In this document: piece by piece, positions 1-64,000 of the stretch
How positions within the stretch are numbered: the stretch's first letter is position 1
How the letters are laid out: each line of letters opens with the position of its first letter
Assembly: GCF_021246445.1 (NCBI RefSeq)
Contig: NZ_JAJQXW010000001.1
Span: 1-64,000, forward strand
Source of the DNA: Rhabdothermincola salaria
GTDB taxonomy: Bacteria; Actinomycetota; Acidimicrobiia; Acidimicrobiales; Acidimicrobilacustridaceae
Direction of reading: 5' to 3'
DNA: 64,000 nt
Translations under genes and position numbers: made by a program
The notes under the pieces: model-generated
What the model was told of the DNA's origin: nothing
The model's database searches: none
The model's input: the letters and a program-made list of their open reading frames with translations, nothing else

Positions 1-2
1 TC

Positions 3-1391
3 GACGGTGACCTCGGCCCCGACGCCACCGCCGTCATCGACGCCGCCCTCACCGCCGCCGACGCCGCCCTCACCGCGGCGAGGGGCACCGACCCCGACAA
101 CGAGGCACCGTCGCGGTGGGGTTCGCAACGCCGAGCCGACGCCCTGGCGGAGGTGTGCCGCTTCTACACCGACCACACCGACTGCGAGAGCCCCCGCCGG
201 GCCCGCACCCCGCAGTTGATGGCTCTCATCGACATGCCCGACCTCTACCGGGCCGCCCTGTACGGGGCCGGCATCCACCACCCGGGCGACCTCGACCGGT
301 TCCTCACCACCCGCCGCCTCGCCGGCCAACCGGTCTCCGCGGTCGAAGAAGCGTTCCTGCGCCACGCGTTGGACCACGCCACCGGGCGGGCCACCACCAT
401 CGACGGCCACCGCCTCTCCCCAGAGGCGGTCACCACCATCTTCGGAGCCGGCACCACCCTCGAGCGGGTCATGCTCGCCGACAGCCAGGTCCTCGACCAC
501 GGCCGCCAGGTCCGATTGGCCACCGGACCGCTACGTGACGTCATGTTGGCCCGCGACGGCGGCTGCCGGTTCCCCACCCCCACCGGAGAACGCTGCGACG
601 CCCCCGTGGCGTGGATCAACGGCCACCACATCACCCACTGGAAACACGGCGGCCCCACCTCGCTTCGCAACCTGCTCGCCCTGTGCGCCAACCACCACGG
701 CGTCGTGCACCGCGACGGCTGGGACATCACCATCGACGACCACGGGACGGTCACCGTCACCCGACCCGACGGCACCACCCTCACCAGCCCACCACCCCAC
801 ACCCGACGCCCACCCCGGCTCCCCCTCCACCGAGACAGCGATCACGCCGGTCCCTACGAGGCCGCCCCCGGAACCGGCAGCACCGCCGCAAAGGACACGG
901 CCGACGACGGAGCCCCCCGCCCGAACCCCACCGACGAGAACGACGGGGACGACGAGAGCGACGAGAACCGAGCCGACCCGGGCGTCTGCGGCTACGCCCA
1001 GGCCCGACTCACCCTCACCGCCCGCCTCCCCGAAGCACAGGCCGCGGGCCGGACCCCGAACCGCACGCACCACACCGACGAGCGGGTCGTTGCTGCCGTC
1101 GGGCGGCCGCTGAGGCCGGCCGCCCGTGCCCGTCGGGACGCATCCCCTGGGCGCCACCTCGAGGACGACCCCTCGAGCAGCGGACACCTCTCCGACGCGA
1201 CCGCTGTTCGGCTCCGGAGCATCCGAGACCACGTCCAGCACCCTCCGACGAGCCGCGACGACGGCAGCGACCCGGCCCTCCACCAGCGTTGGCCGCTCGG
1301 GCGGGGTCGACGGCAGGGGAGCCGAGCCCCGGACCTGATCACCCGGACGCGCGACGGCGCCCTCGTCGCCGTCTACGTCACCGCGGCCTGA
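3..1391 (+). CDS. DUF222 / HNH endonuclease family protein (REP13E12-like), 5'-truncated by window edge
   Basis: Frame is open from base 3 (..QRRADALAEVC..). C-terminal HNH domain RDGGCRFP..C..HHITHW.HGGPT.L.NL..LC..HH..VH, then a low-complexity tail. Confidence 0.85.
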   Translation, partial: DGDLGPDATAVIDAALTAADAALTAARGTDPDNEAPSRWGSQRRADALAEVCRFYTDHTDCESPRRARTPQLMALIDMPDLYRAALYGAGIHHPGDLDRFLTTRRLAGQPVSAVEEAFLRHALDHATGRATTIDGHRLSPEAVTTIFGAGTTLERVMLADSQVLDHGRQVRLATGPLRDVMLARDGGCRFPTPTGERCDAPVAWINGHHITHWKHGGPTSLRNLLALCANHHGVVHRDGWDITIDDHGTVTVTRPDGTTLTSPPPHTRRPPRLPLHRDSDHAGPYEAAPGTGSTAAKDTADDGAPRPNPTDENDGDDESDENRADPGVCGYAQARLTLTARLPEAQAAGRTPNRTHHTDERVVAAVGRPLRPAARARRDASPGRHLEDDPSSSGHLSDATAVRLRSIRDHVQHPPTSRDDGSDPALHQRWPLGRGRRQGSRAPDLITRTRDGALVAVYVTAA

Positions 1392-1413
1392 GGGATCCTC
1401 GCCCCCGTGGCAG

Positions 1414-1440
1414 TTCGGGCACCTCGGGCACTTCGGGCAC
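1414..1440. repeat. 9-bp tandem repeat (YTCGGGCAC)x3 between convergent genes
   Basis: TTCGGGCAC CTCGGGCAC TTCGGGCAC read directly. Confidence 0.8.
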
Positions 1441-1472
1441 GTCGCCCGGCCAGGGCTACGTCCGAGCTCGGG

Positions 1473-2279
1473 CTACGAGGCGCCGGTGATCTGGGCGAAG
1501 GTGGGGCGCAGGCCGGCGAGGAAGGCGTCGGGGTCGGCGGCCTTGGTGGCCGACGTGGCCGCGTCCTTCTCGGTGGCGTAGGTGATGAGCCGGTCGTCGC
1601 CGAGGGCGGCAACCAGGGCGACGGCGACCTCCTCGGAGGTGGCGGCGGTGGCCGGGTCGACGGGGAACGGCGGGTCGTTGTCGTCCTTGGGAGTGGAGAA
1701 CTCCGACAGCGTGGTGCCCGGGATGAAGAGGTGGGCCCGCACGTCGGTGTGGGCCAGCTCCACGTGCAGCGACTCGGTGAACATCTCCAGCGCCGCCTTC
1801 GATGCCGAGTAGGCGCCCACGCCGAAGGCGGCCATGTGGACCCCCATCGACGACACGTTCAGGATCTGGCCGGCGTTGCGCTCGACCATCTGGGGGAGCA
1901 CGGCCAGCGTGAGCCGCACGGGCGAGAAGTAGTTCATGGCCATCACGCCCTCGACGTCGGCCGGGCTCATGCCCACCACGCGCCGGCGCTTGGGCACCCC
2001 GGCGTTGTTGACCAGCACGTCGATGCGGCCGCCGAGCGCCTCGGTCGCCCGGTCGGCCACCGACGCCAACCCGTCCAGGTCGGACAGGTCGGCGGCGAGC
2101 ACGGTGGAGTCGGGGGAGTGCTTGCGCACCTGCTCGAGCACCTCGGCCAGGCGCTCCTGGCGGCGGGCGACGAGGCAGACCCGGGCGCCGGCCCGCGCCA
2201 GCTCCACGGCGGCCGCGGCGCCGATGCCCGAGGAGGCACCCGTGAGCAGGACGTGCTGGCCGGTGCCGTCCCAGCTCAC
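1473..2279 (-). CDS. SDR family oxidoreductase
   Basis: TGASSGIG, NNAG, YSASK motifs; GTG start overlaps the upstream TGA (GTGA). Confidence 0.9.
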   Translation of the reverse strand: MSWDGTGQHVLLTGASSGIGAAAAVELARAGARVCLVARRQERLAEVLEQVRKHSPDSTVLAADLSDLDGLASVADRATEALGGRIDVLVNNAGVPKRRRVVGMSPADVEGVMAMNYFSPVRLTLAVLPQMVERNAGQILNVSSMGVHMAAFGVGAYSASKAALEMFTESLHVELAHTDVRAHLFIPGTTLSEFSTPKDDNDPPFPVDPATAATSEEVAVALVAALGDDRLITYATEKDAATSATKAADPDAFLAGLRPTFAQITGAS

Positions 2280-3205
2280 GACGCCGCCCTGCCGGCGCGG
2301 TCGTCGTAGACCTGCTTGATGCCCTCGCGCCACCCGACCCGGCACGGACCGGTGATGGCGAGGCGTCGGGTGTTGTCGGCCACCGAGCCCCGCAGCGTGC
2401 CGGGCTGCTCGACCACGTTGACGACCGGCTCGAAGCCACCGAGCTCACCGACGTAGGCACACCACTCCTGCACGCTGACCGGTTCGTCGCCCGCCCAGTT
2501 CACGATGGTGGCGGGCACGGTGGCGGCCTCGAGCAGCGCGGCCGTCTGTGAGTTGATGTCGTCCTGGTGGATCGGCGAGTACAGGCACGGATCCCAACGG
2601 GTGGTGACGGGATTCCCCGCCAGCAGGGCGTCGACGTGCTGGGTGGGCAGCCCCCCGTTGACGCCATACGAGGCGTTCATCCGGGCGATGGTGACGGGCA
2701 GGTCGAAGAGGCGGGCGCAGGTGCGGGCCACCGCCTCCTGGGCGATCTTGGACATGGAGTAGGTGGGCGCGTGGGCGGCGTTGACCTCGCCGAGCGGGTC
2801 GGTCTCGGGGAACACGTGCCACGGGTCGCCGTCGGCCGGCGGCCGGTAGGTGGAGTGGGTGCTCATCACCAGGGCGGCCTTGGCCTTGCGGCAGTGCGAC
2901 AGCAGCAGGCCGGTGCCCTCGGCGTTGGCGCGGAAGGCGGCGTCGAAGTCCCACCCCGGGGCCATGAGGGCGGCGAAGTGGACCACGTAGGTGAAGTCGT
3001 CGGGCAGGTCGCCGAACGATCCGTCGCCCAGGTCGCCGACGACGGTGCGCACACCGACGGCCTCCACCTTGTCCTTGGTGGTGGGGTCGCCGAAGCGGGC
3101 GATGCCCCACACCTCGTTGTCACGGGCCAGGTACTCGGCCAGCGGGAAGGCGATCTGCCCCGCTGGCCCGGTGACGAGGATCTTCTCGCCGGACAGCTCG
3201 GCCAC
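2276..3205 (-). CDS. NAD-dependent epimerase/dehydratase (extended SDR)
   Basis: KILVTGPAGQIA, YSMSK; GAGGAGG RBS. Confidence 0.88.
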   Translation of the reverse strand: MAELSGEKILVTGPAGQIAFPLAEYLARDNEVWGIARFGDPTTKDKVEAVGVRTVVGDLGDGSFGDLPDDFTYVVHFAALMAPGWDFDAAFRANAEGTGLLLSHCRKAKAALVMSTHSTYRPPADGDPWHVFPETDPLGEVNAAHAPTYSMSKIAQEAVARTCARLFDLPVTIARMNASYGVNGGLPTQHVDALLAGNPVTTRWDPCLYSPIHQDDINSQTAALLEAATVPATIVNWAGDEPVSVQEWCAYVGELGGFEPVVNVVEQPGTLRGSVADNTRRLAITGPCRVGWREGIKQVYDDRAGRAAS

Positions 3206-3214
3206 GGTGCCTCC

Positions 3215-4147
3215 TCAGCTCTTCAGCAGGTCTGGATAGGAGGTCTCGAGCAGTCGGCGGATGCCGTCGCGCCACGAGACCTGGGGCTCCCAGCCGAGCC
3301 CGAGGAGCTTGGAGGGATCGGTGGGGTTGGGCGGGATGGTGGCGGTGGTGACGTTGAAGTCGAACTCGACGCCGGTGAGACGGCTGATCTCGGCGCACCA
3401 CTCCTCGATGCTCACGATCTCCGGGCTGCACCAGTTGAAGATCGGTGCCGGCACGGCGGCCTGCTCGAGCAGGTACGGCAGCGACGACAGCAGGTCGTCG
3501 TCGTGGAGCAGGTTGTGGCTGTTGGGGGCGTCGGGGTGCACGTCGACCTTCATGCCGTGCTGGGCCATCACCAGCTGGAACGACATCCAGCCGTGGGTGG
3601 GCCCGTAGGGCACGTCGAGGCGGGCGATCACCGTGGGCACACCGAAGCGCTTCGCCGCGTACTTGGCGGCGGACTCGGCCGCGATCTTGGAGATCGAGTA
3701 CGTGGGCAGGAACCCCATGGGCCGGTGGTTGTCGCCCAGTGCCGAGGTCTCGACGTGGGGCACGTGGTCGTCGGGTTCGTAGACGGCGCACGACGAGCAG
3801 TGCAGGAAGGCCTTGACCCCCTTGACCTTCTCGATGAGGAAGGCGGTGCCCTCGGCGTTGGCGGCCAGGGCCCGGTCGAAGTCCTGGTCCTTGGACACCG
3901 CGAAGTGCAGGACCACGTCGAGGTCGTCGGGGATCTCGTCGAGGTCGTTGGTCTCGAAGTCGGCCCGCACCGGGATCACGCCGTCGGCCGCCACCTTGTC
4001 GCGGGCGGCGTCGTCGGCGAAGCGGGAGGTGCCGTACACGGTGTTGCCGGCGGCCACCAGGTTGCGGGCCAGGGGGGCGGCCACCTGGCCGGTGACGCCG
4101 GTGAGGAGGATCTTCTGCCCCTCGAGGGGCGCAGGTGTCGTGGTCAT
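3215..4147 (-). CDS. NAD-dependent epimerase/dehydratase (extended SDR), paralogue of the downstream gene
   Basis: KILLTGVTGQVA, ANAEGT, YSISK; ATG overlaps the upstream TGA. Confidence 0.88.
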   Translation of the reverse strand: MTTTPAPLEGQKILLTGVTGQVAAPLARNLVAAGNTVYGTSRFADDAARDKVAADGVIPVRADFETNDLDEIPDDLDVVLHFAVSKDQDFDRALAANAEGTAFLIEKVKGVKAFLHCSSCAVYEPDDHVPHVETSALGDNHRPMGFLPTYSISKIAAESAAKYAAKRFGVPTVIARLDVPYGPTHGWMSFQLVMAQHGMKVDVHPDAPNSHNLLHDDDLLSSLPYLLEQAAVPAPIFNWCSPEIVSIEEWCAEISRLTGVEFDFNVTTATIPPNPTDPSKLLGLGWEPQVSWRDGIRRLLETSYPDLLKS

Positions 4148-4950
4148 CGCAGTTCGTCCGTGAAGTCGTCGGTGCCGAAGTTGGTCTGTTGCCAGGGAGC
4201 GGTCCACACGTGGTGGGCCAGGCCGCTGGCCTCGATCTGCTCGCCGATGCGGGCGTAGCCCTCCTCCCAGCCCTCGGTCGAGTCGTGGTCGAGGAAGTGC
4301 AGCTGCAGGAACCGGTTGGGTCCGGCCTTCGGGCGCACGACGTCGGCGGGGGCGTCGTCGGCCAGGGGGATCACGGTGCCGCTGCCCACCAGCTCGGGGC
4401 CCCACGGCTGGGCCATGGCGTCGGGCACCCACTGCTCACGGAACCAGGCGTCGACCTCGTCGTGGGTGTGGCCCTCGGCGACGTCGCCGGCCACGACCAC
4501 CAGGCCGGGGTAGCCGTGGTCGAGCGCCAGGTCGATGGTGCAGCCCGCCGGGTCCTTCTGCTCGGACCAGCGCATCGAGTAGAGCAGCGTGTGGATGTGG
4601 TCGCGCTCGGCGTACATGCGGCCCTGGGTGTGCAGCCAGTTCACGTTGTCGACGTTCCAGCGGTTGGTCTCGTCGTCGGTGTCCTTCAGCCACCAGTAGA
4701 CGGCGAGGTACGACCCGGTGAGCGGGTCCGGGGTCATGTCGGTGTCGGCCGTGGAGCGCAGGTCCTTCAGGCGCCGGGTGGCGACGAAGCGGTCGCCGGC
4801 GAAGACGTTGGGGCCGACCAGGCAACCCGAGAAGAAGTGGTCGTGCTCGTACCAGCGGTTGTAGGCCACCTCGTGGCCCGGGTGCGGCTCGACCATGGTG
4901 AACAGGAACGTGCCGACCTTGATCGGATAGTCCTTCTCGGACTGGGCCAC
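4144..4950 (-). CDS. Conserved hypothetical protein (possible duplicated dimeric alpha/beta barrel, EthD-like)
   Basis: 268-aa ORF with typical codon bias; EPHPGHEVAYNRWYEHDH motif; AAGGGGGA RBS; first gene of a 4-gene operon. Confidence 0.75.
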   Translation of the reverse strand: MAQSEKDYPIKVGTFLFTMVEPHPGHEVAYNRWYEHDHFFSGCLVGPNVFAGDRFVATRRLKDLRSTADTDMTPDPLTGSYLAVYWWLKDTDDETNRWNVDNVNWLHTQGRMYAERDHIHTLLYSMRWSEQKDPAGCTIDLALDHGYPGLVVVAGDVAEGHTHDEVDAWFREQWVPDAMAQPWGPELVGSGTVIPLADDAPADVVRPKAGPNRFLQLHFLDHDSTEGWEEGYARIGEQIEASGLAHHVWTAPWQQTNFGTDDFTDELR

Positions 4951-4998
4951 TGCGATCCCCCTTGCGTGCGGTGTGCGGAGCCCGAACCTACACGGGCA

Positions 4999-5015
4999 TC
5001 TGACGGTCCGTCAGA
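4999..5015. promoter_or_regulatory. Palindromic operator site 1 (TCTGACGGTCCGTCAGA)
   Basis: Perfect 17-bp palindrome just upstream of minus-strand -10 TAGGTT (4985-4990) of the 4950->1473 operon. Confidence 0.8.
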
Positions 5016-5046
5016 AGTCACCCGACCGTGCCGCTCGCCGGGACGG

Positions 5047-5102
5047 GGTGTGGGCGGGTCGCGATGCTGGCGGCGCGGAGCGCCGCGGTGTGGGCGGGTC
5101 GC
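5047..5102. repeat. 16-bp direct repeat GGTGTGGGCGGGTCGC x2 (40-bp period)
   Basis: Copies at 5047-5062 and 5087-5102. Confidence 0.75.
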
Positions 5103-5215
5103 TGGCGCTCCCGTCGCCCACCTGAAGGAAGGCGTCAGCCGACTCGCAACAGGCGGAGGAGCGCAGCGACGGAGCCTCAGACTGGCCACGCGCTTCGCCG
5201 AAGGCGGCGGAGGGA

Positions 5216-5294
5216 GGCTTGCCGACCGGAGCAAGATGTCGCGGCTTGCCGACCGGAGCAAGATGTCGTGGCTTGCCGACCGGAGCAAGATGTC
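5216..5294. repeat. 27-bp tandem repeat x3 (GGCTTGCCGACCGGAGCAAGATGTCGY), each with an internal CTTGC..GCAAG hairpin
   Basis: Units start at 5216, 5243 and 5270; the third unit runs into the TGA stop of the SDR at 5293. Confidence 0.9.
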
Positions 5295-6054
5295 AGAGCC
5301 CGAGGAAGGAGCCTCCGTCGCAGACGACGGTCTGGCCGCTGACGTAGCCGGCGTCGTCGCTGCACAAGAAGGCGGCCACGCCGCCGATGTCGTCGACCGG
5401 GTCGCCGATGCGCCCGAGTGGGGTGCGGGCCTCGATGCTGCCCTTGAGGGTGGGGACCTGGTCGAAGATGTCGGTGAGGGCGGGGGTCTCGGCCACCGGT
5501 GCGATGCAGTTGACCGTGATGCCGTGTGGGCCCCACTCGCGGGCCAGGCTCTTGGCGATGGCCCGCTGGGCGCCCTTCACGGGGGAGTACAGCGGGAGGT
5601 TGGCGCTGCCCTCCACCCCCGAGGGCGAGGTGAGCATGACGAAGCGCCCGGCCGGGCTGGCGGCCAGGTGGGGGAAGGCGGCCTGAGCGCACCAGAAGCT
5701 GGCCCACACCGCGGTGTGCGAGAGCTGGAACCAGACGTCGTCGGGGGTGGACTCGAGGCGGGTGGCCACTCCGCCGGCGAAGGCGTTGTGCACCACGATG
5801 TCGAGGCGGCCGCGGCGCTCGACGGTGTCGGCCACGCAGGCCTCGACGTCGGCTCGGCGGGTGACGTCGGTGGGGAGGCACCAGGCGTCGCCCCCTGCGG
5901 CGCGGATGGACTCGGCCACGGGCTCGCCGGTGGCGGCGCGGCGGGCGGCGACCACCACGGTGGCGCCCTCGGCGGCGAGGCGGCGGGCGATGCCCTCACC
6001 GACACCCTGACCGGCTCCGGTGACGATGGCGACGCGATCGTTGAGCCGGCTCAC
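5293..6054 (-). CDS. SDR family oxidoreductase (FabG-like)
   Basis: TGAGQGVG, YSPVK, GQTVVCDGG; GTGA overlap with upstream gene and GGAGG RBS. Confidence 0.9.
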   Translation of the reverse strand: MSRLNDRVAIVTGAGQGVGEGIARRLAAEGATVVVAARRAATGEPVAESIRAAGGDAWCLPTDVTRRADVEACVADTVERRGRLDIVVHNAFAGGVATRLESTPDDVWFQLSHTAVWASFWCAQAAFPHLAASPAGRFVMLTSPSGVEGSANLPLYSPVKGAQRAIAKSLAREWGPHGITVNCIAPVAETPALTDIFDQVPTLKGSIEARTPLGRIGDPVDDIGGVAAFLCSDDAGYVSGQTVVCDGGSFLGL

Positions 6055-6671
6055 ATCCACAGCCCTCCGTCGACCACGAGGGTCTGGCCCCCGATGTGGG
6101 CAGCGGCCGGCCCGCACAGGAAGGCCAGCACCGCCACCGGATCGGCATCGGGGAGGGCCGGCTCGGCGATCGAGACCGGCCCGGCCGAGTCGGGATCGCC
6201 GAGCACCTCGTCGGGACCGACGGCCATGACGTTGGCGGTGATGCCGTCCGGACCCCACTGGCGGGCGGCCGACTTGGCCAGCAGGTGCACCCCTTCGGCG
6301 GCGGCGGCCCAGTGGGCGTGCCCGGCGCCCCCGGCCAGGGCGATGGTGGGGATCACGAACACCAGTCGTCCACCCTCGGGGCCGAACCGGGCCCGGGCGG
6401 CCACCGCGGTGGCCACGGCGTCGTCGAGCGTGCGCTGCCAGGCCTGGTGGAAGCCGGCGTCGCTGAGCTCGTGGAAGGCGACGGGGCGCACCTCGTCCGG
6501 GTCCCAGGGGGCGAAGACGGCGGCGGCCAGGCGCCCGGTGCCGTCCACGTCGGAGGCGACGTCGTTCCCGGCGGCGGCGAGGCCGTGGCGCAGGTGGTCG
6601 GCCAGCGGCCCGGCGCCCACCACGGCGACGGTGCCGTCGATGCGCGCCACGGCGGTGGTGTCGATCGGCAT
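6051..6671 (-). CDS. Degenerate SDR-fold protein lacking YxxxK
   Basis: SDR C-terminal features (KSAARQWGPDGITAN, GQTLVVDGG) but HWAAAAEG in place of YxxxK and a shortened Rossmann motif. Confidence 0.75.
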   Translation of the reverse strand: MPIDTTAVARIDGTVAVVGAGPLADHLRHGLAAAGNDVASDVDGTGRLAAAVFAPWDPDEVRPVAFHELSDAGFHQAWQRTLDDAVATAVAARARFGPEGGRLVFVIPTIALAGGAGHAHWAAAAEGVHLLAKSAARQWGPDGITANVMAVGPDEVLGDPDSAGPVSIAEPALPDADPVAVLAFLCGPAAAHIGGQTLVVDGGLWM

Positions 6672-6787
6672 CCTCGCAGTCAACCACGGCCGACGCCGGC
6701 CAGAGTCCGCGAGGTGGCGCAGGGCCCCGACGTGGGACTTCTCCGCGGATGTGTGACCGGGTTCACCATTGACTATGGTCACATCAC

Positions 6788-7963
6788 ATGGAGATCCGCT
6801 ACACCCCGGAGCAGGAGGCGTTCCGCGCCGAACTGCGTGCCTATTACGACGACCTGCTCGACGACGAGACGGTTGCCGAGCTGTCCGACAGCCACGGCAT
6901 CGGCGAAGCCACCAAGCGGGTCTGGAAGCAGATGTGCGCCGACGGGTGGGCCGGGATCGGCTGGCCCAAGGAGTGGGGCGGGCAGGGCCGCAAGGCCATC
7001 GACCAGTTCGTGTTCTTCGACGAGTCGATGCGAGCCGGCGCCCCCGTCCCGATGCTCACCATCAACACGGTCGGGCCGACCATCATGAACTTCGGCACCG
7101 ACTGGCAGCGCGAGTTCTTCGTCCCCAAGATCCTCTCGGGTGACCTGCACTTCTGCATCGGCTACTCCGAGCCCCAGGCCGGCACCGACCTCGCCGCCCT
7201 GCAGTGCCGGGCCGTGCGCGACGGCGACGAGTACGTCATCAACGGCCAGAAGATGTGGACCAGCCTGGCCGGCGGTGCCGACTACTGCTGGCTGGCGGTG
7301 CGCACCGATCCCGAGGCCAAGAAGCACAAGGGCATCTCGGTGATCATCGTTCCGATGGACACGCCGGGCATCACCATCCAGCCCCTCACCCTCATGGGCG
7401 AGCACGACATCAATGCCACGTTCTTCGACGACGTGCGGGTGCCGGCCAAGTACCTGGTGGGCGAGGAGAACGGCGGTTGGGGGCTCATCACCAACCAGCT
7501 CAACCACGAGCGCGTCACCCTGTGCGCCAGCGGCACGACCGAGCGCCACCTGGCCGACGTGCGCCGCTGGGCCCAGGACACCGAGCTGCCCGACGGCCGC
7601 CGGGTCATCGACCAGGAGTGGGTGCAGCTCAACCTGGCCCGGGTGCACGCCCGCCTCGAGTACCTCCGCCTGGCCAACTGGAAGGTGGCGTGGTCGTCCG
7701 AGCAGGGCTCCTTGCACCCGGCCGACGCCTCCAGCGTCAAGGTGTTCGGCACCGAGTTCTACATGGAGGCCTACCGGCTGCTCATGGAGGTCCTCGGACC
7801 CCGTGCCTACGTCAAGGCCGACAGCCCCGAGGCGATCATGCGCAGCCGCCTCGAATCGGGCATCCGCAGCTCGATCATCCTCACCTTCGGCGGCGGCACC
7901 AACGAGCTGCAGCGCGACCTCATCGCCATGTTCGGCCTCGGGTTCCCCCGCTCGGCCCGCTGA
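6788..7963 (+). CDS. fadE26: Acyl-CoA dehydrogenase, FadE26/ChsE4-like (steroid side-chain)
   Basis: Close resemblance to M. tuberculosis FadE26 (GAPVP.LTIN, IGYSEP.AGTDLA, NQLNHERV, WVQLNLARVHA, LTFGGGTNE); leaderless, -10 TATGGT at 6774-6779. Confidence 0.85.
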   Translation: MEIRYTPEQEAFRAELRAYYDDLLDDETVAELSDSHGIGEATKRVWKQMCADGWAGIGWPKEWGGQGRKAIDQFVFFDESMRAGAPVPMLTINTVGPTIMNFGTDWQREFFVPKILSGDLHFCIGYSEPQAGTDLAALQCRAVRDGDEYVINGQKMWTSLAGGADYCWLAVRTDPEAKKHKGISVIIVPMDTPGITIQPLTLMGEHDINATFFDDVRVPAKYLVGEENGGWGLITNQLNHERVTLCASGTTERHLADVRRWAQDTELPDGRRVIDQEWVQLNLARVHARLEYLRLANWKVAWSSEQGSLHPADASSVKVFGTEFYMEAYRLLMEVLGPRAYVKADSPEAIMRSRLESGIRSSIILTFGGGTNELQRDLIAMFGLGFPRSAR

Positions 7964-7997
7964 CCTGCCACCCGACGACGAGACGACGAAAGCCACC

Positions 7998-9059
7998 ATG
8001 GACTTCTCCTTCACCTCCGACCAGGACGAGCTGCGCGAGCTGACCCGCCGGCTCCTCACCGACCGCTGCACCCTCGAGCACCTCAAGGACGTGCGCGAGT
8101 CCGACACCGGCGTCGATCTCGCCCTCTGGCGCGAGATGGCCGAGCTGGGCCTCGTGGGCATCGGCCTGCCCGAGTCCGCCGGTGGCGGTGGCCTGGGCTT
8201 CGCCGAGGCCTGCATCGTGCTCGAAGAGGTGGGTCGGGCCGTCGCCCCGGTGCCCGCCCTGGCGGTCATGGCCATGGCGGGGCCCGTGCTCGCCGAGTAC
8301 GGCACCGCCGCCCAGCTCGAAGGTCTGGCGTCGGGTGAGCGCATCGTCTCGATCGCCGTGCACGACCTCGTGGGCGACGTCCTCGAGCCGGCCGCCACCG
8401 TCGCCGACGGCCGCATCACCGGGGTCAAGGTGTGCGCCCCGATGGGGCATGTGGCCGACGCCTTCGTCGTGTCGACCACCGACGGCCTCTACTACGTCGC
8501 CGCCGACGCCGACGGGGTCACCGTCGAGCGCCAGGACACCGTCGACGACCTCCCCGACGCCAAGGTCACCCTCGACGGCGCCCCCGGCGAGAAGCTCACC
8601 GGCCCCGAGGGGCTGGTGTGGATGGTCGAGCGGGGCCGCACCGGCCAGAGCGTGATCATGGCCGGGGTCAGCGCCCAGGCCCTCGAGATCACCTCCGAGT
8701 ACGTCAAGGAGCGGGTCCAGTTCGACCGGGTGATCGCCACCTTCCAGGCCGTCGCCCAGCGCGCCGCCGACACCCGCATCGACTCCGAGGCCATCTGGCT
8801 CACCGCCTGGCAGGCGGCCATGCGCATCGACGCCGGCCTCGACGCCTCCGAGCAGGTGTCCACCGCCAAGTTCTGGGCCGCCGACGGCGGCCAGCGCGTC
8901 GTGCATGCCGCCACCCACCTCCACGGCGGGGTCGGCGTCGATCGCGACTACCCGCTGCACCGCTACTACCTGTGGACCAAGCACCAGGAGCTCTTCCTCG
9001 GCGGCGCCACCCCGAACCTGCTCAGGCTCGGCCAGCTGCTCGCCGACACGCCGGCCTAG
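7998..9059 (+). CDS. fadE27: Acyl-CoA dehydrogenase, FadE27/ChsE5-like partner subunit
   Basis: MDFSFT..Q start, R.QF...I..FQAV, HLHGGVGVD.DYPLHRY; follows the fadE26-like gene as in the alpha2beta2 ChsE4-ChsE5 pair. Confidence 0.8.
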   Translation: MDFSFTSDQDELRELTRRLLTDRCTLEHLKDVRESDTGVDLALWREMAELGLVGIGLPESAGGGGLGFAEACIVLEEVGRAVAPVPALAVMAMAGPVLAEYGTAAQLEGLASGERIVSIAVHDLVGDVLEPAATVADGRITGVKVCAPMGHVADAFVVSTTDGLYYVAADADGVTVERQDTVDDLPDAKVTLDGAPGEKLTGPEGLVWMVERGRTGQSVIMAGVSAQALEITSEYVKERVQFDRVIATFQAVAQRAADTRIDSEAIWLTAWQAAMRIDAGLDASEQVSTAKFWAADGGQRVVHAATHLHGGVGVDRDYPLHRYYLWTKHQELFLGGATPNLLRLGQLLADTPA

Positions 9060-9069
9060 GCCGGCGCCG

Positions 9070-9165
9070 ACCGGGTCCCGCCGTCGGGGGGTGGCGGGAC
9101 CCGGTACGTGATCACCGGAGGGGGAATCCAGGACGACCCCGGGCCACTGGCCCGGGGTCGTCCTG
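9070..9165. terminator. Two strong hairpins between convergent genes (13-bp arms 9070-9105; 18-bp perfect arms 9129-9165)
   Basis: ACCGGGTCCCGCC..GGCGGGACCCGGT and CAGGACGACCCCGGGCCA-C-TGGCCCGGGGTCGTCCTG. Confidence 0.7.
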
Positions 9166-9232
9166 CGTCCAGCCTCAGCGGCCGGCGTGGAGCGGCTCGA
9201 CCGGGGCCGGCGCCGCGCTGAGAGAGCCCGGT

Positions 9233-10012
9233 TCAGCGCACCAGGTACACGATGGCGACGGCCACGCCGATGGCGACCACCACCGCCCGCAGCACCCGAG
9301 GGTCGAGGTGCACGGCCAGCTTGCCGCCGAGGTGGCCCCCGGCGAGGGCACCGACGGCCATGACCAGCGCGGCCAGCCACCAGACCCGGCCGGAGAAGAG
9401 GAAGAAGGCCGCCGCGGTGAGGTTGACCACGAACGACATCGACTGCTTGAGGGCGTTGACGTCACGCAGGTCGTCGGGGAGCAACGCCCCGAGGACGGCG
9501 AGGAAGATGATGCCGAGCCCGGCGCCGAAGTAGCCGCCGTAGATCGACGCCGCGAACACGGCGACGATGGCGCCCACGGAGATCCCGTGGTCGGGTCGGG
9601 CGCGGGCCGCGTCGGGGCGGAGGGCCCGGCGCCGCTCGACCGACGTGCGGATGCGCTCTTGTCCGGCCAGCAGGGCGCTCGCCGAGAGGATGAGGAAGGG
9701 CACCAGCCGTTCGAGCAGTTCGTCCCCGGTGAGCAGGAGCAGCGCCCCGCCGGCGAGGCCGCCGAGCATCCCGGCCGGGGCCAGGACCTTCAGGCGGTCG
9801 CGCTGGCGGCGCACCGACTCGCGTTGGGCCAGCGCGCCGCCGAGGTACCCGGGCGAGAGGGCCACGGTCGAGGTCACGTTGGCCGACACCACCGGGAGGC
9901 CGACGGCGGTGAGGGCAGGGAAGGAGATGAGGGTGCCGCCTCCGGCCACGGCGTTCACGAAACCGGCGCCGACGCCGGCGAGGGCGACGACGACCAGCTC
10001 GACCGGGCTCAG
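9233..10012 (-). CDS. Sulfite exporter TauE/SafE family membrane protein
   Basis: AGFVNAVAGGGTLISFPAL, YGGYFGAGLG motifs; start uncertain (probable CTG overlapping the pirin stop). Confidence 0.85.
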   Translation of the reverse strand: MSPVELVVVALAGVGAGFVNAVAGGGTLISFPALTAVGLPVVSANVTSTVALSPGYLGGALAQRESVRRQRDRLKVLAPAGMLGGLAGGALLLLTGDELLERLVPFLILSASALLAGQERIRTSVERRRALRPDAARARPDHGISVGAIVAVFAASIYGGYFGAGLGIIFLAVLGALLPDDLRDVNALKQSMSFVVNLTAAAFFLFSGRVWWLAALVMAVGALAGGHLGGKLAVHLDPRVLRAVVVAIGVAVAIVYLVR

Positions 10013-10992
10013 AAGGGGACCTCGGGGGCATCGATGGGCGCGAGGGACGACGCCACCGGAGCGAAGCGCTCGTGGCCGGCCTGCCAGTCGGCGCGGGCGG
10101 CGCGGATCTCGTCGTGGGTGCGGGCCACGAAGTTCCACCACATGAGGGGCTCGGTCTCGAAGGGCTCTCCGCCGAGCAGGAGCAGCTCGGTGCCGGTGAT
10201 GGTGCGCAGGGCCAGCTCGTCGCGGCCGGCGCCGAGGTAGGCGAGCTGGCCCGGCACGACGGGCTCGTCGTCGTCGAGCCCCGGCCCGGCGAGCGAGGCC
10301 GCTCCGGCCAGGACCACGACGGCGTACTCGAAGCGGGGGTGGAGGGCGACGGCACCGCGTCCCTCGGCTCCGCCCGACACGGCGGCGCCGACCAGGGGGG
10401 TGTCGGTGCGGGCAGGGGAGCGCACGCCGCCGAGCTCGCCGACCAGGACGGTCGCGGTGATCCCGCCGCCGAGGTCGGCGGCGTCGAGGTCGGCGTGGTG
10501 GGCGAAGGCGGGGTCGCCGTGCCTGGTGGCCTCGGGTTGGGCGATCCAGAGCTGGGCGCCGCGCTGGGCGACCGCGGAGGAAGGGGGCGTGTGCTCGGCG
10601 TGGGCCACCCCACGCCCCGCGGTCATGAGGTTGAGCTGCCCGGGTCGGATGAGCTGCTCCGAGCCGAGGCTGTCGGTGTGCAGGACCTCCCCCTCGAGCA
10701 GCCAGGTCACGGTCTGCAGCCCGATGTGGGGGTGAGGGCCGACGGCCATGGTCGGGCCACCGGCTGCGGAGCCTGCCTCGTCGGCGCCGGACGGCGCGTC
10801 CGCCCCGAAGTGGTCGACGAAGCACCAGGCGCCGACCGTGCGACGGCCGCGGCGGGGAAGGGCCCGCCGCACCGTGATGCCGGCCAGATCGACGGTTCGG
10901 GCCGCGGTGCGTTCGAGGGTGGGCGGCGCGGTCGGGTGCTCGTCGCCCTCGTGGGCGGGGGAGTCGTCGGTGCTCACCGGTCCGCTCATCAC
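10009..10992 (-). CDS. Pirin family protein
   Basis: GPHPHIGLQTVTW, HTDSLG, MTAGRGVAHAE, WWNFV motifs. Confidence 0.92.
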   Translation of the reverse strand: MMSGPVSTDDSPAHEGDEHPTAPPTLERTAARTVDLAGITVRRALPRRGRRTVGAWCFVDHFGADAPSGADEAGSAAGGPTMAVGPHPHIGLQTVTWLLEGEVLHTDSLGSEQLIRPGQLNLMTAGRGVAHAEHTPPSSAVAQRGAQLWIAQPEATRHGDPAFAHHADLDAADLGGGITATVLVGELGGVRSPARTDTPLVGAAVSGGAEGRGAVALHPRFEYAVVVLAGAASLAGPGLDDDEPVVPGQLAYLGAGRDELALRTITGTELLLLGGEPFETEPLMWWNFVARTHDEIRAARADWQAGHERFAPVASSLAPIDAPEVPF

Positions 10993-11010
10993 CTCACGGT
11001 ACCGGGACCC

Positions 11011-11979
11011 TCAGGTGCCGGGCCGCACGGCGAGCAGGACCACCAGGTACCCGGCGTAGACCGCCAGCAGGGCCGCGCCCCGCCATCGAGCGAGGAACAG
11101 GCGTCGGCCGGGGATGAGCATGACCAGGGCCAGGGCGCCCACGACCAGGCTGAGCAACACCTCGTCGAGGGCCACGTCGAAGGGGCTCAGCAACGCCGCC
11201 ACCGAGACGATCCACAGGCCGTTGAAGATGTTGGAGCCGAGGATGGCCCCGATGCCGATCTCCTGGTGGCCCCGGAGGCCGGCCGCGATGGTGGTGGCCA
11301 GCTCGGGCATCGAGGTGCCGATGGCCACGAAGGTGGCGCCCACCACGAACGCGTCGAGCCCGAGGGCCTCGCCGATCGTCTCGGCGGCGATCACGATGAG
11401 GCGACCGGCCACCACCAACAGGACCAGGCCGCCGAGCATCTCGGCGAGGATCCGATGTCGGTTGCGCTCACCGAGCACTGCGTCAACGGTCTCGTCGAGC
11501 GCGTCGTCGGTCTCGTCGAGCGAATCTCTCCGGGCCCGGTGGGCGCTCCGGGCGGTGACGCCGAGCCAGGTGAAGAAGGTGGCGAGCAGCAGCCCGCCGT
11601 CGAGGCGGGACATCGAGCCGTCGAGGGCCAACACGACGGTGAGCGCAGGCACGGCGAGGGCCACCGGGAGGTCGCGCCGGACGGCGTCACGCTCCACCCG
11701 AGCCGGTCTCACCAACAGCGCCAGGCCCAGGACGAGCGCGATGTTGACCACGTTGGAGCCGAGCGCGTCGCCGAAGCCGATCTCGGGGGCACCGTCGGTG
11801 GCTGCGTTCACGGTCACGAACAGCTCGGGGCTGGAGGTGGCGAAGGCGGCCACGGTGACGGCGATGATGCTGGCCGGGACCCGGGCCCAGGCGGCCAGCC
11901 CAACCGCGCCCCGGACGAAGAGCTCGCCGCCGATCGCCGCGGCCAGCACGCCGGCGACGAGGACGAACGTGGTGCCCAT
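11011..11979 (-). CDS. Calcium/sodium antiporter (YrbG/CaCA family)
   Basis: Two alpha repeats: ATSSPEL..GSNVVNI and GTSMPEL..GSNIFN. Confidence 0.9.
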   Translation of the reverse strand: MGTTFVLVAGVLAAAIGGELFVRGAVGLAAWARVPASIIAVTVAAFATSSPELFVTVNAATDGAPEIGFGDALGSNVVNIALVLGLALLVRPARVERDAVRRDLPVALAVPALTVVLALDGSMSRLDGGLLLATFFTWLGVTARSAHRARRDSLDETDDALDETVDAVLGERNRHRILAEMLGGLVLLVVAGRLIVIAAETIGEALGLDAFVVGATFVAIGTSMPELATTIAAGLRGHQEIGIGAILGSNIFNGLWIVSVAALLSPFDVALDEVLLSLVVGALALVMLIPGRRLFLARWRGAALLAVYAGYLVVLLAVRPGT

Positions 11980-12070
11980 GACGCGAGCCGAGGGTAGTGC
12001 GCTGGCGTGGGGTCCGGCCGGGTCTGGTGGTCGCCCGCCCGAGCCGAATCTCAGTGGTGGGTCTGCGACG

Positions 12071-13825
12071 TCAGGCTGTCGCCAGCACGGTGCGGTCGCG
12101 CCCGCTCTCCTTGGCGTCGTAGAGGGCGGCGTCGGCCCGGGCCAGCACCGCGCCGTACCCCTCGCCCGGCCGGCGTACGGCCACGCCGGCACTGGTCGTC
12201 ACCGAGAGCCCGGGTTCGTCGAAGGTGAGCGCGGCCACGCTCTGGCGGATCCGCTCGGCGATGGTCTTCGGGGTGTCGTCGCCGGCCACGTGGAACACGG
12301 CGAACTCCTCACCCCCGAGGCGAGCCGCCAGGTCGCCGGGGCGGATCTGGTCCCCGATGGCCTTCGCCACCGCCGTGAGCACGGTGTCGCCGACGGCGTG
12401 GCCGTGAGTGTCGTTCACCGCCTTGAAGTGGTCGATGTCGAACATGGTCACCACCAGACCGGGGATGTCGCCCCGATCGTGGAGGGCGAGCAGCCTCGAC
12501 AGCGAGTCCTTGAGGGCCAGGCGGTTGAGCAGGCCCGTCAGCGGGTCGCGCATGGCGAGCCCGTAGAAGCGCTCGCGTTCGAGCTCGACGGAGCGCAGCA
12601 GCATCTCGCGCTCGAGGGCCACCTCCAGGGGGGTGCTGATCTGGGCCAGGGTGGCCAGGGTCGACTCGTGCAGGGCGACCGGGCGCGAGAGGTGCATGAT
12701 CGTGACGCCGGTGGGGGCGTTGCTGATCGGCGAGAAGAGGGCAAGGGCGAGGGCCGGCTCGGTGGACGTTCCGGCGGAGACCCAGGAAGGGCCGGCGCCG
12801 TTGTCGTCGTCGGCGCGGTGGGCGTGGAGCAGCGGGGCCCACTGCTCGGGCAGGGTGCCGGGCACGCCTCCGAAGCGGTCGGCGGCACTGAAGCGCAACA
12901 TGGTGTCGTCGTCGCGAGCCCAGAACTCGATCGACGTGATGGGGAACACGGCGCGGGCCGAGTTCTCGAGTGCCGCCGCGATCTCGCGGAAGTCGCGCAG
13001 CACGGCGAGCTGTTGCAGAGTGCCCCTCAACAGCTGGTGCATGGCAGAGAGCCGGCGGATGTCCGAGTCCTGCCTCGTCATCAGGTAGAGCCCGCAGTCG
13101 AGGTTCTTGAGGGCGGTGATGATCGGCGCGATCAGCGCGTGGGGGATGAGGCGGCCGTGCTGGGGGGCGATGAGGGTGAGGGGGAGCTCTTCGATCTCCT
13201 CGAGGCCGTGGACCAGGATCTCCCGGCTCGGCATGTAGTGCTCGTGGAAGGGGCGGATGTCCTCGAAGTGCTCGATGCTGTCGGCGATCAGCCGTTCGTC
13301 CTGGGTGAAGCCCCCGAAGAGATCGCTCGACAACAACGTGCCCGTCGCTTCGTCGAAGGTGACGAAGGCGCCAGGGAAGTGCAGGTACGGAGTGAACAGG
13401 AAGCGCAGCTCCCGGCCCCCGAGGTCGAGGCGCCAGTCGTTGCGGTCGACGAGGTGGAAGGGCAACCGCAGCGCGTAGTGCTTCATGAGGGCTTCGGCCC
13501 GCCAGTGGGTGACGATCGCTGCGTCGGGCCGCCTCACGAGCTCGTCGAGACGGGTCAGCGATGCGGTGATGTCAGGGTCCTGGTGGTGGCAGACGATCCA
13601 CCGCAGCTGCTCGGGTTCGATGACCTCGGTCACCTTTTTCCACACCGTGTCGAAGGTGAGCAGTCCGCCGGGATCGAACAGGACCGACTGGTCGTCGTGC
13701 TCCAGGAGGTAGACGTGGCACTGGAAGGGGTCGTCTCCGAGGTGCTCACCGACCCACCAGAGCCGATCGGCGATCTCCACGGGGCGGGTGAGGTCGAGAT
13801 CTTCGTTCGAGGTGAGGGGGGTCAT
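12071..13825 (-). CDS. MBL-fold di-iron sensor (ODP/FprA-like) + GAF-like + GGDEF diguanylate cyclase
   Basis: N-terminal HHQDPD, HFPG, SSDLFG; C-terminal DIDHFKAVNDTHGH, RLGGEEF, ADAALY; leaderless, -10 TATCCT. Confidence 0.85.
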   Translation of the reverse strand: MTPLTSNEDLDLTRPVEIADRLWWVGEHLGDDPFQCHVYLLEHDDQSVLFDPGGLLTFDTVWKKVTEVIEPEQLRWIVCHHQDPDITASLTRLDELVRRPDAAIVTHWRAEALMKHYALRLPFHLVDRNDWRLDLGGRELRFLFTPYLHFPGAFVTFDEATGTLLSSDLFGGFTQDERLIADSIEHFEDIRPFHEHYMPSREILVHGLEEIEELPLTLIAPQHGRLIPHALIAPIITALKNLDCGLYLMTRQDSDIRRLSAMHQLLRGTLQQLAVLRDFREIAAALENSARAVFPITSIEFWARDDDTMLRFSAADRFGGVPGTLPEQWAPLLHAHRADDDNGAGPSWVSAGTSTEPALALALFSPISNAPTGVTIMHLSRPVALHESTLATLAQISTPLEVALEREMLLRSVELERERFYGLAMRDPLTGLLNRLALKDSLSRLLALHDRGDIPGLVVTMFDIDHFKAVNDTHGHAVGDTVLTAVAKAIGDQIRPGDLAARLGGEEFAVFHVAGDDTPKTIAERIRQSVAALTFDEPGLSVTTSAGVAVRRPGEGYGAVLARADAALYDAKESGRDRTVLATA

Positions 13826-13866
13826 CGAGGCGGAGGATAGGCGGGACCCATGGCCCCGCCGCCGGA

Positions 13867-15051
13867 TCACCGGGCGCGCGGTGGCTGTCCCGGTGCGGCG
13901 GGGTGCGGCGCAGCGAGCATCCGCTCGAACTGGTCGGCGGGGACCGCCGGGGAGAACAGGAAGCCCTGGCCCTGGCGGCAGCCGTGACGGACGACGGCAG
14001 CGCGTTGGTCCTCGGTCTCGATCCCCTCGGCGATGCAGCCCACGTCGAGCTGTCGGCTCAGGCCGATGAGGGCGGCGACGATCGCCTCGCTCGGTGATCC
14101 GGGACGGAGCTCGGCGGTGAAGGTCTTGTCGATCTTCACGATGTCGACGGGGAGGCGCTGCACGTAGGCGAGGGTGGCGTGGCCGGTGCCCAGGTCGTCG
14201 ATGGCGATGGTGGTGCCGGCGAGGCGGAGCGCGGCGAGCGTCGCCGCCGCCTCGTCGAGGTCCTGCACGACCGCGGACTCCGTGACCTCCAGGCAGAGAT
14301 CGCTCGGTGCGAGGGCGGTGGGCGCCAGCAGGGCCTCGACGCGTTCCGGGAGACTCCCCCGGCCGAGGTCGTGGCCGCTGATGTTCACCGCCACGTGGAA
14401 GCGGTCGAGGCTCAGCCGCTCCTTCCATCCCCCGACCGTCTCGGCCACCTGGCCGATCACCCAGTCGGTGCTCTCGTCGAGCTGTTCGAAGTCGTCGATG
14501 AACTCGACCGGGGCGAGCAGGCCCTTGGTCGGGTGGCGCCAGCGCACGAGGGCTTCGGCGCCCACGATCCGGCCGTCGTCGAGGTCGACGATCGGTTGGT
14601 AGTGCAGCTCCACCTCGCCGTGGGCCAGGGCCCGTCGCAGCTCCGCCCGACGCCGTCGCGCTCGGTGGTCGGTGAGGACGACCTGCAGGCCCTGGCGGAT
14701 GGCCACGGACACGGCCACCCCGATGACCAGGAAGAACAGGCCGCGCACGAGCCAGTCGCTGAGGTCCTGGGGGGTGCCTTCCTCGACGTTGCCGGGGGTG
14801 AGCGGGCCGGCCAACAAGGTGGCGGCGGCCGCCGCCGGGAAGGCGCCGGCCAGCCCGAAGCGGATGCCGGCGAGGAGGATCGGGGCGTAGAACCAGTGCG
14901 GCGCCACCCGGTGGGCGCCACCGAGGGCCAGGGTCAGCAGGAACGAGGCCACCAACAGCCCGGCAACGAGGCCGATCGACACCGCGGCGTGGTGGTCGAG
15001 CAACGTTCCCAGCGCACGGGTGGACTGACGGTCGGACGAGTGCTCGGCCAC
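13867..15051 (-). CDS. Membrane-anchored EAL-domain c-di-GMP phosphodiesterase
   Basis: N-terminal TM helices; YQPIV, EALVRW, EVTES, DDLGTG, KID, AEGIET, QGFLF; GGAGG RBS before GTG. Confidence 0.88.
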   Translation of the reverse strand: MAEHSSDRQSTRALGTLLDHHAAVSIGLVAGLLVASFLLTLALGGAHRVAPHWFYAPILLAGIRFGLAGAFPAAAAATLLAGPLTPGNVEEGTPQDLSDWLVRGLFFLVIGVAVSVAIRQGLQVVLTDHRARRRRAELRRALAHGEVELHYQPIVDLDDGRIVGAEALVRWRHPTKGLLAPVEFIDDFEQLDESTDWVIGQVAETVGGWKERLSLDRFHVAVNISGHDLGRGSLPERVEALLAPTALAPSDLCLEVTESAVVQDLDEAAATLAALRLAGTTIAIDDLGTGHATLAYVQRLPVDIVKIDKTFTAELRPGSPSEAIVAALIGLSRQLDVGCIAEGIETEDQRAAVVRHGCRQGQGFLFSPAVPADQFERMLAAPHPAAPGQPPRAR

Positions 15052-15232
15052 CAGACCTCCTCCCCGATCGGCTCGGCGGCAGCCCCCCAGGCGCCGTGGG
15101 GGGCACGATAACCCAAGGTCTGGCGAAGATCGGGGCCGACGCGCCGACGCGCCGGTGCCCGGTCGCCGAAGCGGACCGGGCACCGGGTCGGAGCCACGCC
15201 CCCCAGGGACGCGTGCTCGAGATGAGTCTGGC

Positions 15233-16954
15233 CTACACCTCGACGGTGTAGGTGTCGCGACCAGCCTTGAGCAACGTGCCGGGCACGGCGCCGGTGGGCT
15301 CGCCGTCGACGATGACGGCGGTGCCGTTGACGAGCACCCGTTCGACGCCGAAGGAACCGGCGGTGAGGCGCTCGCAACCGCCCGGGAGGTCGGCGACCAT
15401 GTGGGCGTTCTCGGAGCCGACCGTCTCGGGATCGATGACGGTGATGTCGGCGGCCAGGCCCTCGGCCAGCACACCCCGGTCGCGCAGGCCGAACAGCTCG
15501 GCGGGCACCTGGGTCATCAGCTGCACCGCCCGCTCGACCGGCACGAGCTTGCGACCACGGATCATGTCGCCGAGGAACCGGGTGGGATAGGTGGCGCCCT
15601 GCATGCGGTCGAGGTGGGCGCCGGCGTCGGAACCACCGATGATGGCGCGCGGGTCGTTCCAGACCTCGGCCCGCATGCGCCAGGTCTCGTCGTCCTTGTC
15701 CTTGGGCGCCGGCCACAGGATCGTCCTGAGGTCGTCCGCGATCACGATGTCGAGGAGCGTGTCGAAGGGCTCGGCGCCCCGCTCGGCGGCGATGGAGCCG
15801 ACCGTGCGACCGCTGAGGCCTTCGTTGTCGGGCGAGAAGGTGTCGCCGATGACGTACTCGTCCCAGTCGGCGAGGCGGCGGTAGATGCCGGCCTCCTGCG
15901 ACTGCGACGACGCCAGCAGGCGGGCCCGCACCTCGGGGTCCTTCAGGACCTCGATGCGCTCCTCGACCGGCACCCGGAGGGTCTCCTGCCAGCCGGGGAG
16001 CAGCCAGATGCCGCAGAAGGTGAGGAAGTTCATGTTCATGGGCACCAGCACGGGCATGGTGAGCGCCACGACCCGGCCGCCGAGCTCGGCGGCACGGTCG
16101 CCGGCCGAGAGCTGGCGGGGGGCGCGGTCGGGCTCGCGGCTGTCGACCGTGAGCACGTTCCAGTTGAGCGGCCGCTTGGCGGCGGCGCTCATCTCGGCCA
16201 GCAGCTCGATCTCGTCGTCGGCGAAGCGGTCGAGGCAGCCCGGGACGATGGCCTCGAGGGTGGTGCCCTCGTGCTCTCGCACCTCGCCGCACAGGGCCAG
16301 CAGCTCCTCCTTGGTGGACCAGCGCGAGGGGACGGGCTGGCCGTCGCCGTCGCTGTGGGAGCCCGACAGCGTGGTGGAGAAGCCCAGCCCACCCGCCTCG
16401 ATGCCCTTGCGCAGTTCGGCGACCATGGCCTCGATCTGCTCGGGGGTGGCCTCGTTGCCCACGGAGTCGGGGCCCATGACGTAGCGGCGGATGGCGCAGT
16501 GGCCCACCAGGAACCCGGCGTTGACCGAGATGGAACCCTCGAAGTTCGACAGGTAGTCCGAGAAGGTCTCCCAGTCCCAGTCGATCTGCTGGAGGGCGGG
16601 CAGGGGCATGCCCTCGACCCGCGACATCATCTGCTGGAGGTAGTCGGCCTCCTCGGGGGTGGGCCGAAGGGGAGCGAGGGTGAAGCCGCAGTTGCCGCCG
16701 ATCACGGTGGTGACCCCGTGGTTGGCCGACGGCGACGCGCCCGGGTCCCACAGCAGCTGGGCGTCGTAGTGGGTGTGCGGGTCGATGATGCCGGGGATGA
16801 CGAGCTTGCCGGTGGCGTCGGTGACGACGGTGGCGTCCTCGTCGATCTGGCCGATGGCGACGATGCGGCCGTCGCGGATGCCGACGTCGGCCTGGCGACC
16901 GGGTGCGCCCGTGCCGTCGATGACCGTGCCGCCCTTGATGAGCTCGTCGAGCAT
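15233..16954 (-). CDS. N-acyl-D-amino-acid deacylase family amidohydrolase
   Basis: PGIIDPHTHYDAQ, GNCGFTLAP, GSDAGAH motifs. Confidence 0.9.
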   Translation of the reverse strand: MLDELIKGGTVIDGTGAPGRQADVGIRDGRIVAIGQIDEDATVVTDATGKLVIPGIIDPHTHYDAQLLWDPGASPSANHGVTTVIGGNCGFTLAPLRPTPEEADYLQQMMSRVEGMPLPALQQIDWDWETFSDYLSNFEGSISVNAGFLVGHCAIRRYVMGPDSVGNEATPEQIEAMVAELRKGIEAGGLGFSTTLSGSHSDGDGQPVPSRWSTKEELLALCGEVREHEGTTLEAIVPGCLDRFADDEIELLAEMSAAAKRPLNWNVLTVDSREPDRAPRQLSAGDRAAELGGRVVALTMPVLVPMNMNFLTFCGIWLLPGWQETLRVPVEERIEVLKDPEVRARLLASSQSQEAGIYRRLADWDEYVIGDTFSPDNEGLSGRTVGSIAAERGAEPFDTLLDIVIADDLRTILWPAPKDKDDETWRMRAEVWNDPRAIIGGSDAGAHLDRMQGATYPTRFLGDMIRGRKLVPVERAVQLMTQVPAELFGLRDRGVLAEGLAADITVIDPETVGSENAHMVADLPGGCERLTAGSFGVERVLVNGTAVIVDGEPTGAVPGTLLKAGRDTYTVEV

Positions 16955-16993
16955 GTGACCCCTCCGTTCGGCCGGTCGGAGTGCCGGCGCGTT

Positions 16994-17010
16994 TCTGACG
17001 GACCGTCAGA
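16994..17010. promoter_or_regulatory. Palindromic operator site 2 (TCTGACGGACCGTCAGA)
   Basis: Perfect palindrome between divergent genes, overlapping minus-strand -10 TAATCT. Confidence 0.8.
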
Positions 17011-17098
17011 TTACACCCGTGCCCCTGCTCCGCCACCCCGACCACCGGCCCGCTACGGTCGCCCGCACCACCCGTCCCCGCCCGAGGAGCACCCGCAC

Positions 17099-17983
17099 AT
17101 GGAGTTCTGGCACACGACAGCATGGATCCCGCCCGGGGCCCTCACGACGCTCGCCGCCACCTGCGACGAGGCCGGTTTCGGTGGCGTGCTGCTCTCCGAC
17201 CACCTGCTGTTCCCGGCCGAGCTGCGCTCGGCGTACCCCTACCAGGAGGACGGCCAGCCGGGATGGCGCCCTGAGACGCCGTGGATCGATCCGTGGGTGG
17301 CCATGGGGGCCATGGCCGCGGTCACCGAGCGCATCCGCTTCTCCCAGAACATCTACATCTTCCCGCTGCGCCACCCGGTGGAGGTCGCCAAGCTGGCTGC
17401 GTCCGCGTCGGCGATGTCCGGTGGTCGGGTCTCGCTCGGACTGGGCGTGGGGTGGATGGCCGAGGAGTTCGAGATCCTGGGCGAGGACTTCCGCACCCGG
17501 GGGGCCCGCACCGACGAGGGCATCGAGATCTGCCGCAAGCTCTGGAGCGGCCAGCCCGTCAGCCACGAGGGCCGGCACTACTCGTTCCCCACCGTCACCA
17601 TGTCGCCGCCGCCCGACGGCGGCCACGTGCCGATCTGGATCGGCGGGCACTCCGAGCCCGCCCTGGCCCGGGCGGCCCGCAACGACGGATGGATCGGCAA
17701 CGCCTACCCGCTCGACGAGGCCGAGGCCGTGCTCGACCGCCTCGACGCCGCCCTCCAGGCCAACGGGCGTCGTCTCGGCGACGGCTTCGAGGTGGTCATG
17801 GGCATCTACTCGATGGACCCCGACGACTTCCGCCGCTTCGCCGACCGGGGCGTGACCGGCTTCCTCGCCGCGCCCGCCATGATGCCGGGCGACAGCGACG
17901 GGACGGCCGCCGCCTCCATCGACGACCGTGTGGCTGCCATCCATCGCTTCGCCGAGACGGTGGTCGCCCCTCTCGCTCCTTGA
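17099..17983 (+). CDS. LLM class F420-dependent oxidoreductase (Rv2161c/TIGR03619-like)
   Basis: SDHLLFP, DPWV.MGAMAAVTERI, GVGWMAEEF, PIWIGG; GAGGAG RBS. Confidence 0.88.
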   Translation: MEFWHTTAWIPPGALTTLAATCDEAGFGGVLLSDHLLFPAELRSAYPYQEDGQPGWRPETPWIDPWVAMGAMAAVTERIRFSQNIYIFPLRHPVEVAKLAASASAMSGGRVSLGLGVGWMAEEFEILGEDFRTRGARTDEGIEICRKLWSGQPVSHEGRHYSFPTVTMSPPPDGGHVPIWIGGHSEPALARAARNDGWIGNAYPLDEAEAVLDRLDAALQANGRRLGDGFEVVMGIYSMDPDDFRRFADRGVTGFLAAPAMMPGDSDGTAAASIDDRVAAIHRFAETVVAPLAP

Positions 17984-18144
17984 CCTGCTCCCCGGGCCGG
18001 TGTGGTGGCCACGCCCGGGCCGCGGATGGACCACAGCAACCGGCCCGAGCACCCCTCGCCACCCTGACCCGGCGACATGGGATGGTCCAGGTCCTCGTCT
18101 GGTGCCGCGCGGTTGGCGCTCGGCGCTGTGTGTGGGGCCGGTCC

Positions 18145-18522
18145 TCAGACTCTGACGAGCGCGACCCGCGGTCGAAGCAGGTCGGCGATCGGCTTCAGGT
18201 CGCCCTCGTCGGACGTGACGACGCTGAACCGGAGTCGATGGGCGGTGGCTACGGCATGGACCTCCACGACGTCCGTCACCCCGGCGCGGCCGGCCAGGGC
18301 ACCGACGTCGTGAGCCTCGTCGACATCGAAGGGAACGACCTCGCAGCCACGCAGGAAGCGGCGGAGCTGCGCTTGTCGTCCGGACCGGCTGACTTGGGCA
18401 ACGACTGGAGCGGTGGTGACGGGCACGAGGCCCATCTCGAGCCGCACGCGGTGATCCGCCCACATGGCTCTGTCCGATCGCTCGGCGGCGATCAGTGCGC
18501 CGGCGTCGTACACGACGCTCAC
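18145..18522 (-). CDS. PIN-domain toxin (VapC-like)
   Basis: VVYDAGALIA..., VVTSD..DL; GTGA overlap with a small upstream gene. Confidence 0.8.
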   Translation of the reverse strand: MSVVYDAGALIAAERSDRAMWADHRVRLEMGLVPVTTAPVVAQVSRSGRQAQLRRFLRGCEVVPFDVDEAHDVGALAGRAGVTDVVEVHAVATAHRLRFSVVTSDEGDLKPIADLLRPRVALVRV

Positions 18523-18797
18523 GCGGAGCGCTTCTTGGGTCGAGCCGACGTCGCTCCGACCTGAGCAGCGACACGGCGGTGCGCGGCGCTCAGCTCGGCT
18601 TCGGTGAGTGTCCCGTGCTCGGCCTCCCAGTCGGCCACGGCTGCGAGCCCGTCGCGAACGAGGAGCGCGCGCCGCGCCGCAGTGGTCATCCAGGCCGACA
18701 CGCTGAGGCCCTCGGCCGCTGCTGCGTCGCGCACCCGATCATGGACATCAGCATCCACGGTGATGGCGAGCTTCGGTGACGGCTTCCCTCTCGGCAT
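18519..18797 (-). CDS. Antitoxin (ribbon-helix-helix, VapB-like)
   Basis: KLAITVD..V...VR.AA..EG.SVSAW; WEAEHG.LT..EL; directly upstream of the PIN gene. Confidence 0.78.
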   Translation of the reverse strand: MPRGKPSPKLAITVDADVHDRVRDAAAAEGLSVSAWMTTAARRALLVRDGLAAVADWEAEHGTLTEAELSAAHRRVAAQVGATSARPKKRSA

Positions 18798-18803
18798 GGC
18801 CGA

Positions 18804-18832
18804 AAGATACTACTGGAGTAGTAGACATTCAA
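18804..18832 (-). promoter_or_regulatory. TA promoter (-35 TTGAAT, 17 bp, -10 TATCTT) with palindrome TACTACT-GG-AGTAGTA (18808-18823)
   Basis: Read directly; the palindrome lies in the spacer, as expected for an autoregulatory operator. Confidence 0.7.
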
Positions 18833-19100
18833 CGGGGTGCTGGCCGCCGTCGGACCGCCATCCTGGCTGCAGACCCGGCGTTCCGGGGCGGTGACACGGC
18901 CAGACCCGCCCCGCGGTTCACCGCCCTCTGGTCTCGAGTCCAAGCGGGAAGGGCCGATTCATCCCGACCCGATCCCGGCGGCCGGGACCGATCCCGCCAG
19001 CTGCGCTCCGGCGGGTGCCCTCCACGTGCCCGTCAGGGGGCGTTGAACGCGTCGCTGGCGGGACGGGTGGCAAACGCCGTCGGCCGCTGTCGCGGTGACG

Positions 19101-19139
19101 GTTGCCATGGATCTGACGTAACGTCAGATCCATGGCAAC
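19101..19139. promoter_or_regulatory. Operator site 3 (TCTGACGTAACGTCAGA, 19112-19128) within a perfect 39-bp palindrome overlapping the ALDH start codon
   Basis: GTTGCCATGGATCTGACGT-A-ACGTCAGATCCATGGCAAC; -10-like TAACGT at its centre. Confidence 0.8.
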
Positions 19140-20601
19140 GACCACCACGAACGCGTACCGGCAGCTCATCGGGGGCGAGTGGCGCGACGGCAGCGCCGGC
19201 ACCTACGAGATCGTCAATCCGGCCACCGAAGAGGTCGTGGCCGAGGCCCCTGAGGCCTCCGCCGACGACGTGCGGGCGGCCTCGGCCGCCGCCGCCGAGG
19301 CCTTCCCGGCCTGGAGCCGCACCGACCCCCGCGAGCGGGCCGCGCTGCTCGAAGCGGCCGGCAAGCGCCTGGCCGAGCGCACTCCCGAGCTCATCCCCCT
19401 GGTGATCGCCGAGGCCGGCGCCACGTCGTCGGTCGGGTCGCTCATGCAGATCCCGGTGGCCATCAGCCGCTTCGATCGCTACGCCCGCGGCGCCATGACC
19501 GACCTCACCCGGGGCCTCCCGCCCCAGCCCATCGGGGCCACGCCGTTGGCCGCCGGTGCGCTCATGGGCGGCGTCGTCAACCGCGTCCCGGTCGGCGTGG
19601 TGGCCTGCATCTCGCCGTACAACTTCCCCACCACCAACATGGTCGGCAAGATCGCTCCTGCGTTGGCCGTCGGGTGCACGGTGGTCATGAAGCCGGCCCC
19701 TCAGGACCCGCTCTGCGTCATCGAGCTGGCCAAGATCCTCGACGAGGTGGGCTTCCCGCCCGGCGTGGTCAACATCGTCACCGGGGCCAAGCCCGAGGTG
19801 GGCGCCGTGCTCGTCGACGACGACAACGTCGACATGGTGAGCTTCACCGGCTCCACGTCGGTGGGCATCAAGATCATGGAGGCGGGCGCCCGCACCATGA
19901 AGCGCCAGCTCCAGGAGCTCGGCGGCAAGGGCGCCTGCGTGGTCACCGAGGACGCCGACATCGACAAGGCCGTCACCGGCATCGCCAGCGTCTGGGCCTT
20001 CCACTCCGGTCAGATCTGCACCGCCCCCACCCGGGTCATCGTCCACCGCAGCCGCTACGACGAGCTGGTGGGCAAGTTGGCCGAGGCGGCCAAGGCCCTC
20101 AAGGTGGGCGACCCCCTCGACGCCGAGACCGTCGTGGGCCCGGTCATCTCCGGCATCCAGCGCGACCGGATCCTGGGCCACATCGCCGACGGTGTCGCCG
20201 AGGGCGCCGAGCTGGTCGTCGACGGCCGCGATCCGGGCATGGACAAGGGCTACTACGTGGGCCCCACCCTGCTGGCCGGGTGCAACAACGGCATGAGCCC
20301 GGTGCGCGAGGAGATCTTCGGCCCGGTCGTCGTGGTGGTCCCCTTCGACGACGAGGACGAGGCCATCGACATCGCCAACGACAGCGACTACGGCCTGCTC
20401 TCCTACGTGTACTGCGAGGACGGGGCCCGCGGCTACGAGCTGGCCAAGCGGATCCGCTCCGGCACCGTGGGCATCAACACCGTGCAGCGCCACCACGAGG
20501 TGCCCTTCGGGGGCTTCAAGCTCTCCGGTGTGGGTCGCGACGGCGGCGACTGGGGCCTAGAGGCCTACACCGAGCTGCAATCGGTCATCTGGCCGGCCTG
20601 A
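19132..20601 (+). CDS. Aldehyde dehydrogenase
   Basis: PYNFP, KPA, SFTGST, QELGGK, GQICTAP, EEIFGPV, PFGGFKLSG. Confidence 0.95.
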   Translation: MATTTTNAYRQLIGGEWRDGSAGTYEIVNPATEEVVAEAPEASADDVRAASAAAAEAFPAWSRTDPRERAALLEAAGKRLAERTPELIPLVIAEAGATSSVGSLMQIPVAISRFDRYARGAMTDLTRGLPPQPIGATPLAAGALMGGVVNRVPVGVVACISPYNFPTTNMVGKIAPALAVGCTVVMKPAPQDPLCVIELAKILDEVGFPPGVVNIVTGAKPEVGAVLVDDDNVDMVSFTGSTSVGIKIMEAGARTMKRQLQELGGKGACVVTEDADIDKAVTGIASVWAFHSGQICTAPTRVIVHRSRYDELVGKLAEAAKALKVGDPLDAETVVGPVISGIQRDRILGHIADGVAEGAELVVDGRDPGMDKGYYVGPTLLAGCNNGMSPVREEIFGPVVVVVPFDDEDEAIDIANDSDYGLLSYVYCEDGARGYELAKRIRSGTVGINTVQRHHEVPFGGFKLSGVGRDGGDWGLEAYTELQSVIWPA

Positions 20602-20703
20602 TCACATCCACGGGGATGGCGCGGCACCCGGCAGGGGGTCGCCTTCCCGAGTCCACCACGACATCGCCGGGCCACGGCCCGGCCGCACCCAACGGGGGAG
20701 CAC

Positions 20704-21810
20704 ATGAAGGGCATCGTCTACACCGGTGACAAGGGCGCAGAGGTCGTCGACGGGCTCGAGGTCCGCGACGCCGGCCCCGGGGAGGTCGTCGTCAAGGTCA
20801 TGGCGGCCGGGGTGTGCCACTCCGACATCACCGCCGCGTCCGGCGCCTTCGGCTGGCCGGCCCCGGCCGTGCTCGGCCACGAGGGCGCCGGCATCGTCGA
20901 CCAGGTCGGCACCGGTGTCACCAACGTCGAGGTGGGCGACCACGTCATCATCTCCACCCTGGCGGCGTGCGGCATGTGCCAGGCCTGCGGCGCCGGCAAG
21001 CCCACCCGCTGCCGCAAGACCCTCGGCAACATGGCCCAGCCCTTCACCCTCGACGGCGAGGCCTGCTGGAACTTCGCGGCGGCGTCGGTGTTCACCGAGC
21101 GCACCGTCATCAAGGCCATCCAGGCGGTGAAGATCCCCAAGGACGTGCCCTTCACGTCCGCCTGCCTGGTGGGCTGCGGTGTGATGACCGGCGCCGGCGC
21201 GGTGATGTACCGCACCAACGTCGAGGTGGGCCAGACCGCCGTGGTCTACGGCTGCGGCGGTGTGGGCCTCAACGCCATCCAGGCCCTGCGGGTGCGCCGG
21301 GCCAGCCGCATCATCGCCATCGACGTCGACCCGCAGAAGGAGGAGCTGGCCAAGCAGTTCGGTGCCACCGACTTCCTCGACGGTCGGGCCGACGACATCG
21401 TCGAGCAGGTGCGGACACTCGAGCCCTACGAGGAAGGCGAGCTGTCGGGGCCGTTCGGGGCCGGTGGCGTCGACTGGGTCTTCGACGTCGTGGCCCGGCC
21501 GGAGGTCACCTTCAACGCGCTGAAGATGCTCGACTGGGGCGGCAACGTGGTGATCATCGGCACCCCCGGTGGCGACGCCAAGTTCGAGCTTCCGTACCAG
21601 GACTTCACCCAGAACGAGCGGGGCGTCATCGGTGTGCGGGCCGGTTCCTACAGCCCCCACGTGCACATGCCCCAGATCGTCGAGCTGTACCGCCGCGGCG
21701 AGTTCATGCTCGACGAGCTGGTCACCAACACCTATCCGCTCGAGGGCTTCCACGACGCGGTGCACGACATGGAGAGCGGCGGCGTCGCCCGCGGCGTGCT
21801 CACCTTCTAG
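20704..21810 (+). CDS. Zn-dependent alcohol dehydrogenase (MDR)
   Basis: GVCHSD, GHEGAG, CGMCQAC..C, GCGV.TG, GCGGVG. Confidence 0.93.
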   Translation: MKGIVYTGDKGAEVVDGLEVRDAGPGEVVVKVMAAGVCHSDITAASGAFGWPAPAVLGHEGAGIVDQVGTGVTNVEVGDHVIISTLAACGMCQACGAGKPTRCRKTLGNMAQPFTLDGEACWNFAAASVFTERTVIKAIQAVKIPKDVPFTSACLVGCGVMTGAGAVMYRTNVEVGQTAVVYGCGGVGLNAIQALRVRRASRIIAIDVDPQKEELAKQFGATDFLDGRADDIVEQVRTLEPYEEGELSGPFGAGGVDWVFDVVARPEVTFNALKMLDWGGNVVIIGTPGGDAKFELPYQDFTQNERGVIGVRAGSYSPHVHMPQIVELYRRGEFMLDELVTNTYPLEGFHDAVHDMESGGVARGVLTF

Positions 21811-21868
21811 ACGCTCCACCGGCCGTCGGGCTCCCGGCGGCCGCACCGACCACGCCCACGGGGGACAC

Positions 21869-22624
21869 ATGGAACAGCGGTTCGCGAACAAGCACGCGCT
21901 CGTCACGGGCGCCGGATCGGGCATCGGGCGGGCCACTGCGATGCGCCTGGCCGCCGAGGGGGCCACGGTCGCGGTCATGGACGTGGTGGCCGACGGAGCG
22001 GCCGACACGGTGGCCGAGATCGAGGGCGCCGGCGGGTCAGCCATGGCCGTGTCCTGCGACGTGCGTTCGTGGGAGGCCACCGAAGCCGCCGTCGGGCAGG
22101 TCACGGCGGAGCTCGGGCGGCTCGACGTGGTGTGCAACGTCGCCGGGATCGGGGGCTTCCAGGAGTCCCACACCGCCGACCCCGAGATGTGGGACCGCAT
22201 GGTGGGCATCAACCTCACCGGGACCTTCCACGTGTGCCGGGCCGTGCTGCCGGGCATGGTCGAGCGCGGCGAGGGCTCGATCGTCAACACCGCCTCGACG
22301 GCGGGGATCATGGGCCAGCCCTGGAGCGCGGCGTACTGCGCGTCCAAGGGGGGCGTGATCATGCTCACCAAGGCGCTGGCCACCGAGTACGACCTGCCCC
22401 TGCGCATCAACGCGGTGGCCCCCGGTGGGGTCGACACCCCGATGTACGGGCAGTTCATGCCGCCCGAGGGCGTCGACTGGAACCGCATGAAGAAGATGAG
22501 CCGCGACAACGTGGCGCCGGCGTCGCCGGAGCGCCTCGCCCGCTTCTTCGCCTTCGTGGCCTCCGACGACGCCGACTACATGACCGGCGCCATCGTCGTG
22601 GCCGACGGCGGCATCAGCATCTGA
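21869..22624 (+). CDS. SDR family oxidoreductase
   Basis: TGAGSGIG, YCASK; GGGGGA RBS. Confidence 0.9.
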   Translation: MEQRFANKHALVTGAGSGIGRATAMRLAAEGATVAVMDVVADGAADTVAEIEGAGGSAMAVSCDVRSWEATEAAVGQVTAELGRLDVVCNVAGIGGFQESHTADPEMWDRMVGINLTGTFHVCRAVLPGMVERGEGSIVNTASTAGIMGQPWSAAYCASKGGVIMLTKALATEYDLPLRINAVAPGGVDTPMYGQFMPPEGVDWNRMKKMSRDNVAPASPERLARFFAFVASDDADYMTGAIVVADGGISI

Positions 22625-22685
22625 CCGACGCGCTCCGGCACCGGGCCGGGGCCACATCTCCACACGATCCGACACGGGGGAACCA

Positions 22686-23609
22686 ATGCCGCTGAACGAC
22701 CACTTCCGAGAGCTGTCCGCCAAGGTCCGCAACTGGGGCCGGTGGGGCGACGACGACCGCATCGGCACCATCAACTTCATCGACGACGCGGCCCGCCGGC
22801 GAGCGGCGGCCTCGGTGAAGAGCGGCAAGGCCATCTCGCTGGCCCTCCCGCTGAACTTCGACGGCCCCCAGCTCGGCTTCATCGGCCGCCGCCAGAACCC
22901 GCAGCACACCATGCTCGAGATCAACAGCCCCGGGGTGCTCGATCCGGAGTTCAAGTCCAGCGACGACATGATCGTGCTGTGCCTGCAGGCCGCCACCCAC
23001 TGGGACGGGCTGTCCCACGTGAGCTACGACGGTCAGCTCTACAACGGCGTGCCGGCCGACACGATCACCGTCGACGGGGCCACCGTGCTCGGCATCGACC
23101 ACATCGACACCCTCACCGGTCGGGGGGTGCTGCTCGACATCGCCCGCCTGAAGGGCGTCGACAAGCTCGACGGGGGCTACGCCGTCACCGGCGACGACCT
23201 CGACGCCGCCGCCGAGATGGCCAAGGTCACCATCGAGTCGGGCGACATCGTGCTCTTGCGCACGGGGGCCATGCAGATGCTCAAGGCCGGCGACAAGATG
23301 AACTACACGATGACCGCCGCGGGCCCCTCGTTGCAGAGCGTCGAGTGGTTCCACCGCAACGAGATCGCCGCCGTCGCCGTCGACAACGGCACCTTCGAGG
23401 TGTTTCCCTGCGAGTACGAGGACATGCCGCTGCCGGTGCACCTGCTGCACCTGGTCGACATGGGCCTCACCCAGGGCCAGCACTTCGACCTCGAGGAGCT
23501 GGCAGCCGACTGCGCCGACGACGGCCAGTACACCTTCTTGTTGTCGGCGCCGCCCCAGCCCATCACCCACGCCACCGGGTCGCCGGTCAACCCCATCGCC
23601 CTGAAGTAG
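22686..23609 (+). CDS. Cyclase family metal-dependent hydrolase
   Basis: NWGRWG.DD..GT.N, THWDGLSH, GRGVLLDI, GSPVNPIA. Confidence 0.88.
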   Translation: MPLNDHFRELSAKVRNWGRWGDDDRIGTINFIDDAARRRAAASVKSGKAISLALPLNFDGPQLGFIGRRQNPQHTMLEINSPGVLDPEFKSSDDMIVLCLQAATHWDGLSHVSYDGQLYNGVPADTITVDGATVLGIDHIDTLTGRGVLLDIARLKGVDKLDGGYAVTGDDLDAAAEMAKVTIESGDIVLLRTGAMQMLKAGDKMNYTMTAAGPSLQSVEWFHRNEIAAVAVDNGTFEVFPCEYEDMPLPVHLLHLVDMGLTQGQHFDLEELAADCADDGQYTFLLSAPPQPITHATGSPVNPIALK

Positions 23610-23698
23610 TCGGCGAGGCGCCGTCCGGGCGTGTTCGGAGCACCGCTGAACTAGAACTAGATTGCAGTGGTCCGACGACTCCAGGGGGAGCCACACCA

Positions 23699-24592
23699 AT
23701 GACGATGCCCGAGGGCCTCCCGATCATCGACACGATGATCGGGTTCCCGGCCAAGGACATGAAGGCCCAGTACGCCTTCATCACCCAGCAGACCAAGGAC
23801 AAGGAGTCCAAGGAAGAGTTCGCCTTCCCGGCGGAGTACATGTTCAAGAAGCCGCCGGACAAGGAAAAGGCGCTCCAGGAGTCCGACGACCCGGTGGCCT
23901 ACACCCTGGGCGAGATGGACAAGTGGGGCGTGGCCAAGGGCATGGTCGGCGTCGGCGGTCGCGGCGAAGAAGGTGCCGAGTCCACCGGTGAGGAGGCCAT
24001 CGAGCGCCACCCCGACCGCTTCTTCGGTGCCGTGAACGGCGATCCCAACGAGGGCATGGCCGGCATCGAGAAGATCGTGCGGGCCTACGAGACCTGGGGT
24101 GTGAAGGCCATCACCATGTTCCCGGCGGGGTGCTTCCCGCAGGTGGCCATCAACGACAAGAAGATGTACCCGATCTACGCCAAGGCCTGCGAGCTCGACA
24201 TCCCGGTCTTCGTCTGCACCGGCATTCCGGGTCCCCGGCTCAAGTTCCAGGTGCAACACGTCGAGCACGTCGACGAGGTCATGTACGACTTCCCCGAGCT
24301 CACCTACGTGAGCCGCCACGGCTGCGAGCCATGGACGGAGCTCATGGTGAAGCTCATGCTCAAGTGGCCGGGCCTGCACTACTCCACCTCGGCCTTCGCG
24401 CCGAAGCACTACAACCAGCGCATCATCGATTACGCCAACACCCGTGGGGCCGACAAGGTGATCTACGCCGGCTACTTCCCCATGGGGCTGTCGCTCGAGC
24501 GGATCATGACCGAGATGAAGAACGTCCCGTTCAAGGACGAGGTCTGGCCCAAGTTCCTGCACCAGAACGCCGAGCGCGTCCTGAAGCTGTAG
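23699..24592 (+). CDS. Amidohydrolase_2 family protein
   Basis: MYPIYAKACELDIPV, RHGCEPW, STSAFAPK, KFL..NA.RVL. Confidence 0.85.
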   Translation: MTMPEGLPIIDTMIGFPAKDMKAQYAFITQQTKDKESKEEFAFPAEYMFKKPPDKEKALQESDDPVAYTLGEMDKWGVAKGMVGVGGRGEEGAESTGEEAIERHPDRFFGAVNGDPNEGMAGIEKIVRAYETWGVKAITMFPAGCFPQVAINDKKMYPIYAKACELDIPVFVCTGIPGPRLKFQVQHVEHVDEVMYDFPELTYVSRHGCEPWTELMVKLMLKWPGLHYSTSAFAPKHYNQRIIDYANTRGADKVIYAGYFPMGLSLERIMTEMKNVPFKDEVWPKFLHQNAERVLKL

Positions 24593-24612
24593 GGCCCGCC
24601 CCGCACCATCCT

Positions 24613-24640
24613 CGAGACCCCGGCTGGTGCCGGGGTCTCG
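24613..24640 (+). terminator. Hairpin after the amidohydrolase gene
   Basis: CGAGACCCCGGC-TGGT-GCCGGGGTCTCG. Confidence 0.6.
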
Positions 24641-24659
24641 TCGCGCCCGGCTCCGGTCT

Positions 24660-24698
24660 CCCGGCACCCGGCACCCGGCACCCGGCGCCCGGCGCCCG
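24660..24698. repeat. 7-bp tandem repeat (CCCGGCR)x5
   Basis: CCCGGCA x3, CCCGGCG x2, read directly. Confidence 0.8.
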
Positions 24699-24745
24699 TC
24701 GGAAGTGGGAGGGTGGCGGGAGGCCGCGGTACTGTCAGCGGCGGA

Positions 24746-24762
24746 TCTGATGGAGCGTCAGA
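24746..24762. promoter_or_regulatory. Operator site 4 (TCTGATGGAGCGTCAGA)
   Basis: Matches the consensus; just downstream of -10 TACTGT (24730-24735), upstream of the SDR-fadE30-ipdF operon. Confidence 0.75.
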
Positions 24763-24827
24763 AACGCGCCGGACCCGGTTGGCGGGTGGCGCGGGCGCCC
24801 GACGTCGACACGGGAGACAGCGAACTG

Positions 24828-25736
24828 ATGGGCAACTTCCTCGAGGGCAAGACGATCGCCGTGACCGGCGGAGGCCGGGGCATCGGTCGGGCCGTGTGCC
24901 TGGCGGCCGCCGCCGAGGGGGCCAACGTCGTGGTCGCCGACTACGGCGTGGCCGCCGACGGGTCCGAGCCCACGAGCGAGGTCGCCGACGCCGTCGTCGC
25001 CGAGATCACCGCCGCCGGCGGCAACGCGCTGGCCCTGGCCAACGACGTCTCCACCATGGAGGGCGGCGAGGGCATCGTGGGCGCGGCCCTCGACACCTAC
25101 GGCTCGCTCAACGGCGTGGTCTGCGTGGCCGGCATCCTGCGCGAGCGGATGCTGTTCAACATGTCCGAGGAGGAGTGGGACGACGTCATCCGGGTGCACA
25201 TGAAGGGCACCTTCACCGTCTTCAAGTCGGCCTCGGCCTACATGCGCAAGAACGGCGGCGGCTCCATGGTGTCGTTCACCTCCGGTGTGTGGTCGCTCGG
25301 CTCCACCGCCCAGGCCAACTACGCGGCCGCGAAGGGCGGCATCGTGTCGCTCACCTACTCGGCGGCGGCCGGCCTCTACCGCTACGGCGTGCGGGCCAAC
25401 GCCATCGCCCCCGTGGCCCGCACCCGCATGTCGGCCAACGTTCCGATGGCCCTCGCCGAGAACGGCGAACCCGAGGACGTGGCCCCCATGGTCACCTATC
25501 TGCTCTCCGACCAGGCACAGGACGTCACCGGTCAGGTGTACTCGGTGGTGGGCGGCAAGATCGCCGTCTGGGACCAGCCCCGGGAGGTACGGGCCATGTA
25601 CACCGACGGTCGTTGGACGCCGGAAGAGATCGCCACGTCGCTGCACGGCACCGTCGGCACCGAGCCGCTCAAGGCCATCCAGATGGCCGAGGAGAGCCGC
25701 CGGGCCGCCGCCGCCAACGAGCAGCCCAACGCCTGA
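24828..25736 (+). CDS. SDR family oxidoreductase (Rv3548c-like)
   Basis: TGGGRGIG, AGILRERMLFNMSEEEWD, QANYAAAK, APVARTRM. Confidence 0.85.
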   Translation: MGNFLEGKTIAVTGGGRGIGRAVCLAAAAEGANVVVADYGVAADGSEPTSEVADAVVAEITAAGGNALALANDVSTMEGGEGIVGAALDTYGSLNGVVCVAGILRERMLFNMSEEEWDDVIRVHMKGTFTVFKSASAYMRKNGGGSMVSFTSGVWSLGSTAQANYAAAKGGIVSLTYSAAAGLYRYGVRANAIAPVARTRMSANVPMALAENGEPEDVAPMVTYLLSDQAQDVTGQVYSVVGGKIAVWDQPREVRAMYTDGRWTPEEIATSLHGTVGTEPLKAIQMAEESRRAAAANEQPNA

Positions 25737-26920
25737 TGGGCCTGCCGGTCGACGTCTCCACCGTCGACGAGGAGACCTTCCGCGGCCAGGCCAAGGCGTG
25801 GTTGGCCGAGAACCTCGTCGGTGAGTACGCCACCCTCAAGGGTCGGGGTGGCCCCGGCGACGAAGAGGTCGGGTTCGAGATCCGCGAACGCTGGGAGCGG
25901 GTGCTGGGCGAGGCCGGCTGGATCGGGCTCGGGTGGCCCGTCGAGCACGGTGGCCGCAACGCCACCGTGGGCCAGCAGATCATCTGGGCCGAGGAGTACG
26001 CCCGGGCCCAGGCCCCCGGGCGGGTCAACCACATGGGCGAGAACCTGCTCGGTCCCACCCTCATCGCCCACGGCACCGAGGCCCAGCGCGAGCGCTTCCT
26101 CCCCGGCATCCTGCGGGGCGACGAGCGCTGGTGCCAGGGCTACAGCGAGCCCGACGCCGGCTCCGACCTGGCCAACGTCAAGACCCGCGCCTTCCTCGAT
26201 GGCGACCAGTGGGTGATCAACGGCCAGAAGGTCTGGACCTCCCTGGCCCACGTGTCGCACTGGTGCTTCGTGGTCGCCCGCACCGACCCCGGCTCCTCCC
26301 GCCACAAGGGCCTCTCGTTCTTCCTGGTGCCCATGGACCAGGCCGGCGTCGAGATCCGCCCCATCATCCAGATCACCGGCGGCGGCGAGTTCAACGAGGT
26401 CTTCTTCTCCGACGCCACCACCGAGGCCGACCTCATCGTGGGCGAGCCCGGCAAGGGCTGGGGCGTGGCCATGGACCTGCTCGCCTTCGAGCGGGGCATC
26501 TCCACCCTCGCCCAGCAGGTCGGCTTCGAGCGCGAGCTCGACCACCTCGTTTCCCTGGCGCAGGCCAACGGGCGCGCCACCGACCCGGTCGTGCGCCAGC
26601 GCCTGGTCGACGCCCACATCGGGTTGCAGCTCATGCGCTGGAACGGCCTGCGGTCCATGGGCGCCGGCGTCCCCGGCCCCGAGGCCTCCATCTCCAAGCT
26701 GTTCTGGGGCCAGTGGCACTCCGACCTCGGCGAGCTGGCCATGGACCTCACCGGCCCCGAGGCCATGATCGCCGAGGGCTTCCCCTACGAGCTCACGCTC
26801 GATCAGAAGCTCTTCCTCTTCACCCGTTCCGAGACCATCTACGGCGGCAGCAACGAGATCCAGCGCAACGTGCTGGGCGAACGCGTGCTCGGCCTGCCCA
26901 AGGAGCCCAACCCGTCGTGA
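25736..26920 (+). CDS. fadE30: Acyl-CoA dehydrogenase IpdE1/FadE30-like (HIP catabolism)
   Basis: LKGRGGPG, EEYARA.AP..VNH.GE.LLGPTLIA, WCQGYSEP.AGSDLA, TIYGGSNEIQRN; TGATG overlap. Confidence 0.85.
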   Translation: MGLPVDVSTVDEETFRGQAKAWLAENLVGEYATLKGRGGPGDEEVGFEIRERWERVLGEAGWIGLGWPVEHGGRNATVGQQIIWAEEYARAQAPGRVNHMGENLLGPTLIAHGTEAQRERFLPGILRGDERWCQGYSEPDAGSDLANVKTRAFLDGDQWVINGQKVWTSLAHVSHWCFVVARTDPGSSRHKGLSFFLVPMDQAGVEIRPIIQITGGGEFNEVFFSDATTEADLIVGEPGKGWGVAMDLLAFERGISTLAQQVGFERELDHLVSLAQANGRATDPVVRQRLVDAHIGLQLMRWNGLRSMGAGVPGPEASISKLFWGQWHSDLGELAMDLTGPEAMIAEGFPYELTLDQKLFLFTRSETIYGGSNEIQRNVLGERVLGLPKEPNPS

Positions 26921-27681
26921 GCCCCGCTGCCCCCGAGTACCCCGCCCCCCACGGCCTGCTGGCCGGCAAGAAGGTCCTGGTCACCGCGGCGGCCGGCACC
27001 GGCATCGGCTTCGCCGCCGCCAAGCGCTGCGTGGAGGAGGGGGCCACCGTGGTCATCTCCGACAAGCACGAGCGGCGCCTGGCCGAGTCCGCCGACGAGC
27101 TCGGCGTCGCCGGCATCCCGTGCGACGTCACCGTCGAGGACGACGTGCAGCGTCTGATCGCCGGGGCCAACGAGGCCACCGGCGGCATCGACGTGTTCAT
27201 CAACAACGCCGGCCTCGGTGGCGAGGTGCCCATCGTCGACATGACCGACGACCAGTGGAACCTGGTCCTCGACGTCACCCTCAACGGCACCTTCCGGTGC
27301 ATGCGGGCCGAGATGAGCCACCTCTACGCCCACGGTGGCGGCGTCATCGTCAACAACGCCTCGGTGCTCGGCTGGCGGGCCCAGCACGGCCAGGCCCACT
27401 ACGCGGCGGCCAAGGCCGGGGTCATGGCCCTCACCCGCTGCGCCGCGGTGGAGGCCGCCGAGCACGACGTGCGGGTCAACGCGGTGGCCCCCAGCCTGGC
27501 CATGCACCCGTTCCTGGCCAAGGTCACCACCGACGAGCTGCTGGCCGAGCTCGAGAGCCGCGAGGCCTTCGGTCGGGCGGCCGAGCCGTGGGAGATCGCC
27601 AACGTCATGGTCTTCCTGGCCTCGGACTACTCGACCTACATGACCGGCGAGGTCGTGTCGGTCTCCAGCCAGCACCCCTAG
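26917..27681 (+). CDS. ipdF: IpdF-like SDR (5-oxo-HIC-CoA oxidoreductase, Rv3559c-like)
   Basis: HGLL.GK.V.VTAAAGTGIG, D.HERRL, NNASVLGWRAQ..Q.HYAAAK, MTGEVVSVSSQHP; follows fadE30 as in mycobacteria. Confidence 0.85.
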   Translation: MSPAAPEYPAPHGLLAGKKVLVTAAAGTGIGFAAAKRCVEEGATVVISDKHERRLAESADELGVAGIPCDVTVEDDVQRLIAGANEATGGIDVFINNAGLGGEVPIVDMTDDQWNLVLDVTLNGTFRCMRAEMSHLYAHGGGVIVNNASVLGWRAQHGQAHYAAAKAGVMALTRCAAVEAAEHDVRVNAVAPSLAMHPFLAKVTTDELLAELESREAFGRAAEPWEIANVMVFLASDYSTYMTGEVVSVSSQHP

Positions 27682-27698
27682 GCGGCCGGCGCCCACCG

Positions 27699-28847
27699 GT
27701 GGACGACCGACGAGGACCGCTGTCGCACCTGCGGGTGCTCGACCTCTCGCGCCTGTACCCGGGCGCCTACTGCACCCTGTTGCTGGCCGACCTCGGCGCC
27801 GACGTGGTCAAGGTGGAGGCGCCCGGTCGGGGCGACGGGCTGCGCGACCTCGAGCCCGGGGAGGTCAAGGCCGTGCACTCCGCCCTCAACCGGGGCAAGC
27901 GCTCGATGACGCTGAACCTCAAGCACGACCGGGCCCGCGAGGTCCTGGACCGGCTCGTCCGCCAGGCCGACGTGATCGTCGAGTCGCACCGCCCCGGTCA
28001 GCTCGACGCCCTCGGGCTGGGCTACGACGACCTGCGGGCCGAGAACCCGCGCCTCGTCTGGTGCTCGATCACCGGGTTCGGATCCACCGGTCCGCGGGCG
28101 CAGGCGCCCGGCCACGACCTGACGTACCTGGGCGCGGCCGGGGTGCTGTCCCAGCTGGGGCAGGGGGAGCACCCCCGGCAGCCCGACGTCGTGCTCACCG
28201 TCCCGGTGGGGGCGCTCACCGCGGTGGTGGGCATCCTGGCCGCGGTGGCCGAGCGGGACCGCACGGGGGAGGGGGCCCGCGTCGACGCCTCGATCACCGA
28301 GGCCGTCCAGTGGGTGATGTCCGACGCTGTCACCCGCCACGTGTCGGGCGCAGGACCGGAGTGGGGCCAGTTCGCGGCCAGCGCCGTGTACCGCTGCGCG
28401 GACGGCGCCCACGTCACCCTCACCGCCACCGAGCCCCGGTCGTGGAAGGCGCTGTGCGAGGCCCTCGACGCGCCGGACCTGGTCGATCACCGCATGGGGA
28501 TCGACGACGAGGTGGCCGCCGCGGCGCGCCTCGCCGAGCTGTTCGACCGTCGTCCCGCCGCCGACTGGCTGGCCGACCCGGGTCTGGCCGGGGGCGTGGG
28601 CCCGGTGTTGGCGCCCGCCGACCTCCCCGACGACGAGCAGGTGAAGGCCCGCCGCGGCGTGCTGACCCTCGACGACGGCCTCCCGGTGGTGGCCAACCCA
28701 GTTCGGGTGGGCACCACCGACGGCGACGAGGCGTCCCTCGGGCGCACCCGCCCGCCGGCGCTCGGCGAGCACGCCGCCGACGTGCTCGCGGCGGCCGGCT
28801 ACGACGCCGAGGCCATCGAGGCCCTGCGCGCCGACGGCGTGATCTGA
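27699..28847 (+). CDS. CaiB/BaiF CoA-transferase family protein
   Basis: RVLDLSRLYPG, LADLGADVVKVE, NRGKRS, GHDLTY, PPALGEH. Confidence 0.88.
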   Translation: MDDRRGPLSHLRVLDLSRLYPGAYCTLLLADLGADVVKVEAPGRGDGLRDLEPGEVKAVHSALNRGKRSMTLNLKHDRAREVLDRLVRQADVIVESHRPGQLDALGLGYDDLRAENPRLVWCSITGFGSTGPRAQAPGHDLTYLGAAGVLSQLGQGEHPRQPDVVLTVPVGALTAVVGILAAVAERDRTGEGARVDASITEAVQWVMSDAVTRHVSGAGPEWGQFAASAVYRCADGAHVTLTATEPRSWKALCEALDAPDLVDHRMGIDDEVAAAARLAELFDRRPAADWLADPGLAGGVGPVLAPADLPDDEQVKARRGVLTLDDGLPVVANPVRVGTTDGDEASLGRTRPPALGEHAADVLAAAGYDAEAIEALRADGVI

Positions 28848-28884
28848 CGCTCGACCCCGCCGCGTCAGCTGCCAAGATGCCGGG

Positions 28885-29475
28885 ATGGACGGACCCCGCG
28901 CCGCGACCCTCACCGACCTCGACGTGGTGGCCACCGCCCTGGGCGAGGCGTTCACCGACGATCCGCTCATGATCTGGGCGTTCCCCGACGACGAGTCGAG
29001 GCCCCGGGTCCTGCGGGGCATGTTCGGCTTCCTCGCCGAGCACCTCTACCTGCCCGACGGGGAGGTCGTGGTCGACGACCGTGGCGCCGCTGCGCTGTGG
29101 CAGCCTCCGGGCGCCCGAGGTGAGGACAGCGAGTCGTTCTGGGCCCAGCACGGCGCCGGCTTCGTGGAGGTCCTCGAGGGCCAGATCGAGCGGACCATGG
29201 TGCTCGGGGCGGCCATGGCCGAGCACCACCCCGACGAGGTCCACTGGTACCTGCCCGCCATCGGGGTGCGCCCGGTGGCCCACGGTCAGGGGGTGGGAGG
29301 AGCCCTGCTGGCCCACACGCTGGCGTCGGTCGACCGCGACGGGGCGGCTGCCTACCTCGAGGCCACCACGCCCCGCAGCGTCGTGCTCTACGAGCGCCAC
29401 GGGTTCGAGGTCACCACCGAGTTCACCGTCGACGACAGCCCACCCATCTGGCCGATGGTGCGACCGGCGCGCTGA
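28885..29475 (+). CDS. GNAT family N-acetyltransferase
   Basis: HWYL..IGV.P..HGQGVGGAL, AYLEAT, LYERHGF. Confidence 0.88.
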   Translation: MDGPRAATLTDLDVVATALGEAFTDDPLMIWAFPDDESRPRVLRGMFGFLAEHLYLPDGEVVVDDRGAAALWQPPGARGEDSESFWAQHGAGFVEVLEGQIERTMVLGAAMAEHHPDEVHWYLPAIGVRPVAHGQGVGGALLAHTLASVDRDGAAAYLEATTPRSVVLYERHGFEVTTEFTVDDSPPIWPMVRPAR

Positions 29476-29662
29476 GCGAGGTGGTGATCGAGCGTCGGCT
29501 CGCAGGTCTCGACGACCTGGCAGAATCCGGATCTCCCGGGGACGGAGGGGTCACCTGGCCGAGTCGGGGCCGCCCTTCGCGGCGGTCGGGTCCGGCACCG
29601 GTGCCGACGTCGCAGGAGCTGGTGCGGGGTGCACCGGTGGGACACACGAAGGGTGGTCGGTC

Positions 29663-30490
29663 GTGAACGACGAGGTGCTGCACGTCGAACAGGACGAAGG
29701 GGTCGTCACCGTCACCATCGACGCCCCGCCCCTGAACCTGGTGGACGCCGACTTCATGGTCGCGCTCCTCGGTTGGCTGCCCGACGCCGAGGGCGACGAC
29801 TCGGTGCGGGTGGTGGTGTTCCGTAGCGCCGACCCCGACTTCTTCTTGATGCACGGCGATGTGCACCAACTCGTCGACGTCGTGCCCGACCGCGGGGCCG
29901 AGGTGACCGAGCCCAACGTGGCGCAGGCCACGTTCGAGCGATTGCACCGGGCCCCGTTCTTCACCATCGGCGTCCTCGACGGGGTGGCGCGGGGAGGGGG
30001 CTGCGAGTTCCTCTCGGCGCTCGACCTGCGGATCGGCTCCTTCGGTTCGGTGGTGGGTCAGCCGGAGGCCGCCCTCGGCATCCTCCCCGGCGCGGGTGGC
30101 ACCGTCCGGTGGTCCCGGCTGGTGGGGCGCTCCCGAGCGCTCGAGCTGTTGCTCACCGGACGGGACGTGCCCGCCGAGGAGGCGCTGGCGCTGGGCTGGT
30201 TGGACGCGCTGCTCCCGGCCCAGCACCTCGACGAGCACGCCATGGCGCTGGCGCGGAGGGTGGCCCGGCTCCCCCGAGCATCGATCGCCGCCGTCAAGGA
30301 GGTGGTCGACGCCGCCCTCACGGACGACGCCGAGGTGCTCGCCGTCGAGAACGCCGCCCTGACCCGGCTCATGGCCACGGGCGGGCACCAGGAACCGATG
30401 CGGAGGTTCCTCGCCGCCGGCGGCCAGACGAGGGAAGGTGAACGGGGCGACATCAGTGCCCTGCTGGCCGCCACGATGGGCGATGCCTGA
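29663..30490 (+). CDS. Enoyl-CoA hydratase/isomerase family protein
   Basis: PPLNL, SADPDFF..H.D, ARGGGCE, QPE..LGILPGAGGT. Confidence 0.88.
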   Translation: MNDEVLHVEQDEGVVTVTIDAPPLNLVDADFMVALLGWLPDAEGDDSVRVVVFRSADPDFFLMHGDVHQLVDVVPDRGAEVTEPNVAQATFERLHRAPFFTIGVLDGVARGGGCEFLSALDLRIGSFGSVVGQPEAALGILPGAGGTVRWSRLVGRSRALELLLTGRDVPAEEALALGWLDALLPAQHLDEHAMALARRVARLPRASIAAVKEVVDAALTDDAEVLAVENAALTRLMATGGHQEPMRRFLAAGGQTREGERGDISALLAATMGDA

Positions 30491-30523
30491 CGCTCCGGGG
30501 TTCCCCGCAGCGGAGGGCGGCTG

Positions 30524-31885
30524 TCAGCGGAACGTCTGGATGGGCAGGTGGGTGGCCATGGCGCTGCCCGGCGGGCCGAGGAGCGTGTGGGCTCGCAGGT
30601 TGCGCTTGTGGAACAAGGCCAACAGCTCGAGGTCCCACCGGCCCGTGCCGGCATCGGCGAGCACGAAGCGTTCGAGCTCGGCCTCCCCGGCGAACCAATC
30701 GTCGGGGCGGTGGCCGAGCACCTGGTGGATGTCGTCGAGGTCGGCGTCGCTGAGCGCGTCACCGACCTCGTCGACCCGGCGGACGTGCCGAGCGCTGCGG
30801 AACAGGGTGCGCAGGCGATAGGCCAGCCACTCGTCGTCGGTCTCGAGGTCGCGCAGCACGTCGGCCATGTTGGCCAGCGCCGTGGTGGCCCGGGACGGGC
30901 GCGGCTCGGGCACCGCCACCGTGGGCAACTCGACGTCGAGGATCTCGGCCAGGGCCTCGGTGGCGAACAGGTTCGTCTCCAGGCACCACTGCATGTTGGT
31001 CATGAGGTCGGTGTCGGCGTGCGGGGCCCGCACCGCCTGGCCGAGGGCCAGCTGGTTGGTGAGGGTGAAGGCGAAGTGGTGGCGCATCAGCGCCTCGAGG
31101 TCGACCGGGGCACCGGTCAGCTCCTCGTAGCGGGCGTAGAGCTCGGCGAACGAGCCGTAGCCGACGATGGTGTCGCGCATCCGCCACGCCGCCAGGTCCA
31201 TCATCGGGTCGCCGAGGTGCCCGATCTCGAGGTCGAGCAGGGCGACGATGTGCCCGTCGGCCTGGTGGAACTGGCCGGAATCCCACACGATGGCGGACTG
31301 CCGGCCCTGGGAGTCGGGCGGGTTGCGGTGCAGCCAGCCGAGGCAGAACTCCATGAAGGGGTCGGGGCCGTTCTTGGTCGACCGATAGACGGCTTCGTAC
31401 CTCGCCAGCCCGAAGGTGCCGGCGTCCTCGGGGCGCTCGGGACCCATGATCCCCGCAGCGCGGAACGGCTCGAGAGGCAGGGTGTGCAGGCGGGCGAGGA
31501 TCTGCAGGTAGTCGTCGACCACGGCCCGACGGTCCTCGTCGGACGTCCCCCGGAAGTCCTGCTGGCCGCCGACCCGGTCCATCACATAGGCCAGCGGCTC
31601 GTCGATGAGCCCGTGCACCTTCGGCACCGGGATGCCGTGGTCGTGGAGCACCTGCTGGAGGCGCATCTCGTGGTCGAGCGGGAAGATCAGCGGCATGTCG
31701 GTGCGATCGCCGCGCACCACCAGCTCGAGGCGCTCCCCGTCTCGTTCCACGTCGGCGAACCACACCGGTCGCCACCGGGGCTGACGGCGCAGGTCACGCA
31801 CCTCGCCGAGGTTGGTCTCCAGCCATCGGCGCACCTGCTCGGTGGCCGCCCCCCAGCGGTCCGCGGTCGGATCATCAGGGCTCAT
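30524..31885 (-). CDS. Aminoglycoside phosphotransferase (APH)-like protein
   Basis: GIPVPKV, WDSGQF, LLDLEIGHLGDPMMDLA. Confidence 0.8.
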   Translation of the reverse strand: MSPDDPTADRWGAATEQVRRWLETNLGEVRDLRRQPRWRPVWFADVERDGERLELVVRGDRTDMPLIFPLDHEMRLQQVLHDHGIPVPKVHGLIDEPLAYVMDRVGGQQDFRGTSDEDRRAVVDDYLQILARLHTLPLEPFRAAGIMGPERPEDAGTFGLARYEAVYRSTKNGPDPFMEFCLGWLHRNPPDSQGRQSAIVWDSGQFHQADGHIVALLDLEIGHLGDPMMDLAAWRMRDTIVGYGSFAELYARYEELTGAPVDLEALMRHHFAFTLTNQLALGQAVRAPHADTDLMTNMQWCLETNLFATEALAEILDVELPTVAVPEPRPSRATTALANMADVLRDLETDDEWLAYRLRTLFRSARHVRRVDEVGDALSDADLDDIHQVLGHRPDDWFAGEAELERFVLADAGTGRWDLELLALFHKRNLRAHTLLGPPGSAMATHLPIQTFR

Positions 31886-31909
31886 CGGTCCAGTGTGGTC
31901 CGGGAGCGC

Positions 31910-32665
31910 TCAGCCTTCGTCGATCACCGGCGGTCGGTCGCCGCCTCCGTGGGCGGCGACGTCGGCGCCGGTGACGTAGCCGGCGAGGTCGGAGGCCAAC
32001 CAGACGGCCACGTCGCCGATCTCGGTGGGCTTCGCCAGACGCTGGATGGGGATGAGCGACTCCACCTGCTGGCGACGCTCGCCTTCGCCGTAGAAGAGCT
32101 CGGCCTGCTCGGTGAGGATGTAGCCGCAGGTGATGGAGTTCACCCGCACCGTCGGTGCCCACTCCATGGCCAAGGTGGTGGTGAGCTGCTTGAGCCCGGC
32201 CTTGGCCGCCCCGTAGGCGGCAGTGGTGGGGGAGGGGCGCTGGGCCACGATGGACCCGACGTTGACGATGGACCCGCCGCCGTCCTGGTCCTTCATGTGG
32301 TGGTGGGCGCGCTGGGCCACGTAGAGGGGGGCCAGCAGGTTGAGCGCCACGATGCGCTCGGAGAACCGGGGCGACGCGTCGGCGGAGTCGGCGGGGGGCG
32401 AGCCGCCGGCGTTGTTGACCACGCAGTCGAGGCGTCCGGCGGCCTCGTGGGCGGCGTCGACCGCGGCCCAGGCGGCCTCGCCCTCGCGCAGGTCGGCGGG
32501 GACGAAGATCCAGCCTTCGGGCAGCGGCTGCTCGGGTTCACGGCGGGCGCACACCACGACGGTGGCTCCGGCGTCGGCGAAGCGCTGGGCGATGCCGCGA
32601 CCGACGCCCTTGGTGCCCCCGGTGACCAGCACCGCCTTGCCGCTCAGATCGATCTCCAGCGCCAC
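31910..32665 (-). CDS. SDR family oxidoreductase (Rv3549c-like)
   Basis: TGGTKGVG, NNAGGSP, RPSPTTAAYGAAKAG, LA.EWAP.VRVN, LFYG, HGGG; GAGGAGG RBS before GTG. Confidence 0.85.
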   Translation of the reverse strand: MALEIDLSGKAVLVTGGTKGVGRGIAQRFADAGATVVVCARREPEQPLPEGWIFVPADLREGEAAWAAVDAAHEAAGRLDCVVNNAGGSPPADSADASPRFSERIVALNLLAPLYVAQRAHHHMKDQDGGGSIVNVGSIVAQRPSPTTAAYGAAKAGLKQLTTTLAMEWAPTVRVNSITCGYILTEQAELFYGEGERRQQVESLIPIQRLAKPTEIGDVAVWLASDLAGYVTGADVAAHGGGDRPPVIDEG

Positions 32666-32728
32666 TGCGGGCCTCCTCGGGTGCTCACGTGTTCGACGCC
32701 GCGACGCTACCGCCCGCACCGTCGGCCA

Positions 32729-32745
32729 TCTGACGGACCGTCAGC
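32729..32745. promoter_or_regulatory. Operator site 5 (TCTGACGGACCGTCAGC)
   Basis: One terminal mismatch; upstream of minus-strand -10 TAGCGT (32704-32709); abuts the nuoF-like stop codon. Confidence 0.78.
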
Positions 32746-34125
32746 TCACGTGTCGTAGGTCCAGTCCGGTCGCTTGCGGTCCTGGCGGTCGTCGTAGGTG
32801 ACCCGGCCGTCGACGATGTCGGCGATCTTGGGGGTGGGCACGACGGACCGGTCGGACGGGCAGCGGCCTTCGAGGTGGGCGGCCACGTCGTCGGGGAAGG
32901 CCCGCAGGATGCTCGACACCATCACCCGTTCCTGCACCGGGATGTAGCAGCGGTTGCCGTCGGCGACGATGCGCAGGTTCTCGGCGATGCGCCCCAGGTC
33001 GGCATCCTCACCCTGGCCGGTGCGGATCCGGTCGAGGGCGGCAGTGATCTGCCCGGAGCCGAGCTTGCAGGGTGGGCACTGCCCGCACGACTCCACCGCG
33101 AGGAACCGGGACAGCATGGTGGCCACCTCGACCATGCAGGCCGAGTCGTCGTAGACGACGAACCCGGCCGAACCCAGGCCCACCCCGGCCTGCTCCATGG
33201 CGTCGAAGCAGAGCGGGGTGTCGAGCAGGTCGGCGGTGATCACGGCGTTCGACACCCCGGAGAACACGGCCTTGACGCTCCGGTCCGGGCGAGGCCCTCC
33301 GCACGTGTCCAGCACCTGGCGCAGCGGCGTCCCGGCCGGCACCTCGTGCACCCCCGGCCGGTCGACGTCACCCACGACCGTGCACGAGACCGAGCCGGGC
33401 GTGCCCTCGGTGCCTTCGGATCGGAACGCCTCCACCCCGTGAGCCAGGATCCACGCCACGTGGGCGAGGGTCTCGACGTTGTTGACCAGGGTGGGGTTGG
33501 CTCCCGCGGCCGGGTCGATGTCGCCGTCGGTGGCCTGCCAACCGAGCTGGGGGCCGGTGGCGAACAGGCCATGGAGGTACGGCGGGAGCCAGCGCGGGAG
33601 CGGCTCACGCCCCTCGATCACCTCGAGCAGGGCCTTCTCCTCGCCGAAGAGGTACTCCTCGGGCCCGGTGACGAGCGTGACCTCGATGCCGTGCAGCCAC
33701 CCGGCTCCCTCGATCTCCCGCAACGCTCCCCTCAGCGCCGCGGTCTCCGGTTCGAAGCTGGCCTTCAACGCCACGAACGCCTGGCGAGCCCCCACCGTCT
33801 CCGCCGCGATCAGGACCCCCTCGAGCACGGCGAAGGGATTGGTGCGCAACAGGGTGCGGTCCTTGAACGTGCCGGGCTCCCCCTCGGCGCCGTTGGCCAC
33901 CACGTAGCGGGTGCCGGGTGCGCCACCGGCCACCGAGCGCCACTTCACGGCCGCCGGGAACCCGGCCCCTCCCCGGCCCCGCAGCCCCGAGGCGGCCAGC
34001 ACGGCGAGGGTCTCCTCCGCGCCGACGTGGCGAGCCCCCACCAGGCCGGCGCCGCCGCCCCGGGCCAGGTGGGCGTCGAGCGTCACGACGGGGTCCGACG
34101 GCAGGATGCGCGGGTCGAAGGCCAT
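32746..34125 (-). CDS. Stand-alone NuoF-like FMN/[4Fe-4S] oxidoreductase
   Basis: GLRGRGGAGFP, EGEPGTFKDR, NNVETL, SLBB region, ESCGQCPPC..C; no other nuo genes nearby. Confidence 0.85.
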   Translation of the reverse strand: MAFDPRILPSDPVVTLDAHLARGGGAGLVGARHVGAEETLAVLAASGLRGRGGAGFPAAVKWRSVAGGAPGTRYVVANGAEGEPGTFKDRTLLRTNPFAVLEGVLIAAETVGARQAFVALKASFEPETAALRGALREIEGAGWLHGIEVTLVTGPEEYLFGEEKALLEVIEGREPLPRWLPPYLHGLFATGPQLGWQATDGDIDPAAGANPTLVNNVETLAHVAWILAHGVEAFRSEGTEGTPGSVSCTVVGDVDRPGVHEVPAGTPLRQVLDTCGGPRPDRSVKAVFSGVSNAVITADLLDTPLCFDAMEQAGVGLGSAGFVVYDDSACMVEVATMLSRFLAVESCGQCPPCKLGSGQITAALDRIRTGQGEDADLGRIAENLRIVADGNRCYIPVQERVMVSSILRAFPDDVAAHLEGRCPSDRSVVPTPKIADIVDGRVTYDDRQDRKRPDWTYDT

Positions 34126-34215
34126 GGTCGGTCGCTCCTCGGGTGGGGTCGGGCGGGCACCGGCGGTCGGGCTCGACCATGGTGGCGGCCGCGGGCTCGA
34201 CGTGACGGTCGGGGG

Positions 34216-34893
34216 TCAGGCGGGGCCGGTGGTGGTGTCGAGGGTGGACTCGTCGAGATGGCAACGCAAGCGGCAGCCGGCCCGCCGAGGGTCCTTGGCG
34301 ACCAGGTCGTCGACGACGACGCCACCGATCGCGTCGGCCACCCCGACGGCCAGGCCGTGGTGGAGCTGGCAGACGGTCGCGGGATCGGCGAGCGCCGTCG
34401 TCTCGAACGGGCAGTTCTGCAGGACCAGATCGACGCTGGAGCCGCGACGGCGTTCGATCGGGTCGAAGCCCTGGCGGGCCATGACCCGGGTCAGCTCGGC
34501 GATGGGATCGTCCTCGCTCGGGCCTCGCTCGTGTTCGGCTCGGCCGGCGAGTCGACCGATCTCGGCCGGGGTCTGCCCCGTGCGGATCACCTCGCTGAGC
34601 CACTGGGCCAGGCGCTCGTAGGGGCCCGGCACCTCCCAGCGGCTGGCCGCGGTGGGGTCGACCCGGTAGACGAGCCGGGGCCGGCCGGGGCCGGCCGGCC
34701 GTGCCGTGGCCTCGGTGACGAGCCCGGCGTCGACCAGCTTGGCCAGGTGCTGGCGCACCGCGTTGTGGTTCAGCCCGACGTGGTCGGTGAGCTCGACGAC
34801 CCCGACCGCGCTGGGTGCATCGGCGATGTAGCGGAAGAGGCGGTGGCGGGTGGGGTCGCCGAGGGCCCGGGCCTGCACCTGGAGGGTGGTCAC
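34216..34893 (-). CDS. Winged-HTH transcriptional regulator with Cys-containing C-terminal domain (COG2345; ArnR/SufR-like)
   Basis: ALGDPTR..., VRQHLAKL, GRPRLVY, NCPF..VCQLHHG..GC; GTGA overlap. Confidence 0.82.
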   Translation of the reverse strand: MTTLQVQARALGDPTRHRLFRYIADAPSAVGVVELTDHVGLNHNAVRQHLAKLVDAGLVTEATARPAGPGRPRLVYRVDPTAASRWEVPGPYERLAQWLSEVIRTGQTPAEIGRLAGRAEHERGPSEDDPIAELTRVMARQGFDPIERRRGSSVDLVLQNCPFETTALADPATVCQLHHGLAVGVADAIGGVVVDDLVAKDPRRAGCRLRCHLDESTLDTTTGPA

Positions 34894-35207
34894 GAGGGCT
34901 CGTCGCCGTCGGTGGGCGCCAGGGAGCCGGCGCTCCATCCCTTGGTGGCGACCTCGGCCAGCTCGCCGACGGTGTGGGCGGCGCGCAGGTCGTCGAGGTC
35001 GATCTCGCCGAGGGTCCGCTCGCCGAACTCCTCGACGATGGCGTCCCACAGGTCGAGCAACGCGAGGTCGCTGTCGATGCCGACCTCGCCGAGCTCCGTG
35101 TCGGCGCCGGCGGAGGACCGGTCGGGGACCTCCAGCACCACGAGCAGGAGTTCGAGGACGTCGTCGGAGGTGACCTGGTCTCGGTGTTGGTGGGTCTCGG
35201 CCGGCAT
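34890..35207 (-). CDS. Small acidic acyl-carrier-protein-like protein
   Basis: DTELGEVGIDSDLALLDLWDAIVEEFG..TVGEL resembles the ACP fold pattern; GAGGA RBS. Confidence 0.55.
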   Translation of the reverse strand: MPAETHQHRDQVTSDDVLELLLVVLEVPDRSSAGADTELGEVGIDSDLALLDLWDAIVEEFGERTLGEIDLDDLRAAHTVGELAEVATKGWSAGSLAPTDGDEPS

Positions 35208-35258
35208 GGCGGTCCTCGTGCAGGCGAAGGAGGGCACGTCTCGGGTGACGTTGATTAC

Positions 35259-35274
35259 TCTACTCGTGACTAGA
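35259..35274. promoter_or_regulatory. TCTA-N8-TAGA palindrome (TCTACTCGTGACTAGA) in the divergent promoter
   Basis: AT-rich inverted repeat; same architecture as the site at 36902. Confidence 0.55.
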
Positions 35275-35356
35275 GAATCGAGCGAGGGTGGACGCTGCGG
35301 CCGAGGTCGGCGCCGCGCCTCTGCCCTCCCCCCACCTCCTGCGAGCGGGCCCTTCC

Positions 35357-36427
35357 ATGACCGACCAGCCGCCAGCCGCCGCCGACGAGCCCGACCGCCG
35401 GGCCGATCGGGTGGCGGTGGTCCACCGACAGGCTCGACGCACCCTGTTGCTGGCCGTCGGCTTCACCGTCGCGGCGGCGATCGTCGTGGTGGTTCCCACG
35501 AGCACCGGCCGGTGGGTGCCCCTCCACCTCTTCTTCGTCGGCGGGCTGCTCCTGGCCGTGTCGGGGGCCACGCCGCTGCTCGCGGTGACCTGGTCGACCT
35601 CCATCCCGCCGCCCGACGCGGTGGTGCGGTGGCAACGGCTGCTGCTGGCCGCAGGGGCGGTCGGGCTGGTGCTCGCCCGGGAGCTCGACCTGTCCGACGT
35701 CGTGGTCGTCGTGGCCGGCAGCGGGCTCGGGCTGGCCCGGGCCGTCGACGCGTGGCCGGACCGGGCCGTCGCACTGGGGCAGGCCCACATGGTGGCCAAC
35801 CTCTACGGGCTGGTGGGCATCGTCGTGGCCGCCACCCTGCCGTTCTTCGTGGCCACCCAGATCCGGTCGAAGATGGGGCCCCGGGCGTCGGCCCCGGCCA
35901 TCCGGACGGTGCTCGTGGCGTTGGCCGTCGCCGCCGCACTCGCCTCGGCGGGGGCCATCCTCGAGGCGGCGGCGCTCACCGCGGTCGGGCTCGTCCTCTA
36001 CGCCGTGGGGCTGATGGCCACCGTGGGGCTCTGCCCCCGACCCGTCCGCCGCCAGCTGCGCTGGGCCGGGCCCCGGGTCTGGCTGCTGGCCACCGGGATG
36101 GCGTGGTGGGTCGGAGCGACCGTCGCCCTCGCGGTCGAGGCCGCTGGCGGTCGCGAGACGTCCGATCGCACGACCCTGGTCCTGGTGGCCGTGGGTGGCT
36201 TCCTGCCCATCGTGCTGGGCTCGCTGGCCTACTTCGGGCCGGTGCTCCGCGGTGGGGGCCACGAGCGGCTGACGGAGGGCTTCGGCCTCACCCGGTCGTG
36301 GCTGGCACTCGGCGCGTGCAACGTGGCCGCGGTCGGCCTGGCGGCGTCCCAGCCGACGCTCGCGGCGGTGGCGCTGGGGGTGCTCGCCGTCGACGTCGTG
36401 GTCCGGCTGGTGCTCCTGATCAGGTGA
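35357..36427 (+). CDS. Polytopic membrane protein with His-containing helices (NnrS-like / N-terminal domain of actinobacterial Cu-nitrite-reductase fusions)
   Basis: About 10 hydrophobic segments; WVPLHLFFVG, AHMVANLYG..ATLPFF; start uncertain (35288 or 35357). Confidence 0.65.
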   Translation: MTDQPPAAADEPDRRADRVAVVHRQARRTLLLAVGFTVAAAIVVVVPTSTGRWVPLHLFFVGGLLLAVSGATPLLAVTWSTSIPPPDAVVRWQRLLLAAGAVGLVLARELDLSDVVVVVAGSGLGLARAVDAWPDRAVALGQAHMVANLYGLVGIVVAATLPFFVATQIRSKMGPRASAPAIRTVLVALAVAAALASAGAILEAAALTAVGLVLYAVGLMATVGLCPRPVRRQLRWAGPRVWLLATGMAWWVGATVALAVEAAGGRETSDRTTLVLVAVGGFLPIVLGSLAYFGPVLRGGGHERLTEGFGLTRSWLALGACNVAAVGLAASQPTLAAVALGVLAVDVVVRLVLLIR

Positions 36428-36878
36428 CCCGGGGGAGGTGCGTGCGGGCGGCCCCGCCGGGCGCCTCCGCCAGGGAGACCGGGTGGCCGACGAGCTGGTT
36501 GCTGTGGACCCGGGCCACGTTGTCGGCGAGCTCGAGGGCCCGATCGGCGTTGGGGCCGGACCAGCCGAGCTCGACGGTTTCGTGGAAGAGCGAGAGCCAA
36601 CGCACGAAATGGGCGGCGGTGAACGGGCGCTGGGCGTGGATGTGGGCGTGGGCCTGGAAGGGGTTGCCCGTGTAGCCGGCCTGGCCGAGCAGGGCGCGGC
36701 ACCAGAACGCGGTGAGCTTGGGCAGGTGCTCGGACCAGTCGACCCGCGCCACGTCGTTGAACAGCGGGCCGAGCAGCTCGTCCTGGGCCACGTCGGCGTA
36801 GAACCGGCGGACCAGCTCGGCGATCTGCTCGGGGCTGTCGAGATCGGCCCCGCTCGGATCGTGGTTCCTGTCGCCCAT
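36420..36878 (-). CDS. Group III truncated hemoglobin
   Basis: LVRRFYA.V.QD.LLGPLF, DW.EHL.KL..FW, Y.GNP..AH, HF.RWL.LF; GAGGAG RBS. Confidence 0.9.
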   Translation of the reverse strand: MGDRNHDPSGADLDSPEQIAELVRRFYADVAQDELLGPLFNDVARVDWSEHLPKLTAFWCRALLGQAGYTGNPFQAHAHIHAQRPFTAAHFVRWLSLFHETVELGWSGPNADRALELADNVARVHSNQLVGHPVSLAEAPGGAARTHLPRVT

Positions 36879-36901
36879 GTCGTCTCCTCGGTCACCGCAA
36901 A

Positions 36902-36917
36902 TCTAGCAAATGCTAGA
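36902..36917. promoter_or_regulatory. TCTA-N8-TAGA palindrome (TCTAGCAAATGCTAGA) upstream of the globin
   Basis: 7-bp perfect arms, 24 bp upstream of the globin start. Confidence 0.65.
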
Positions 36918-36929
36918 AGAACTTCCTTA

Positions 36930-36973
36930 CGGCGGCCGGGCGGCGGCCGGGCGGCGGCCGGGCGGCGACCGGG
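36930..36973. repeat. 11-bp tandem repeat (CGGCGGCCGGG)x4
   Basis: Three exact copies and one single-mismatch copy. Confidence 0.75.
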
Positions 36974-36995
36974 TGCGCCGACGCGGAGGCCCCGA

Positions 36996-37430
36996 TCAGT
37001 CGGCGACGTCGACCTTGGAGACCACGTTCGTGGGACGGACCCGGACCACCATCTCCGGTGGGACCGCGTTGCGGCGCCCGAAGGCCTCGGCGTGCTCCGC
37101 TCCCATGTAGCGGGCGGCGATGCGGGTGCTCCAGGTCAGCAGCTCGTCGGGGTCGGTGGAGGTGGTGGTCGTGCCGGTGATGGTGACGAAGCTGAAGGGC
37201 GGCTGTTCGTCGTCGAGGCAGAGGGCGACCCGGCCGTCGCGGAGGATGGCCCGTCCCTTCACCGTCTCGGCCGACGTCATGAACACGACGTCGTCGCCGT
37301 CGAGGTCGACCCACACGGGTGCCACGTGGGGGCTGCCGTCGGCGCGGGTGACGGCCAGCTTGGCGGTGTGGGCGGGGAGCGCGGTGAGGAAGTCCTTCCA
37401 CCAGCCGGGCGGGGCGTCGTTGTAGGCCAT
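36996..37430 (-). CDS. PPOX class F420-dependent oxidoreductase
   Basis: TAKLAVTRADGSPHVAPVW, KGR.I.RD.RVALC.DDE.PPF.FV, FGRRN. Confidence 0.88.
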   Translation of the reverse strand: MAYNDAPPGWWKDFLTALPAHTAKLAVTRADGSPHVAPVWVDLDGDDVVFMTSAETVKGRAILRDGRVALCLDDEQPPFSFVTITGTTTTSTDPDELLTWSTRIAARYMGAEHAEAFGRRNAVPPEMVVRVRPTNVVSKVDVAD

Positions 37431-37481
37431 GTGTCGTGGAACGGGCGGGCCGTCGGCTCCATTCCCCGGACGTCGCCGCAA

Positions 37482-37498
37482 TCTGACTGCCCATCAGA
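37482..37498. promoter_or_regulatory. Operator site 6 (TCTGACTGCCCATCAGA)
   Basis: Directly upstream of -10 TAGCGT (37506-37511) of leaderless echA20. Confidence 0.75.
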
Positions 37499-37519
37499 TC
37501 CTCGCTAGCGTCGGCCGGC

Positions 37520-38326
37520 ATGGGCATCGAAGTCACCGTCGGCGACGACGGCATCGCGGAGGTCGTGCAGAACTGCCCTCCGGTCAACGCACTCACCGTG
37601 GCGCAGTGGTTCCAGCTGGCCGACGAGGTGCAGCGCCTCGGTGAGGACAAGGCCGTCCGAGCGGTCATCCTGCGGGCCGAGGGCAAGGGCTTCAACGCCG
37701 GGGTCGACATCAAGGAGATGCAGAACACCGAGGGCTTCGATGCCCTCATCGGCGCCAACCGGGGCTGCTTCGCCGCCTTCGCCGCCGTGTACGACTGCCC
37801 CGTCCCCGTCATCAGCGCGGTGCACGGCTTCTGCGTCGGTGGTGGCATCGGCCTCGTCGGCAACTCCGACGTCATCGTGGCTTCCGACGACGCCTTCTTC
37901 GGTCTCCCCGAGGTCGACCGGGGTGCGCTCGGCGCCGCCACCCACCTGGCCCGGCTGGTGCCACAGCACAAGATGCGCGAGATGGTCTACACGTCGGGCA
38001 CCGCCACCGCCGCTCAGCTGCACGGCTGGGGTTCGGTGTCGCAGGTCGTGCCCCGCGACGAGCTGCTCGCCGCCACCCGCGAGGTCGCCGGCAACATCGC
38101 GGCCAAGTCGCCCACCGTCATCCGCGCCGCCAAGGAGAGCCTCAACGGCATCGACCTGTGGGACGTGAAGAAGAGCTACCGCTTCGAGCAGGGGTTCACC
38201 TTCGAGCTCAACCTGTCCGGCGTGGCCGACGAGCTGCGCGACGACTTCGTCGAGCACGGCCACCAGGGCGACAAGGGCTCTGCTGCCAGCGGCGCTGACG
38301 CCACGAACACCGAGAAGGGGAAGTAG
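37520..38326 (+). CDS. echA20: Enoyl-CoA hydratase EchA20-like (HIP ring D cleavage)
   Basis: PPVNAL, GFNAGVDIKEMQ, LPEVDRGALGAATHLARLVPQH, SYRFEQGFTFELNL. Confidence 0.9.
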   Translation: MGIEVTVGDDGIAEVVQNCPPVNALTVAQWFQLADEVQRLGEDKAVRAVILRAEGKGFNAGVDIKEMQNTEGFDALIGANRGCFAAFAAVYDCPVPVISAVHGFCVGGGIGLVGNSDVIVASDDAFFGLPEVDRGALGAATHLARLVPQHKMREMVYTSGTATAAQLHGWGSVSQVVPRDELLAATREVAGNIAAKSPTVIRAAKESLNGIDLWDVKKSYRFEQGFTFELNLSGVADELRDDFVEHGHQGDKGSAASGADATNTEKGK

Positions 38327-39184
38327 ATGGCCAACAAGCGCACGACCGAGGACGAGGCGGTCGCCACGCTGTCCGACGGCATGACCATCGGCATCGGGGG
38401 TTGGGGCAGCCGTCGCAAGCCCATGTCGCTGGTGCGGGCGCTGCTGCGCAGCGACCTCACCGACCTCACGATCGTCAGCTACGGCGGACCCGACGTCGGT
38501 CTGCTGTGCGCGGCCGGCAAGGTGCGCAAGCTGGTCTACGGCTTCGTGTCACTCGACTCCATCGCCCTCGAGCCCCACTTCCGGGCCGCGCGCCAGGCCG
38601 GCACCATCCCCGAGGTGGTCGAGTACGACGAGGGCATGCTCCAGTGGGGCCTCTACGCCGCCTCGCTGCGCCTGCCCTTCCTGCCCACCAGGGCCGGGCT
38701 GGGTTCCGACGTGGTCAAGAACTCCCCGGACCTGCGCACGGTCACCAGCCCCTACGCCGACGCCGAGGAGCTCCTGGCCGTGCCGGCCATCCCCCTCGAC
38801 GCCGCCTTCGTGCACCTCAACCGGGCCGACGAGCGGGGCAACGCCCAGTTCCTCGGCCCCGACCTCTACTTCGACGACCTCTTCCTCGGCGCCGCCGCCA
38901 CCGGAGGTCGCTTCGTGTCGGTCGAGAAGGTCGTCGCCACCGAGGAGCTGCTGGCCAACGGCTCGTTCCACACCCTGAAGATCAACCGATCGATGGTCGA
39001 CGGTGTGATCGAGGCGCCCAACGGCGCCCACTTCACCAACTGCCAGCCCGACTACGAGCGCGACGAGGCCTTCCAGAAGGAGTACGCCAAGGCCGCCGCC
39101 GATCCCGAGGCCTGGGCCCAGTTCGAACAGACTTACCTCTCCGGCTCCGAAGCCGACTACCAGCAGGCGGTGAAGAACCGATGA
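38327..39184 (+). CDS. ipdA: COCHEA-CoA hydrolase subunit alpha (CoA-transferase fold)
   Basis: GIGGWGSRRKPM.LVRA, YGFVSLDSI.LEP, RAGLGSDV, GAHFT; synteny echA20-ipdA-ipdB-ipdC. Confidence 0.9.
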   Translation: MANKRTTEDEAVATLSDGMTIGIGGWGSRRKPMSLVRALLRSDLTDLTIVSYGGPDVGLLCAAGKVRKLVYGFVSLDSIALEPHFRAARQAGTIPEVVEYDEGMLQWGLYAASLRLPFLPTRAGLGSDVVKNSPDLRTVTSPYADAEELLAVPAIPLDAAFVHLNRADERGNAQFLGPDLYFDDLFLGAAATGGRFVSVEKVVATEELLANGSFHTLKINRSMVDGVIEAPNGAHFTNCQPDYERDEAFQKEYAKAAADPEAWAQFEQTYLSGSEADYQQAVKNR

Positions 39185-39954
39185 GCGATGCCAACACCAC
39201 CACCGACGCCACCCTCGCCGAGATCTGCGTGGCCGCCGTCGCCGATGCCTTCGCCGGCGACGGCGAGATCTTCGCCTCGGGCATGGGCACCATCCCCATG
39301 CTCGGCGCCCGCCTGGCCCGGGCCACCAACGAGCCCGATCTGCTGATCAGCGACGGCGAGGCCTTCTTCGTCGCCAACGACCTCGCCGTCGGCAGCTCCG
39401 ACAAGCAGGTCGAGGGCTGGATCCCGTTCCGCACCGTGTTCGACACGCTGTGGGGCGGGCGGCGCCACGTGGTCATGGGTGCCAGCCAGATCGACGCCCA
39501 CGGCAACCAGAACATCGCCAACATCGGCCCGTGGGACAAGCCCAAGGCCCAGCTCCTCGGTGTGCGCGGCGGCCCCGGCAACACCATCAACCACACCACC
39601 ACCTACTTCATCCCCAAGCACACCGACCGGGTGTTCGTGCCCAAGGCCGACACCGTGTCGGGCGTGGGCTACGACCGCGCCGCCGAGCTGGGCGACTGGG
39701 TGAAGGCCCACCACGAGATCCGCCGGGTGGTCACCAACCTGGCCGTGCTCGACTTCGACTCGCCCGACCACCGCATGCACCTGGTGTCCACCCACCCCGG
39801 TGTCAGCGTCGACGACGTGGTGTCCAACACCGGCTTCGAGCTGGTCGTCGGCGACGACGTGGCGACCACCCGGCTGCCCACCGCCGAGGAGCTGCGCATC
39901 CTGCGCGAGGTCCTCGACCCCAAGGGCTTCCGCGAGCGCGAGCTGCCGTCGTGA
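39181..39954 (+). CDS. ipdB: COCHEA-CoA hydrolase subunit beta
   Basis: GARLARAT, VEGW.PFR.VF, GRRHVVMG..QID.HGNQNI, GVRG.PGNTINH. Confidence 0.9.
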   Translation: MSDANTTTDATLAEICVAAVADAFAGDGEIFASGMGTIPMLGARLARATNEPDLLISDGEAFFVANDLAVGSSDKQVEGWIPFRTVFDTLWGGRRHVVMGASQIDAHGNQNIANIGPWDKPKAQLLGVRGGPGNTINHTTTYFIPKHTDRVFVPKADTVSGVGYDRAAELGDWVKAHHEIRRVVTNLAVLDFDSPDHRMHLVSTHPGVSVDDVVSNTGFELVVGDDVATTRLPTAEELRILREVLDPKGFRERELPS

Positions 39955-39970
39955 CCGCCGAGGAGCGCTG

Positions 39971-41071
39971 ATGCACCCCGCCCTGCACACCCCCCTGGTC
40001 GACCTGCTCGGCTCGAAGTACCCGATCGTGCAGACGGGCATGGGCTGGGTGGCCGGCCCCAGCCTGGTGTCGGCCACCTCCAACGCCGGCGCGTTCGGCA
40101 TCATCGCCTCGGCGACGATGACCTACGACGAGCTGGCCCGGGCCATCACCACGGTGAAGGGGCGCACGCAGGCCCCGTTCGGCGTGAACCTGCGCGCCGA
40201 CGCCGACGACATCCGGGCCCGGCTCGACCTGTTGATCGCCGAGGGCGTCCCGGTGGCCTCGTTCGCCCAGGCCCCCAAGAAGGACCTGATCGACCACCTC
40301 CACGACCACGGCGTGAAGGTCATGCCCTCCATCGGGGCCAAGCGCCACGCCGAGAAGGTCATGGAGTGGGGTGTCGACGCCATCCTGGTCCAGGGCGGCG
40401 AGGGCGGCGGCCACACCGGTGCGGTGCCCACCTCCCTGCTGCTCCCCGAGGTCGTCGACGTGGTCGACGGCCGGGTGCCGGTGGTGGCCGCCGGCGGCTA
40501 CTTCGACGGGCGCGGCCTGGTCTCGGCGCTGGCCTACGGAGCCAGCGGCGTGGCCATGGGCACCCGCTTCCTGCTCACCTCCGACTCGTCGGTGCCGGTG
40601 GAGGTCAAGCAGGCCTATCTGGGCACACCGGTCACCGGCACCGTCGTCACCACCAAGATCGACGGCGCTCCCCATCGGGTCATCCGCACCGAGCTGGTCG
40701 ACGAGATGGACTCTGCGTCCGCGCTCACCGCCGTGCCCAAGGCGGTGGCCAATGCCGCCAAGTTCCGCTCCTACACCGGCTTGTCGTGGCTCGAGATGGC
40801 CCGCGAGGGCCTGGCCATGAAGAAGCGCATGGACCTGTCGTGGGCCGAGGTCATCATGGCCGGCAACACGCCCATGCTCACCAAGGCCACCCTGGTCGAC
40901 GGCCGTCTCGATGCCGGCATCCTGCCCACCGGGCAGGTGGTGGGCGTCATCGACGACCTGCCCACCGCCGCCGAGGTGGTCGACCGCATCGTGGCCGAGG
41001 CCGGCGAGGTGCTCGGTCGCCTCACCGGTGGCGTGCCCGCTCGCCGATCCCCGGCCCGCGAGTCCGACTGA
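39971..41071 (+). CDS. ipdC: IpdC-like reductase (nitronate monooxygenase family)
   Basis: PIVQTGMGWVAG, PFGVNLRADA, QGGEGGGHTG, MGTRFLLT. Confidence 0.85.
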   Translation: MHPALHTPLVDLLGSKYPIVQTGMGWVAGPSLVSATSNAGAFGIIASATMTYDELARAITTVKGRTQAPFGVNLRADADDIRARLDLLIAEGVPVASFAQAPKKDLIDHLHDHGVKVMPSIGAKRHAEKVMEWGVDAILVQGGEGGGHTGAVPTSLLLPEVVDVVDGRVPVVAAGGYFDGRGLVSALAYGASGVAMGTRFLLTSDSSVPVEVKQAYLGTPVTGTVVTTKIDGAPHRVIRTELVDEMDSASALTAVPKAVANAAKFRSYTGLSWLEMAREGLAMKKRMDLSWAEVIMAGNTPMLTKATLVDGRLDAGILPTGQVVGVIDDLPTAAEVVDRIVAEAGEVLGRLTGGVPARRSPARESD

Positions 41072-41114
41072 GCACACCGGTGTCCGAGACCCGATCCCGT
41101 GAGAGGCGAACCCC

Positions 41115-41591
41115 ATGAGCGATGACACCCCGAACGCCCAGACCGTGCTCGACGGGCCCGACGCGGTGAGGGCCGCGGTGGGCACCCACCTCGGCCACAG
41201 CGACTGGCTCGAGGTCGACCAGGAGCGCGTGAACCTGTTCGCCGACGCCACCGGCGACCACCAGTGGATCCACGTCGATCCGGAGAAGGCGAAGGACGGC
41301 CCCTTCGGCGGTCCCATTGCCCACGGCTACCTCACCCTTTCGCTGTCCAACCTCTTCCTGCCCCAGATCATCGAGACCAAGGGCTTCTCGGCCGGGGTGA
41401 ACTACGGCGCCGACAAGGTGCGGTTCATCTCCCCGGTCAAGGTGGGCGACCGCATCCGCGGGGGTGCCGAGCTGGTCGAGGTCACCGACGTGAAGGGCGG
41501 CATCCAGACCCTGGTGCGCATCACCATCGAGATCGAGGGCGGCGCCAAGCCGGCGTGCGTCATCGACTCGCTCAGCCGCTGGCTGTCCTGA
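41115..41591 (+). CDS. MaoC family dehydratase
   Basis: FADATGDHQWIHVD, IAHGYLTLSL, NYG.DKVRF. Confidence 0.9.
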   Translation: MSDDTPNAQTVLDGPDAVRAAVGTHLGHSDWLEVDQERVNLFADATGDHQWIHVDPEKAKDGPFGGPIAHGYLTLSLSNLFLPQIIETKGFSAGVNYGADKVRFISPVKVGDRIRGGAELVEVTDVKGGIQTLVRITIEIEGGAKPACVIDSLSRWLS

Positions 41592-41661
41592 ACCGGCGCC
41601 GCCGAGCGGTGGCCCCGCCTACGCTCACGATGTCCATCGCACGTCAGCGCAGGGGGAGAAC

Positions 41662-42819
41662 GTGACCAATCCGATCGGGCCGCTCACCGGAGCCGACGAG
41701 TGGTTCAGCCACCAGATCGTCGACACCTTCGCCGCGGTCGGCACCAGCGACCCGGCATGGACCGAGAAGGTCTGTGCCATGGCCGCGGCCACCGACGGGA
41801 GCCTGCAGCTGGGCTTCGGTCTGGGCAAGTACACCAACCGCAACGTCATGGACTGCTACGCCGGGATCTCTCGTGGCGTCGAGCAGATCACGGTGCGGGC
41901 CAGTCGCCGCCTGGCCGACGACGCCGAGCTCATCGGCGCCGGCCCGGTGCGCTACGAGATCGTGGAGCCCCTGCGCCAGATCCGCTTCGTGCTCGAGGCC
42001 AACGACACCCAGCCCATCGCCTTCGACTGGCTGTTCACCGCCGAGCTGCCCGCCACCCTCGAGGACCGCACCCACACCCGCCAGGGCTACCGCGTGTCGG
42101 CCGACCTCGTGCGCTACCACCAGATCGGCACCTGTTCGGGATGGGTGGAGGTCGACGGCGAGCGCACCGAGCTCGACCCCGACTCCTGGGTGTCGACCCG
42201 CGACCACTCGTGGGGGGTGCGCTACGACATCGGGGAGCCGGCCACCGACCTCGAGCCGACGCGCGGCCTCGAGGGCGGCACGTTCCAGTTCGTCTGGAGC
42301 CCCATCCTCATGGAACGGCCCGACGGCACCCGCTACGGGTTGTTCCTCAACGTGTCCAAGATGGCCTTCCCCGGGTTCGAGCAGAAGACCACGATGGCCA
42401 TGGTGGAGCACCCCGACGGCCGCATCGAGCGCATCGTCGACCTCGAACCCGAGCTCGCCTACGACCCCACCAACCGCCGCCTGCGCGGCGGCACGCTGCA
42501 CGCCACGCTCGAGGACGGCTCCGCCCGGGCGCTGCAGGTGGAGGTGGTCTCCGACACCGGCTTCCACCTCGGTGCCGGCCTGTACTTCGGCTTCGCCGGG
42601 CACCACCACGGCGAGTGGCGAGGACCGCTCAACGTGGAGGGTGAGCGCATCGACGACTGCACCACCGCCGAGAACGCCCGACGCCTGCACCAGATCCGCG
42701 ACACCGTGGTGCGCGTCACCGACCCCGTCGGTGGCGGGGTGGGCTACGGCAACATGCAGCCCATCGTCACCGGGGCGTTCCCCGACCTGGGCCTCGACGC
42801 CGACTCCTCGTTCATCTGA
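41662..42819 (+). CDS. Hypothetical protein (tocopherol-cyclase/lipocalin-like beta fold)
   Basis: RYHQ.G...G.V..DG, RDHSWGVR motif; AGGGGGAG RBS. Confidence 0.7.
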   Translation: MTNPIGPLTGADEWFSHQIVDTFAAVGTSDPAWTEKVCAMAAATDGSLQLGFGLGKYTNRNVMDCYAGISRGVEQITVRASRRLADDAELIGAGPVRYEIVEPLRQIRFVLEANDTQPIAFDWLFTAELPATLEDRTHTRQGYRVSADLVRYHQIGTCSGWVEVDGERTELDPDSWVSTRDHSWGVRYDIGEPATDLEPTRGLEGGTFQFVWSPILMERPDGTRYGLFLNVSKMAFPGFEQKTTMAMVEHPDGRIERIVDLEPELAYDPTNRRLRGGTLHATLEDGSARALQVEVVSDTGFHLGAGLYFGFAGHHHGEWRGPLNVEGERIDDCTTAENARRLHQIRDTVVRVTDPVGGGVGYGNMQPIVTGAFPDLGLDADSSFI

Positions 42820-42843
42820 GCTGAGCAGCGTCGAGCCCGCGGA

Positions 42844-43245
42844 TCAGCTGTCGGGGACGAAGTAGGGGTTGAGCTCCACGGCGGTCGGCTGCTCGAAGAA
42901 GGCCCGCACGGACACGACCTTGCCGTCGTCGCGGACCTTCCAGATCTCGATGCTGTCGACCACGGCCTCGTCGCCGTGGACGACGCCCTGGTTGCGCATC
43001 AGCACCACGGCCTCGTCGCCACCGGTGACGATGCGCTGGGGGTGCAGGGTCCACACCCGACCCTCGGTGTAGGAGTTGTCCCACGAACCCTCGGCCGCCG
43101 TGCGTCCGGGCTTGGGCGCCTTGCCCACCGGGTCCTCGAACACGATCTCGTCGGCGAACAGCTCCAGCCAGCGCTCGCGGTCGCGTGCGTTCCAGCGGGC
43201 GGCGTGTTCCTCGATGGCGCGTCGCGCCGGATGGGGGGTGCTCAT
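42844..43245 (-). CDS. NTF2/SnoaL-like protein, ketosteroid-isomerase-like
   Basis: LFAD..V.EDPVG, DGK.V..RAF. Confidence 0.8.
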   Translation of the reverse strand: MSTPHPARRAIEEHAARWNARDRERWLELFADEIVFEDPVGKAPKPGRTAAEGSWDNSYTEGRVWTLHPQRIVTGGDEAVVLMRNQGVVHGDEAVVDSIEIWKVRDDGKVVSVRAFFEQPTAVELNPYFVPDS

Positions 43246-43314
43246 GTGCAGGTTGTAGCCGATCTGCGGCGGTGTGCTTGACAGTTCCACGATCGGGCGG
43301 TCAAGGTGGTCGCC

Positions 43315-43352
43315 GTGCCGATCACCTCTCGCACCCTCCTCCTTCTCGTCTA

Positions 43353-43353
<1 letters not shown>
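43315..43353 (+). CDS. Leucine-rich leader peptide (MPITSRTLLLLV) of the leuA attenuator
   Basis: GTG CCG ATC ACC TCT CGC ACC CTC CTC CTT CTC GTC TAG; -35 TTGACA at 43278 and -10 CAAGGT at 43302 imply leaderless initiation. Confidence 0.8.
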
Positions 43354-45189
<1,836 letters not shown>

Positions 45190-45355
45190 GGGAGCGGACG
45201 AGACCTCTCGGGCACCGCCGGCCGGGGGCGATCGCCACCTGGGTGCGCGCTGCACGAGGCCGAACGACGCCACCCCTGTCGTGGGGCAACCCTGACGAAC
45301 CAAGAGGCTTCTGGCAATCCCCCGATGCCGTGTGGTGGTCCGGACCAGGCTGTGG

Positions 45356-46603
45356 TCAGGCGATGACGCCTTCGTCGCGCAGGCGGGCGATGGCGTCGGC
45401 GTCGAGGCCCAGCTCGCTCGCCAGCACCTCGTCGGTGTGCTCGCCCAGCCACGGCATGCGCGTCTCGGGACCGTCGGGCATCTTCGACATCTTGATGGGG
45501 TTGCCCGGGGTGAGCACCGGGTCGCCGCCCTCGGGGCGGGGGATCTCGACCACCATGTTGCGGGCGGCCAGGTGGGGATCGTCGATCACCTGGGGCGGGG
45601 TGAGGCACGGTCCGGCGGCCACGCCGGCCTCGGCCAGGGCGAAGCAGGCCTCGACGTTGGTCTTGTCGGCGGCCCAGGCGGCGAGGCCCGGCCGGATGAT
45701 GTCGTCCATGTGGTCACGCCACCCCTGCCGGGTGGCCAGGCGCTCGTCGGTGGTCCACTCGGGCTGGCCCACCAGCTCGGCCAGGCGGGCGAACTCGTGC
45801 TCACGGCCCACTTGGACGATGAACCACCCGTTGGACGCCTCGAAGCCGTCGAGGATCATGGGCAGGCCCTGTCCGGGCTTCGGCCAGGCGCCCATGGACC
45901 AGAAGTTCACGACGATGTCGGTCATGGCGACCATGGAGTCGAACATGGCCACGTCGACGTACTGGCCCTGACCGGTGACGTCGCGGTGGCGCAGGGCGGC
46001 GAGCAGGCCGATGGTGGCGAACAGGGCGGTGCCGATGTCGCCCAGCGCCCCGACCGGCGACGCCATGGGGGGCTGGCCGGGGGGCCGCTTGTAGTCGTAG
46101 ATGCCCGACATGGCCTCGGCGATGGCGGCGTAGGCGGGCCAACCGTCGTACGGGGTGGGCGTGGTGTTGCCGAAGCCCGAGACCGACACGTACACCACCT
46201 CCGGGTGCACGGCGGCCACGTCGTCGTAGCCGAGGCCCATCCGGGCCAGGGCGCCGCCCTTGAAGTTCTCGGCCACGATGTCGAACCGAGGGATCAGGTC
46301 CAACACCAGCTGGCGCCCGGCATCGCTCTTGAGGTCGACGCAGATCGACCGCTTGTTGAGGTTGTTGCGCAGGAAGGTGGCGCCGACGGTGCGGCCCTCG
46401 GGGTCGGTGACCGAGGGCTGTGAGCCACGACCGAGGTCGCCGCCCTTCACGCTCTCGATCTTGACCACCTCGGCACCGAGGCGGGTGAGCAGCTGGGTGG
46501 CGTAGGGCAGGGCCTGCATCTGCTCGAGGGCCAACACCCGCACGCCCTCGAGGGGGCGTCCGAAGGGGAGGGCGTCGGGGTTGCCGGTGTCTCCGAGTTG
46601 CAT
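45356..46603 (-). CDS. CaiB/BaiF CoA-transferase family protein
   Basis: RVLALEQMQALPYAT, NLNKRS, ENFK, LGDI, LGEHT. Confidence 0.88.
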   Translation of the reverse strand: MQLGDTGNPDALPFGRPLEGVRVLALEQMQALPYATQLLTRLGAEVVKIESVKGGDLGRGSQPSVTDPEGRTVGATFLRNNLNKRSICVDLKSDAGRQLVLDLIPRFDIVAENFKGGALARMGLGYDDVAAVHPEVVYVSVSGFGNTTPTPYDGWPAYAAIAEAMSGIYDYKRPPGQPPMASPVGALGDIGTALFATIGLLAALRHRDVTGQGQYVDVAMFDSMVAMTDIVVNFWSMGAWPKPGQGLPMILDGFEASNGWFIVQVGREHEFARLAELVGQPEWTTDERLATRQGWRDHMDDIIRPGLAAWAADKTNVEACFALAEAGVAAGPCLTPPQVIDDPHLAARNMVVEIPRPEGGDPVLTPGNPIKMSKMPDGPETRMPWLGEHTDEVLASELGLDADAIARLRDEGVIA

Positions 46604-46613
46604 GGCGCCGACC

Positions 46614-48716
46614 CTACCGGGCCGTCGAAGAGGCCAAGAGAGCCACGTCGACGGGGATCCCGGTGAGGTGCGACATGGTGCTGACCGGATCGAAGGTGCC
46701 GGGCCCGACGGGGGAGAGGACGTTGACGTTCACCCCCGGATGGCGCCGAGCCACGGCCATGCCCGTGGTGCCGGCGTTGCCGAAGCCATGGGTCATGGCC
46801 ACCACGCCGGGTCGGAGGGTGGGGTCGATCCGGGCGAACGCCTCGACGGCGCCGTAGCGGTTGGAGACCCGGACCTCGGACCCCTCGGCGATCGAGAGCC
46901 GCTCGGCATCGACGGGGCTCAGGTACAAGGGGTTGTCGCCGGCCGTCTGCTTCAGACGGGCCACGTTCTGCATCGCCGAGTTGATGGTGTGGGAGGTGCG
47001 CCGGGTGATCAACTTGAGCTGCCCGGGCGGTTCGGCGGCCAGCTCCTCGAACTGCTCCGCCGCCCGCAGCCGGGCGGGCTCGAGCATGGCGGGTGCGCCC
47101 TCGAGCGTGCCGTGGGGGGTCATGGTGTCGAGGAACGACCCGACCGGGGCCGGCGGGAGGAGGGCCACGCCCGCGTCGGAGGTCCGCAGCGCTTCCATGG
47201 CCAGGCCGTGCTCGCCCAGCGGACCGTCGTAGAGCATCGACAACATGTCGCTCTCGGGGTCGAAGATGGGCGGGTGGCCGAGGCGATCGCTCAGCGCGGC
47301 GAAGACGTCGCGCTCGGTGCGCCGCTCGCCGGCGGGGGCCACGACGGGGGCGGTCCACTGGACGTAGGGCACCGGCTGGGTGCCCTGCACGAAGGTGTTG
47401 AGGTCCTCGCGCTCGAACCAGTCGGCGGCCGGGAGCACGTAGTCGGCCATCTCCCCGGTGGCGTTGCGGTAGTAGTCGATCGTGACCAGCAGGTCGAGGT
47501 CGGCCAGGGCCGTCGCCAGGTCGTCGCCCCCGCCGATGCTGAGCACTGGGTTCCCGGCGAGCACGATCAGCGCCCGGATGGGCTGGTCGGGATCGCGCAA
47601 CATGTCGCCGAGCAGTGCCCCGGGTTGGCCGCCGGCAGTGGTCCGATAGGTGCCCCACGGCGAGTCGACGAAGCCCTCCGGGCCCGTGTCGCTCGACCGG
47701 GGGGCCGGAGCCGTGCCCCGGGAGGTCCCCACGTTGCCGCCGCGCCGGTCGAAGTTGCCGGTGAGCAGGACCAGCATCTGCATGAGCCAGTAGGCGAGCG
47801 CCCCCTGCCGTCCCATGTTCACCCCGGTGGACATGTGGGCCGAGGCCGTGGGAGCGGCGGCGAAGTCACGAGCGAGACCGATGATCGTGTCGGCGTCGAG
47901 CCCCACGACCTCCGCCACCCGCTCCGGCGGGAAACGGCCCACGAAGCGGCGAAGGCTGTCGAGCTCGGTGAGCCGGGCGGCGCCCGCCTCGTCGAAGCCG
48001 ACCGTGCGATCGATCTCGCACAGCATGGCGGCCAGCAGGTACACGTCCGTGTCGGGCTTCACCTGGAAGGTCTGGCCGACGTTGGGTTCGGCGTGGCGGG
48101 GGTCGACGAAGCGCACCACGCCGCCGCGCTCCTCGATGGCGGCCAGCCGACCGACGGGGTCGGGCATCGACAGGAACGAGCTCTTGGAGATGCGGGGGTT
48201 GGTGCCGAAGGCCAGCAGGTGGTCGGTGTGGTCGACGTCGGGGATGAGGTGGACCTGGGCCGACCCCCACAGCATCTCGCCGACGGCGAACTTGTTGGCG
48301 CAGTCCTGGGGTCCGGCGCTGAACAGCCGGTCGGAGCCGACCTGCAAAAGGAACAGGCCGGCGGCCGGGCCGGCGGTGGCGTTGAACGCCGTGGGGTTCC
48401 CGAGGTACAGGGCAACCGCCGACGGGCCGTGCTCGTCGATGATGGCGGCCAGGCGGGCGGCGATGTCGTCGAGGGCGTCGTCCCACTCGACCTCGGTGCG
48501 CGTGCCGTCGGTCCGGCGGCGCTGGGGTCGGTCGACGCGGTCGGGATCGTGGTGGATCTCCTTGGCCAGCAGTCCCTTGTTGCACGCGAAGCCGGCGGTG
48601 ATCGGGTGGTCGTGGTCCGGGCGGAGTCGGTCGATGCGGCCGTCGGCATCGAGCTCGGCCACCAGTCCACAGCCGACCTCGCAGAGCCGGCAGTAGGTGC
48701 GCCGGGTGGTGCTCAC
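46614..48716 (-). CDS. Molybdopterin-dependent oxidoreductase with N-terminal [4Fe-4S] motif
   Basis: CRLCEVGC..C.KG, DPR, AGNPVLS, ADYVLPA...ERED, C-terminal molybdopterin-binding domain; GTGA overlap. Confidence 0.88.
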   Translation of the reverse strand: MSTTRRTYCRLCEVGCGLVAELDADGRIDRLRPDHDHPITAGFACNKGLLAKEIHHDPDRVDRPQRRRTDGTRTEVEWDDALDDIAARLAAIIDEHGPSAVALYLGNPTAFNATAGPAAGLFLLQVGSDRLFSAGPQDCANKFAVGEMLWGSAQVHLIPDVDHTDHLLAFGTNPRISKSSFLSMPDPVGRLAAIEERGGVVRFVDPRHAEPNVGQTFQVKPDTDVYLLAAMLCEIDRTVGFDEAGAARLTELDSLRRFVGRFPPERVAEVVGLDADTIIGLARDFAAAPTASAHMSTGVNMGRQGALAYWLMQMLVLLTGNFDRRGGNVGTSRGTAPAPRSSDTGPEGFVDSPWGTYRTTAGGQPGALLGDMLRDPDQPIRALIVLAGNPVLSIGGGDDLATALADLDLLVTIDYYRNATGEMADYVLPAADWFEREDLNTFVQGTQPVPYVQWTAPVVAPAGERRTERDVFAALSDRLGHPPIFDPESDMLSMLYDGPLGEHGLAMEALRTSDAGVALLPPAPVGSFLDTMTPHGTLEGAPAMLEPARLRAAEQFEELAAEPPGQLKLITRRTSHTINSAMQNVARLKQTAGDNPLYLSPVDAERLSIAEGSEVRVSNRYGAVEAFARIDPTLRPGVVAMTHGFGNAGTTGMAVARRHPGVNVNVLSPVGPGTFDPVSTMSHLTGIPVDVALLASSTAR

Positions 48717-49765
48717 GAGCGGGTGGCGCGGTACTCGGCGACGATGGGCGCCAGCTCGGCGGGCGTGGCCCCGTGCATGATCACGCCGTCGCAGCCCAGG
48801 TCGAACTGGTTGCGGATGGCGGCCACGCACTCGGCCGGCGAGCCGGTGGCGCTGGGGGCCAGCCACTCGTCGGGGATGAGCGTGGCCACGTGCTGGAGCT
48901 GCTCGTCGGTGGCCGAGATGTCGAGGCCGCGTACGCTCTGCACCACCTCGTCGGCGAGGAACCGCTCGAGCACGGCGGGATCCCAGTCGTTGGTGCCCAC
49001 CAGGAGGGCGCCGTACCCCTGCAGGTAGGTGCCCAGCCGGCCCACGAGCTTCATGCGCCGGGCGTCGGCGGGGATGTGGTCGCCGATGGTGGCGTAGCAG
49101 GACCACACCTTGACCTCGTCGGGGTCACGTCCGGCCTGCTCGGCGGCCTTCTTCACCGTCTGCACCGACCGCGCCGTGGTCTCGTCGGTGAAGAAGGTGT
49201 GCAGCACGACCTCGTCGAAGCAACGGCCGGCCAGCTCCAGGGTGTTCGGGCCGAACGCCACCATGCCCATGGGCAGGTGCTCGTCGAGCTCGGCGTCGAG
49301 GTGCAGCACCGGGAACGAGCCGGCGGGGCCCTCGTGGCCCATGATCACCTCGCCCCGGAAGAGCCGCCGCATCAGCCCGGCGAAGTCCTCCATCTGGGCC
49401 GTGGTGATGCGCCCGATGCCGAAGGCGTCCTGCATCATCGGGATGCCGCGACCAAGGCCCAGCACGAACCGTCCGCCGGTGAGGCTCTGCATGGTGCGGG
49501 CGTACCCGGCGGTGACCATCGGGTGGCGGGTGTTGTGGTTGGTGGCCGCGGTGGAGATGGCGATGCGCTGGCTCACCGCCCCCACGGCGCCCGAGAGGGT
49601 GGCCGCTTCCTTCTTGTTGTAGCGCTCGGAGATGAAGCAGTGCCCGAGGCCCATGGCCTCGGCGTCGATGACCTCGGCCACGAGGTCCCGCGAGGAGCGG
49701 GGTTGCCCGGCGAGCGTGTAGAAGCCCAGCTCGGGGAGGGTCTCGGGGGTGGGCTCGGGGGCCAT
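48713..49765 (-). CDS. LLM class F420-dependent oxidoreductase (MSMEG_2249/TIGR03857-like)
   Basis: ELGFY.LAG, FISER.N.KEAA, ATNHNTRHP, GHEGPAG, HGATP.EL.P; AAGGAG RBS. Confidence 0.82.
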   Translation of the reverse strand: MAPEPTPETLPELGFYTLAGQPRSSRDLVAEVIDAEAMGLGHCFISERYNKKEAATLSGAVGAVSQRIAISTAATNHNTRHPMVTAGYARTMQSLTGGRFVLGLGRGIPMMQDAFGIGRITTAQMEDFAGLMRRLFRGEVIMGHEGPAGSFPVLHLDAELDEHLPMGMVAFGPNTLELAGRCFDEVVLHTFFTDETTARSVQTVKKAAEQAGRDPDEVKVWSCYATIGDHIPADARRMKLVGRLGTYLQGYGALLVGTNDWDPAVLERFLADEVVQSVRGLDISATDEQLQHVATLIPDEWLAPSATGSPAECVAAIRNQFDLGCDGVIMHGATPAELAPIVAEYRATRS

Positions 49766-49983
49766 CTGCGGCTCCTTGGTGGGTCGGGATCGCTCGATCG
49801 ATGGGGCAGACGGCCGGCCGGGACGGACGAGGACGGTCGCGACGGGCGCGAGCCGGGTGGCCCGTCCGTTCAGCGTCCCCCGAGAGGCGTTCTGATATTG
49901 GATCCTGGCACACCGGGCACGATCCGCGCCCGGAGCCGACTCGCCGAGCGCCGCGACCGACGACAGGCCTCGACGCGGCCCCG

Positions 49984-51219
49984 TCAGGCCTTGAAGCGAT
50001 AGGTGACCGGCATCCGCTTGGGGCCGTTCACCAGCACCGACGCCGTCTGTTCCACCGGGCCCGCGGCCTCGATTGACTCGAGTCGCCCGAGCAGCTCGCC
50101 GAACAGCGCCCGGATCTCCAAGCGGGCCAGGTGGGCACCCAGGCAGTAGTGGCGACCGAACCCGAAGCCCAGGTGCTTGTCGGCCTCGGGGTTGGTGACG
50201 TCGAACGTGAACGGGTCGGTGAAGACGCGCTCGTCTCGGTTGGCCGACTGGTAGGAGAGCAACAACCAGTCGCCCTCGGCGATCCGGTGGCCCGAGGCCA
50301 GCGTGTAGTCCTGCTGGGCGGTGCGCATGAAGTGCTTCACCGGGCTCACCCAGCGCACGATCTCGTCGGCCGCCCCGTCGACGAGCGACGGATCGGCCAG
50401 CAGCTTCTCGAGCTGCGCCGGGTGCTCGAGCAGGGCCTGCATGCCTCCGGCGACGGCGTTCGAGGTCGTGTCGTGGCCGGCGGTGGCCACGATCAGGTAG
50501 TAGCCGTAGGTGTCCATGTCCTCGAGCGGCTTGCCGTCGATCTCGCCGTTGGCGATCACGGTGGCGAGGTCGTTGGTGGGGTGCGCCCGCCGCTCGGCGT
50601 TCACCCCGGTGAACATGGCGATCACGTCCATGATCACCGCCATGGCCTGCTCGTCTTCTCCCACCCGCTCGAAGTCGGGGTCGCTGTCGGCGAAGAGCTC
50701 CTGGGTGAGGCGCAGCATCTTCGGGAACTGCTCCTCGGGCAGGCCGAGGATGTCGAGGATGACCCGCAGCGGGTAGTTCATGGCCACGTCGGTGGCGAAG
50801 TCGCAGGCCCCACCGCGGGCTGCCATCTCGTCGACGGAGCGGGTGGCCTGCAGGGCCACCTGGTCGGCGAGCTTCTTGACCTGCCCGGGCTTGAACCAGT
50901 CGTTCACCAGCGCCCGGTGGGCCCGGTGCTCCTCGCCGTCCATCTGGATGAGCGTGTTCACCGGGCTCTCCTTGCGCTCTTGCGTCGCCGGAGGGTCGGC
51001 CATCACGACCGGGGCCGGAGCGTTGGTGAAGACGTCCGAGTTCTTCTCCACCTCCATGACCTCGGGCAGGCCCAGCACCGCCCAGAAGGGGTGGCGGCCC
51101 AGCCCCTCGACCCGGTGGAGGGGGCCCTCGGCCCGTAGCTCGGTGGCGACGGCATGCCAGCGTTCGGGGTCGGCATAGGCCGCCGGGTCGATGAAGATGC
51201 GCCCTCGTTCGTCGCTCAC
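49984..51219 (-). CDS. Cytochrome P450
   Basis: AGHDTT, EIVRW.SP, HLGFGFGRHYCLG; GAGGAG RBS. Confidence 0.93.
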   Translation of the reverse strand: MSDERGRIFIDPAAYADPERWHAVATELRAEGPLHRVEGLGRHPFWAVLGLPEVMEVEKNSDVFTNAPAPVVMADPPATQERKESPVNTLIQMDGEEHRAHRALVNDWFKPGQVKKLADQVALQATRSVDEMAARGGACDFATDVAMNYPLRVILDILGLPEEQFPKMLRLTQELFADSDPDFERVGEDEQAMAVIMDVIAMFTGVNAERRAHPTNDLATVIANGEIDGKPLEDMDTYGYYLIVATAGHDTTSNAVAGGMQALLEHPAQLEKLLADPSLVDGAADEIVRWVSPVKHFMRTAQQDYTLASGHRIAEGDWLLLSYQSANRDERVFTDPFTFDVTNPEADKHLGFGFGRHYCLGAHLARLEIRALFGELLGRLESIEAAGPVEQTASVLVNGPKRMPVTYRFKA

Positions 51220-51340
51220 CACTTCTCCTCGTCGTCGTGCCCCGGCCGCCGCACGCGGCACCGTCGGGCCTGGTGGGTTCCGAGCCTTCCCCACCGCGGG
51301 CCGGGTGGTCCAGAGCCGAAGGTCCCCGCCCCCGCGTAGC

Positions 51341-51455
51341 TGTCGGGAGAGGGCGTCGACAGGTGGCGCCCTTTTCCTGACAGGTACGGGTGAGCGGGTG
51401 TTGTTGTCGGGAAAGGGCGTCGGCAGGTGGCGCCCTTTCGTGACAGGTACGGGTG
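51341..51455. repeat. Two tandem ~52-bp REP-like hairpin elements
   Basis: Copies at 51341-51392 and 51405-51455: TGTCGGGARAGGGCGTC-GRCAGGT-GGCGCCCTTT..TGACA-GGTACGGGTG. Confidence 0.8.
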
Positions 51456-51487
51456 GGGGGTTCTCGGCTTGCACGTCGTTTGTCGGA

Positions 51488-51504
51488 TCTGACGGACCCT
51501 CAGA
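51488..51504. promoter_or_regulatory. Operator site 7 (TCTGACGGACCCTCAGA)
   Basis: Abuts -10 TAGGGT (51505-51510) of the leaderless gene at 51518; divergent from the P450. Confidence 0.78.
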
Positions 51505-51517
51505 TAGGGTCCGCGGC

Positions 51518-52906
51518 ATGCGCGGCATTCTCTCGTGGGGGGCGTATCTGCCCTACCGACGTCTCGATCGCAGCCAGATCGCGGCCTTCGTCGGCCAGGG
51601 AGGCGGCAAGGGCACCCGAACCGTCGCCTCCTACGACGAGGACGCCGCCACCCTGGCGGTCGAGGCCTCCCGGTTGGCGCTGAAGGCCACCGAGAGCCGT
51701 CCCGAGACGCTGCTGTTCGCCACCGCCTCGCCGCCCTACGCCGACAAGACCAGCGCCACCACCGTGCACGCCGCCCTGCGCCTCGACCCCACGGTCACCG
51801 CCCTCGACCTCGGGGCGTCCACGCGGTCCGCCGTCGGCGGTCTGCGCCTGGCCCTGCAAGGGTCGGGCACGGCCCTCGTCGCCGCCGGCGACCTGCGCAC
51901 CGGCCTGGCCGGCTCCGCCGACGAAGCCGCCGGTGGCGACGCCGGCGCCGCCCTGGTCGTCGGTGACGGCGATGCCGTGGTGGCCGAGTACCTGGGCGGG
52001 GGGTCGGCCACCGCCGAGTTCCTCGACCGGTGGCGGGTGCCCGGCGACGTGCGCTCCCGCGTCTGGGACGACAAGTTCTCCGAGGTCACCTACGGCGGCC
52101 TGGCCCGCGATGCCTGGGCGTCGGCGCTGACCGCGGCCGGGGTCGAGGCCGACCGGGTCACCGTCGCGGTGGCCGCCCCCACTGCCCGCATCGGCAAGTC
52201 CGTGGCCGGCAAGCTCGGGGCCGCCGGCGTGGTGGGCGATCTCACCGACACCGTCGGCGCCACCGGCGCGGCCCAGCCGGCACTCCTGCTCGCCGCGCTG
52301 CTCGAGCAGGCCCAGCCCGGCCAGGCCCTGGCGCTCGTCACCGTGGGCGACGGTGTCGAGGTCCTGGTGTTCCTGGCCACCGACACGTTGGCGTCGCACC
52401 AGGTGGGTCGGCCCATCGCCACGCAGCTCGAGGCGGGTGCCCCGCTGGCCTACGGGCGGTTCCTGTCGTGGCGCGGGATGCTCAAGGTGGAGCCTCCCCG
52501 TCGTCCCGAGCCGGCCCGACCCTCGGGCACGGCTGCGGCCCGCTCCAGCGACTGGAAGTACGGCTTCGTGGCGTCCCGCGACACCGAGTCGGGAACCGTC
52601 TTCCTGCCGCCGTCGCGGGTGTCGTTCGACGGTGAGCGCACCGACCAGATGGAACAGGTGCCCATGGCCGACGTGCAGGGCACCATCGCCACCTTCACCG
52701 TCGACCGCATGGCCTACTCGCCCAGCCCGCCGGTCATCTTCGCCGTCGTCGACTTCGATGGTGGCGGACGTCTGCCGATCGAGCTCACCGACACCGACCT
52801 CGAGGAGGTGGAGATCGGCAAGCGGATCGAGATGACCTTCCGGCGCCTCTTCACCGCCGACGGCATCCACAACTACTTCTGGAAGGGACGGTTGGTCCGT
52901 GGCTAG
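51518..52906 (+). CDS. HMG-CoA-synthase-like fold fused to DUF35/OB-fold (thiolase accessory subunit)
   Basis: GAYLPYRRL, DED..TLAVEA, GGD.GAA, C-terminal FTVDR..SP.PP...VVDFDGGGR..MTFRR..NYFWK. Confidence 0.8.
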   Translation: MRGILSWGAYLPYRRLDRSQIAAFVGQGGGKGTRTVASYDEDAATLAVEASRLALKATESRPETLLFATASPPYADKTSATTVHAALRLDPTVTALDLGASTRSAVGGLRLALQGSGTALVAAGDLRTGLAGSADEAAGGDAGAALVVGDGDAVVAEYLGGGSATAEFLDRWRVPGDVRSRVWDDKFSEVTYGGLARDAWASALTAAGVEADRVTVAVAAPTARIGKSVAGKLGAAGVVGDLTDTVGATGAAQPALLLAALLEQAQPGQALALVTVGDGVEVLVFLATDTLASHQVGRPIATQLEAGAPLAYGRFLSWRGMLKVEPPRRPEPARPSGTAAARSSDWKYGFVASRDTESGTVFLPPSRVSFDGERTDQMEQVPMADVQGTIATFTVDRMAYSPSPPVIFAVVDFDGGGRLPIELTDTDLEEVEIGKRIEMTFRRLFTADGIHNYFWKGRLVRG

Positions 52907-54098
52907 TCATGGCATCCGCGACCGTGTGGCCATCGTCGGGATGGGCTGCACCAAGTTCACCGAGAACTGGGGCCAGGGCCTCGACGACCTGATCATCGAC
53001 GCCTCCAACGACGCCTACGCCTCGGCGGGCGTGGCCAAGGACGACGTCGACGCCTACTGGTTCGGCACCGCCCAGAGCGGGATGAGCGGCATCACGCTCG
53101 CCCGGCCGCTCCAGCTCCAGAACAAGCCCGTCACCCGGGTCGAGAACTACTGCGCCACCGGTTCCGAAGCGCTGCGCCAGGCCTCCTACGCGGTGGCGTC
53201 GGGCGCCTACGACCTCGTCATGGTGGTGGGCGCCGAGAAGGTGAAGGACACCGGCTTCCAGGGCCTCAACGCCTTCCCCATCCCCAACGACGGCACCGCT
53301 CGCACGCTCACCGCGGCCGCCATGTTCTCCATGCTCGTGCCCGCCTACGGCAAGAAGTACGGGGTCGACGACGAGACCATGCGCTCGGTGCTCACCCACA
53401 TCGCCCGCAAGAACCACTTCAACGGTGCTCGCAACGAGCGGGCCCAGTTCCGCAAGGAGATCAGCGTTGAGCAGGTGGAGCGGGCCCCCAAGATGGCGGG
53501 CACCCTCGGCGTGTTCGACTGCGCCGGTGTGGCCGACGGCGCCGCCTCGGCGATCGTGTGTCGGGCCGAGGACGCCCACCGCTACACCGACACCCCGGTC
53601 TACGTGAAGGCCCTGTCGTTCGTGGCCGGCAACGGCTCGGGTCTCATCGACCCCAGCTACGACTACACCACCTTCCCCGAGATCGCCGCCTGTGCCGTCG
53701 ACGCCTACCAGCAGGCCGGCGTCACCGACGCCCGGTCCGAGGTGGCCCTCGCCGAGGTCCACGACTGCTTCACCCCCACCGAGCTGGTGCTCATGGAGGA
53801 CCTGCAGTTCTCCGAGCGCGGCACCGCCTGGCGTGACGTGCTCGACGGGGTCTTCGACCTCGACGGGGAGCTGCCCGTCAACCCCGACGGTGGCCTCAAG
53901 AGCTTCGGTCACCCGGTCGGCGCCTCGGGCCTGCGGATGATGTTCGAGGCCTGGCTCCAGCTGCGCGGCGACGCCCCCGAGGAGCGCACGGTGAAGAGCC
54001 TCGCCGCCGGTCGCAAGCTGGCCCTCACCCACAACCTGGGCGGCTACCCGGGGGAGATGGTGAGCTTCATCTCGCTGCTCGGCACCGAGAAGAGCTGA
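52899..54098 (+). CDS. SCP-x type thiolase / acetyl-CoA acetyltransferase
   Basis: VENYCATG, DGAA, EVHDCFT, PVNPDGGLKSFGHPVGASG, HNLGG. Confidence 0.88.
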   Translation: MASHGIRDRVAIVGMGCTKFTENWGQGLDDLIIDASNDAYASAGVAKDDVDAYWFGTAQSGMSGITLARPLQLQNKPVTRVENYCATGSEALRQASYAVASGAYDLVMVVGAEKVKDTGFQGLNAFPIPNDGTARTLTAAAMFSMLVPAYGKKYGVDDETMRSVLTHIARKNHFNGARNERAQFRKEISVEQVERAPKMAGTLGVFDCAGVADGAASAIVCRAEDAHRYTDTPVYVKALSFVAGNGSGLIDPSYDYTTFPEIAACAVDAYQQAGVTDARSEVALAEVHDCFTPTELVLMEDLQFSERGTAWRDVLDGVFDLDGELPVNPDGGLKSFGHPVGASGLRMMFEAWLQLRGDAPEERTVKSLAAGRKLALTHNLGGYPGEMVSFISLLGTEKS

Positions 54099-54145
54099 CC
54101 ACGCCGCTCGGTCACGGGCCACCGCCGCACGGGCGTGCGTCGGGG

Positions 54146-54176
54146 GTCGTGCCGGGTCCGGTCGAGCCGGCACGAC
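54146..54176 (+). terminator. Hairpin downstream of the thiolase gene
   Basis: GTCGTGCCGG..CCGGCACGAC. Confidence 0.5.
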
Positions 54177-54266
54177 GGGTCGGGGTCACGGCGTCAGCGA
54201 CAGCGTGGCGTCCATGGGATATCGTTCGCCGGTTCCCCAACGCCCTGCACGCACTCGGAGGCCCCC

Positions 54267-55274
54267 GTGCCCGTTCGTCGCTCAGTCCTCGTCGCCGCAT
54301 CCGGTGCTGCGGTCCTCGTCCTCGGCGGGGTGGCCGTGCCCGGTGCCGGCGCCCAGTCGGTGGAGGTCATCGAAGTGGCGTACACCGGTGCTCCGGTCAC
54401 GATCGACATCCCGGGCGACGGCTCCATCTGCTCGATCTACGCCGAGCTGGCTGCGGGCGACGGCGGTGACGCCGAGACTGCTCCCGGCATCGGTGGCCGC
54501 ATCGCCGGACTCGTGCCCGTGGCCCCCGGCGACGTGGTGACCGTGGTCATCGGCGGTGCTGGCGCGATCGGGGGCCCGGGTGTCGCCGACACCCCGGCCG
54601 GTGGTTTCGGTGGTGGCGGCGACGGCGGCATCAACACCGGAGTCGGGAACCTCAACGGCGGCGGTGGCGGCGGTGCCTCCTGGGTCGCCATCGGCGACTC
54701 GCCCCTCCTCGTCGCTGGTGGTGGTGGCGGCGGCGGCGCCTACAACGGCGACGGCGGCGGCGGCGCCGTCGGACCGGGAGCGGGCAGCGCCGGCGAGGAT
54801 GTCAGCGGCCAACCCGAGTGGGGGCAATCCGGTGGTGGCGGCACGCTGACGGCCGGTGGTACTGCCGGCGTCGGTGGTGTCGGCGGGGTCTTGGGTGATC
54901 CGGGCACCGCCGGTGCGCTGTTGACCGGCGGTACCGGTGGGTCGACCGACGCCGGCGGTGCTGGTGGTGGCGGCGGTGGCGGTGGCGGCTACTTCGGTGG
55001 TGGCGGTGCTGGCGGGGCCGCGCCCGGCGGCTCTGGTGGTGGCGGTGGTGGCGGTTCGAGCTACGCCATCGCCTCGGCCGTCGAGGTCGAGGCCGGCGAC
55101 GCCCTCCAGGACGAGGACGGCAACGGTTCTGGCACCATCACCCTGGTGGCCGGCGATTGCCCGCCGCCCTCGACGACCACCACGACCACGCCGAGCTCCA
55201 CCACCACGCCGAGCTCCACCACCACCACGGCGGCGGCCAGCCCGGCGGTGGTCACCCCCCGCTTCACCGGCTGA
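54267..55274 (+). CDS. Secreted glycine-rich protein with Thr-rich linker and C-terminal PRFTG
   Basis: Signal peptide (RRSVL..AGA), repeated GGGG segments (GGGGGAS, VAGGGGGGG, GGYFGGGG), TTTTPSS repeats; GGAGG RBS. Confidence 0.8.
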   Translation: MPVRRSVLVAASGAAVLVLGGVAVPGAGAQSVEVIEVAYTGAPVTIDIPGDGSICSIYAELAAGDGGDAETAPGIGGRIAGLVPVAPGDVVTVVIGGAGAIGGPGVADTPAGGFGGGGDGGINTGVGNLNGGGGGGASWVAIGDSPLLVAGGGGGGGAYNGDGGGGAVGPGAGSAGEDVSGQPEWGQSGGGGTLTAGGTAGVGGVGGVLGDPGTAGALLTGGTGGSTDAGGAGGGGGGGGGYFGGGGAGGAAPGGSGGGGGGGSSYAIASAVEVEAGDALQDEDGNGSGTITLVAGDCPPPSTTTTTTPSSTTTPSSTTTTAAASPAVVTPRFTG

Positions 55275-55434
55275 TCCACCCCGACGCCGATCCTGGCCGG
55301 GCCCCGGCCCCCACGGGTGCCGGCCCCGTGCGCGCCCCGGCCCGGTCGACGGCCGCCCTGGTGCGGACCCCGGTCGTGGTCGGCACCGACCTCCCTCCGA
55401 TGCAGACCCCGCCCCGCTGCCACCCGAGTGGCGC

Positions 55435-58164
55435 TCAGCGTCGGTGCGACGACAGCTCGATGAGGATGTGATCGAGCTCGGTGGCGGGGACCGGGCGGCT
55501 CCAGAGGTAGCCCTGGGCCCGGTCGCAGCCCATCTCGAGCAGGCGGGCCCGCTGCTCGACGGTCTCGACGCCCTCGGCCACCACGACGAGGCCGAGCGCG
55601 TGGGCCAGTTCGATGGTGCCGCGCACGATGGCTTCGTCGGCCTCGTGGTGGGTGACTCCCGAGATGAACGCCCGGTCGATCTTGAGCTGGCTCACGGGGA
55701 GGCGCCGCAGGTAGCTGAGCGACGAGTAGCCGGTGCCGAAGTCGTCGACGGCAAGCCCCAGCCCGAGGTCGTGGAGCTCGTTGAGGCGCCGAACCGCGGC
55801 GTCGGGGTTCTCCATGACGGCCGACTCGGTGATCTCGAACACGACGTGGGTGGGGTCGATGTCGTGCTCGGCCAAGGCCGCTTCGACGGTGCCGACGAGC
55901 GCGGACTGGCTGAGCTGTCGGGGGGAGAGGTTGATCGAGATCCGGCGGGGAGATCCGTCGTCCTGGCTGAGCCAGGTGCGGAGCTGGCGGAGGGCGGCGT
56001 GCAGCACGACCTCGCCCAGGGGGACGATGAGGCCGGTCTCCTCGGCCAGCTCGATGAAGGCGGCGGGGCCGACCACACCGAGCTGGGGGTGGTTCCAGCG
56101 CACCAGCGCCTCGGCCCACAGCTCGCCCCGGCCCAGGTCGCCGTGCGGGTCAGCGTGGGGGTCGCCCTCGGGGTCCCCGGAGAGGGGGACCTCGGGCTGC
56201 CAGGCGACGGTGAGCTCGTCGCGATCGAGGGCCCGGCGCAGCGCGGTGGTGGTGTCGAGGCGGTGGGCGGCGCGCTCCTGGAGGGCTGGGTTGTACACCT
56301 CGTAGCCGGCTCGACCGCTGTCCTTGGCGCGGTACATGGCGGCGTCGGCCTCGCGCAGGAAGGTGTCGCTCGTCGTGGTGCCGGAGCGGTGGGCCGAGAT
56401 CCCGATGCTGGCGGTCACGAACACCTCGGTGCCGTCGATCTCGAACGGTGGGGCGAGCGCGGTGGAGAGGTTGGAGGCGAGGTCGAAGACGTCGTCGAGG
56501 TCCTCGGCCGATTCGCAGAGCACGGCGAACTCGTCGCCGCCTAGGCGGGCCACCGTGTCGGAGGTCGCGACCGCGTGCTGGAGACGGCGGGCGACGGCCA
56601 CGAGGAGGCGGTCGCCGGCCCCGTGCCCCATGGCGTCGTTGAGCAGCTTGAAGCGGTCGAGGTCGACGAGCAGCACGGCCAGCGTGCGGTCGCGGCGCGC
56701 CGTCCGGGCGGTGGCCCGGTCGATGCGCTCGCGCAGCAGGACTCGGTTGGGGAGGCCGGTGAGGGTGTCGTGCAGCCCCATCTGGGTGAGGCGCCGGTCG
56801 GCCTCGGCCCGCTCGACGGCGGTCGACAGGATCGTCGTCAGGCTCTCGAGGAAGCGCCGCTCGTGGGCGGGGAACCCCCGGTGCTCGACGCTGAGGGCGG
56901 TGAGGGTGCCGAACCGGCGCGTCGGGCTCCCGATGCGGACGATGACCCCCGACCGGTACTCCGAGCCCTCCTCGGGCAGCGCGTCCATGAAGCGAGGGTC
57001 GGTCTCGAAGTCCTCGACCAGGAGGGGGCCGTCGAGGTCGTCGACGAGGCGCTGGAGGTCGAGCTTGCCGCTGGTGACGGGTGCGGTGCCGACCGGGAAC
57101 GGATACGAGCCCCAGGACGCCCGGATGAGGGACTGGTCGTCGCCCACGTGCTCGGCGATGGCGCACGCGTCCAAGCCGAGGGTCTGCCCGGCGCTGTCGG
57201 CGATGGCGGCGGCCACCGCGCCGAGCTCGTGGGTGGCCAGGGCCATCTGTCCGAGGCGGGACACCTCGGACTGCATACGCTCACGGGACTCGAGGTGCTG
57301 GCGGTCGCGCACCTGCGAGGTGATGTCGGTGGCCACCCCGATGACCCCGCCGGCTCCTTGGCCCTCGCGTATCTGGGCGAGGTTGGCCATGATCCAGCGG
57401 CGCCGGCCGTCGGGGAGGTCGAACGCCAGCTCCCCGCTCCAGGGATGGCCGTCCCGAACGGTGCGCATCACGTCGTGGATCGCCTCGCCGGCAGTGGGTC
57501 GAGGGAACACCTCGGGCACCGGCTGCCCCACCACCTCTTCGAGCGACCACCCTCCGAAGCGCAGGGCGGCCCGGTTCATGTAGGTGATGCGGCCTTCGTC
57601 GTCGGCCGCGACCACGGCATCGCCCACCGAGGCCAGCAGGTGGGCCTGGAAGGCGGCGTCGTCGGTGGCGGCCTTGCGTCTGGTGATGTCGTGGAAGTTG
57701 GCCACGAGGCCGCGCACCAGCGGGTCGTCGAGCTGGTTGCTGAGGTGCATCTCGCACCACCGCCAGCCCCCGAGACGGTGAGCCAGCCGCATGGTGTAGA
57801 GGGTGGTGGCGCCGGGGCGGCTCAGTCCGCTCGCCTCGGCCTGCTCGATGGCCACCTGCAGGTCGTCCGGGTGGACGTCGAGGTGGAGCGAACCGAGGTA
57901 GCGCTCGGCGGGGTGGCCGGTGAGGTCCTCGATGGACTCGCTGATCCAACGCACCGAGTAGTCGGTCTCGAGGATGGCCACGACGTCGCGGCTGTGGCGC
58001 AGGAGGGCGGACGCCTCGGCGTGGGCCCGCCGAGCGGCTTGGCGAGCGTCGGCCTCGGCGTCGCGGGCGACGAACGAGCGGATCTGGGCGGGGTCGCCGG
58101 AGCTCGTCGACGGATCGGCCTTCCGGCCGGGTGAGGTGCCCCCGGGTCCGCTCGGCTCGGTCAT
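55435..58164 (-). CDS. PAS-PAS-GAF-GGDEF-EAL c-di-GMP signalling protein
   Basis: VHPDD PAS, HDTLTGLPNR, RLGGDEF, EALVRW, EITES, DDFGTGYSSL. Confidence 0.93.
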   Translation of the reverse strand: MTEPSGPGGTSPGRKADPSTSSGDPAQIRSFVARDAEADARQAARRAHAEASALLRHSRDVVAILETDYSVRWISESIEDLTGHPAERYLGSLHLDVHPDDLQVAIEQAEASGLSRPGATTLYTMRLAHRLGGWRWCEMHLSNQLDDPLVRGLVANFHDITRRKAATDDAAFQAHLLASVGDAVVAADDEGRITYMNRAALRFGGWSLEEVVGQPVPEVFPRPTAGEAIHDVMRTVRDGHPWSGELAFDLPDGRRRWIMANLAQIREGQGAGGVIGVATDITSQVRDRQHLESRERMQSEVSRLGQMALATHELGAVAAAIADSAGQTLGLDACAIAEHVGDDQSLIRASWGSYPFPVGTAPVTSGKLDLQRLVDDLDGPLLVEDFETDPRFMDALPEEGSEYRSGVIVRIGSPTRRFGTLTALSVEHRGFPAHERRFLESLTTILSTAVERAEADRRLTQMGLHDTLTGLPNRVLLRERIDRATARTARRDRTLAVLLVDLDRFKLLNDAMGHGAGDRLLVAVARRLQHAVATSDTVARLGGDEFAVLCESAEDLDDVFDLASNLSTALAPPFEIDGTEVFVTASIGISAHRSGTTTSDTFLREADAAMYRAKDSGRAGYEVYNPALQERAAHRLDTTTALRRALDRDELTVAWQPEVPLSGDPEGDPHADPHGDLGRGELWAEALVRWNHPQLGVVGPAAFIELAEETGLIVPLGEVVLHAALRQLRTWLSQDDGSPRRISINLSPRQLSQSALVGTVEAALAEHDIDPTHVVFEITESAVMENPDAAVRRLNELHDLGLGLAVDDFGTGYSSLSYLRRLPVSQLKIDRAFISGVTHHEADEAIVRGTIELAHALGLVVVAEGVETVEQRARLLEMGCDRAQGYLWSRPVPATELDHILIELSSHRR

Positions 58165-58320
58165 GACGGTGCTCCAGCTCTACGGCCCGCGGCCGCCGGC
58201 CGACCGCGGAGCTGTCATCGGAGGCTACTGCCTGGGCCGGTCGCCAACTCCGGTCCCGGAGGCGGGGGCGGTTCGTGCGGCGCGGAACACCGGGGTGGTG
58301 GCCGTCAGGGCTTCGCTCGC

Positions 58321-58890
58321 TCAGGGCGAAGTCGTGCGGGCCACCCGATCCAGCAGGGCCCGGTGGGTGGTGAGTGCAGCCACGTCGAGGTCGTCGACCT
58401 TGCCCCGGTCGTCCCAGCGCCGCAGGGCGACAGCGTCGGCGGCGCACGGGAGAGCACGGAACGTGGCGGCCTCTCGTCGGGTCATGGGTCCGCCCTGGAG
58501 AGCGAGGCTGTGGCGCGACCCCTCCGAGAGCGAGGCGTGGTAGCCGGGCTCGACGCCGGCGAGGTAGCGCTTGGCCTCGACGTGGGCGGCGACCGGCGCG
58601 GTGACCGAAACCGGGAAGAGGTCGCCCAGCCACGCCGCCCCAGTGCGCTCGTGGTGGTCGTCGAGACCCGGCCGGAAGCCGTCGCCCTGCGCGACCACGA
58701 GGAGGTGTCCGATGTCGTGGACGAGGGCGGCGACGACAAGGGCGTCCGCAGCATGGTCGCGGCGGGCGAGGGCCGCGCACTGCAGGGCGTGGTCGAGCTG
58801 GCTGACCGCCTCGTCGTAGGGGTCGGCGCCGTGGGTCTCGAGCAGCGCGACCACGTCGTCGACAGATGTGGCCCGAGCCCCGACGATCAC
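58321..58890 (-). CDS. phnZ: HD-domain di-iron oxygenase, PhnZ/TmpB-like
   Basis: EAVSQLDHALQCA, HDIGH, HHE, HVEAKRYL, LS..S..SL.LQGGPM, LRRWDD.GK; GTGA overlap. Confidence 0.8.
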   Translation of the reverse strand: MIVGARATSVDDVVALLETHGADPYDEAVSQLDHALQCAALARRDHAADALVVAALVHDIGHLLVVAQGDGFRPGLDDHHERTGAAWLGDLFPVSVTAPVAAHVEAKRYLAGVEPGYHASLSEGSRHSLALQGGPMTRREAATFRALPCAADAVALRRWDDRGKVDDLDVAALTTHRALLDRVARTTSP

Positions 58891-59669
58891 GACAGGACCG
58901 TGCCCTGGAAGTCGCCGATCAGCGAGATCGGCACCCGACCGTCGGCTGCGCCGGCGGCGAACTCGGCCTGCTTCTGGCGGTAGTACGCCTGGCGCAGATC
59001 GCCCTCGGCTGCCGCGTTGTAGGTGGGGTACAGGGCCCGTCGCGGACGGTCCGAACGGTTCGCCCCCGAACGGTGGGGGGTGCGGGAGTGGAACCAGAGG
59101 ACCTGGCCGGCCCGGACCGCCACGGGCTGCCAGTCGAGGGTCGCCACGACGTCGGGCCGGACGCACCCCGTGTCGTCGGTGGGGAGCAGGTCGTGGTGGG
59201 CGCCGGACACCACTTCCAGGCAGCCGTTCTCGACGACCGCATCGTCGACGGCGATCATGCAGGAGACGTGCACGTCCACGAAGCGGTAGGCGGGAGCATC
59301 CTGGTGGGGGGCGAACCCACCACCCCCGGGCGCCTTGTGGTTGACCTTCTCCTTGTACAGCACGGCCGGCTCGCCGAGGAGGGCCGAGGCCAGGTCCAGC
59401 AGCGCACCACTGGTGAGCAGGTCGCGCAGCTCGGTGTGGAACGGCACGAAGTTCTCGGTGCGGCACAGCACGGCGCCCGCCTCGGTGGCCTCGCGGTGGT
59501 GGAGCCAGTCGCCCTCGCCGTCGGGCCAGGCCGACACCTCGTCGACCCAGTCCGAGAGGCGATCGGCGACGTCGGCGGCGAGGGGTTCGGTCAGCACCCA
59601 ACCGGTGCGGGCGAAGTGGGCGACCGCCTCGTCGCCGGGGGCGAGCACCTGAGGACGCACCGTCGCCAT
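58887..59669 (-). CDS. phnY: Fe/2-oxoglutarate dioxygenase, PhyH family, PhnY*-like
   Basis: LYKEKVNHKAPGGGGFAPHQD, ENGCL, HRS..N.S...RR; coupled to a PhnZ-like gene; leaderless, -10 TACCGT. Confidence 0.75.
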   Translation of the reverse strand: MATVRPQVLAPGDEAVAHFARTGWVLTEPLAADVADRLSDWVDEVSAWPDGEGDWLHHREATEAGAVLCRTENFVPFHTELRDLLTSGALLDLASALLGEPAVLYKEKVNHKAPGGGGFAPHQDAPAYRFVDVHVSCMIAVDDAVVENGCLEVVSGAHHDLLPTDDTGCVRPDVVATLDWQPVAVRAGQVLWFHSRTPHRSGANRSDRPRRALYPTYNAAAEGDLRQAYYRQKQAEFAAGAADGRVPISLIGDFQGTVLS

Positions 59670-59690
59670 GGTCGCCAACGGTAGCGGGGA

Positions 59691-59727
59691 CCGTCCGCAG
59701 CGAGCCCGTCCGCAGGGAGCCCGTCCG
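59691..59727. repeat. 15-bp direct repeat (CCGTCCGCAGSGAGC) x2.5 in the divergent promoter
   Basis: Copies at 59691, 59706 and partial at 59721. Confidence 0.7.
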
Positions 59728-59763
59728 GGGCCGCGAACCGATGGCGGGGTAGCGTCCGACGCG

Positions 59764-61200
59764 GTGAACGTCGTGGTGATCACCCTCGATCAGTTCCGTG
59801 GCGACCACCTCGGGGTGGGTGGCCACCCCCTGGCCCGCACGCCCGGCCTCGACGACCTCGCCGCCCACGGGGTTCGCTTCGCCCGTCACCACGCGCAGGC
59901 GGCGCCGTGCGGTCCGGGCCGAGCCAGCCTCTACACCGGCACATACCAGATGAACCACCGGGTCGTGGCCAACGGTTCGCCGCTCGACGATCGGTTCGAC
60001 AACGTGGCCCGCCTCGCTCGGCGGGCCGGCTACGACCCCACGTTGTTCGGCTACACCGACCAGACGGTCGACCCGCGCACCGTCGCCGACCCGACCGATC
60101 CGCGACTCTCCACCTACGAAGGTGTCCTGCCCGGCTTCCGCGTCGGCCTCGACCTCACCGGGTCCCAGGCCCCGTGGCGGGCGTGGCTGGACGCGCAGGG
60201 ACACGCCCCGGGGAACGGGGCGGGGGACGCCCTGCGGTCCGAGCCCGATCGGCCGGCCGAGGTCGGGATCAGCGCCTTCCTCACCGACCGCTTCCTCGAG
60301 TGGTCGGCCGCACGCGACGAGCCGTGGTTCGCCCACCTCAGCTACCTGCGACCTCATCCGCCCTATGCCGCCGCCGGCGAGTGGTCCACGGCGTTCTCCC
60401 CGGAGGAGGTCGATCTCCCGGTGGCACCCGGCTCGCGAGGCGACCTGCTCCCGCTGCACCGGATGATGCTCGACCTGTTCTTCACCGCGGCCCCCACCGA
60501 CGAGGGGGAGCTGCGCCGGATGCGCGCCCAGTACCTCGGGATGGTCGGCGACGTCGACGCCCAGCTGCAGCGGATCTGGGCGGCGCTACGAGAGCGGGGG
60601 CAGTGGGACGACACCGTGGTCGTGGTCACCGCCGACCACGGCGACCAGCTGGGCGACCAGGGCCTGGTCGAGAAGTTCGGCTGGTTCGGCGCCAGCTACC
60701 ACGTGCCCTGTCTGGTGCGCGACCCGTCCCGACCCGAGGCCCACGGCACGGTGGTCGAGCACTTCACCGAGAACGTCGACCTGCTCCCCACCGTGGCCGA
60801 GCTCCTCGGGGTCGAGGTGCCCAGGCAGTGCGACGGATGTGCGCTCACCCCGTTCCTCTCCGGCGCGGTGCCCGACGAGTGGCGCGACGCAGCCCACTGG
60901 GAGTTCGACTGGCGCTTCCTGGCGATGCTGTCGGGGCGCCCGTCGGGATGGCCGGTCGACCGGCGTCTCGAACGGCGCAACCTGGTCGTGCGCCGCACCG
61001 CCGACCGGGCCTACGTCCAGTTCGGCGACGGGGATGCCGTGGCCTACGACCTGGCCGCCGACCCCACGTGGCGGACGTACGCCGCCGACGCCGACGCCGC
61101 GTGGGCCGATGCGAGGGCGCTGTTGGCCTGGCGGGCCGAGCACGCCGAGCGCACCCACACCGGCACCCTGATCGGTCCGCTCGGGTCGGGGTCGGACTGA
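59764..61200 (+). CDS. Sulfatase-superfamily hydrolase, phosphonate monoester hydrolase (PMH)-like
   Basis: DQFR, CGPGRASL.TG.Y.MNHR...N..PLD, GYDP.L.GYT...DPR, RPHPPY, ADHG, HWEFDWR; leaderless GTG with -10 TAGCGT at 59750. Confidence 0.82.
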   Translation: MNVVVITLDQFRGDHLGVGGHPLARTPGLDDLAAHGVRFARHHAQAAPCGPGRASLYTGTYQMNHRVVANGSPLDDRFDNVARLARRAGYDPTLFGYTDQTVDPRTVADPTDPRLSTYEGVLPGFRVGLDLTGSQAPWRAWLDAQGHAPGNGAGDALRSEPDRPAEVGISAFLTDRFLEWSAARDEPWFAHLSYLRPHPPYAAAGEWSTAFSPEEVDLPVAPGSRGDLLPLHRMMLDLFFTAAPTDEGELRRMRAQYLGMVGDVDAQLQRIWAALRERGQWDDTVVVVTADHGDQLGDQGLVEKFGWFGASYHVPCLVRDPSRPEAHGTVVEHFTENVDLLPTVAELLGVEVPRQCDGCALTPFLSGAVPDEWRDAAHWEFDWRFLAMLSGRPSGWPVDRRLERRNLVVRRTADRAYVQFGDGDAVAYDLAADPTWRTYAADADAAWADARALLAWRAEHAERTHTGTLIGPLGSGSD

Positions 61201-61204
61201 GGGG

Positions 61205-62353
61205 TCAGAGCCGCTCGATGATGGTGACGTTGGCCTGTCCGCCGCCTTCGCACATGGTCTGCATGCCGTAGCGGCCACCCGTGCGTTCGAGCTCGGCGAG
61301 CAGGGTGGTCATGAGACGGGCGCCGGTGGCGCCCAGCGGGTGACCGAGCGCGATGGCGCCACCGTTCACGTTGACCTTCTCGAGGTCGGCCCCCGTCTCC
61401 TTGGCCCAGGCCAGCACGACCGAGGCGAAGGCCTCGTTGATCTCGATCAGGTCGATGTCGTCGAGGCTCAGCCCGGTCTTCTCGAGGGCGTGGCGGGTGG
61501 CGGGGATCGGGGCGGTGAGCATCCACACGGGATCGTCGGCGCGCACCGACAGGTGGTGGATGCGGGCCCGAGGCGTGAGCTCGTGGTCGGCGAGGGCCTG
61601 CTCGCTGGCGATGAGCAGCGACGCCGACGCGTCGGAGATCTGGCTGGCGCACGCCGCGGTGAGGCGGCCTCCCTCGACGAGGGTGGGCAGCGAGCGGATC
61701 TTGTCCCAGTTGGGTTCGCGAGGGCCCTCGTCGGCGGTGGTGTCGCCCACCGGGACGATCTGGGCGTCGAAGCGCCCCTCGGCCCGGGCCCGGATGGCCC
61801 TCACGTGGGACTCGACCGCGAACGCTTCCATCTCGTCGCGGGTGCAGTTCCACTTCTCGGCGATGAGCTCGGCGGCGCGGAACTGGCTGACCTCCTGGTC
61901 GCCGTAGCGCTCCTGCCAACCGGGGGACTCGCTGAACGGGGTCTCGTGGCCGTACTGCTCACCGGCGGTCATGGCCGCGGAGATGGGGATCATCGACATG
62001 TTCTGGACGCCACCGGCCACCACCAGGTCCTGGGTCCCGCTCATGACGCCCTGGGCGGCGAAGTGCACGGCCTGCTGGCTGGAGCCGCACTGGCGGTCGA
62101 TGGTGGTGCCGGGCACGTGCTCGGGCCCGCCGGCGACGAGCCACGCGGTGCGGGCGATGTCGCCGGCCTGGGGTCCGATGGTGTCGACGCAGCCGAACAC
62201 GACGTCGTCGACGGCCCCCGGATCGATGCCGGTGCGCTCGAGGAGGGCGGCGATGCTCGCCGCGCCCAGATCGGCGGGGTGCACGGTGGAGAGTCCGCCA
62301 CCACGGCGGCCCACGGGGGTCCGGACGGCATCGACGATGTAGGCCTCGGCCAT
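61205..62353 (-). CDS. fadA6: Acetyl-CoA acetyltransferase FadA6-like
   Basis: GCVD.IG.QAG.IAR, DRQCGSSQQA, VQNMS.IPIS.AM, RYGDQE.SQFR, NEAF, GHPLGATG, CEGGGQ. Confidence 0.85.
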   Translation of the reverse strand: MAEAYIVDAVRTPVGRRGGGLSTVHPADLGAASIAALLERTGIDPGAVDDVVFGCVDTIGPQAGDIARTAWLVAGGPEHVPGTTIDRQCGSSQQAVHFAAQGVMSGTQDLVVAGGVQNMSMIPISAAMTAGEQYGHETPFSESPGWQERYGDQEVSQFRAAELIAEKWNCTRDEMEAFAVESHVRAIRARAEGRFDAQIVPVGDTTADEGPREPNWDKIRSLPTLVEGGRLTAACASQISDASASLLIASEQALADHELTPRARIHHLSVRADDPVWMLTAPIPATRHALEKTGLSLDDIDLIEINEAFASVVLAWAKETGADLEKVNVNGGAIALGHPLGATGARLMTTLLAELERTGGRYGMQTMCEGGGQANVTIIERL

Positions 62354-62401
62354 TGGGGGGTACCTCGATCTCAGGGGTGGGATGACGCAGGACGGTTGGG
62401 A

Positions 62402-63604
62402 TCAGGTGGCGACGATGGTGCACGAACCGTGACCGAAGAGGCCCTGGTTGATGGCGAGGCCGACCGTGGCGCCCTCGACCTGGTGCCCGGGGCGACGGCC
62501 CTGCAGCTGCCAGGTGAGCTCGCAGATCTGGGCGATGGCCTGGGCGGGGATGGCCTCGCCGAATGACGACAGCCCACCGGAGGGGTTGACCGGCACCCGT
62601 CCGCCGAGGGCGGTGGTCCCATCGCGGACCAGCTTGGCTCCCTCGCCCTCGGCGCACAGGCCGAGGTTCTCGTACCAGTCGAGCTCGAGGGCCGTGGACA
62701 GGTCGTAGACCTCCGCGCAGCTGAGGTCCTCGGGACCGAGGCCGGCCTGCTCGTAGGCGTTGCGGGCGATGGAGTCCTTGAAGCCGCTGGCCGGGGGGCC
62801 CACGACGGCCTGCGAGTCGGTCGCGATGTCGGGGAGCTCGAGGCGGATCTGGGGATAGGTGGGCGTGGTGTTGGCCACGGCCTTGATCCGCACCGTGCCC
62901 TCGAGGCTGCCGAGCTTGCGGCGGGCGTACTCGGGGGTGCAGATGATGAGGGCGGCGGCGCCGTCGGAGGTGGCGCACACGTCGAGCAGGCGCAGCGGGT
63001 CGCTGACGATCGGGGACGAGGCGAAGTCCTCCAGCGAGAACTCCTTGCGGAAGCGGGCGTAGGGGTTCGCCGCGCCCGCCTGGGAGTTCTTCACCTTCAC
63101 CATGGCGAAGTCGTCGGTGGTGTCGCCGAACACGTCGATGCGGCGCCGGGCGTTGAGGGCGAAGAACGACGGGTTGGTGGCCCCGAGGAGGTGGAAGCGC
63201 TGCCAGTCCGGATCCTCCTTGCGCTCGCCACCCACCGGGGCGAAGAAGCCCTTGGGGGTGGTGTCGGCGCCGATGACCATGGCCACCTCGCCGAAGCCGG
63301 CGAGGAGCTGGGCCCGGGCCGACTGCAGGGCCTGGGCCCCGGAGGCGCAGGCGGCGTAGGACGACGAGATCTGGGCGCCGGTCCAGCCGAGGGCCTGGGA
63401 GAAGGTGGACCCCGACACGAACCCGGGGTAGCCGTTGCGGATGGTGTCGGCCCCGGCGACGAACTCGATGTCGCGCCAGGCGACGTCGGCGTCGGCGAGG
63501 GCTTCACGAGCGGCGACGAGGCCGTACTCCACGAAGTTGCGGCCCCACTTCCCCCATGGGTGCATGCCCGCTCCGAGCACCACCAGGTCGCGGTCGGAGC
63601 TCAT
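62402..63604 (-). CDS. Lipid-transfer-protein/thiolase-fold protein (Ltp/BbsB-like)
   Basis: MHPWGKWG, YAACASG, CATSDG, EVYDLST, NPSGGL.SFGEA; ATGA overlap. Confidence 0.85.
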   Translation of the reverse strand: MSSDRDLVVLGAGMHPWGKWGRNFVEYGLVAAREALADADVAWRDIEFVAGADTIRNGYPGFVSGSTFSQALGWTGAQISSSYAACASGAQALQSARAQLLAGFGEVAMVIGADTTPKGFFAPVGGERKEDPDWQRFHLLGATNPSFFALNARRRIDVFGDTTDDFAMVKVKNSQAGAANPYARFRKEFSLEDFASSPIVSDPLRLLDVCATSDGAAALIICTPEYARRKLGSLEGTVRIKAVANTTPTYPQIRLELPDIATDSQAVVGPPASGFKDSIARNAYEQAGLGPEDLSCAEVYDLSTALELDWYENLGLCAEGEGAKLVRDGTTALGGRVPVNPSGGLSSFGEAIPAQAIAQICELTWQLQGRRPGHQVEGATVGLAINQGLFGHGSCTIVAT

Positions 63605-63999
63605 GCGCCCTCCTCCTCGTCGGCGACCGGCGCCCACGTCCAGATCCAGGTCTCTTGCCCGTCCGCGTCGGTGCACAGCACCTGCAGGTCGACCTCGACG
63701 GCCATGCCGATCCGCAGATCGGCGGCCATGATGCCCTTGGCGACCTGGCCCAGGATGACCAGGCCTTCTTCCTCGAGCTCGACCGCGGCGAGGGCGTAGG
63801 GCTCGAAGGGGTCGGGCGCCACGAACGGTGGCGGTGGGGCGTAGTGGTTCTCGGTGTAGGACCAGATCCGGCCCCGCCGGGACAACGGCGTGGGTTCGAG
63901 CTCGGTGGCGTCGCAGCCCGGGTTGGGGCAGGCGCCGGATCGGGGCGGGAACACGTAGGTGCCGCACGTGGGGCACTTCCCGCCGATCAGCGTGTAGGG
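63601..63999 (-). CDS. DUF35 Zn-ribbon/OB-fold protein (5'-truncated by window edge)
   Basis: KCPTCG..FPP...CPNPGC, G.IWSYT..Y.PPPP, VEL; coupled to the Ltp-type thiolase. Confidence 0.85.
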   Translation of the reverse strand, partial: PYTLIGGKCPTCGTYVFPPRSGACPNPGCDATELEPTPLSRRGRIWSYTENHYAPPPPFVAPDPFEPYALAAVELEEEGLVILGQVAKGIMAADLRIGMAVEVDLQVLCTDADGQETWIWTWAPVADEEEGA

Positions 64000-64000
64000 C

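Follow-up and report, generated by a model that had tools for sequence, protein, structure and literature searches.

The region analyzed here, hereafter the window, comprises the first 64,000 nucleotides of a contig of Rhabdothermincola salaria. It carries seven copies of a 17-bp palindrome, TCTGAY-N5-RTCAGA (consensus WTCTGAC-N5-GTCAGAW), which an initial annotation had reported with coordinates and sequences that we confirmed, five being exact matches to the pattern and two having one mismatch. Operator 1 (4999..5015) lies 49 bp upstream of a minus-strand operon (1473..4950) that, by gene calls and Pfam, encodes an uncharacterised 268-aa protein, two NAD-dependent epimerase/dehydratases and an SDR; a TAGGTT hexamer begins 8 nt downstream of the site, which therefore covers the -35 region. 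Operator 2 (16994..17010) overlaps TAATCT on the minus strand between the divergent genes for an amidohydrolase_3 protein (15233-16954, minus strand) and a TIGR03619 F420-dependent LLM oxidoreductase (17099-17983, plus strand). Operator 3 (19112..19128), the middle of a 39-bp perfect palindrome, includes TAACGT and ends 4 nt before the start of an aldehyde dehydrogenase (ALDH) gene, the transcript of which is likely leaderless. The rest of this plus-strand operon (19132..24592) encodes a Zn alcohol dehydrogenase (ADH), an SDR, a cyclase and an amidohydrolase_2 protein.

Operator 4 (24746..24762) begins 10 nt after TACTGT, within the early transcribed part of a plus-strand operon (24828..28847) for an SDR that scores under the PRK07791 cut-off, a FadE30-like acyl-CoA dehydrogenase, an IpdF-type SDR and a class III CoA-transferase. 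The IpdF-type SDR exceeds the cut-off of PRK07831 (434 over 336 bits), which we take to be IpdF, in agreement with synteny with kstR2-fadA6 in Streptomyces. Operator 5 (32729..32745), with TAGCGT beginning 19 nt downstream, is 64 bp upstream of the gene for an Rv3549c-type SDR (PRK07856, 347 over 255 bits), whose minus-strand operon (30524..32665) also encodes a 453-aa protein with no family match. At operator 6 (37482..37498), TAGCGT begins 7 nt and the echA20 ATG lies 22 nt downstream, and the transcript is likely leaderless; the plus-strand operon (37520..42819) encodes an EchA20-type hydratase (PRK07938, 415 over 260 bits), IpdA (E 3.5e-105 to PDB 6co6 and 2.3e-102 to 6con), IpdB, an IpdC-type FabK/NMO reductase, a MaoC dehydratase and an Rv3169-family protein, the gene order given in Table 1 of PMC5380842. 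A divergent PPOX gene (36996-37430) lies on the other side of this operator. Operator 7 (51488..51504) directly adjoins TAGGGT, 14 nt before the ATG of a likely leaderless plus-strand transcript (operon 51518..54098: an HMG-CoA-synthase-like/ChsH2 OB-fold fusion and a PRK06157 thiolase) and 266 bp from a divergent P450 gene. A further minus-strand operon, absent from the initial annotation, spans 61205..64000 and encodes an OB-fold protein (extending to C1:64035), a lipid-transfer-type thiolase and a FadA6-type thiolase (PRK07801, 693 over 591 bits), the FadA6 link being backed by synteny with kstR2 in Streptomyces and in family f71, which is likely the mycobacteria. Two sites lie in its promoter region past the window end, a weak one at C1:64062 and a strong one at C1:64224 (224 bp past the end), the latter heading a divergent operon for an acyl-CoA ligase, an Rv3548c-type SDR (C1:65813) and a TetR_C_38 regulator (C1:66754-67509).

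The seven copies in the window compare with 0.31 expected, and none of 100 shuffled sequences contained seven or more. All seven are intergenic, as had been claimed, against an intergenic share of 11.4% for the genome by our own gene calls. Genome-wide, all 12 matrix matches above 18 bits were intergenic, 10 of them being training sites of that matrix; a matrix built from the seven window sites alone gave five matches above 20 bits outside the window, again all intergenic, and leave-one-out scores for the window sites ranged from 22.8 to 32.4 bits. The flanks cannot be aligned beyond the motif, except for about 10 bases common to the sites at 16994 and 24746, which rules out a dispersed repeat of the REP or MITE type. 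A TANNNT hexamer, claimed as a -10 box overlapping or flanking each site, occurs within -20/+26 at 7/7 sites, compared with 545 of 2102 upstream windows (26%) as background, the strand at divergent sites having been picked after inspection. A sigma-70 consensus scanner returned no promoters over 16900-25000 and is uninformative here. A degenerate eighth site proposed at 49891 did not survive scoring (-8.7 bits, equaled by 1872 of 445,396 intergenic positions). The pattern match at C2:174713 proved to be the anticodon arm of tRNA-Arg(ACG) and not an operator, so that a background of about one match per genome applies to the bare pattern. A match at C2:218234 was excluded from the regulon because it aligns partially to the same tRNA arm and its neighbor genes have no Pfam match.

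In Actinobacteria, the repressor generally accepted for C/D-ring catabolism is KstR2, and the gene set of its regulon is present in R. salaria: echA20, ipdA, ipdB, ipdC, ipdF, fadA6, Rv3548c, Rv3549c, fadE30-33 (the acyl-CoA dehydrogenases assigned by similarity and synteny only) and fadD3. The new motif heads all of these genes except fadD3, the FadD3-type ligase gene at C2:67171 (740 over 657 bits) having no site. The initial annotation saw neither a KstR nor a KstR2 box at these promoters and, consistent with this, no exact match to the KstR box TnnAACnnGTTnnA (0 of 16) or the KstR2 box (0 of 1) was intergenic anywhere in the genome, nor was any one-mismatch intergenic box of either kind found within the window; the identical scan recovered the KstR2 box in 8/8 f71 genomes. 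At the echA20 promoter itself, the KstR2 box occurs in 8/8 f71 genomes and a KstR2-type variant in 4 of 5 Streptomyces, whereas the new motif occurs in 17 of 25 carriers of the TetR_C_38 (PF19352) family in the class Acidimicrobiia and in none of five non-carriers. A search for a KstR orthologue found as best KstR-like protein one with an E value of only 2e-18.

The seven sites had been interpreted as the operators of a repressor, possibly TetR-like and encoded outside the window, that controls HIP catabolism. An operator-type motif with neither known box does stand at the echA20-ipdAB-ipdC, fadE30-like-ipdF and Rv3549c-type promoters, and a candidate TetR gene lies 2.75 kb past the window end, but the regulon is not mainly HIP: four of the seven sites (4999, 16994, 19112 and 51488) head operons without a counterpart in the KstR2 regulon. 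For the Rv3549c/Rv3548c pair, the Rv3549c-type SDR is under operator 5 but the Rv3548c-type gene lies outside the window. Two Rieske/KshA_C proteins exceed the Pfam cut-off in this genome, the best HsaA (272 against 450 bits) and KstD (363 against 789 bits) matches fall below theirs, and none of the KshA-, HsaA- and KstD-like genes has the motif. In Streptomyces, several of the non-HIP operons headed by those four sites keep the motif, whereas echA20-ipdAB and ipdF are under a KstR2-type box. We conclude that the regulon has a conserved core that reaches beyond HIP catabolism and is partly separate from it.

The 27.9-bit site at C1:64224 heads the operon carrying the C1:66754 gene, a layout of self-regulation. 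The arrangement of the sites is that of TetR-type operators, a fixed-spacer palindrome over the core promoter, including that of the regulator's own operon. The candidate exceeds the cut-offs of both TetR_N (31.2 over 24 bits) and TetR_C_38 (76.8 over 23.9 bits), and its predicted structure is a confident TetR fold (pLDDT 94), nearest to EthR and then to the acyl-CoA sensors FadR and FasR. EthR is the best match in sequence and fold, yet distant (TM 0.72-0.83, 23% identity), and these likenesses say little about ligand or operator. No KstR2 entry is among the candidate's 24 PDB matches, and the candidate has no significant pairwise match to the genome's KstR2-like protein (E 0.18). The genome has a second PF19352 member, C1:1699478, and a recognition helix, SPA(T/A)FYQYF, is near-invariant in both clades of the family.

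Across genomes the motif tracks this family, although the carrier and site counts are not independent because the genomes are related. Within the order, 17/17 carriers have 6-19 exact sites and 28/28 non-carriers have 0-3. Among 151 genomes of the class, the median is 7 exact sites in the 47 carriers, 1.5 (range 1-3) in the 10 non-carriers that have ipdA, and 1 in the 94 with neither. In genus g9 the single carrier has nine sites and two non-carriers have one each, and in the phylum at least six forward matches occur in 15 of 20 strong carriers, compared with 1 of the other 231 genomes. The seven-site set recurs at orthologous promoters in G095, with sites at the orthologues of operators 1 (4999), 2 (16994) and 7 (51488), that of operator 2 also being found in G002. 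In both genomes the Rv3549c-type SDR gene is divergent from echA20 with one common site, as is the case for Rv3549c and Rv3550 (PMC3068626). Of 30 class loci, 17 have a site ahead of ipdA; 8 of 25 class carriers have none there.

The motif is also found near the regulator gene. In G095, G002, G019, G056 and G048 the TetR orthologue is preceded by an exact site at a distance of 2.6-4.2 kb; among 30 class loci, nine have a site in the 140 bp ahead of the TetR gene, none has one downstream, and 21 have none within 1.5 kb. In more distant loci (Planctomycetes and Alphaproteobacteria, several of them near-identical to one another), 7 of 12 have a TGAY-N5-RTCA core at 70-110 bp ahead of the gene, as does L011, and in three of six plasmid records (Sphingomonas, Massilia and Azospirillum) the core is beside the TetR gene or at the operon head. 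Sites directly upstream of family members thus occur in Acidimicrobiia, Planctomycetes and Proteobacteria. Based on these sequence comparisons, a TetR_C_38-family repressor probably has the palindrome as its operator. C1:66754 is the most likely such repressor, and its targets would be the operon that encodes it and a broad acyl-CoA regulon that takes in the HIP genes.

All seven Streptomyces genomes sampled carry a family gene. The protein from G199 is 39% identical to C1:66754 and its gene is divergent from those for KbpA and AfsK (both over NCBIfam cut-offs), a neighborhood from which it is likely the orthologue of SCO4421, this orthology resting on synteny with the S. coelicolor sequence outside the comparison. 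The 80 kb surrounding the Streptomyces family gene contain 13 intergenic sites. A site stands at the operon orthologous to that of operator 2, and the orthologues of the operator-3 ALDH, ADH and cyclase are 50-53% identical; in seven loci no site was found at the family gene's own promoter. Overexpression of SAV3818 of S. avermitilis, which may be the same gene, reportedly raised antibiotic yields in a 2009 paper. For S. coelicolor, PMC3878966, the only source naming SCO4421 in the full-text literature searched, describes a TetR gene adjoining kbpA and afsK with spore-specific expression, a deletion mutant (K319) without phenotype and a function called unclear, and gives neither operator nor targets. 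A predicted operator and target list now exist for this regulator, and the K319 mutant makes the question testable at once.

Another explanation is that the family binds the motif but that the paralogue C1:1699478 is the main repressor in R. salaria. This protein groups in the Streptomyces (SCO4421) clade with 99% SH-aLRT in a quick tree, in which the candidate falls in a sister clade without kbpA-afsK synteny; it is 43% identical to the Streptomyces protein, compared with 39% for C1:66754, and has the helix SPAAFYQYF in common with that clade. In addition, G074, G107 and G116 have 7-8 sites with a single member only 41% identical to C1:66754. However, C1:1699478 has no site within 10 kb and lacks the otherwise near-invariant N-terminal DGR arm, whereas genomes with a single copy of the C1:66754 clade (G048, G071 and G083) have 10-19 sites, the gene in G083 being preceded at 41 bp by a 30-bit site, and we consider this explanation unlikely.

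It is less likely still that another transcription factor travelling with the gene set binds the motif and that the TetR_C_38 gene is a mere regulon member. G303 has seven sites without a PF19352 match, Streptomyces G374 has the family gene but three sites, 11 of 47 class carriers have at most three exact sites, and the profiling across genomes covered part of the genome's 41 TetR and 8 GntR genes. Nevertheless, the motif accompanies TetR_C_38 as far as Planctomycetes and Proteobacteria, where it stands immediately ahead of the gene, and the 10 genomes that have ipdA but not the family lack it. That the sites are instead promoter elements or RNA hairpins is very improbable: the CTGAC half-site resembles a -35 hexamer, at 4999, 37482 and C3:240718 a gap of 7-8 nt separates the site from the -10 hexamer, so that CTGACG falls at -35, and tRNA anticodon arms take the same sequence shape, but the offsets to the -10 hexamer vary (-33, -20, -10, 0, 7, 8, 18 and 19), conservation covers both half-sites as well as the 5-bp spacer, and the majority of sites precede the likely transcript start. 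The KstR2-like TetR at C2:804684 (E 2e-44 to solved KstR2), in a genome without an intergenic KstR2 box, could have switched specificity, but we give this almost no weight, since its helix is near canonical KstR2, it has no site nearby, such a gene was found in at least 3 of 151 class genomes (the best 20 or fewer candidates per genome scored) compared with 47 that have the motif-tracking family, and G014 has a KstR2-like gene beside classic KstR2 boxes with only two pattern matches. On distribution, KstR2-like and KstR-like proteins were both rejected as motif binders.

If a TetR_C_38 dimer is the repressor, it would sit on the two CTGAC half-sites of a palindrome that falls between -35 and +20 at 10 or more promoters, and would thereby block RNA polymerase, until a hydrophobic pathway intermediate released it. 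A CoA thioester is, by a small margin, the ligand we would expect, while HIP-CoA itself seems a doubtful choice. C1:66754 would in this way repress both the operon in which it is encoded and a broad set of acyl-CoA catabolic genes, those for the steroid C/D rings among them, and the Streptomyces member, likely SCO4421, would retain fadD3 together with the non-HIP half. We further speculate, with considerable reservation, that a large, undescribed catabolic pathway of actinobacteria has the PF19352 family, including the afsK-adjacent Streptomyces gene, as its master repressor, that the upper part of this pathway feeds HIP-like CoA esters into the ipd module without canonical KstD or HsaA, and that in mycobacteria and Streptomyces this module later came under KstR2. 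Many uncharacterised enzymes are brought together by the regulon as members of one candidate pathway. The proposed conserved upper part comprises two amidohydrolase types, F420 enzymes, a cyclase, ALDH/ADH, paired acyl-CoA dehydrogenases, thiolase/OB-fold pairs and FadD3.

The motif and regulon were not described in the full-text literature searched (RegPrecise, subscription journals and supplements of motif papers being outside the search), and passages of PMC2000904, PMC8708139, 10.64898/2026.09.18.752586, PMC10832544 and PMC6988585 contained nothing relevant. The TetR regulator SAV151 of S. avermitilis has sites with the same TCTGAC/GTCAGA half-sites listed in Table 2 of PMC10933834, but their spacer is at least 10 bases, compared with 5 here, and the target is a local three-gene one; the likeness is one of sites. 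Other non-KstR motifs at steroid catabolic genes are Lcin1 and Lcin2 of Nocardioides simplex (PMC7593942) and the EdcR operator (PMC8700777); as given in these sources, Lcin1 (TCCCGGTSACCGGGA) and the EdcR palindrome are unlike our motif in sequence, and Lcin2 is set apart by its description as non-palindromic. A close parallel is the KstR2 regulon of mycobacteria and rhodococci, in which a TetR repressor binds the 14-bp palindrome AnCAAGnnCTTGnT (PMC3068626, PMC5380842). Both systems cover the promoters of echA20-ipdAB-ipdC, Rv3549c/Rv3548c, fadE30-ipdF and fadA6, and in both the regulator gene, a candidate in R. salaria, lies inside a regulated operon. They differ in the operator (TCTGAC-N5-GTCAGA, 17 bp, here) and in extent, with at least 10 promoters compared with the three described for KstR2, and fadD3 is outside the regulon in R. 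salaria. The kstR2 gene is linked with fadA6 and ipdF in Streptomyces and f71, whereas the KstR2-like gene of R. salaria is on another contig, among SDR genes and unlinked to either. In Acidimicrobiia, the TetR_C_38 family would cover genes for which mycobacteria and Streptomyces rely on KstR2. This class likely has its C/D-ring genes controlled by a TetR and an operator unrelated to those of KstR2, one operator cleanly replacing the other at one orthologous promoter.

The seven 17-mers of the palindrome TCTGAY-N5-RTCAGA described in the initial annotation (4999, 16994, 19112, 24746, 32729, 37482 and 51488) were recovered at those coordinates, where 0.31 would be expected by chance and at least seven occurred in none of 100 shuffles. 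A position-weight matrix trained on these seven sites only returned five more matches above 20 bits in the 3.9-Mb, 72% GC genome, whose contig C1 begins with the window. These matches (C1:64224, C3:46703, C3:240718, C1:1429860 and a doubtful one, C2:218234, which partially aligns to a tRNA-Arg arm) were all intergenic by gene calls made in this analysis, which leave 11.4% of the genome intergenic. C1:64062 and C3:240784 are weaker partner sites, and matrix matches above 18 bits were intergenic in 12 of 12 cases, ten of them in the training set. The proposed eighth site at 49891 scored −8.7 bits and was rejected. An exact match at C2:174713 was likewise set aside as the tRNA-Arg anticodon arm; this arm of tRNA-Arg(ACG) (locus L003:8687-8761; C2:174686-174760) is a source of false positives for every scan using the pattern.

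Because their flanks are unrelated, the operator sites are not a dispersed repeat. A dispersed repeat of REP type, unrelated to the operator, does occur at 5101-5292; BLAST gave 47 hits to it across the genome. The TANNNT hexamer noted beside the sites was found at offsets of −33 to +19 for all seven, versus a 26% background, with the strand at divergent sites picked after inspection. The predicted operators span the −35, the −10 or the start, an arrangement that would suit repression. A 39-bp perfect palindrome (19101-19139), which includes the ALDH start codon, is centred on the third operator. A site was present in genome G095 at the orthologous position for all seven window promoters, two of which share one site. 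We conclude that the operator is real and conserved. No description of the motif or regulon was found in the full-text literature searched, which lay outside RegPrecise and subscription journals.

The proposal that these sites define a regulon for HIP (steroid C/D-ring) catabolism held in part. Three window operons carry homologues of KstR2-regulon genes (echA20-ipdA-ipdB-ipdC, SDR-fadE30-like-ipdF and an Rv3549c-type SDR), but the operons at the other four sites do not belong to the KstR2 set; they encode epimerases, an amidohydrolase/F420 enzyme, ALDH-ADH-SDR-cyclase-amidohydrolase, and a synthase-like/OB fusion with a thiolase. We take the PRK models to correspond to the Rv gene names used here (EchA20, IpdF and Rv3549c types). 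Streptomyces synteny backs this assignment, as does Table 1 of PMC5380842. Sites just beyond the window bring in a FadA6-type thiolase (61205) and an Rv3548c-type SDR. The site at C3:240718 precedes a pair of acyl-CoA dehydrogenase genes; in Streptomyces, the orthologue of this pair is located opposite ipdF, downstream of a KstR2-type box. The FadD3-type ligase at C2:67171 has no site in this genome; a fadD3 ligase with a site occurs in G002 and in Streptomyces G199. Upper-pathway matches were weak (HsaA, 272 of 450 bits; KstD, 363 of 789 bits), and the motif was absent at these genes and at those for two Rieske/KshA_C proteins. It was also absent from an operon at C1:1537974-1545190 (L160:5975-13191) that looks like a side-chain module, with an Ltp2-type lipid-transfer thiolase that scores above its cut-off, a CasI-like steroid-CoA ligase (710 bits, below 900) and a weak KstR-like TetR.

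NuoF-like, ArsR-HTH, carrier-protein-like and globin-like genes (32746-36878) separate the Rv3549c-type SDR from echA20. Since these two genes are directly divergent in G095 and G002, an insertion likely split one promoter in two, each half keeping a site. Also set into the cluster, on the minus strand at 18145-18794, is a likely VapBC-type toxin-antitoxin pair, judged from two overlapping ORFs, one antitoxin-like (78 aa) and one PIN-like (125 aa; Pfam PIN E 0.001, under cut-off), with a short palindrome upstream. An HNH-domain protein (153-1391; Pfam E 3e-6) lies at the contig start, and a phosphonate oxygenase pair with an ester hydrolase (58321-61200) has no operator site.

The site at C1:64224 heads an acyl-CoA ligase, an SDR and then a TetR gene (C1:66754-67509) with PF00440 and PF19352 domains. 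The PF19352 family was found in 47 of 151 Acidimicrobiia genomes, by protein query and Pfam model alike, and all 47 fall among the 57 with ipdA. Counted across these related genomes, exact sites had a median of 7 in carriers (range 1-19), 1.5 in the ten genomes with ipdA and no family member (1-3) and 1 in the 94 with neither (0-5), where the tRNA arm made up much of the count. The split was complete within Acidimicrobiales (6-19 sites in 17 carriers versus 0-3 in 28 others). Among 251 genomes of the phylum, at least six forward matches occurred in 15 of 20 strong carriers versus 1 of 231 others, the latter including six weak family hits and three unpublished genomes; G274 in this set had 12 reverse matches, in part a repeat.

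A site lay within 140 bp upstream of the PF19352 gene in 9 of 30 Acidimicrobiia loci and downstream in none, the other 21 having no proximal site; in five further genomes it lay 2.6-4.2 kb upstream of the gene, where the operon begins. For distant homologues, 8 of 12 loci, all from Planctomycetes or Alphaproteobacteria and several near-identical to each other, had the motif core immediately upstream of the gene. It accompanied a homologue in 3 of 6 plasmid records, and an Azospirillum cluster has the same layout of OB-fold gene, site, ligase and TetR. Counting against the family as binder are the 21 of 30 Acidimicrobiia loci lacking a proximal site, 11 carriers with at most three exact sites, G374 (gene present, few sites), G303 (sites, no gene) and the fact that the genomes are related. 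A PF19352-family repressor very probably binds the operator, and C1:66754, which has a predicted TetR fold most similar to EthR, followed by FadR and FasR, is probably that binder. Gene content and analogy suggest a CoA ester as effector. On two Streptomyces giant linear plasmids (L095 and L097), PF19352-like genes directly follow an NAD-dependent DNA ligase gene, with neither catabolic genes nor sites nearby.

All seven Streptomyces genomes sampled carry the family, and a quick tree split PF19352 proteins into two clades, each associated with the motif. The G199 gene is transcribed divergently from those for KbpA and AfsK, which is where PMC3878966 places SCO4421; that paper describes SCO4421 as expressed in spores, its mutant as lacking a phenotype and its function as unclear. 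Within 80 kb around it, 13 sites above 12 bits were all intergenic, heading orthologues (50-61% identity) of window genes 15233, 19132, 20704, 22686, 24828 and 25736, as well as the C3:240888 orthologue and fadD3. The five ipdA-positive Streptomyces all have kstR2 alongside echA20-ipdAB, four with a KstR2-type box there (the fifth promoter lay beyond the stretch viewed) and none with the new motif, and G324 lacks ipdA yet has 10-11 motif matches. Thus, the HIP module does not form the regulon's conserved core.

The PF19352-associated regulon is not a KstR2 regulon. With the KstR2-like protein of this genome as query, such a protein was found in 3 of 151 Acidimicrobiia genomes. Its gene here (C2:803822-805328; L051:348-1851), on a contig other than C1, is an orphan that follows two SDR genes and has no KstR2 box in its vicinity; G095 has the same layout. 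In the likely mycobacterial family f71, all eight genomes have the KstR2 protein and a KstR2 box at the echA20 promoter, where the new motif was absent; seven of these boxes are identical to the Rv3549c/Rv3550 site printed in PMC3068626. Ten Acidimicrobiia genomes with ipdA and no PF19352 gene also gave no KstR2 hit, and three f48 genomes had neither box within 1.5 kb of echA20. Among Acidimicrobiia, 17 of 30 loci, this genome counted, had the new motif upstream of ipdA (17.8-32.8 bits; best downstream, 9.0), namely 17 of 25 family carriers versus none of five non-carriers. Two genomes of other lineages (G200 and G363) combine the family and the motif at echA20 with no KstR2 hit. The predicted PF19352 repressor would act at the HIP genes much as KstR2 does.

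Follow-up and report, generated by a model that had tools for sequence, protein, structure and literature searches.

A three-gene locus of Rhabdothermincola salaria, a member of the class Acidimicrobiia, carries the gene of a hydrolase of the phosphonate monoester hydrolase (PMH) type back-to-back with the genes of a PhyH-family dioxygenase and an HD-domain oxygenase (Table 1). The locus lies in the window, i.e., the whole stretch of 64,000 nucleotides that was analysed. The sequence-only reading of this DNA had placed the hydrolase gene head-to-head with the other two across 94 bp, and this spacing is exact (59670-59763) when the start codons are chosen by comparison with relatives. For the hydrolase, ATG 59668 and GTG 59764 are the only start codons in frame. 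The former would add 32 unconserved residues, and GTG 59764 is favoured because relatives start 0-8 residues before a conserved N-[IVF]-L/V-x-I-T-L-D core. On the opposite strand, relatives of the PhyH protein share the same 7-residue N-terminus from ATG 59669. The PhyH gene lies immediately upstream of the HD gene, whose GTG start overlaps its stop codon as GTGA; together with the PhyH match of the upstream product, this overlap agrees with the coupled dioxygenase and HD genes described earlier.

Table 1. Genes and control elements of the locus (positions in the window)
Feature	Position	Strand	Description
PMH-type hydrolase gene	59764..61200	+	alkaline-phosphatase superfamily, sulfatase family, CxPxR; likely GTG start, 478 aa
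PhnY*-like Fe(II)/2-oxoglutarate dioxygenase gene (PhyH family)	58887..59669	-	260 aa, start at ATG 59669
PhnZ-like HD-domain mixed-valent diiron oxygenase gene	58321..58890	-	189 aa, GTG start
Divergent control region between both start codons	59670..59763		94 bp
TAGCGT, -10-like TANNNT hexamer	59750..59755	+	8 nt before the hydrolase GTG
TACCGT, -10-like TANNNT hexamer	59678..59683	-	8 nt before the PhyH ATG
15-nt tandem repeat, 2.5 copies, unit CCGTCCGCAGCGAGC	59691..59727		between both hexamers; TRF score 67

Identities of the three proteins

The CGPGR, MNHR and GYTDQTVDPR motifs behind the earlier description of a PMH-like hydrolase are all present in the translation, which matches Pfam Sulfatase (1.3e-49). 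The best NCBIfam is PehA (NF045661), with 378 bits, under the cut-off of 900. PDB matches are ArPMH (4UPH, 7e-111), BcPMH/PehA (2W8S, 3e-88), RlPMH (2VQR, 4e-87) and SpPMH (4UPK, 1e-75), with bit scores of 375/300/296/258 to these four structures versus 169/163 to the dimeric arylsulfatases SpAS2/SpAS1 and at most 102 to choline sulfatase. The match to PMHs is full-length (residues 31-505 of 510) and includes the C-terminal region. PMHs form tetramers via a C-terminal hairpin and hydrolyse both phosphonate monoesters and phosphodiesters.

The PMH-type active-site residues (tabulated in Table S7 of PMC5870055) are found at 11 of 11 positions of the hydrolase (Asp, Gln, Cys, Arg, Asn, Tyr, Asp, His, Asp, His and Lys), which it has in common with the four characterised PMHs, as it does the CxPxR motif. 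Asp12, Gln13, Arg61, Asn78, His218, Asp324, His325 and Lys337 (RlPMH numbering) are all identical. Each active-site position is kept in 77-78 of 78 relatives, save that of Gln13, which is Glu in 21 rows of the clade linked to PhyH and HD genes (see below) and Gln in the window hydrolase. CxPxR, whose Cys is the precursor of the formylglycine nucleophile in PMHs, reads C-G-P-G-R, with Cys, Pro and Arg invariant in 78/78 relatives. At two positions that are Lys and His in arylsulfatases and choline sulfatase, PMHs carry Tyr105 and Thr107 or Asp (RlPMH numbering; PMC5870055). The hydrolase reads G-Y-T-D there, sharing its Tyr and Asp with ArPMH, SpPMH and 78/78 relatives, and this pair argues against a sulfatase identity. 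A grouping with arylsulfatases had been named beforehand as counting against the reading, and by bit scores and the Tyr/Asp pair the hydrolase sides instead with the PMHs. Judged by residues and rank, it is a member of the PMH family and not a PehA equivalog, and from its sequence it is a cytoplasmic protein. The family name would leave its substrate unfixed between phosphonate monoester and phosphodiester, since PMHs cleave both in vitro (stated in an excerpt of PMC5649143).

The PhyH protein matches Pfam PhyH (1.4e-27) over positions 3-213 of 213. Its best NCBIfam is the methylphosphonate hydroxylase of Gimesia maris (NF052437), with 268 bits, under the cut-off of 500. The translation contains H-Q-D and later H-R-S, which we take, by eye, to be the HxD...H iron triad. 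A PDB search with the protein did not return a PhnY* structure, the best match being SnoN (1.7e-12). The protein is 50-78% identical to the products of PhyH genes adjoining a PhnZ-like gene in every one of 31 loci.

For the HD protein, the top-scoring family is TIGR03276 Phn-HD (204.9 bits, a near miss of the cut-off of 214.6), and PhnZ1 (NF052439) and TmpB (NF049941) score 158 and 141 bits, the top three named families all being phosphonate oxygenases. PDB matches are PhnZ (4MLM, 1.4e-27) and TmpB (6NPA, 2.5e-26), with an alignment over PhnZ 7-182 and a bit score of ~100. The diiron ligand set H...HD...H...H...D (motif in PMC8177086, residue roles in PMC7916636) is aligned with PhnZ H34, H58, D59, H80, H104 and D161, as are the counterparts of PhnZ His62 and Glu27, and the columns for H34, H58, D59, H62 and H80 are invariant in the 48 rows of the HD alignment. 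In the YxxE loop of PhnZ and TmpB, Tyr caps Fe2 and Glu binds the substrate amine (PMC8177086); the loop here is YxE, one residue shorter, with Tyr25 in 44/44 rows and Glu27 in 43/44. The protein is 49% identical to the product of a Variovorax HD gene, which sits within a phnCDE/C-P lyase cluster. The counterparts of PhnZ K108, S126, Q133 and R158 are kept and that of T129 is Ser; all five are presumably residues with substrate-related roles.

Control region and genomic partners

The claim that both sides are leaderless holds as a prediction. With TANNNT hexamers 6-9 nt upstream of both start codons (8 nt on each side in the window), leaderless mRNAs are predicted for both directions of transcription. 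Among 24 divergent loci, window included, TANNNT lies 6-9 nt before an in-frame start in 24/24 on the PhyH side and in 21/24 on the hydrolase side, against a background of 131 of 32,675 (0.4%) of all start-like triplets with TANNNT at a spacing of 6-8. The equivalent hexamer on the PhyH side stands 6-8 nt before the start in all 24 loci, while on the hydrolase side 19 relatives have TACGCT or TACGAT 6 nt upstream of an ATG, and L003 has one of them 9 nt upstream of a GTG. A scripted scan found no in-frame hydrolase start at the hexamer spacing in L007, L008 and L060.

A simple scan of the 94-bp region found no sigma-70 consensus promoter. The induction under P limitation that had been suggested for the locus is unsupported, as the GTTCAC-N5-GTTCAC PHO-box pair, which occurs upstream of pstS and of which there are only 6 genome-wide, is missing from this region. 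The 15-nt tandem repeat is a candidate operator. Its tandem pair is a single site in the genome, single copies of the unit (≤2 mismatches) number 83 genome-wide (the first 40 were viewed), and the repeat was not seen in the intergenic regions of relatives.

The absence of a formylglycine-generating enzyme (FGE) and of a transporter, recorded earlier for the window, extends further: neither FGE nor anSME was found even in the whole genome (97.8% complete), no phosphonate transporter was found in the genome, and no transporter gene lies within 10 kb on either side of the locus. Among 25 further ORFs of the window scanned (the ORF list for 1-45 kb is partial), one encodes a Na/Ca-exchanger-type membrane protein (11011-12198). 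Neither C-P lyase (PhnJ) nor phosphonatase was found in the genome, hence PhnY*/PhnZ would be the only recognised C-P route for a freed phosphonate.

Linkage of the genes among relatives

PhyH and HD genes adjoin the PMH gene in 26 of the 80 nearest PMH loci, in three gene orders: 23 loci are divergent, two are co-directional (PMH, 23 nt, PhyH, ATGA overlap, HD), and in one an HD-like gene follows PMH and the PhyH gene is convergent. Conservation of the adjacency, on which the earlier proposal depended, was found in a 25-row PMH clade with 99% support in which PhyH and HD are kept beside PMH, with other orders elsewhere, among them operon-like and translationally coupled ones. At least four changes are required to explain the linked state on the PMH tree; these may reflect one ancient linkage that was later rearranged or lost, because most linked PhyH genes form one group, weakly supported (86), on the PhyH tree. 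In further loci the PMH gene is translationally coupled to a Tyr-less PhnZ-like gene. In L089, L024 and L067 it shares 4 nt with a PhnZ-like gene, and in L090 the two genes are 3 nt apart. In some loci pairing PMH with a Tyr-less PhnZ-like gene, no PhyH gene was detected in the stretch examined.

The locus is flanked by thiolase genes in the window and in L003, versus a DapB_N...adh_short synteny in ~21 loci, and the trio is the only block common to these two unrelated contexts. About 21 of the 23 divergent loci share at least 10 kb of synteny, therefore their agreement amounts to roughly one observation. In a class sample of 401 Acidimicrobiia genomes, PMH and HD genes are both present in 83; they are adjacent (≤2.3 kb) in 9 of these and within ~10 kb in two more, and in the remaining genomes they are on different contigs or separated by 65 kb to 1.2 Mb. 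Adjacency of PMH with PhnY*-PhnZ is the exception, a minority state. The HD gene occurs in 83/110 PMH-positive versus 43/291 PMH-negative genomes, counts that ignore relatedness, and inside single families the association is weak, as in one family of the sample with 12 genomes having both genes, 4 HD only, 13 PMH only and 9 neither (hand count).

Other PMH clades adjoin GDSL lipases, alpha/beta hydrolases or hopanoid genes. Characterised proteobacterial PMHs are surrounded by genes of sugar or peptide ABC transporters or of regulators, and no phosphonate genes were found near RlPMH, SpPMH or two other plasmid PMHs. According to record titles, most of the loci belong to Acidimicrobiia MAGs from freshwater, peat and soil.

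A candidate route from phosphonate esters to phosphate

The identities of the three proteins, their catalytic residues and the recurrent linkage in several orders are observed. We put at about even the chance that the three genes form a cytoplasmic module leading from phosphonate monoester to phosphonate, 1-hydroxyphosphonate and Pi. The PMH-type hydrolase would cut the P-O-C ester bond of R-P(O)(O-)-OR', freeing the phosphonate, by means of a divalent metal and a formylglycine derived from Cys (or the unmodified Cys). C1 of the phosphonate, which may be 2-aminoethylphosphonate, methylphosphonate or another compound, would then be hydroxylated by the PhnY*-like Fe(II)/2-oxoglutarate dioxygenase, and the PhnZ-like diiron oxygenase would cut the C-P bond oxidatively to give Pi and a carboxylic acid. 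Expression would proceed from two back-to-back promoters as leaderless mRNAs, with PhyH and HD translationally coupled. We infer the order of the steps, as well as a phosphonate ester, and not a phosphodiester, as the substrate of the hydrolase. A plausible source of the ester would be sugar- or glycerol-linked phosphonates from the breakdown of phosphonoglycans or phosphonolipids. Ordinary glycerophosphodiesterases would be unable to free the phosphonate from such esters owing to the C-P bond on that side.

A broader proposal, held tentatively and at somewhat less than even chances, is that the PMH family acts as the "phosphonate esterase" of phosphonate catabolism and passes freed phosphonates to PhnZ-family oxygenases, in two versions. 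One would combine PMH with PhnY* and PhnZ, as in the window; in the other, the PMH gene is coupled to that of a Tyr-less PhnZ-like oxygenase, and esters of phosphonates that are 1-hydroxylated by nature might be direct substrates of this pair. Dedicated cytoplasmic PMHs would act on sugar-, glycerol- or other alcohol-linked phosphonate monoesters.

It is rather unlikely that the locus joins two separate P-scavenging functions under one control region, i.e., a phosphodiesterase acting on ordinary phosphodiesters and a PhnY*/PhnZ pair acting on free phosphonates imported elsewhere, brought together for co-expression only. PMHs hydrolyse phosphodiesters well in vitro (excerpt of PMC5649143), most genomes with both genes hold them apart, and phosphonate catabolism is usually under Pho control (going by the heading of section 7.1 of PMC10574752), all of which would suit such an arrangement. 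However, the 94-bp region is without the GTTCAC-N5-GTTCAC pair present upstream of pstS, the PMH loci with annotated neighbours have no pst, pho or phosphatase gene next to them, and the 4-nt PMH/PhnZ-like overlaps suggest a fixed stoichiometry, hence one pathway, over loose co-regulation. Alternatively, the neighbourhood could be inherited synteny devoid of functional meaning, with the hydrolase acting, for example, on a sulfate ester or on a sugar or lipid phosphodiester, as the shared synteny of ~21/23 divergent loci, the varied neighbours of other PMH clades and the sugar-transporter genes around characterised PMHs would allow. This is unlikely given that the trio is kept across two unrelated flank contexts, that co-directional, convergent and overlapping arrangements recur in other families of the class and that the PMH-type Tyr/Asp pair speaks against a sulfatase.

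The PhyH/HD pair might also act on a non-phosphonate prepared by the hydrolase and belong with the widespread PhnZ-like relatives that presumably use other hydroxylated amines; the sub-threshold scores of HD (204.9 versus 214.6 for TIGR03276) and PhyH (268 versus 500) and the YxE in place of the YxxE loop would fit. We consider this improbable, since the top three named families of the HD protein are phosphonate oxygenases, its nearest annotated relative on a plasmid is encoded within a phnCDE/C-P lyase cluster, the presumed substrate residues are kept (T129 as Ser) and a PMH-type partner suits a phosphorus ester. The sequences, with all three proteins cytoplasmic, would also be compatible with a reversed order, in which PhnY*/PhnZ oxidise the esterified phosphonate first and the hydrolase then cleaves a phosphate monoester, but PMHs are poor phosphate monoesterases and this order is very improbable. 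It is further disfavoured because the iron of PhnZ directly coordinates the C1 hydroxyl and the oxygens of the phosphonate (PMC7916636), which an ester would hinder.

For the three-step route beginning with ester hydrolysis, as already drawn in the sequence-only reading, the family identities and the recurrent linkage speak in favour, whereas the minority state of the adjacency and the characterised PMHs without phosphonate neighbours speak against. PhnY*/PhnZ of the HF130 marine fosmid (4MLM/4MLN/4N6W), which cleave the C-P bond of 2-aminoethylphosphonate (AEP) oxidatively, work by the same two-enzyme principle, with their genes in the same order (PhyH-family 2OG hydroxylase, then HD diiron oxygenase); the present locus differs in the ~100 bits of its HD protein to PhnZ, the YxE loop, the lack of an adjacent transporter and the extra PMH gene. 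GmPhnY*/GmPhnZ1 of Gimesia maris, which convert methylphosphonate into formate and Pi, are the best named family for PhyH (NF052437) and the second best for HD (NF052439), but methylphosphonate specificity is not inferable because 268 and 158 bits are far under the equivalog cut-offs of 500 and 300. TmpA/TmpB of Leisingera caerulea, acting on trimethyl-AEP, are matched through TmpB by the HD protein (6NPA, 2.5e-26; NF049941, 141 bits), whereas the hydroxylase here is of the PhyH type and TmpA is BBOX/TauD-like. An attached PMH gene features in none of the four published oxidative-pathway variants in section 4 of a review (PMC10574752).

The hydrolase has candidate phosphonate genes beside it, in contrast to the characterised PMHs. 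It is from Acidimicrobiia, and the published AS/PMH tree is limited to alpha- and beta-proteobacterial sequences (PMC5870055). In the available portion of Sosa et al. 2017 (PMC5649143), PEH/PMH enzymes were proposed to free esterified phosphonates for C-P lyase in marine DOM. In that of PMC13608971, pmh is annotated beside phnWX / phnWYA, and the similarity of the Sulfitobacter protein to characterised PMHs is only 31-34%. As far as these portions go, the idea is the same, an alkaline-phosphatase-superfamily esterase freeing phosphonate for a C-P-cleaving pathway, but their cases concern C-P lyase or hydrolytic pathways in proteobacteria and rely on annotation and co-presence. A search of one literature library found no paper mentioning both "phosphonate monoester hydrolase" and "PhnZ".

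For the most part, natural phosphonates are tied up as esters, in lipids, in glycans or in dissolved organic matter. The PMHs, for which we know of no native substrate, are a textbook case of promiscuous catalysis. The conserved, rearranged and partly overlapping PMH/PhnZ-type linkage bears both on the substrate of PMHs and on the release of phosphonates. The latter step appears as an open gap, since the word "monoester" is absent from the available text of the 2023 review of phosphonate degradation (PMC10574752). If the broader proposal on the PMH family is true, the promiscuous PMHs would gain a native role and the oxidative pathway a fifth, ester-directed variant. Given the mostly freshwater, peat and soil origin of the loci, the route would also matter for non-marine P cycling and for the turnover of methylphosphonate with no release of methane.

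Gene layout and control region

In the window, with a G+C content of 72%, the interval 58321-61200 is filled by three genes, a hydrolase gene of the phosphonate monoester hydrolase (PMH) type divergent from the coupled genes of a PhyH-family and an HD-domain protein, which is the layout that the sequence-only reading of this DNA had described. Upstream of the conserved core, the hydrolase frame contains only two start codons, ATG 59668 and GTG 59764. The latter is favored because the relatives argue for it: their hydrolases start 0 to 8 residues ahead of the N-x-L-x-I-T-L-D core, and initiation at ATG 59668 would add 32 residues that are absent from them. The 7-residue N-terminus of the PhyH relatives likewise matches a start at ATG 59669, and with these two starts the earlier figure of a 94-bp intergenic region is exact. 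ATG 59668 (+) in the hydrolase frame and the PhyH ATG (59669, -) overlap in a CCATGG palindrome (59666-59671), and use of the former would place both gene starts inside each other. The genes flanking the trio, which farther out include thiolase, ChsH2, P450 and CoA-transferase genes, are unrelated to it.

Features of the window, of its genome (G000; contig C5) and of loci fetched from relatives (L numbers)
Feature	Location	Strand	Remark
PMH-type hydrolase gene	59764-61200	+	GTG start, chosen from relatives
PhyH-family gene	59669-58887	-	ATG start
HD-domain gene	58890-58321	-	GTG start overlaps PhyH stop as GTGA
PAS-GAF-GGDEF-EAL gene	55435-58164	-	Flank of trio
Thiolase gene	61205-62353	-	Flank of trio
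PHO-box-kind direct repeats, GTTCAC(C)	C5:111950-112215		Upstream of pstS-like gene
PHO-box-kind direct repeats, GTTCAC(C)	C5:116050-116320		Upstream of pstS-like gene
PMH, PhyH, HD	L026		PMH stop, 23 nt, PhyH; PhyH/HD overlap ATGA
PMH, PhyH, HD	L087		Co-directional; PhyH/HD overlap ATGA
PMH/HD-like	L089, 7337-9342		Overlap ATGA, 4 nt
PMH/HD-like	L067, 7920-9991		Overlap GTGA, 4 nt
HD-like/PMH	L024, 7483-9482		Overlap GTGA, 4 nt
PMH/HD-like	L090, 1484-3655		Gap 3 nt

A -10-like hexamer, TANNNT, lies 8 nt upstream of each start codon, hydrolase and PhyH, in the window. An in-frame PhyH start with TANNNT 6-8 nt upstream was found in 24 of 24 divergent loci, and a hydrolase start with TANNNT 6-9 nt upstream in 21 of 24, over a background of 131 in 32,675 start-like triplets (0.4%). 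In L007, L008 and L060, the hexamer is there, but the script search gave no in-frame hydrolase start at the right spacing. The start codons of 18 loci are just 35 nt apart, with both hexamers between them. In mycobacterial transcript-start maps, TANNNT at -12 to -7 of an A/GTG is a marker of leaderless mRNAs. Leaderless transcripts on both sides of the 94-bp region are hence a well-founded prediction, the form in which the earlier claim stands. Among 15 sequencing runs listed as sharing sampled words with this DNA, at most 0.21 of them, none was of RNA and all were DNA metagenome contigs.

Between the two hexamers lies a 15-nt tandem repeat (2.5 copies, 59691-59727), which may be an operator or a product of recent slippage. 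The repeat was not seen in the intergenic regions of the relatives, and its tandem pair occurs at this site only in the genome; it was rejected as a regulon motif, since single near-copies (40 of 83 viewed) appear background-like. A simple scan of 58100-61400 returned neither sigma-70 sites nor terminators and is uninformative for an actinobacterium of 72% G+C.

Both pstS-like genes of the genome have GTTCAC-type repeats upstream. Strict pairs (GTTCAC-N5-GTTCAC, with at most one mismatch in the second unit) number six in the genome, one of them before pstS at C5:112021. The 94-bp region contains no such pair and no PHO box, so direct Pho control is not supported by its sequence. The remaining five strict pairs (C1:394215, C1:1303353, C1:1318552, C2:146461 and C5:107763) could mark more Pho-regulon genes.

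Identity and maturation of the encoded proteins

The hydrolase matches Pfam Sulfatase (1.3e-49), and its best NCBIfam model is PehA (378 bits, under the cut-off of 900). Its top matches among solved structures are the four PMHs 4UPH, 2W8S, 2VQR and 4UPK (375, 300, 296 and 258 bits), the first of which is ArPMH (Table S6, PMC5870055), whereas dimeric arylsulfatases score 169 and 163 bits and choline sulfatase 102. Table S7 of the same paper tabulates 11 active-site residues, including a Tyr and a Thr/Asp in PMHs in place of the Lys and His of arylsulfatases and choline sulfatase. In an alignment with the RlPMH and SpPMH sequences from plasmid records, all 11 residues of the window hydrolase are of the PMH type (D, Q, C, R, N, Y, D, H, D, H, K). 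This state is kept in 77 to 78 of 78 relatives at every position except Gln13, which is Glu in 21 of 78. Judged by these residues, the hydrolase is PMH-type, and its earlier grouping with PMHs rather than arylsulfatases is borne out by the scores and by the Tyr/Asp pair. No signal peptide or twin-arginine motif was seen by eye in either possible N-terminus, so the enzyme is predicted to be cytoplasmic.

The lack of a formylglycine-generating enzyme (FGE), first noted for the window, extends to the whole genome (3.9 Mb, 7 contigs, 97.8% complete), in which no PF03781 match was found and no anSME scored above the cut-off (best 35 bits versus 349). The genome has four sulfatase-family genes. FGE (PF03781) was also not found in five more genomes with linked genes (G019, G039, G059, G301 and G264), one of which is a single contig and 99% complete. 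The formylglycine of recombinant PMHs is made by an unknown host enzyme of E. coli (PMC5870055); therefore, a missing FGE is no proof of an inactive hydrolase. The six genomes, all with CxPxR-type PMH genes, would either possess an unknown formylglycine-forming system, as in E. coli, or use the Cys in unmodified form. The absence of a transporter also held, with none within 10 kb of the trio, and in the genome neither PhnD above the cut-off nor PhnJ or phosphonatase was found.

The HD protein scores 204.9 bits against TIGR03276 (cut-off 214.6), 158 bits against G. maris PhnZ1 and 141 bits against TmpB, and its PDB matches are PhnZ (1.4e-27) and TmpB (2.5e-26). Its His/His-Asp/His/His/Asp residues align on PhnZ H34, H58-D59, H80, H104 and D161, and PhnZ His62 and Glu27 are retained in the alignment (the roles of these ligands and residues are described in PMC7916636 and PMC8177086). 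Its loop reads YxE, whereas that of PhnZ and TmpB reads YxxE, with the Tyr one residue farther from the Glu; among 44 Acidimicrobiia rows of the window type, Tyr25 is kept in 44 and Glu27 in 43. We take the phosphonate-binding residues of PhnZ to be K108, S126, T129, Q133 and R158. A Variovorax HD gene, 49% identical, is located inside a phnCDE/C-P lyase cluster. The best named family of the PhyH protein is the G. maris methylphosphonate hydroxylase (268 bits, cut-off 500), and a PDB search found no PhnY* structure for it. The pair is thus most like phosphonate pairs, though below the equivalog level, and the substrate is not readable from sequence. With these scores on one side and the retained PhnZ residues on the other, oxygenases that do not act on phosphonates are an improbable reading.

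Linkage in relatives and across the class

With the hydrolase as query, a search through single genomes from each species confirmed 426 relatives, and the best 80 loci (52-73% identity to the hydrolase) come, judged by title, nearly all from Acidimicrobiia MAGs and in three cases from Phenylobacterium. Neighbors were called by six-frame ORF clustering and tblastn. PhyH and HD adjoin the PMH gene in 26 of the best 80 loci by tblastn: 23 are divergent, L026 and L027 are co-directional, and in L067 an HD-like gene comes after PMH, with PhyH convergent. Two more are short contigs ending within PhyH, one (L024) has an HD-like gene immediately upstream of PMH, and 51 have neither gene adjoining, seven of these with too short a flank to judge.

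The PMH tree, a quick IQ-TREE result, joins the window to 77 of the best 80 loci and three plasmid PMHs (81 rows in all); L043, L048, L078 and L084, with aligned segments under 400 aa, were left out. It places the window in a 25-row clade (99% support) made up of 23 linked rows and the two contigs ending within PhyH. L026/L027, L067 and L024 fall in other clades amid unlinked rows, and the linked label changes at least four times on the tree. About 21 divergent loci have a long synteny in common, with MFS, DSBA, F420H2 reductase and DapB_N-like genes on the HD side and adh_short, alpha/beta hydrolase and AKR genes on the PMH side (order DapB_N-like, HD, PhyH, PMH, adh_short), and a second context, with thiolases, was found in the window and L003 only. 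Given this wide synteny within clades, the divergent arrangement amounts to about two contexts, not 23, and raw linkage counts overstate the evidence. In the PhyH tree, most linked genes form one 33-row group (support 86) with two unlinked rows, so a single old PMH linkage followed by rearrangement would be compatible with it. No transporter, pst/pho gene or regulator consistently adjoins the trio in the neighbor-family census.

Phenylobacterium (Alphaproteobacteria) PMHs (L041, L046 and L081), about 61% identical to that of the window, lie within the Acidimicrobiia group of the PMH tree, a placement that suggests transfer between phyla. Six MAGs labeled 'Bifidobacterium' (L014, L026, L033, L034, L077 and L080) have PMH/PhyH that cluster tightly with Acidimicrobiia MAGs, and their labels look wrong.

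The strongest single argument for placing the PMH and PhnZ families on one pathway is the 4-nt overlap of their genes in several lineages. L089, L024, L067 and L090 constitute a second module, in which PMH has a PhnZ-like partner with Ser for the loop Tyr. The checked diiron ligands and the loop Glu are all kept in these HD-like proteins; the Ser was seen in three rows aligned at the loop column, and the L024 protein is gapped there, with G-S-D-E at the loop read from its translation. The fetched stretches of L024 and L090 contain no PhyH match. Genes that stay close to PMH even as their order and orientation change point to selection.

Of 401 Acidimicrobiia genomes sampled evenly, 110 have a hydrolase match (E<=1e-60), 126 an HD match (E<=1e-10; including the unpublished G212 and G275) and 83 both. 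The two genes are at most 2.3 kb apart in nine of the 83: divergent in G000 and four of its family, co-directional in G264 and G255, and as PMH then HD-like in G278 and G156. They are about 10 kb apart in two genomes, and in the remaining 72 they lie either on separate contigs (56) or at a distance of 65 kb to 1.2 Mb (16). Adjacency thus is conserved in the 99%-support clade and recurs in other gene orders, but across the class it is a minority state. The raw odds ratio for co-presence, 17.7, is inflated by relatedness; a hand count in one family, f2, gave 12 genomes with both, 4 with HD only, 13 with PMH only and 9 with neither.

Where the PhyH-HD pair was fetched without linkage to PMH (13 loci), it stands alone amid unrelated genes (RecD/PD-(D/E)XK, UvrC, SbcCD, subtilase and others), never beside a transporter; L094 has an HD gene and no PhyH match. 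In two genomes of one genus (L098 from G179, L099 from G313), a distance of about 10 kb on one contig separates PMH from PhyH-HD, with glycoside hydrolase family 3, enoyl-CoA hydratase and beta-lactamase-family genes in between; this arrangement may represent a loosened module. PMH relatives (E<=1e-70) were found in 13 of 401 genomes of an Actinomycetota sample, all Acidimicrobiia, and in none of the approximately 370 sampled genomes from outside that class. A plasmid collection has 46 records with PMH relatives and 20 with PhnZ relatives, and no accession has both among the matches listed (40 of the 46 PMH records).

Proposed route, alternatives and substrates

The three-step cytoplasmic route of the sequence-only reading (ester to phosphonate to hydroxy-phosphonate to Pi) is the most economical account of the trio, and we give it an even chance of being right. 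The hydrolase would release a phosphonate from its monoester in the cytoplasm, PhnY* would then hydroxylate it, and PhnZ would cleave the hydroxylated product. The same steps in reversed order seem very improbable. Separate phosphorus-scavenging functions under a common control region would fit the genomes in which PMH and HD lie apart and sit less well with the overlapping PMH and HD-like genes; this reading is unlikely. Somewhat more doubtful is a functionally meaningless neighborhood, to be weighed between the wide synteny of the divergent loci and the persistence of the linkage through rearrangement.

The general idea of PMH feeding phosphonate catabolism is already in print: it is postulated for C-P lyase organisms in PMC5649143, and pmh is annotated beside phnWX in PMC13608971. 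Section 4 of a 2023 review (PMC10574752) describes four variants of the oxidative pathway, all lacking an esterase, and the word 'monoester' does not occur in the review. No literature joining phosphonate monoester hydrolase with PhnZ was found, and the one paper that co-mentions PhnZ, sulfatase and phosphonate was unrelated to this linkage, in searches with subscription journals mostly outside their reach.

Under the three-step route, candidate substrates of the hydrolase are phosphonates linked to sugar or glycerol, because proteobacterial PMHs are found in sugar or glycerol uptake clusters, other Acidimicrobiia PMH clades adjoin GDSL or alpha/beta hydrolases, and a phosphonate can be released only by O-P cleavage on the alcohol side. 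The characterized RlPMH has sugar and peptide ABC-transporter operons on its two sides, and SpPMH adjoins regulators; of two other plasmid PMHs, one is by ABC ATPase/glpD and one by galE/sugar ABC genes, and no phosphonate genes are near any of the four. In L083, L085 and L086 (pRL9, pAU20c and NLR16a p3), RlPMH included, PMH lies within or overlaps sugar ABC-transporter, galE or glpD clusters, and these proteobacterial settings fit a native substrate whose phosphorus ester is linked to sugar or glycerol. Where a PMH clade lacks PhnY*/PhnZ, the PMH gene adjoins a GDSL lipase/acylhydrolase gene, mostly divergently (L009-L013, L018-L020, L023 and L090), or lies just 3′ of an alpha/beta hydrolase gene (L004-L006, L052, L070, L077 and L082), neighbors that hint at a lipid- or ester-derived substrate. 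In a further 16-locus clade, PMH is followed by a PAS-GGDEF-EAL gene, in the neighborhood of hopanoid genes.
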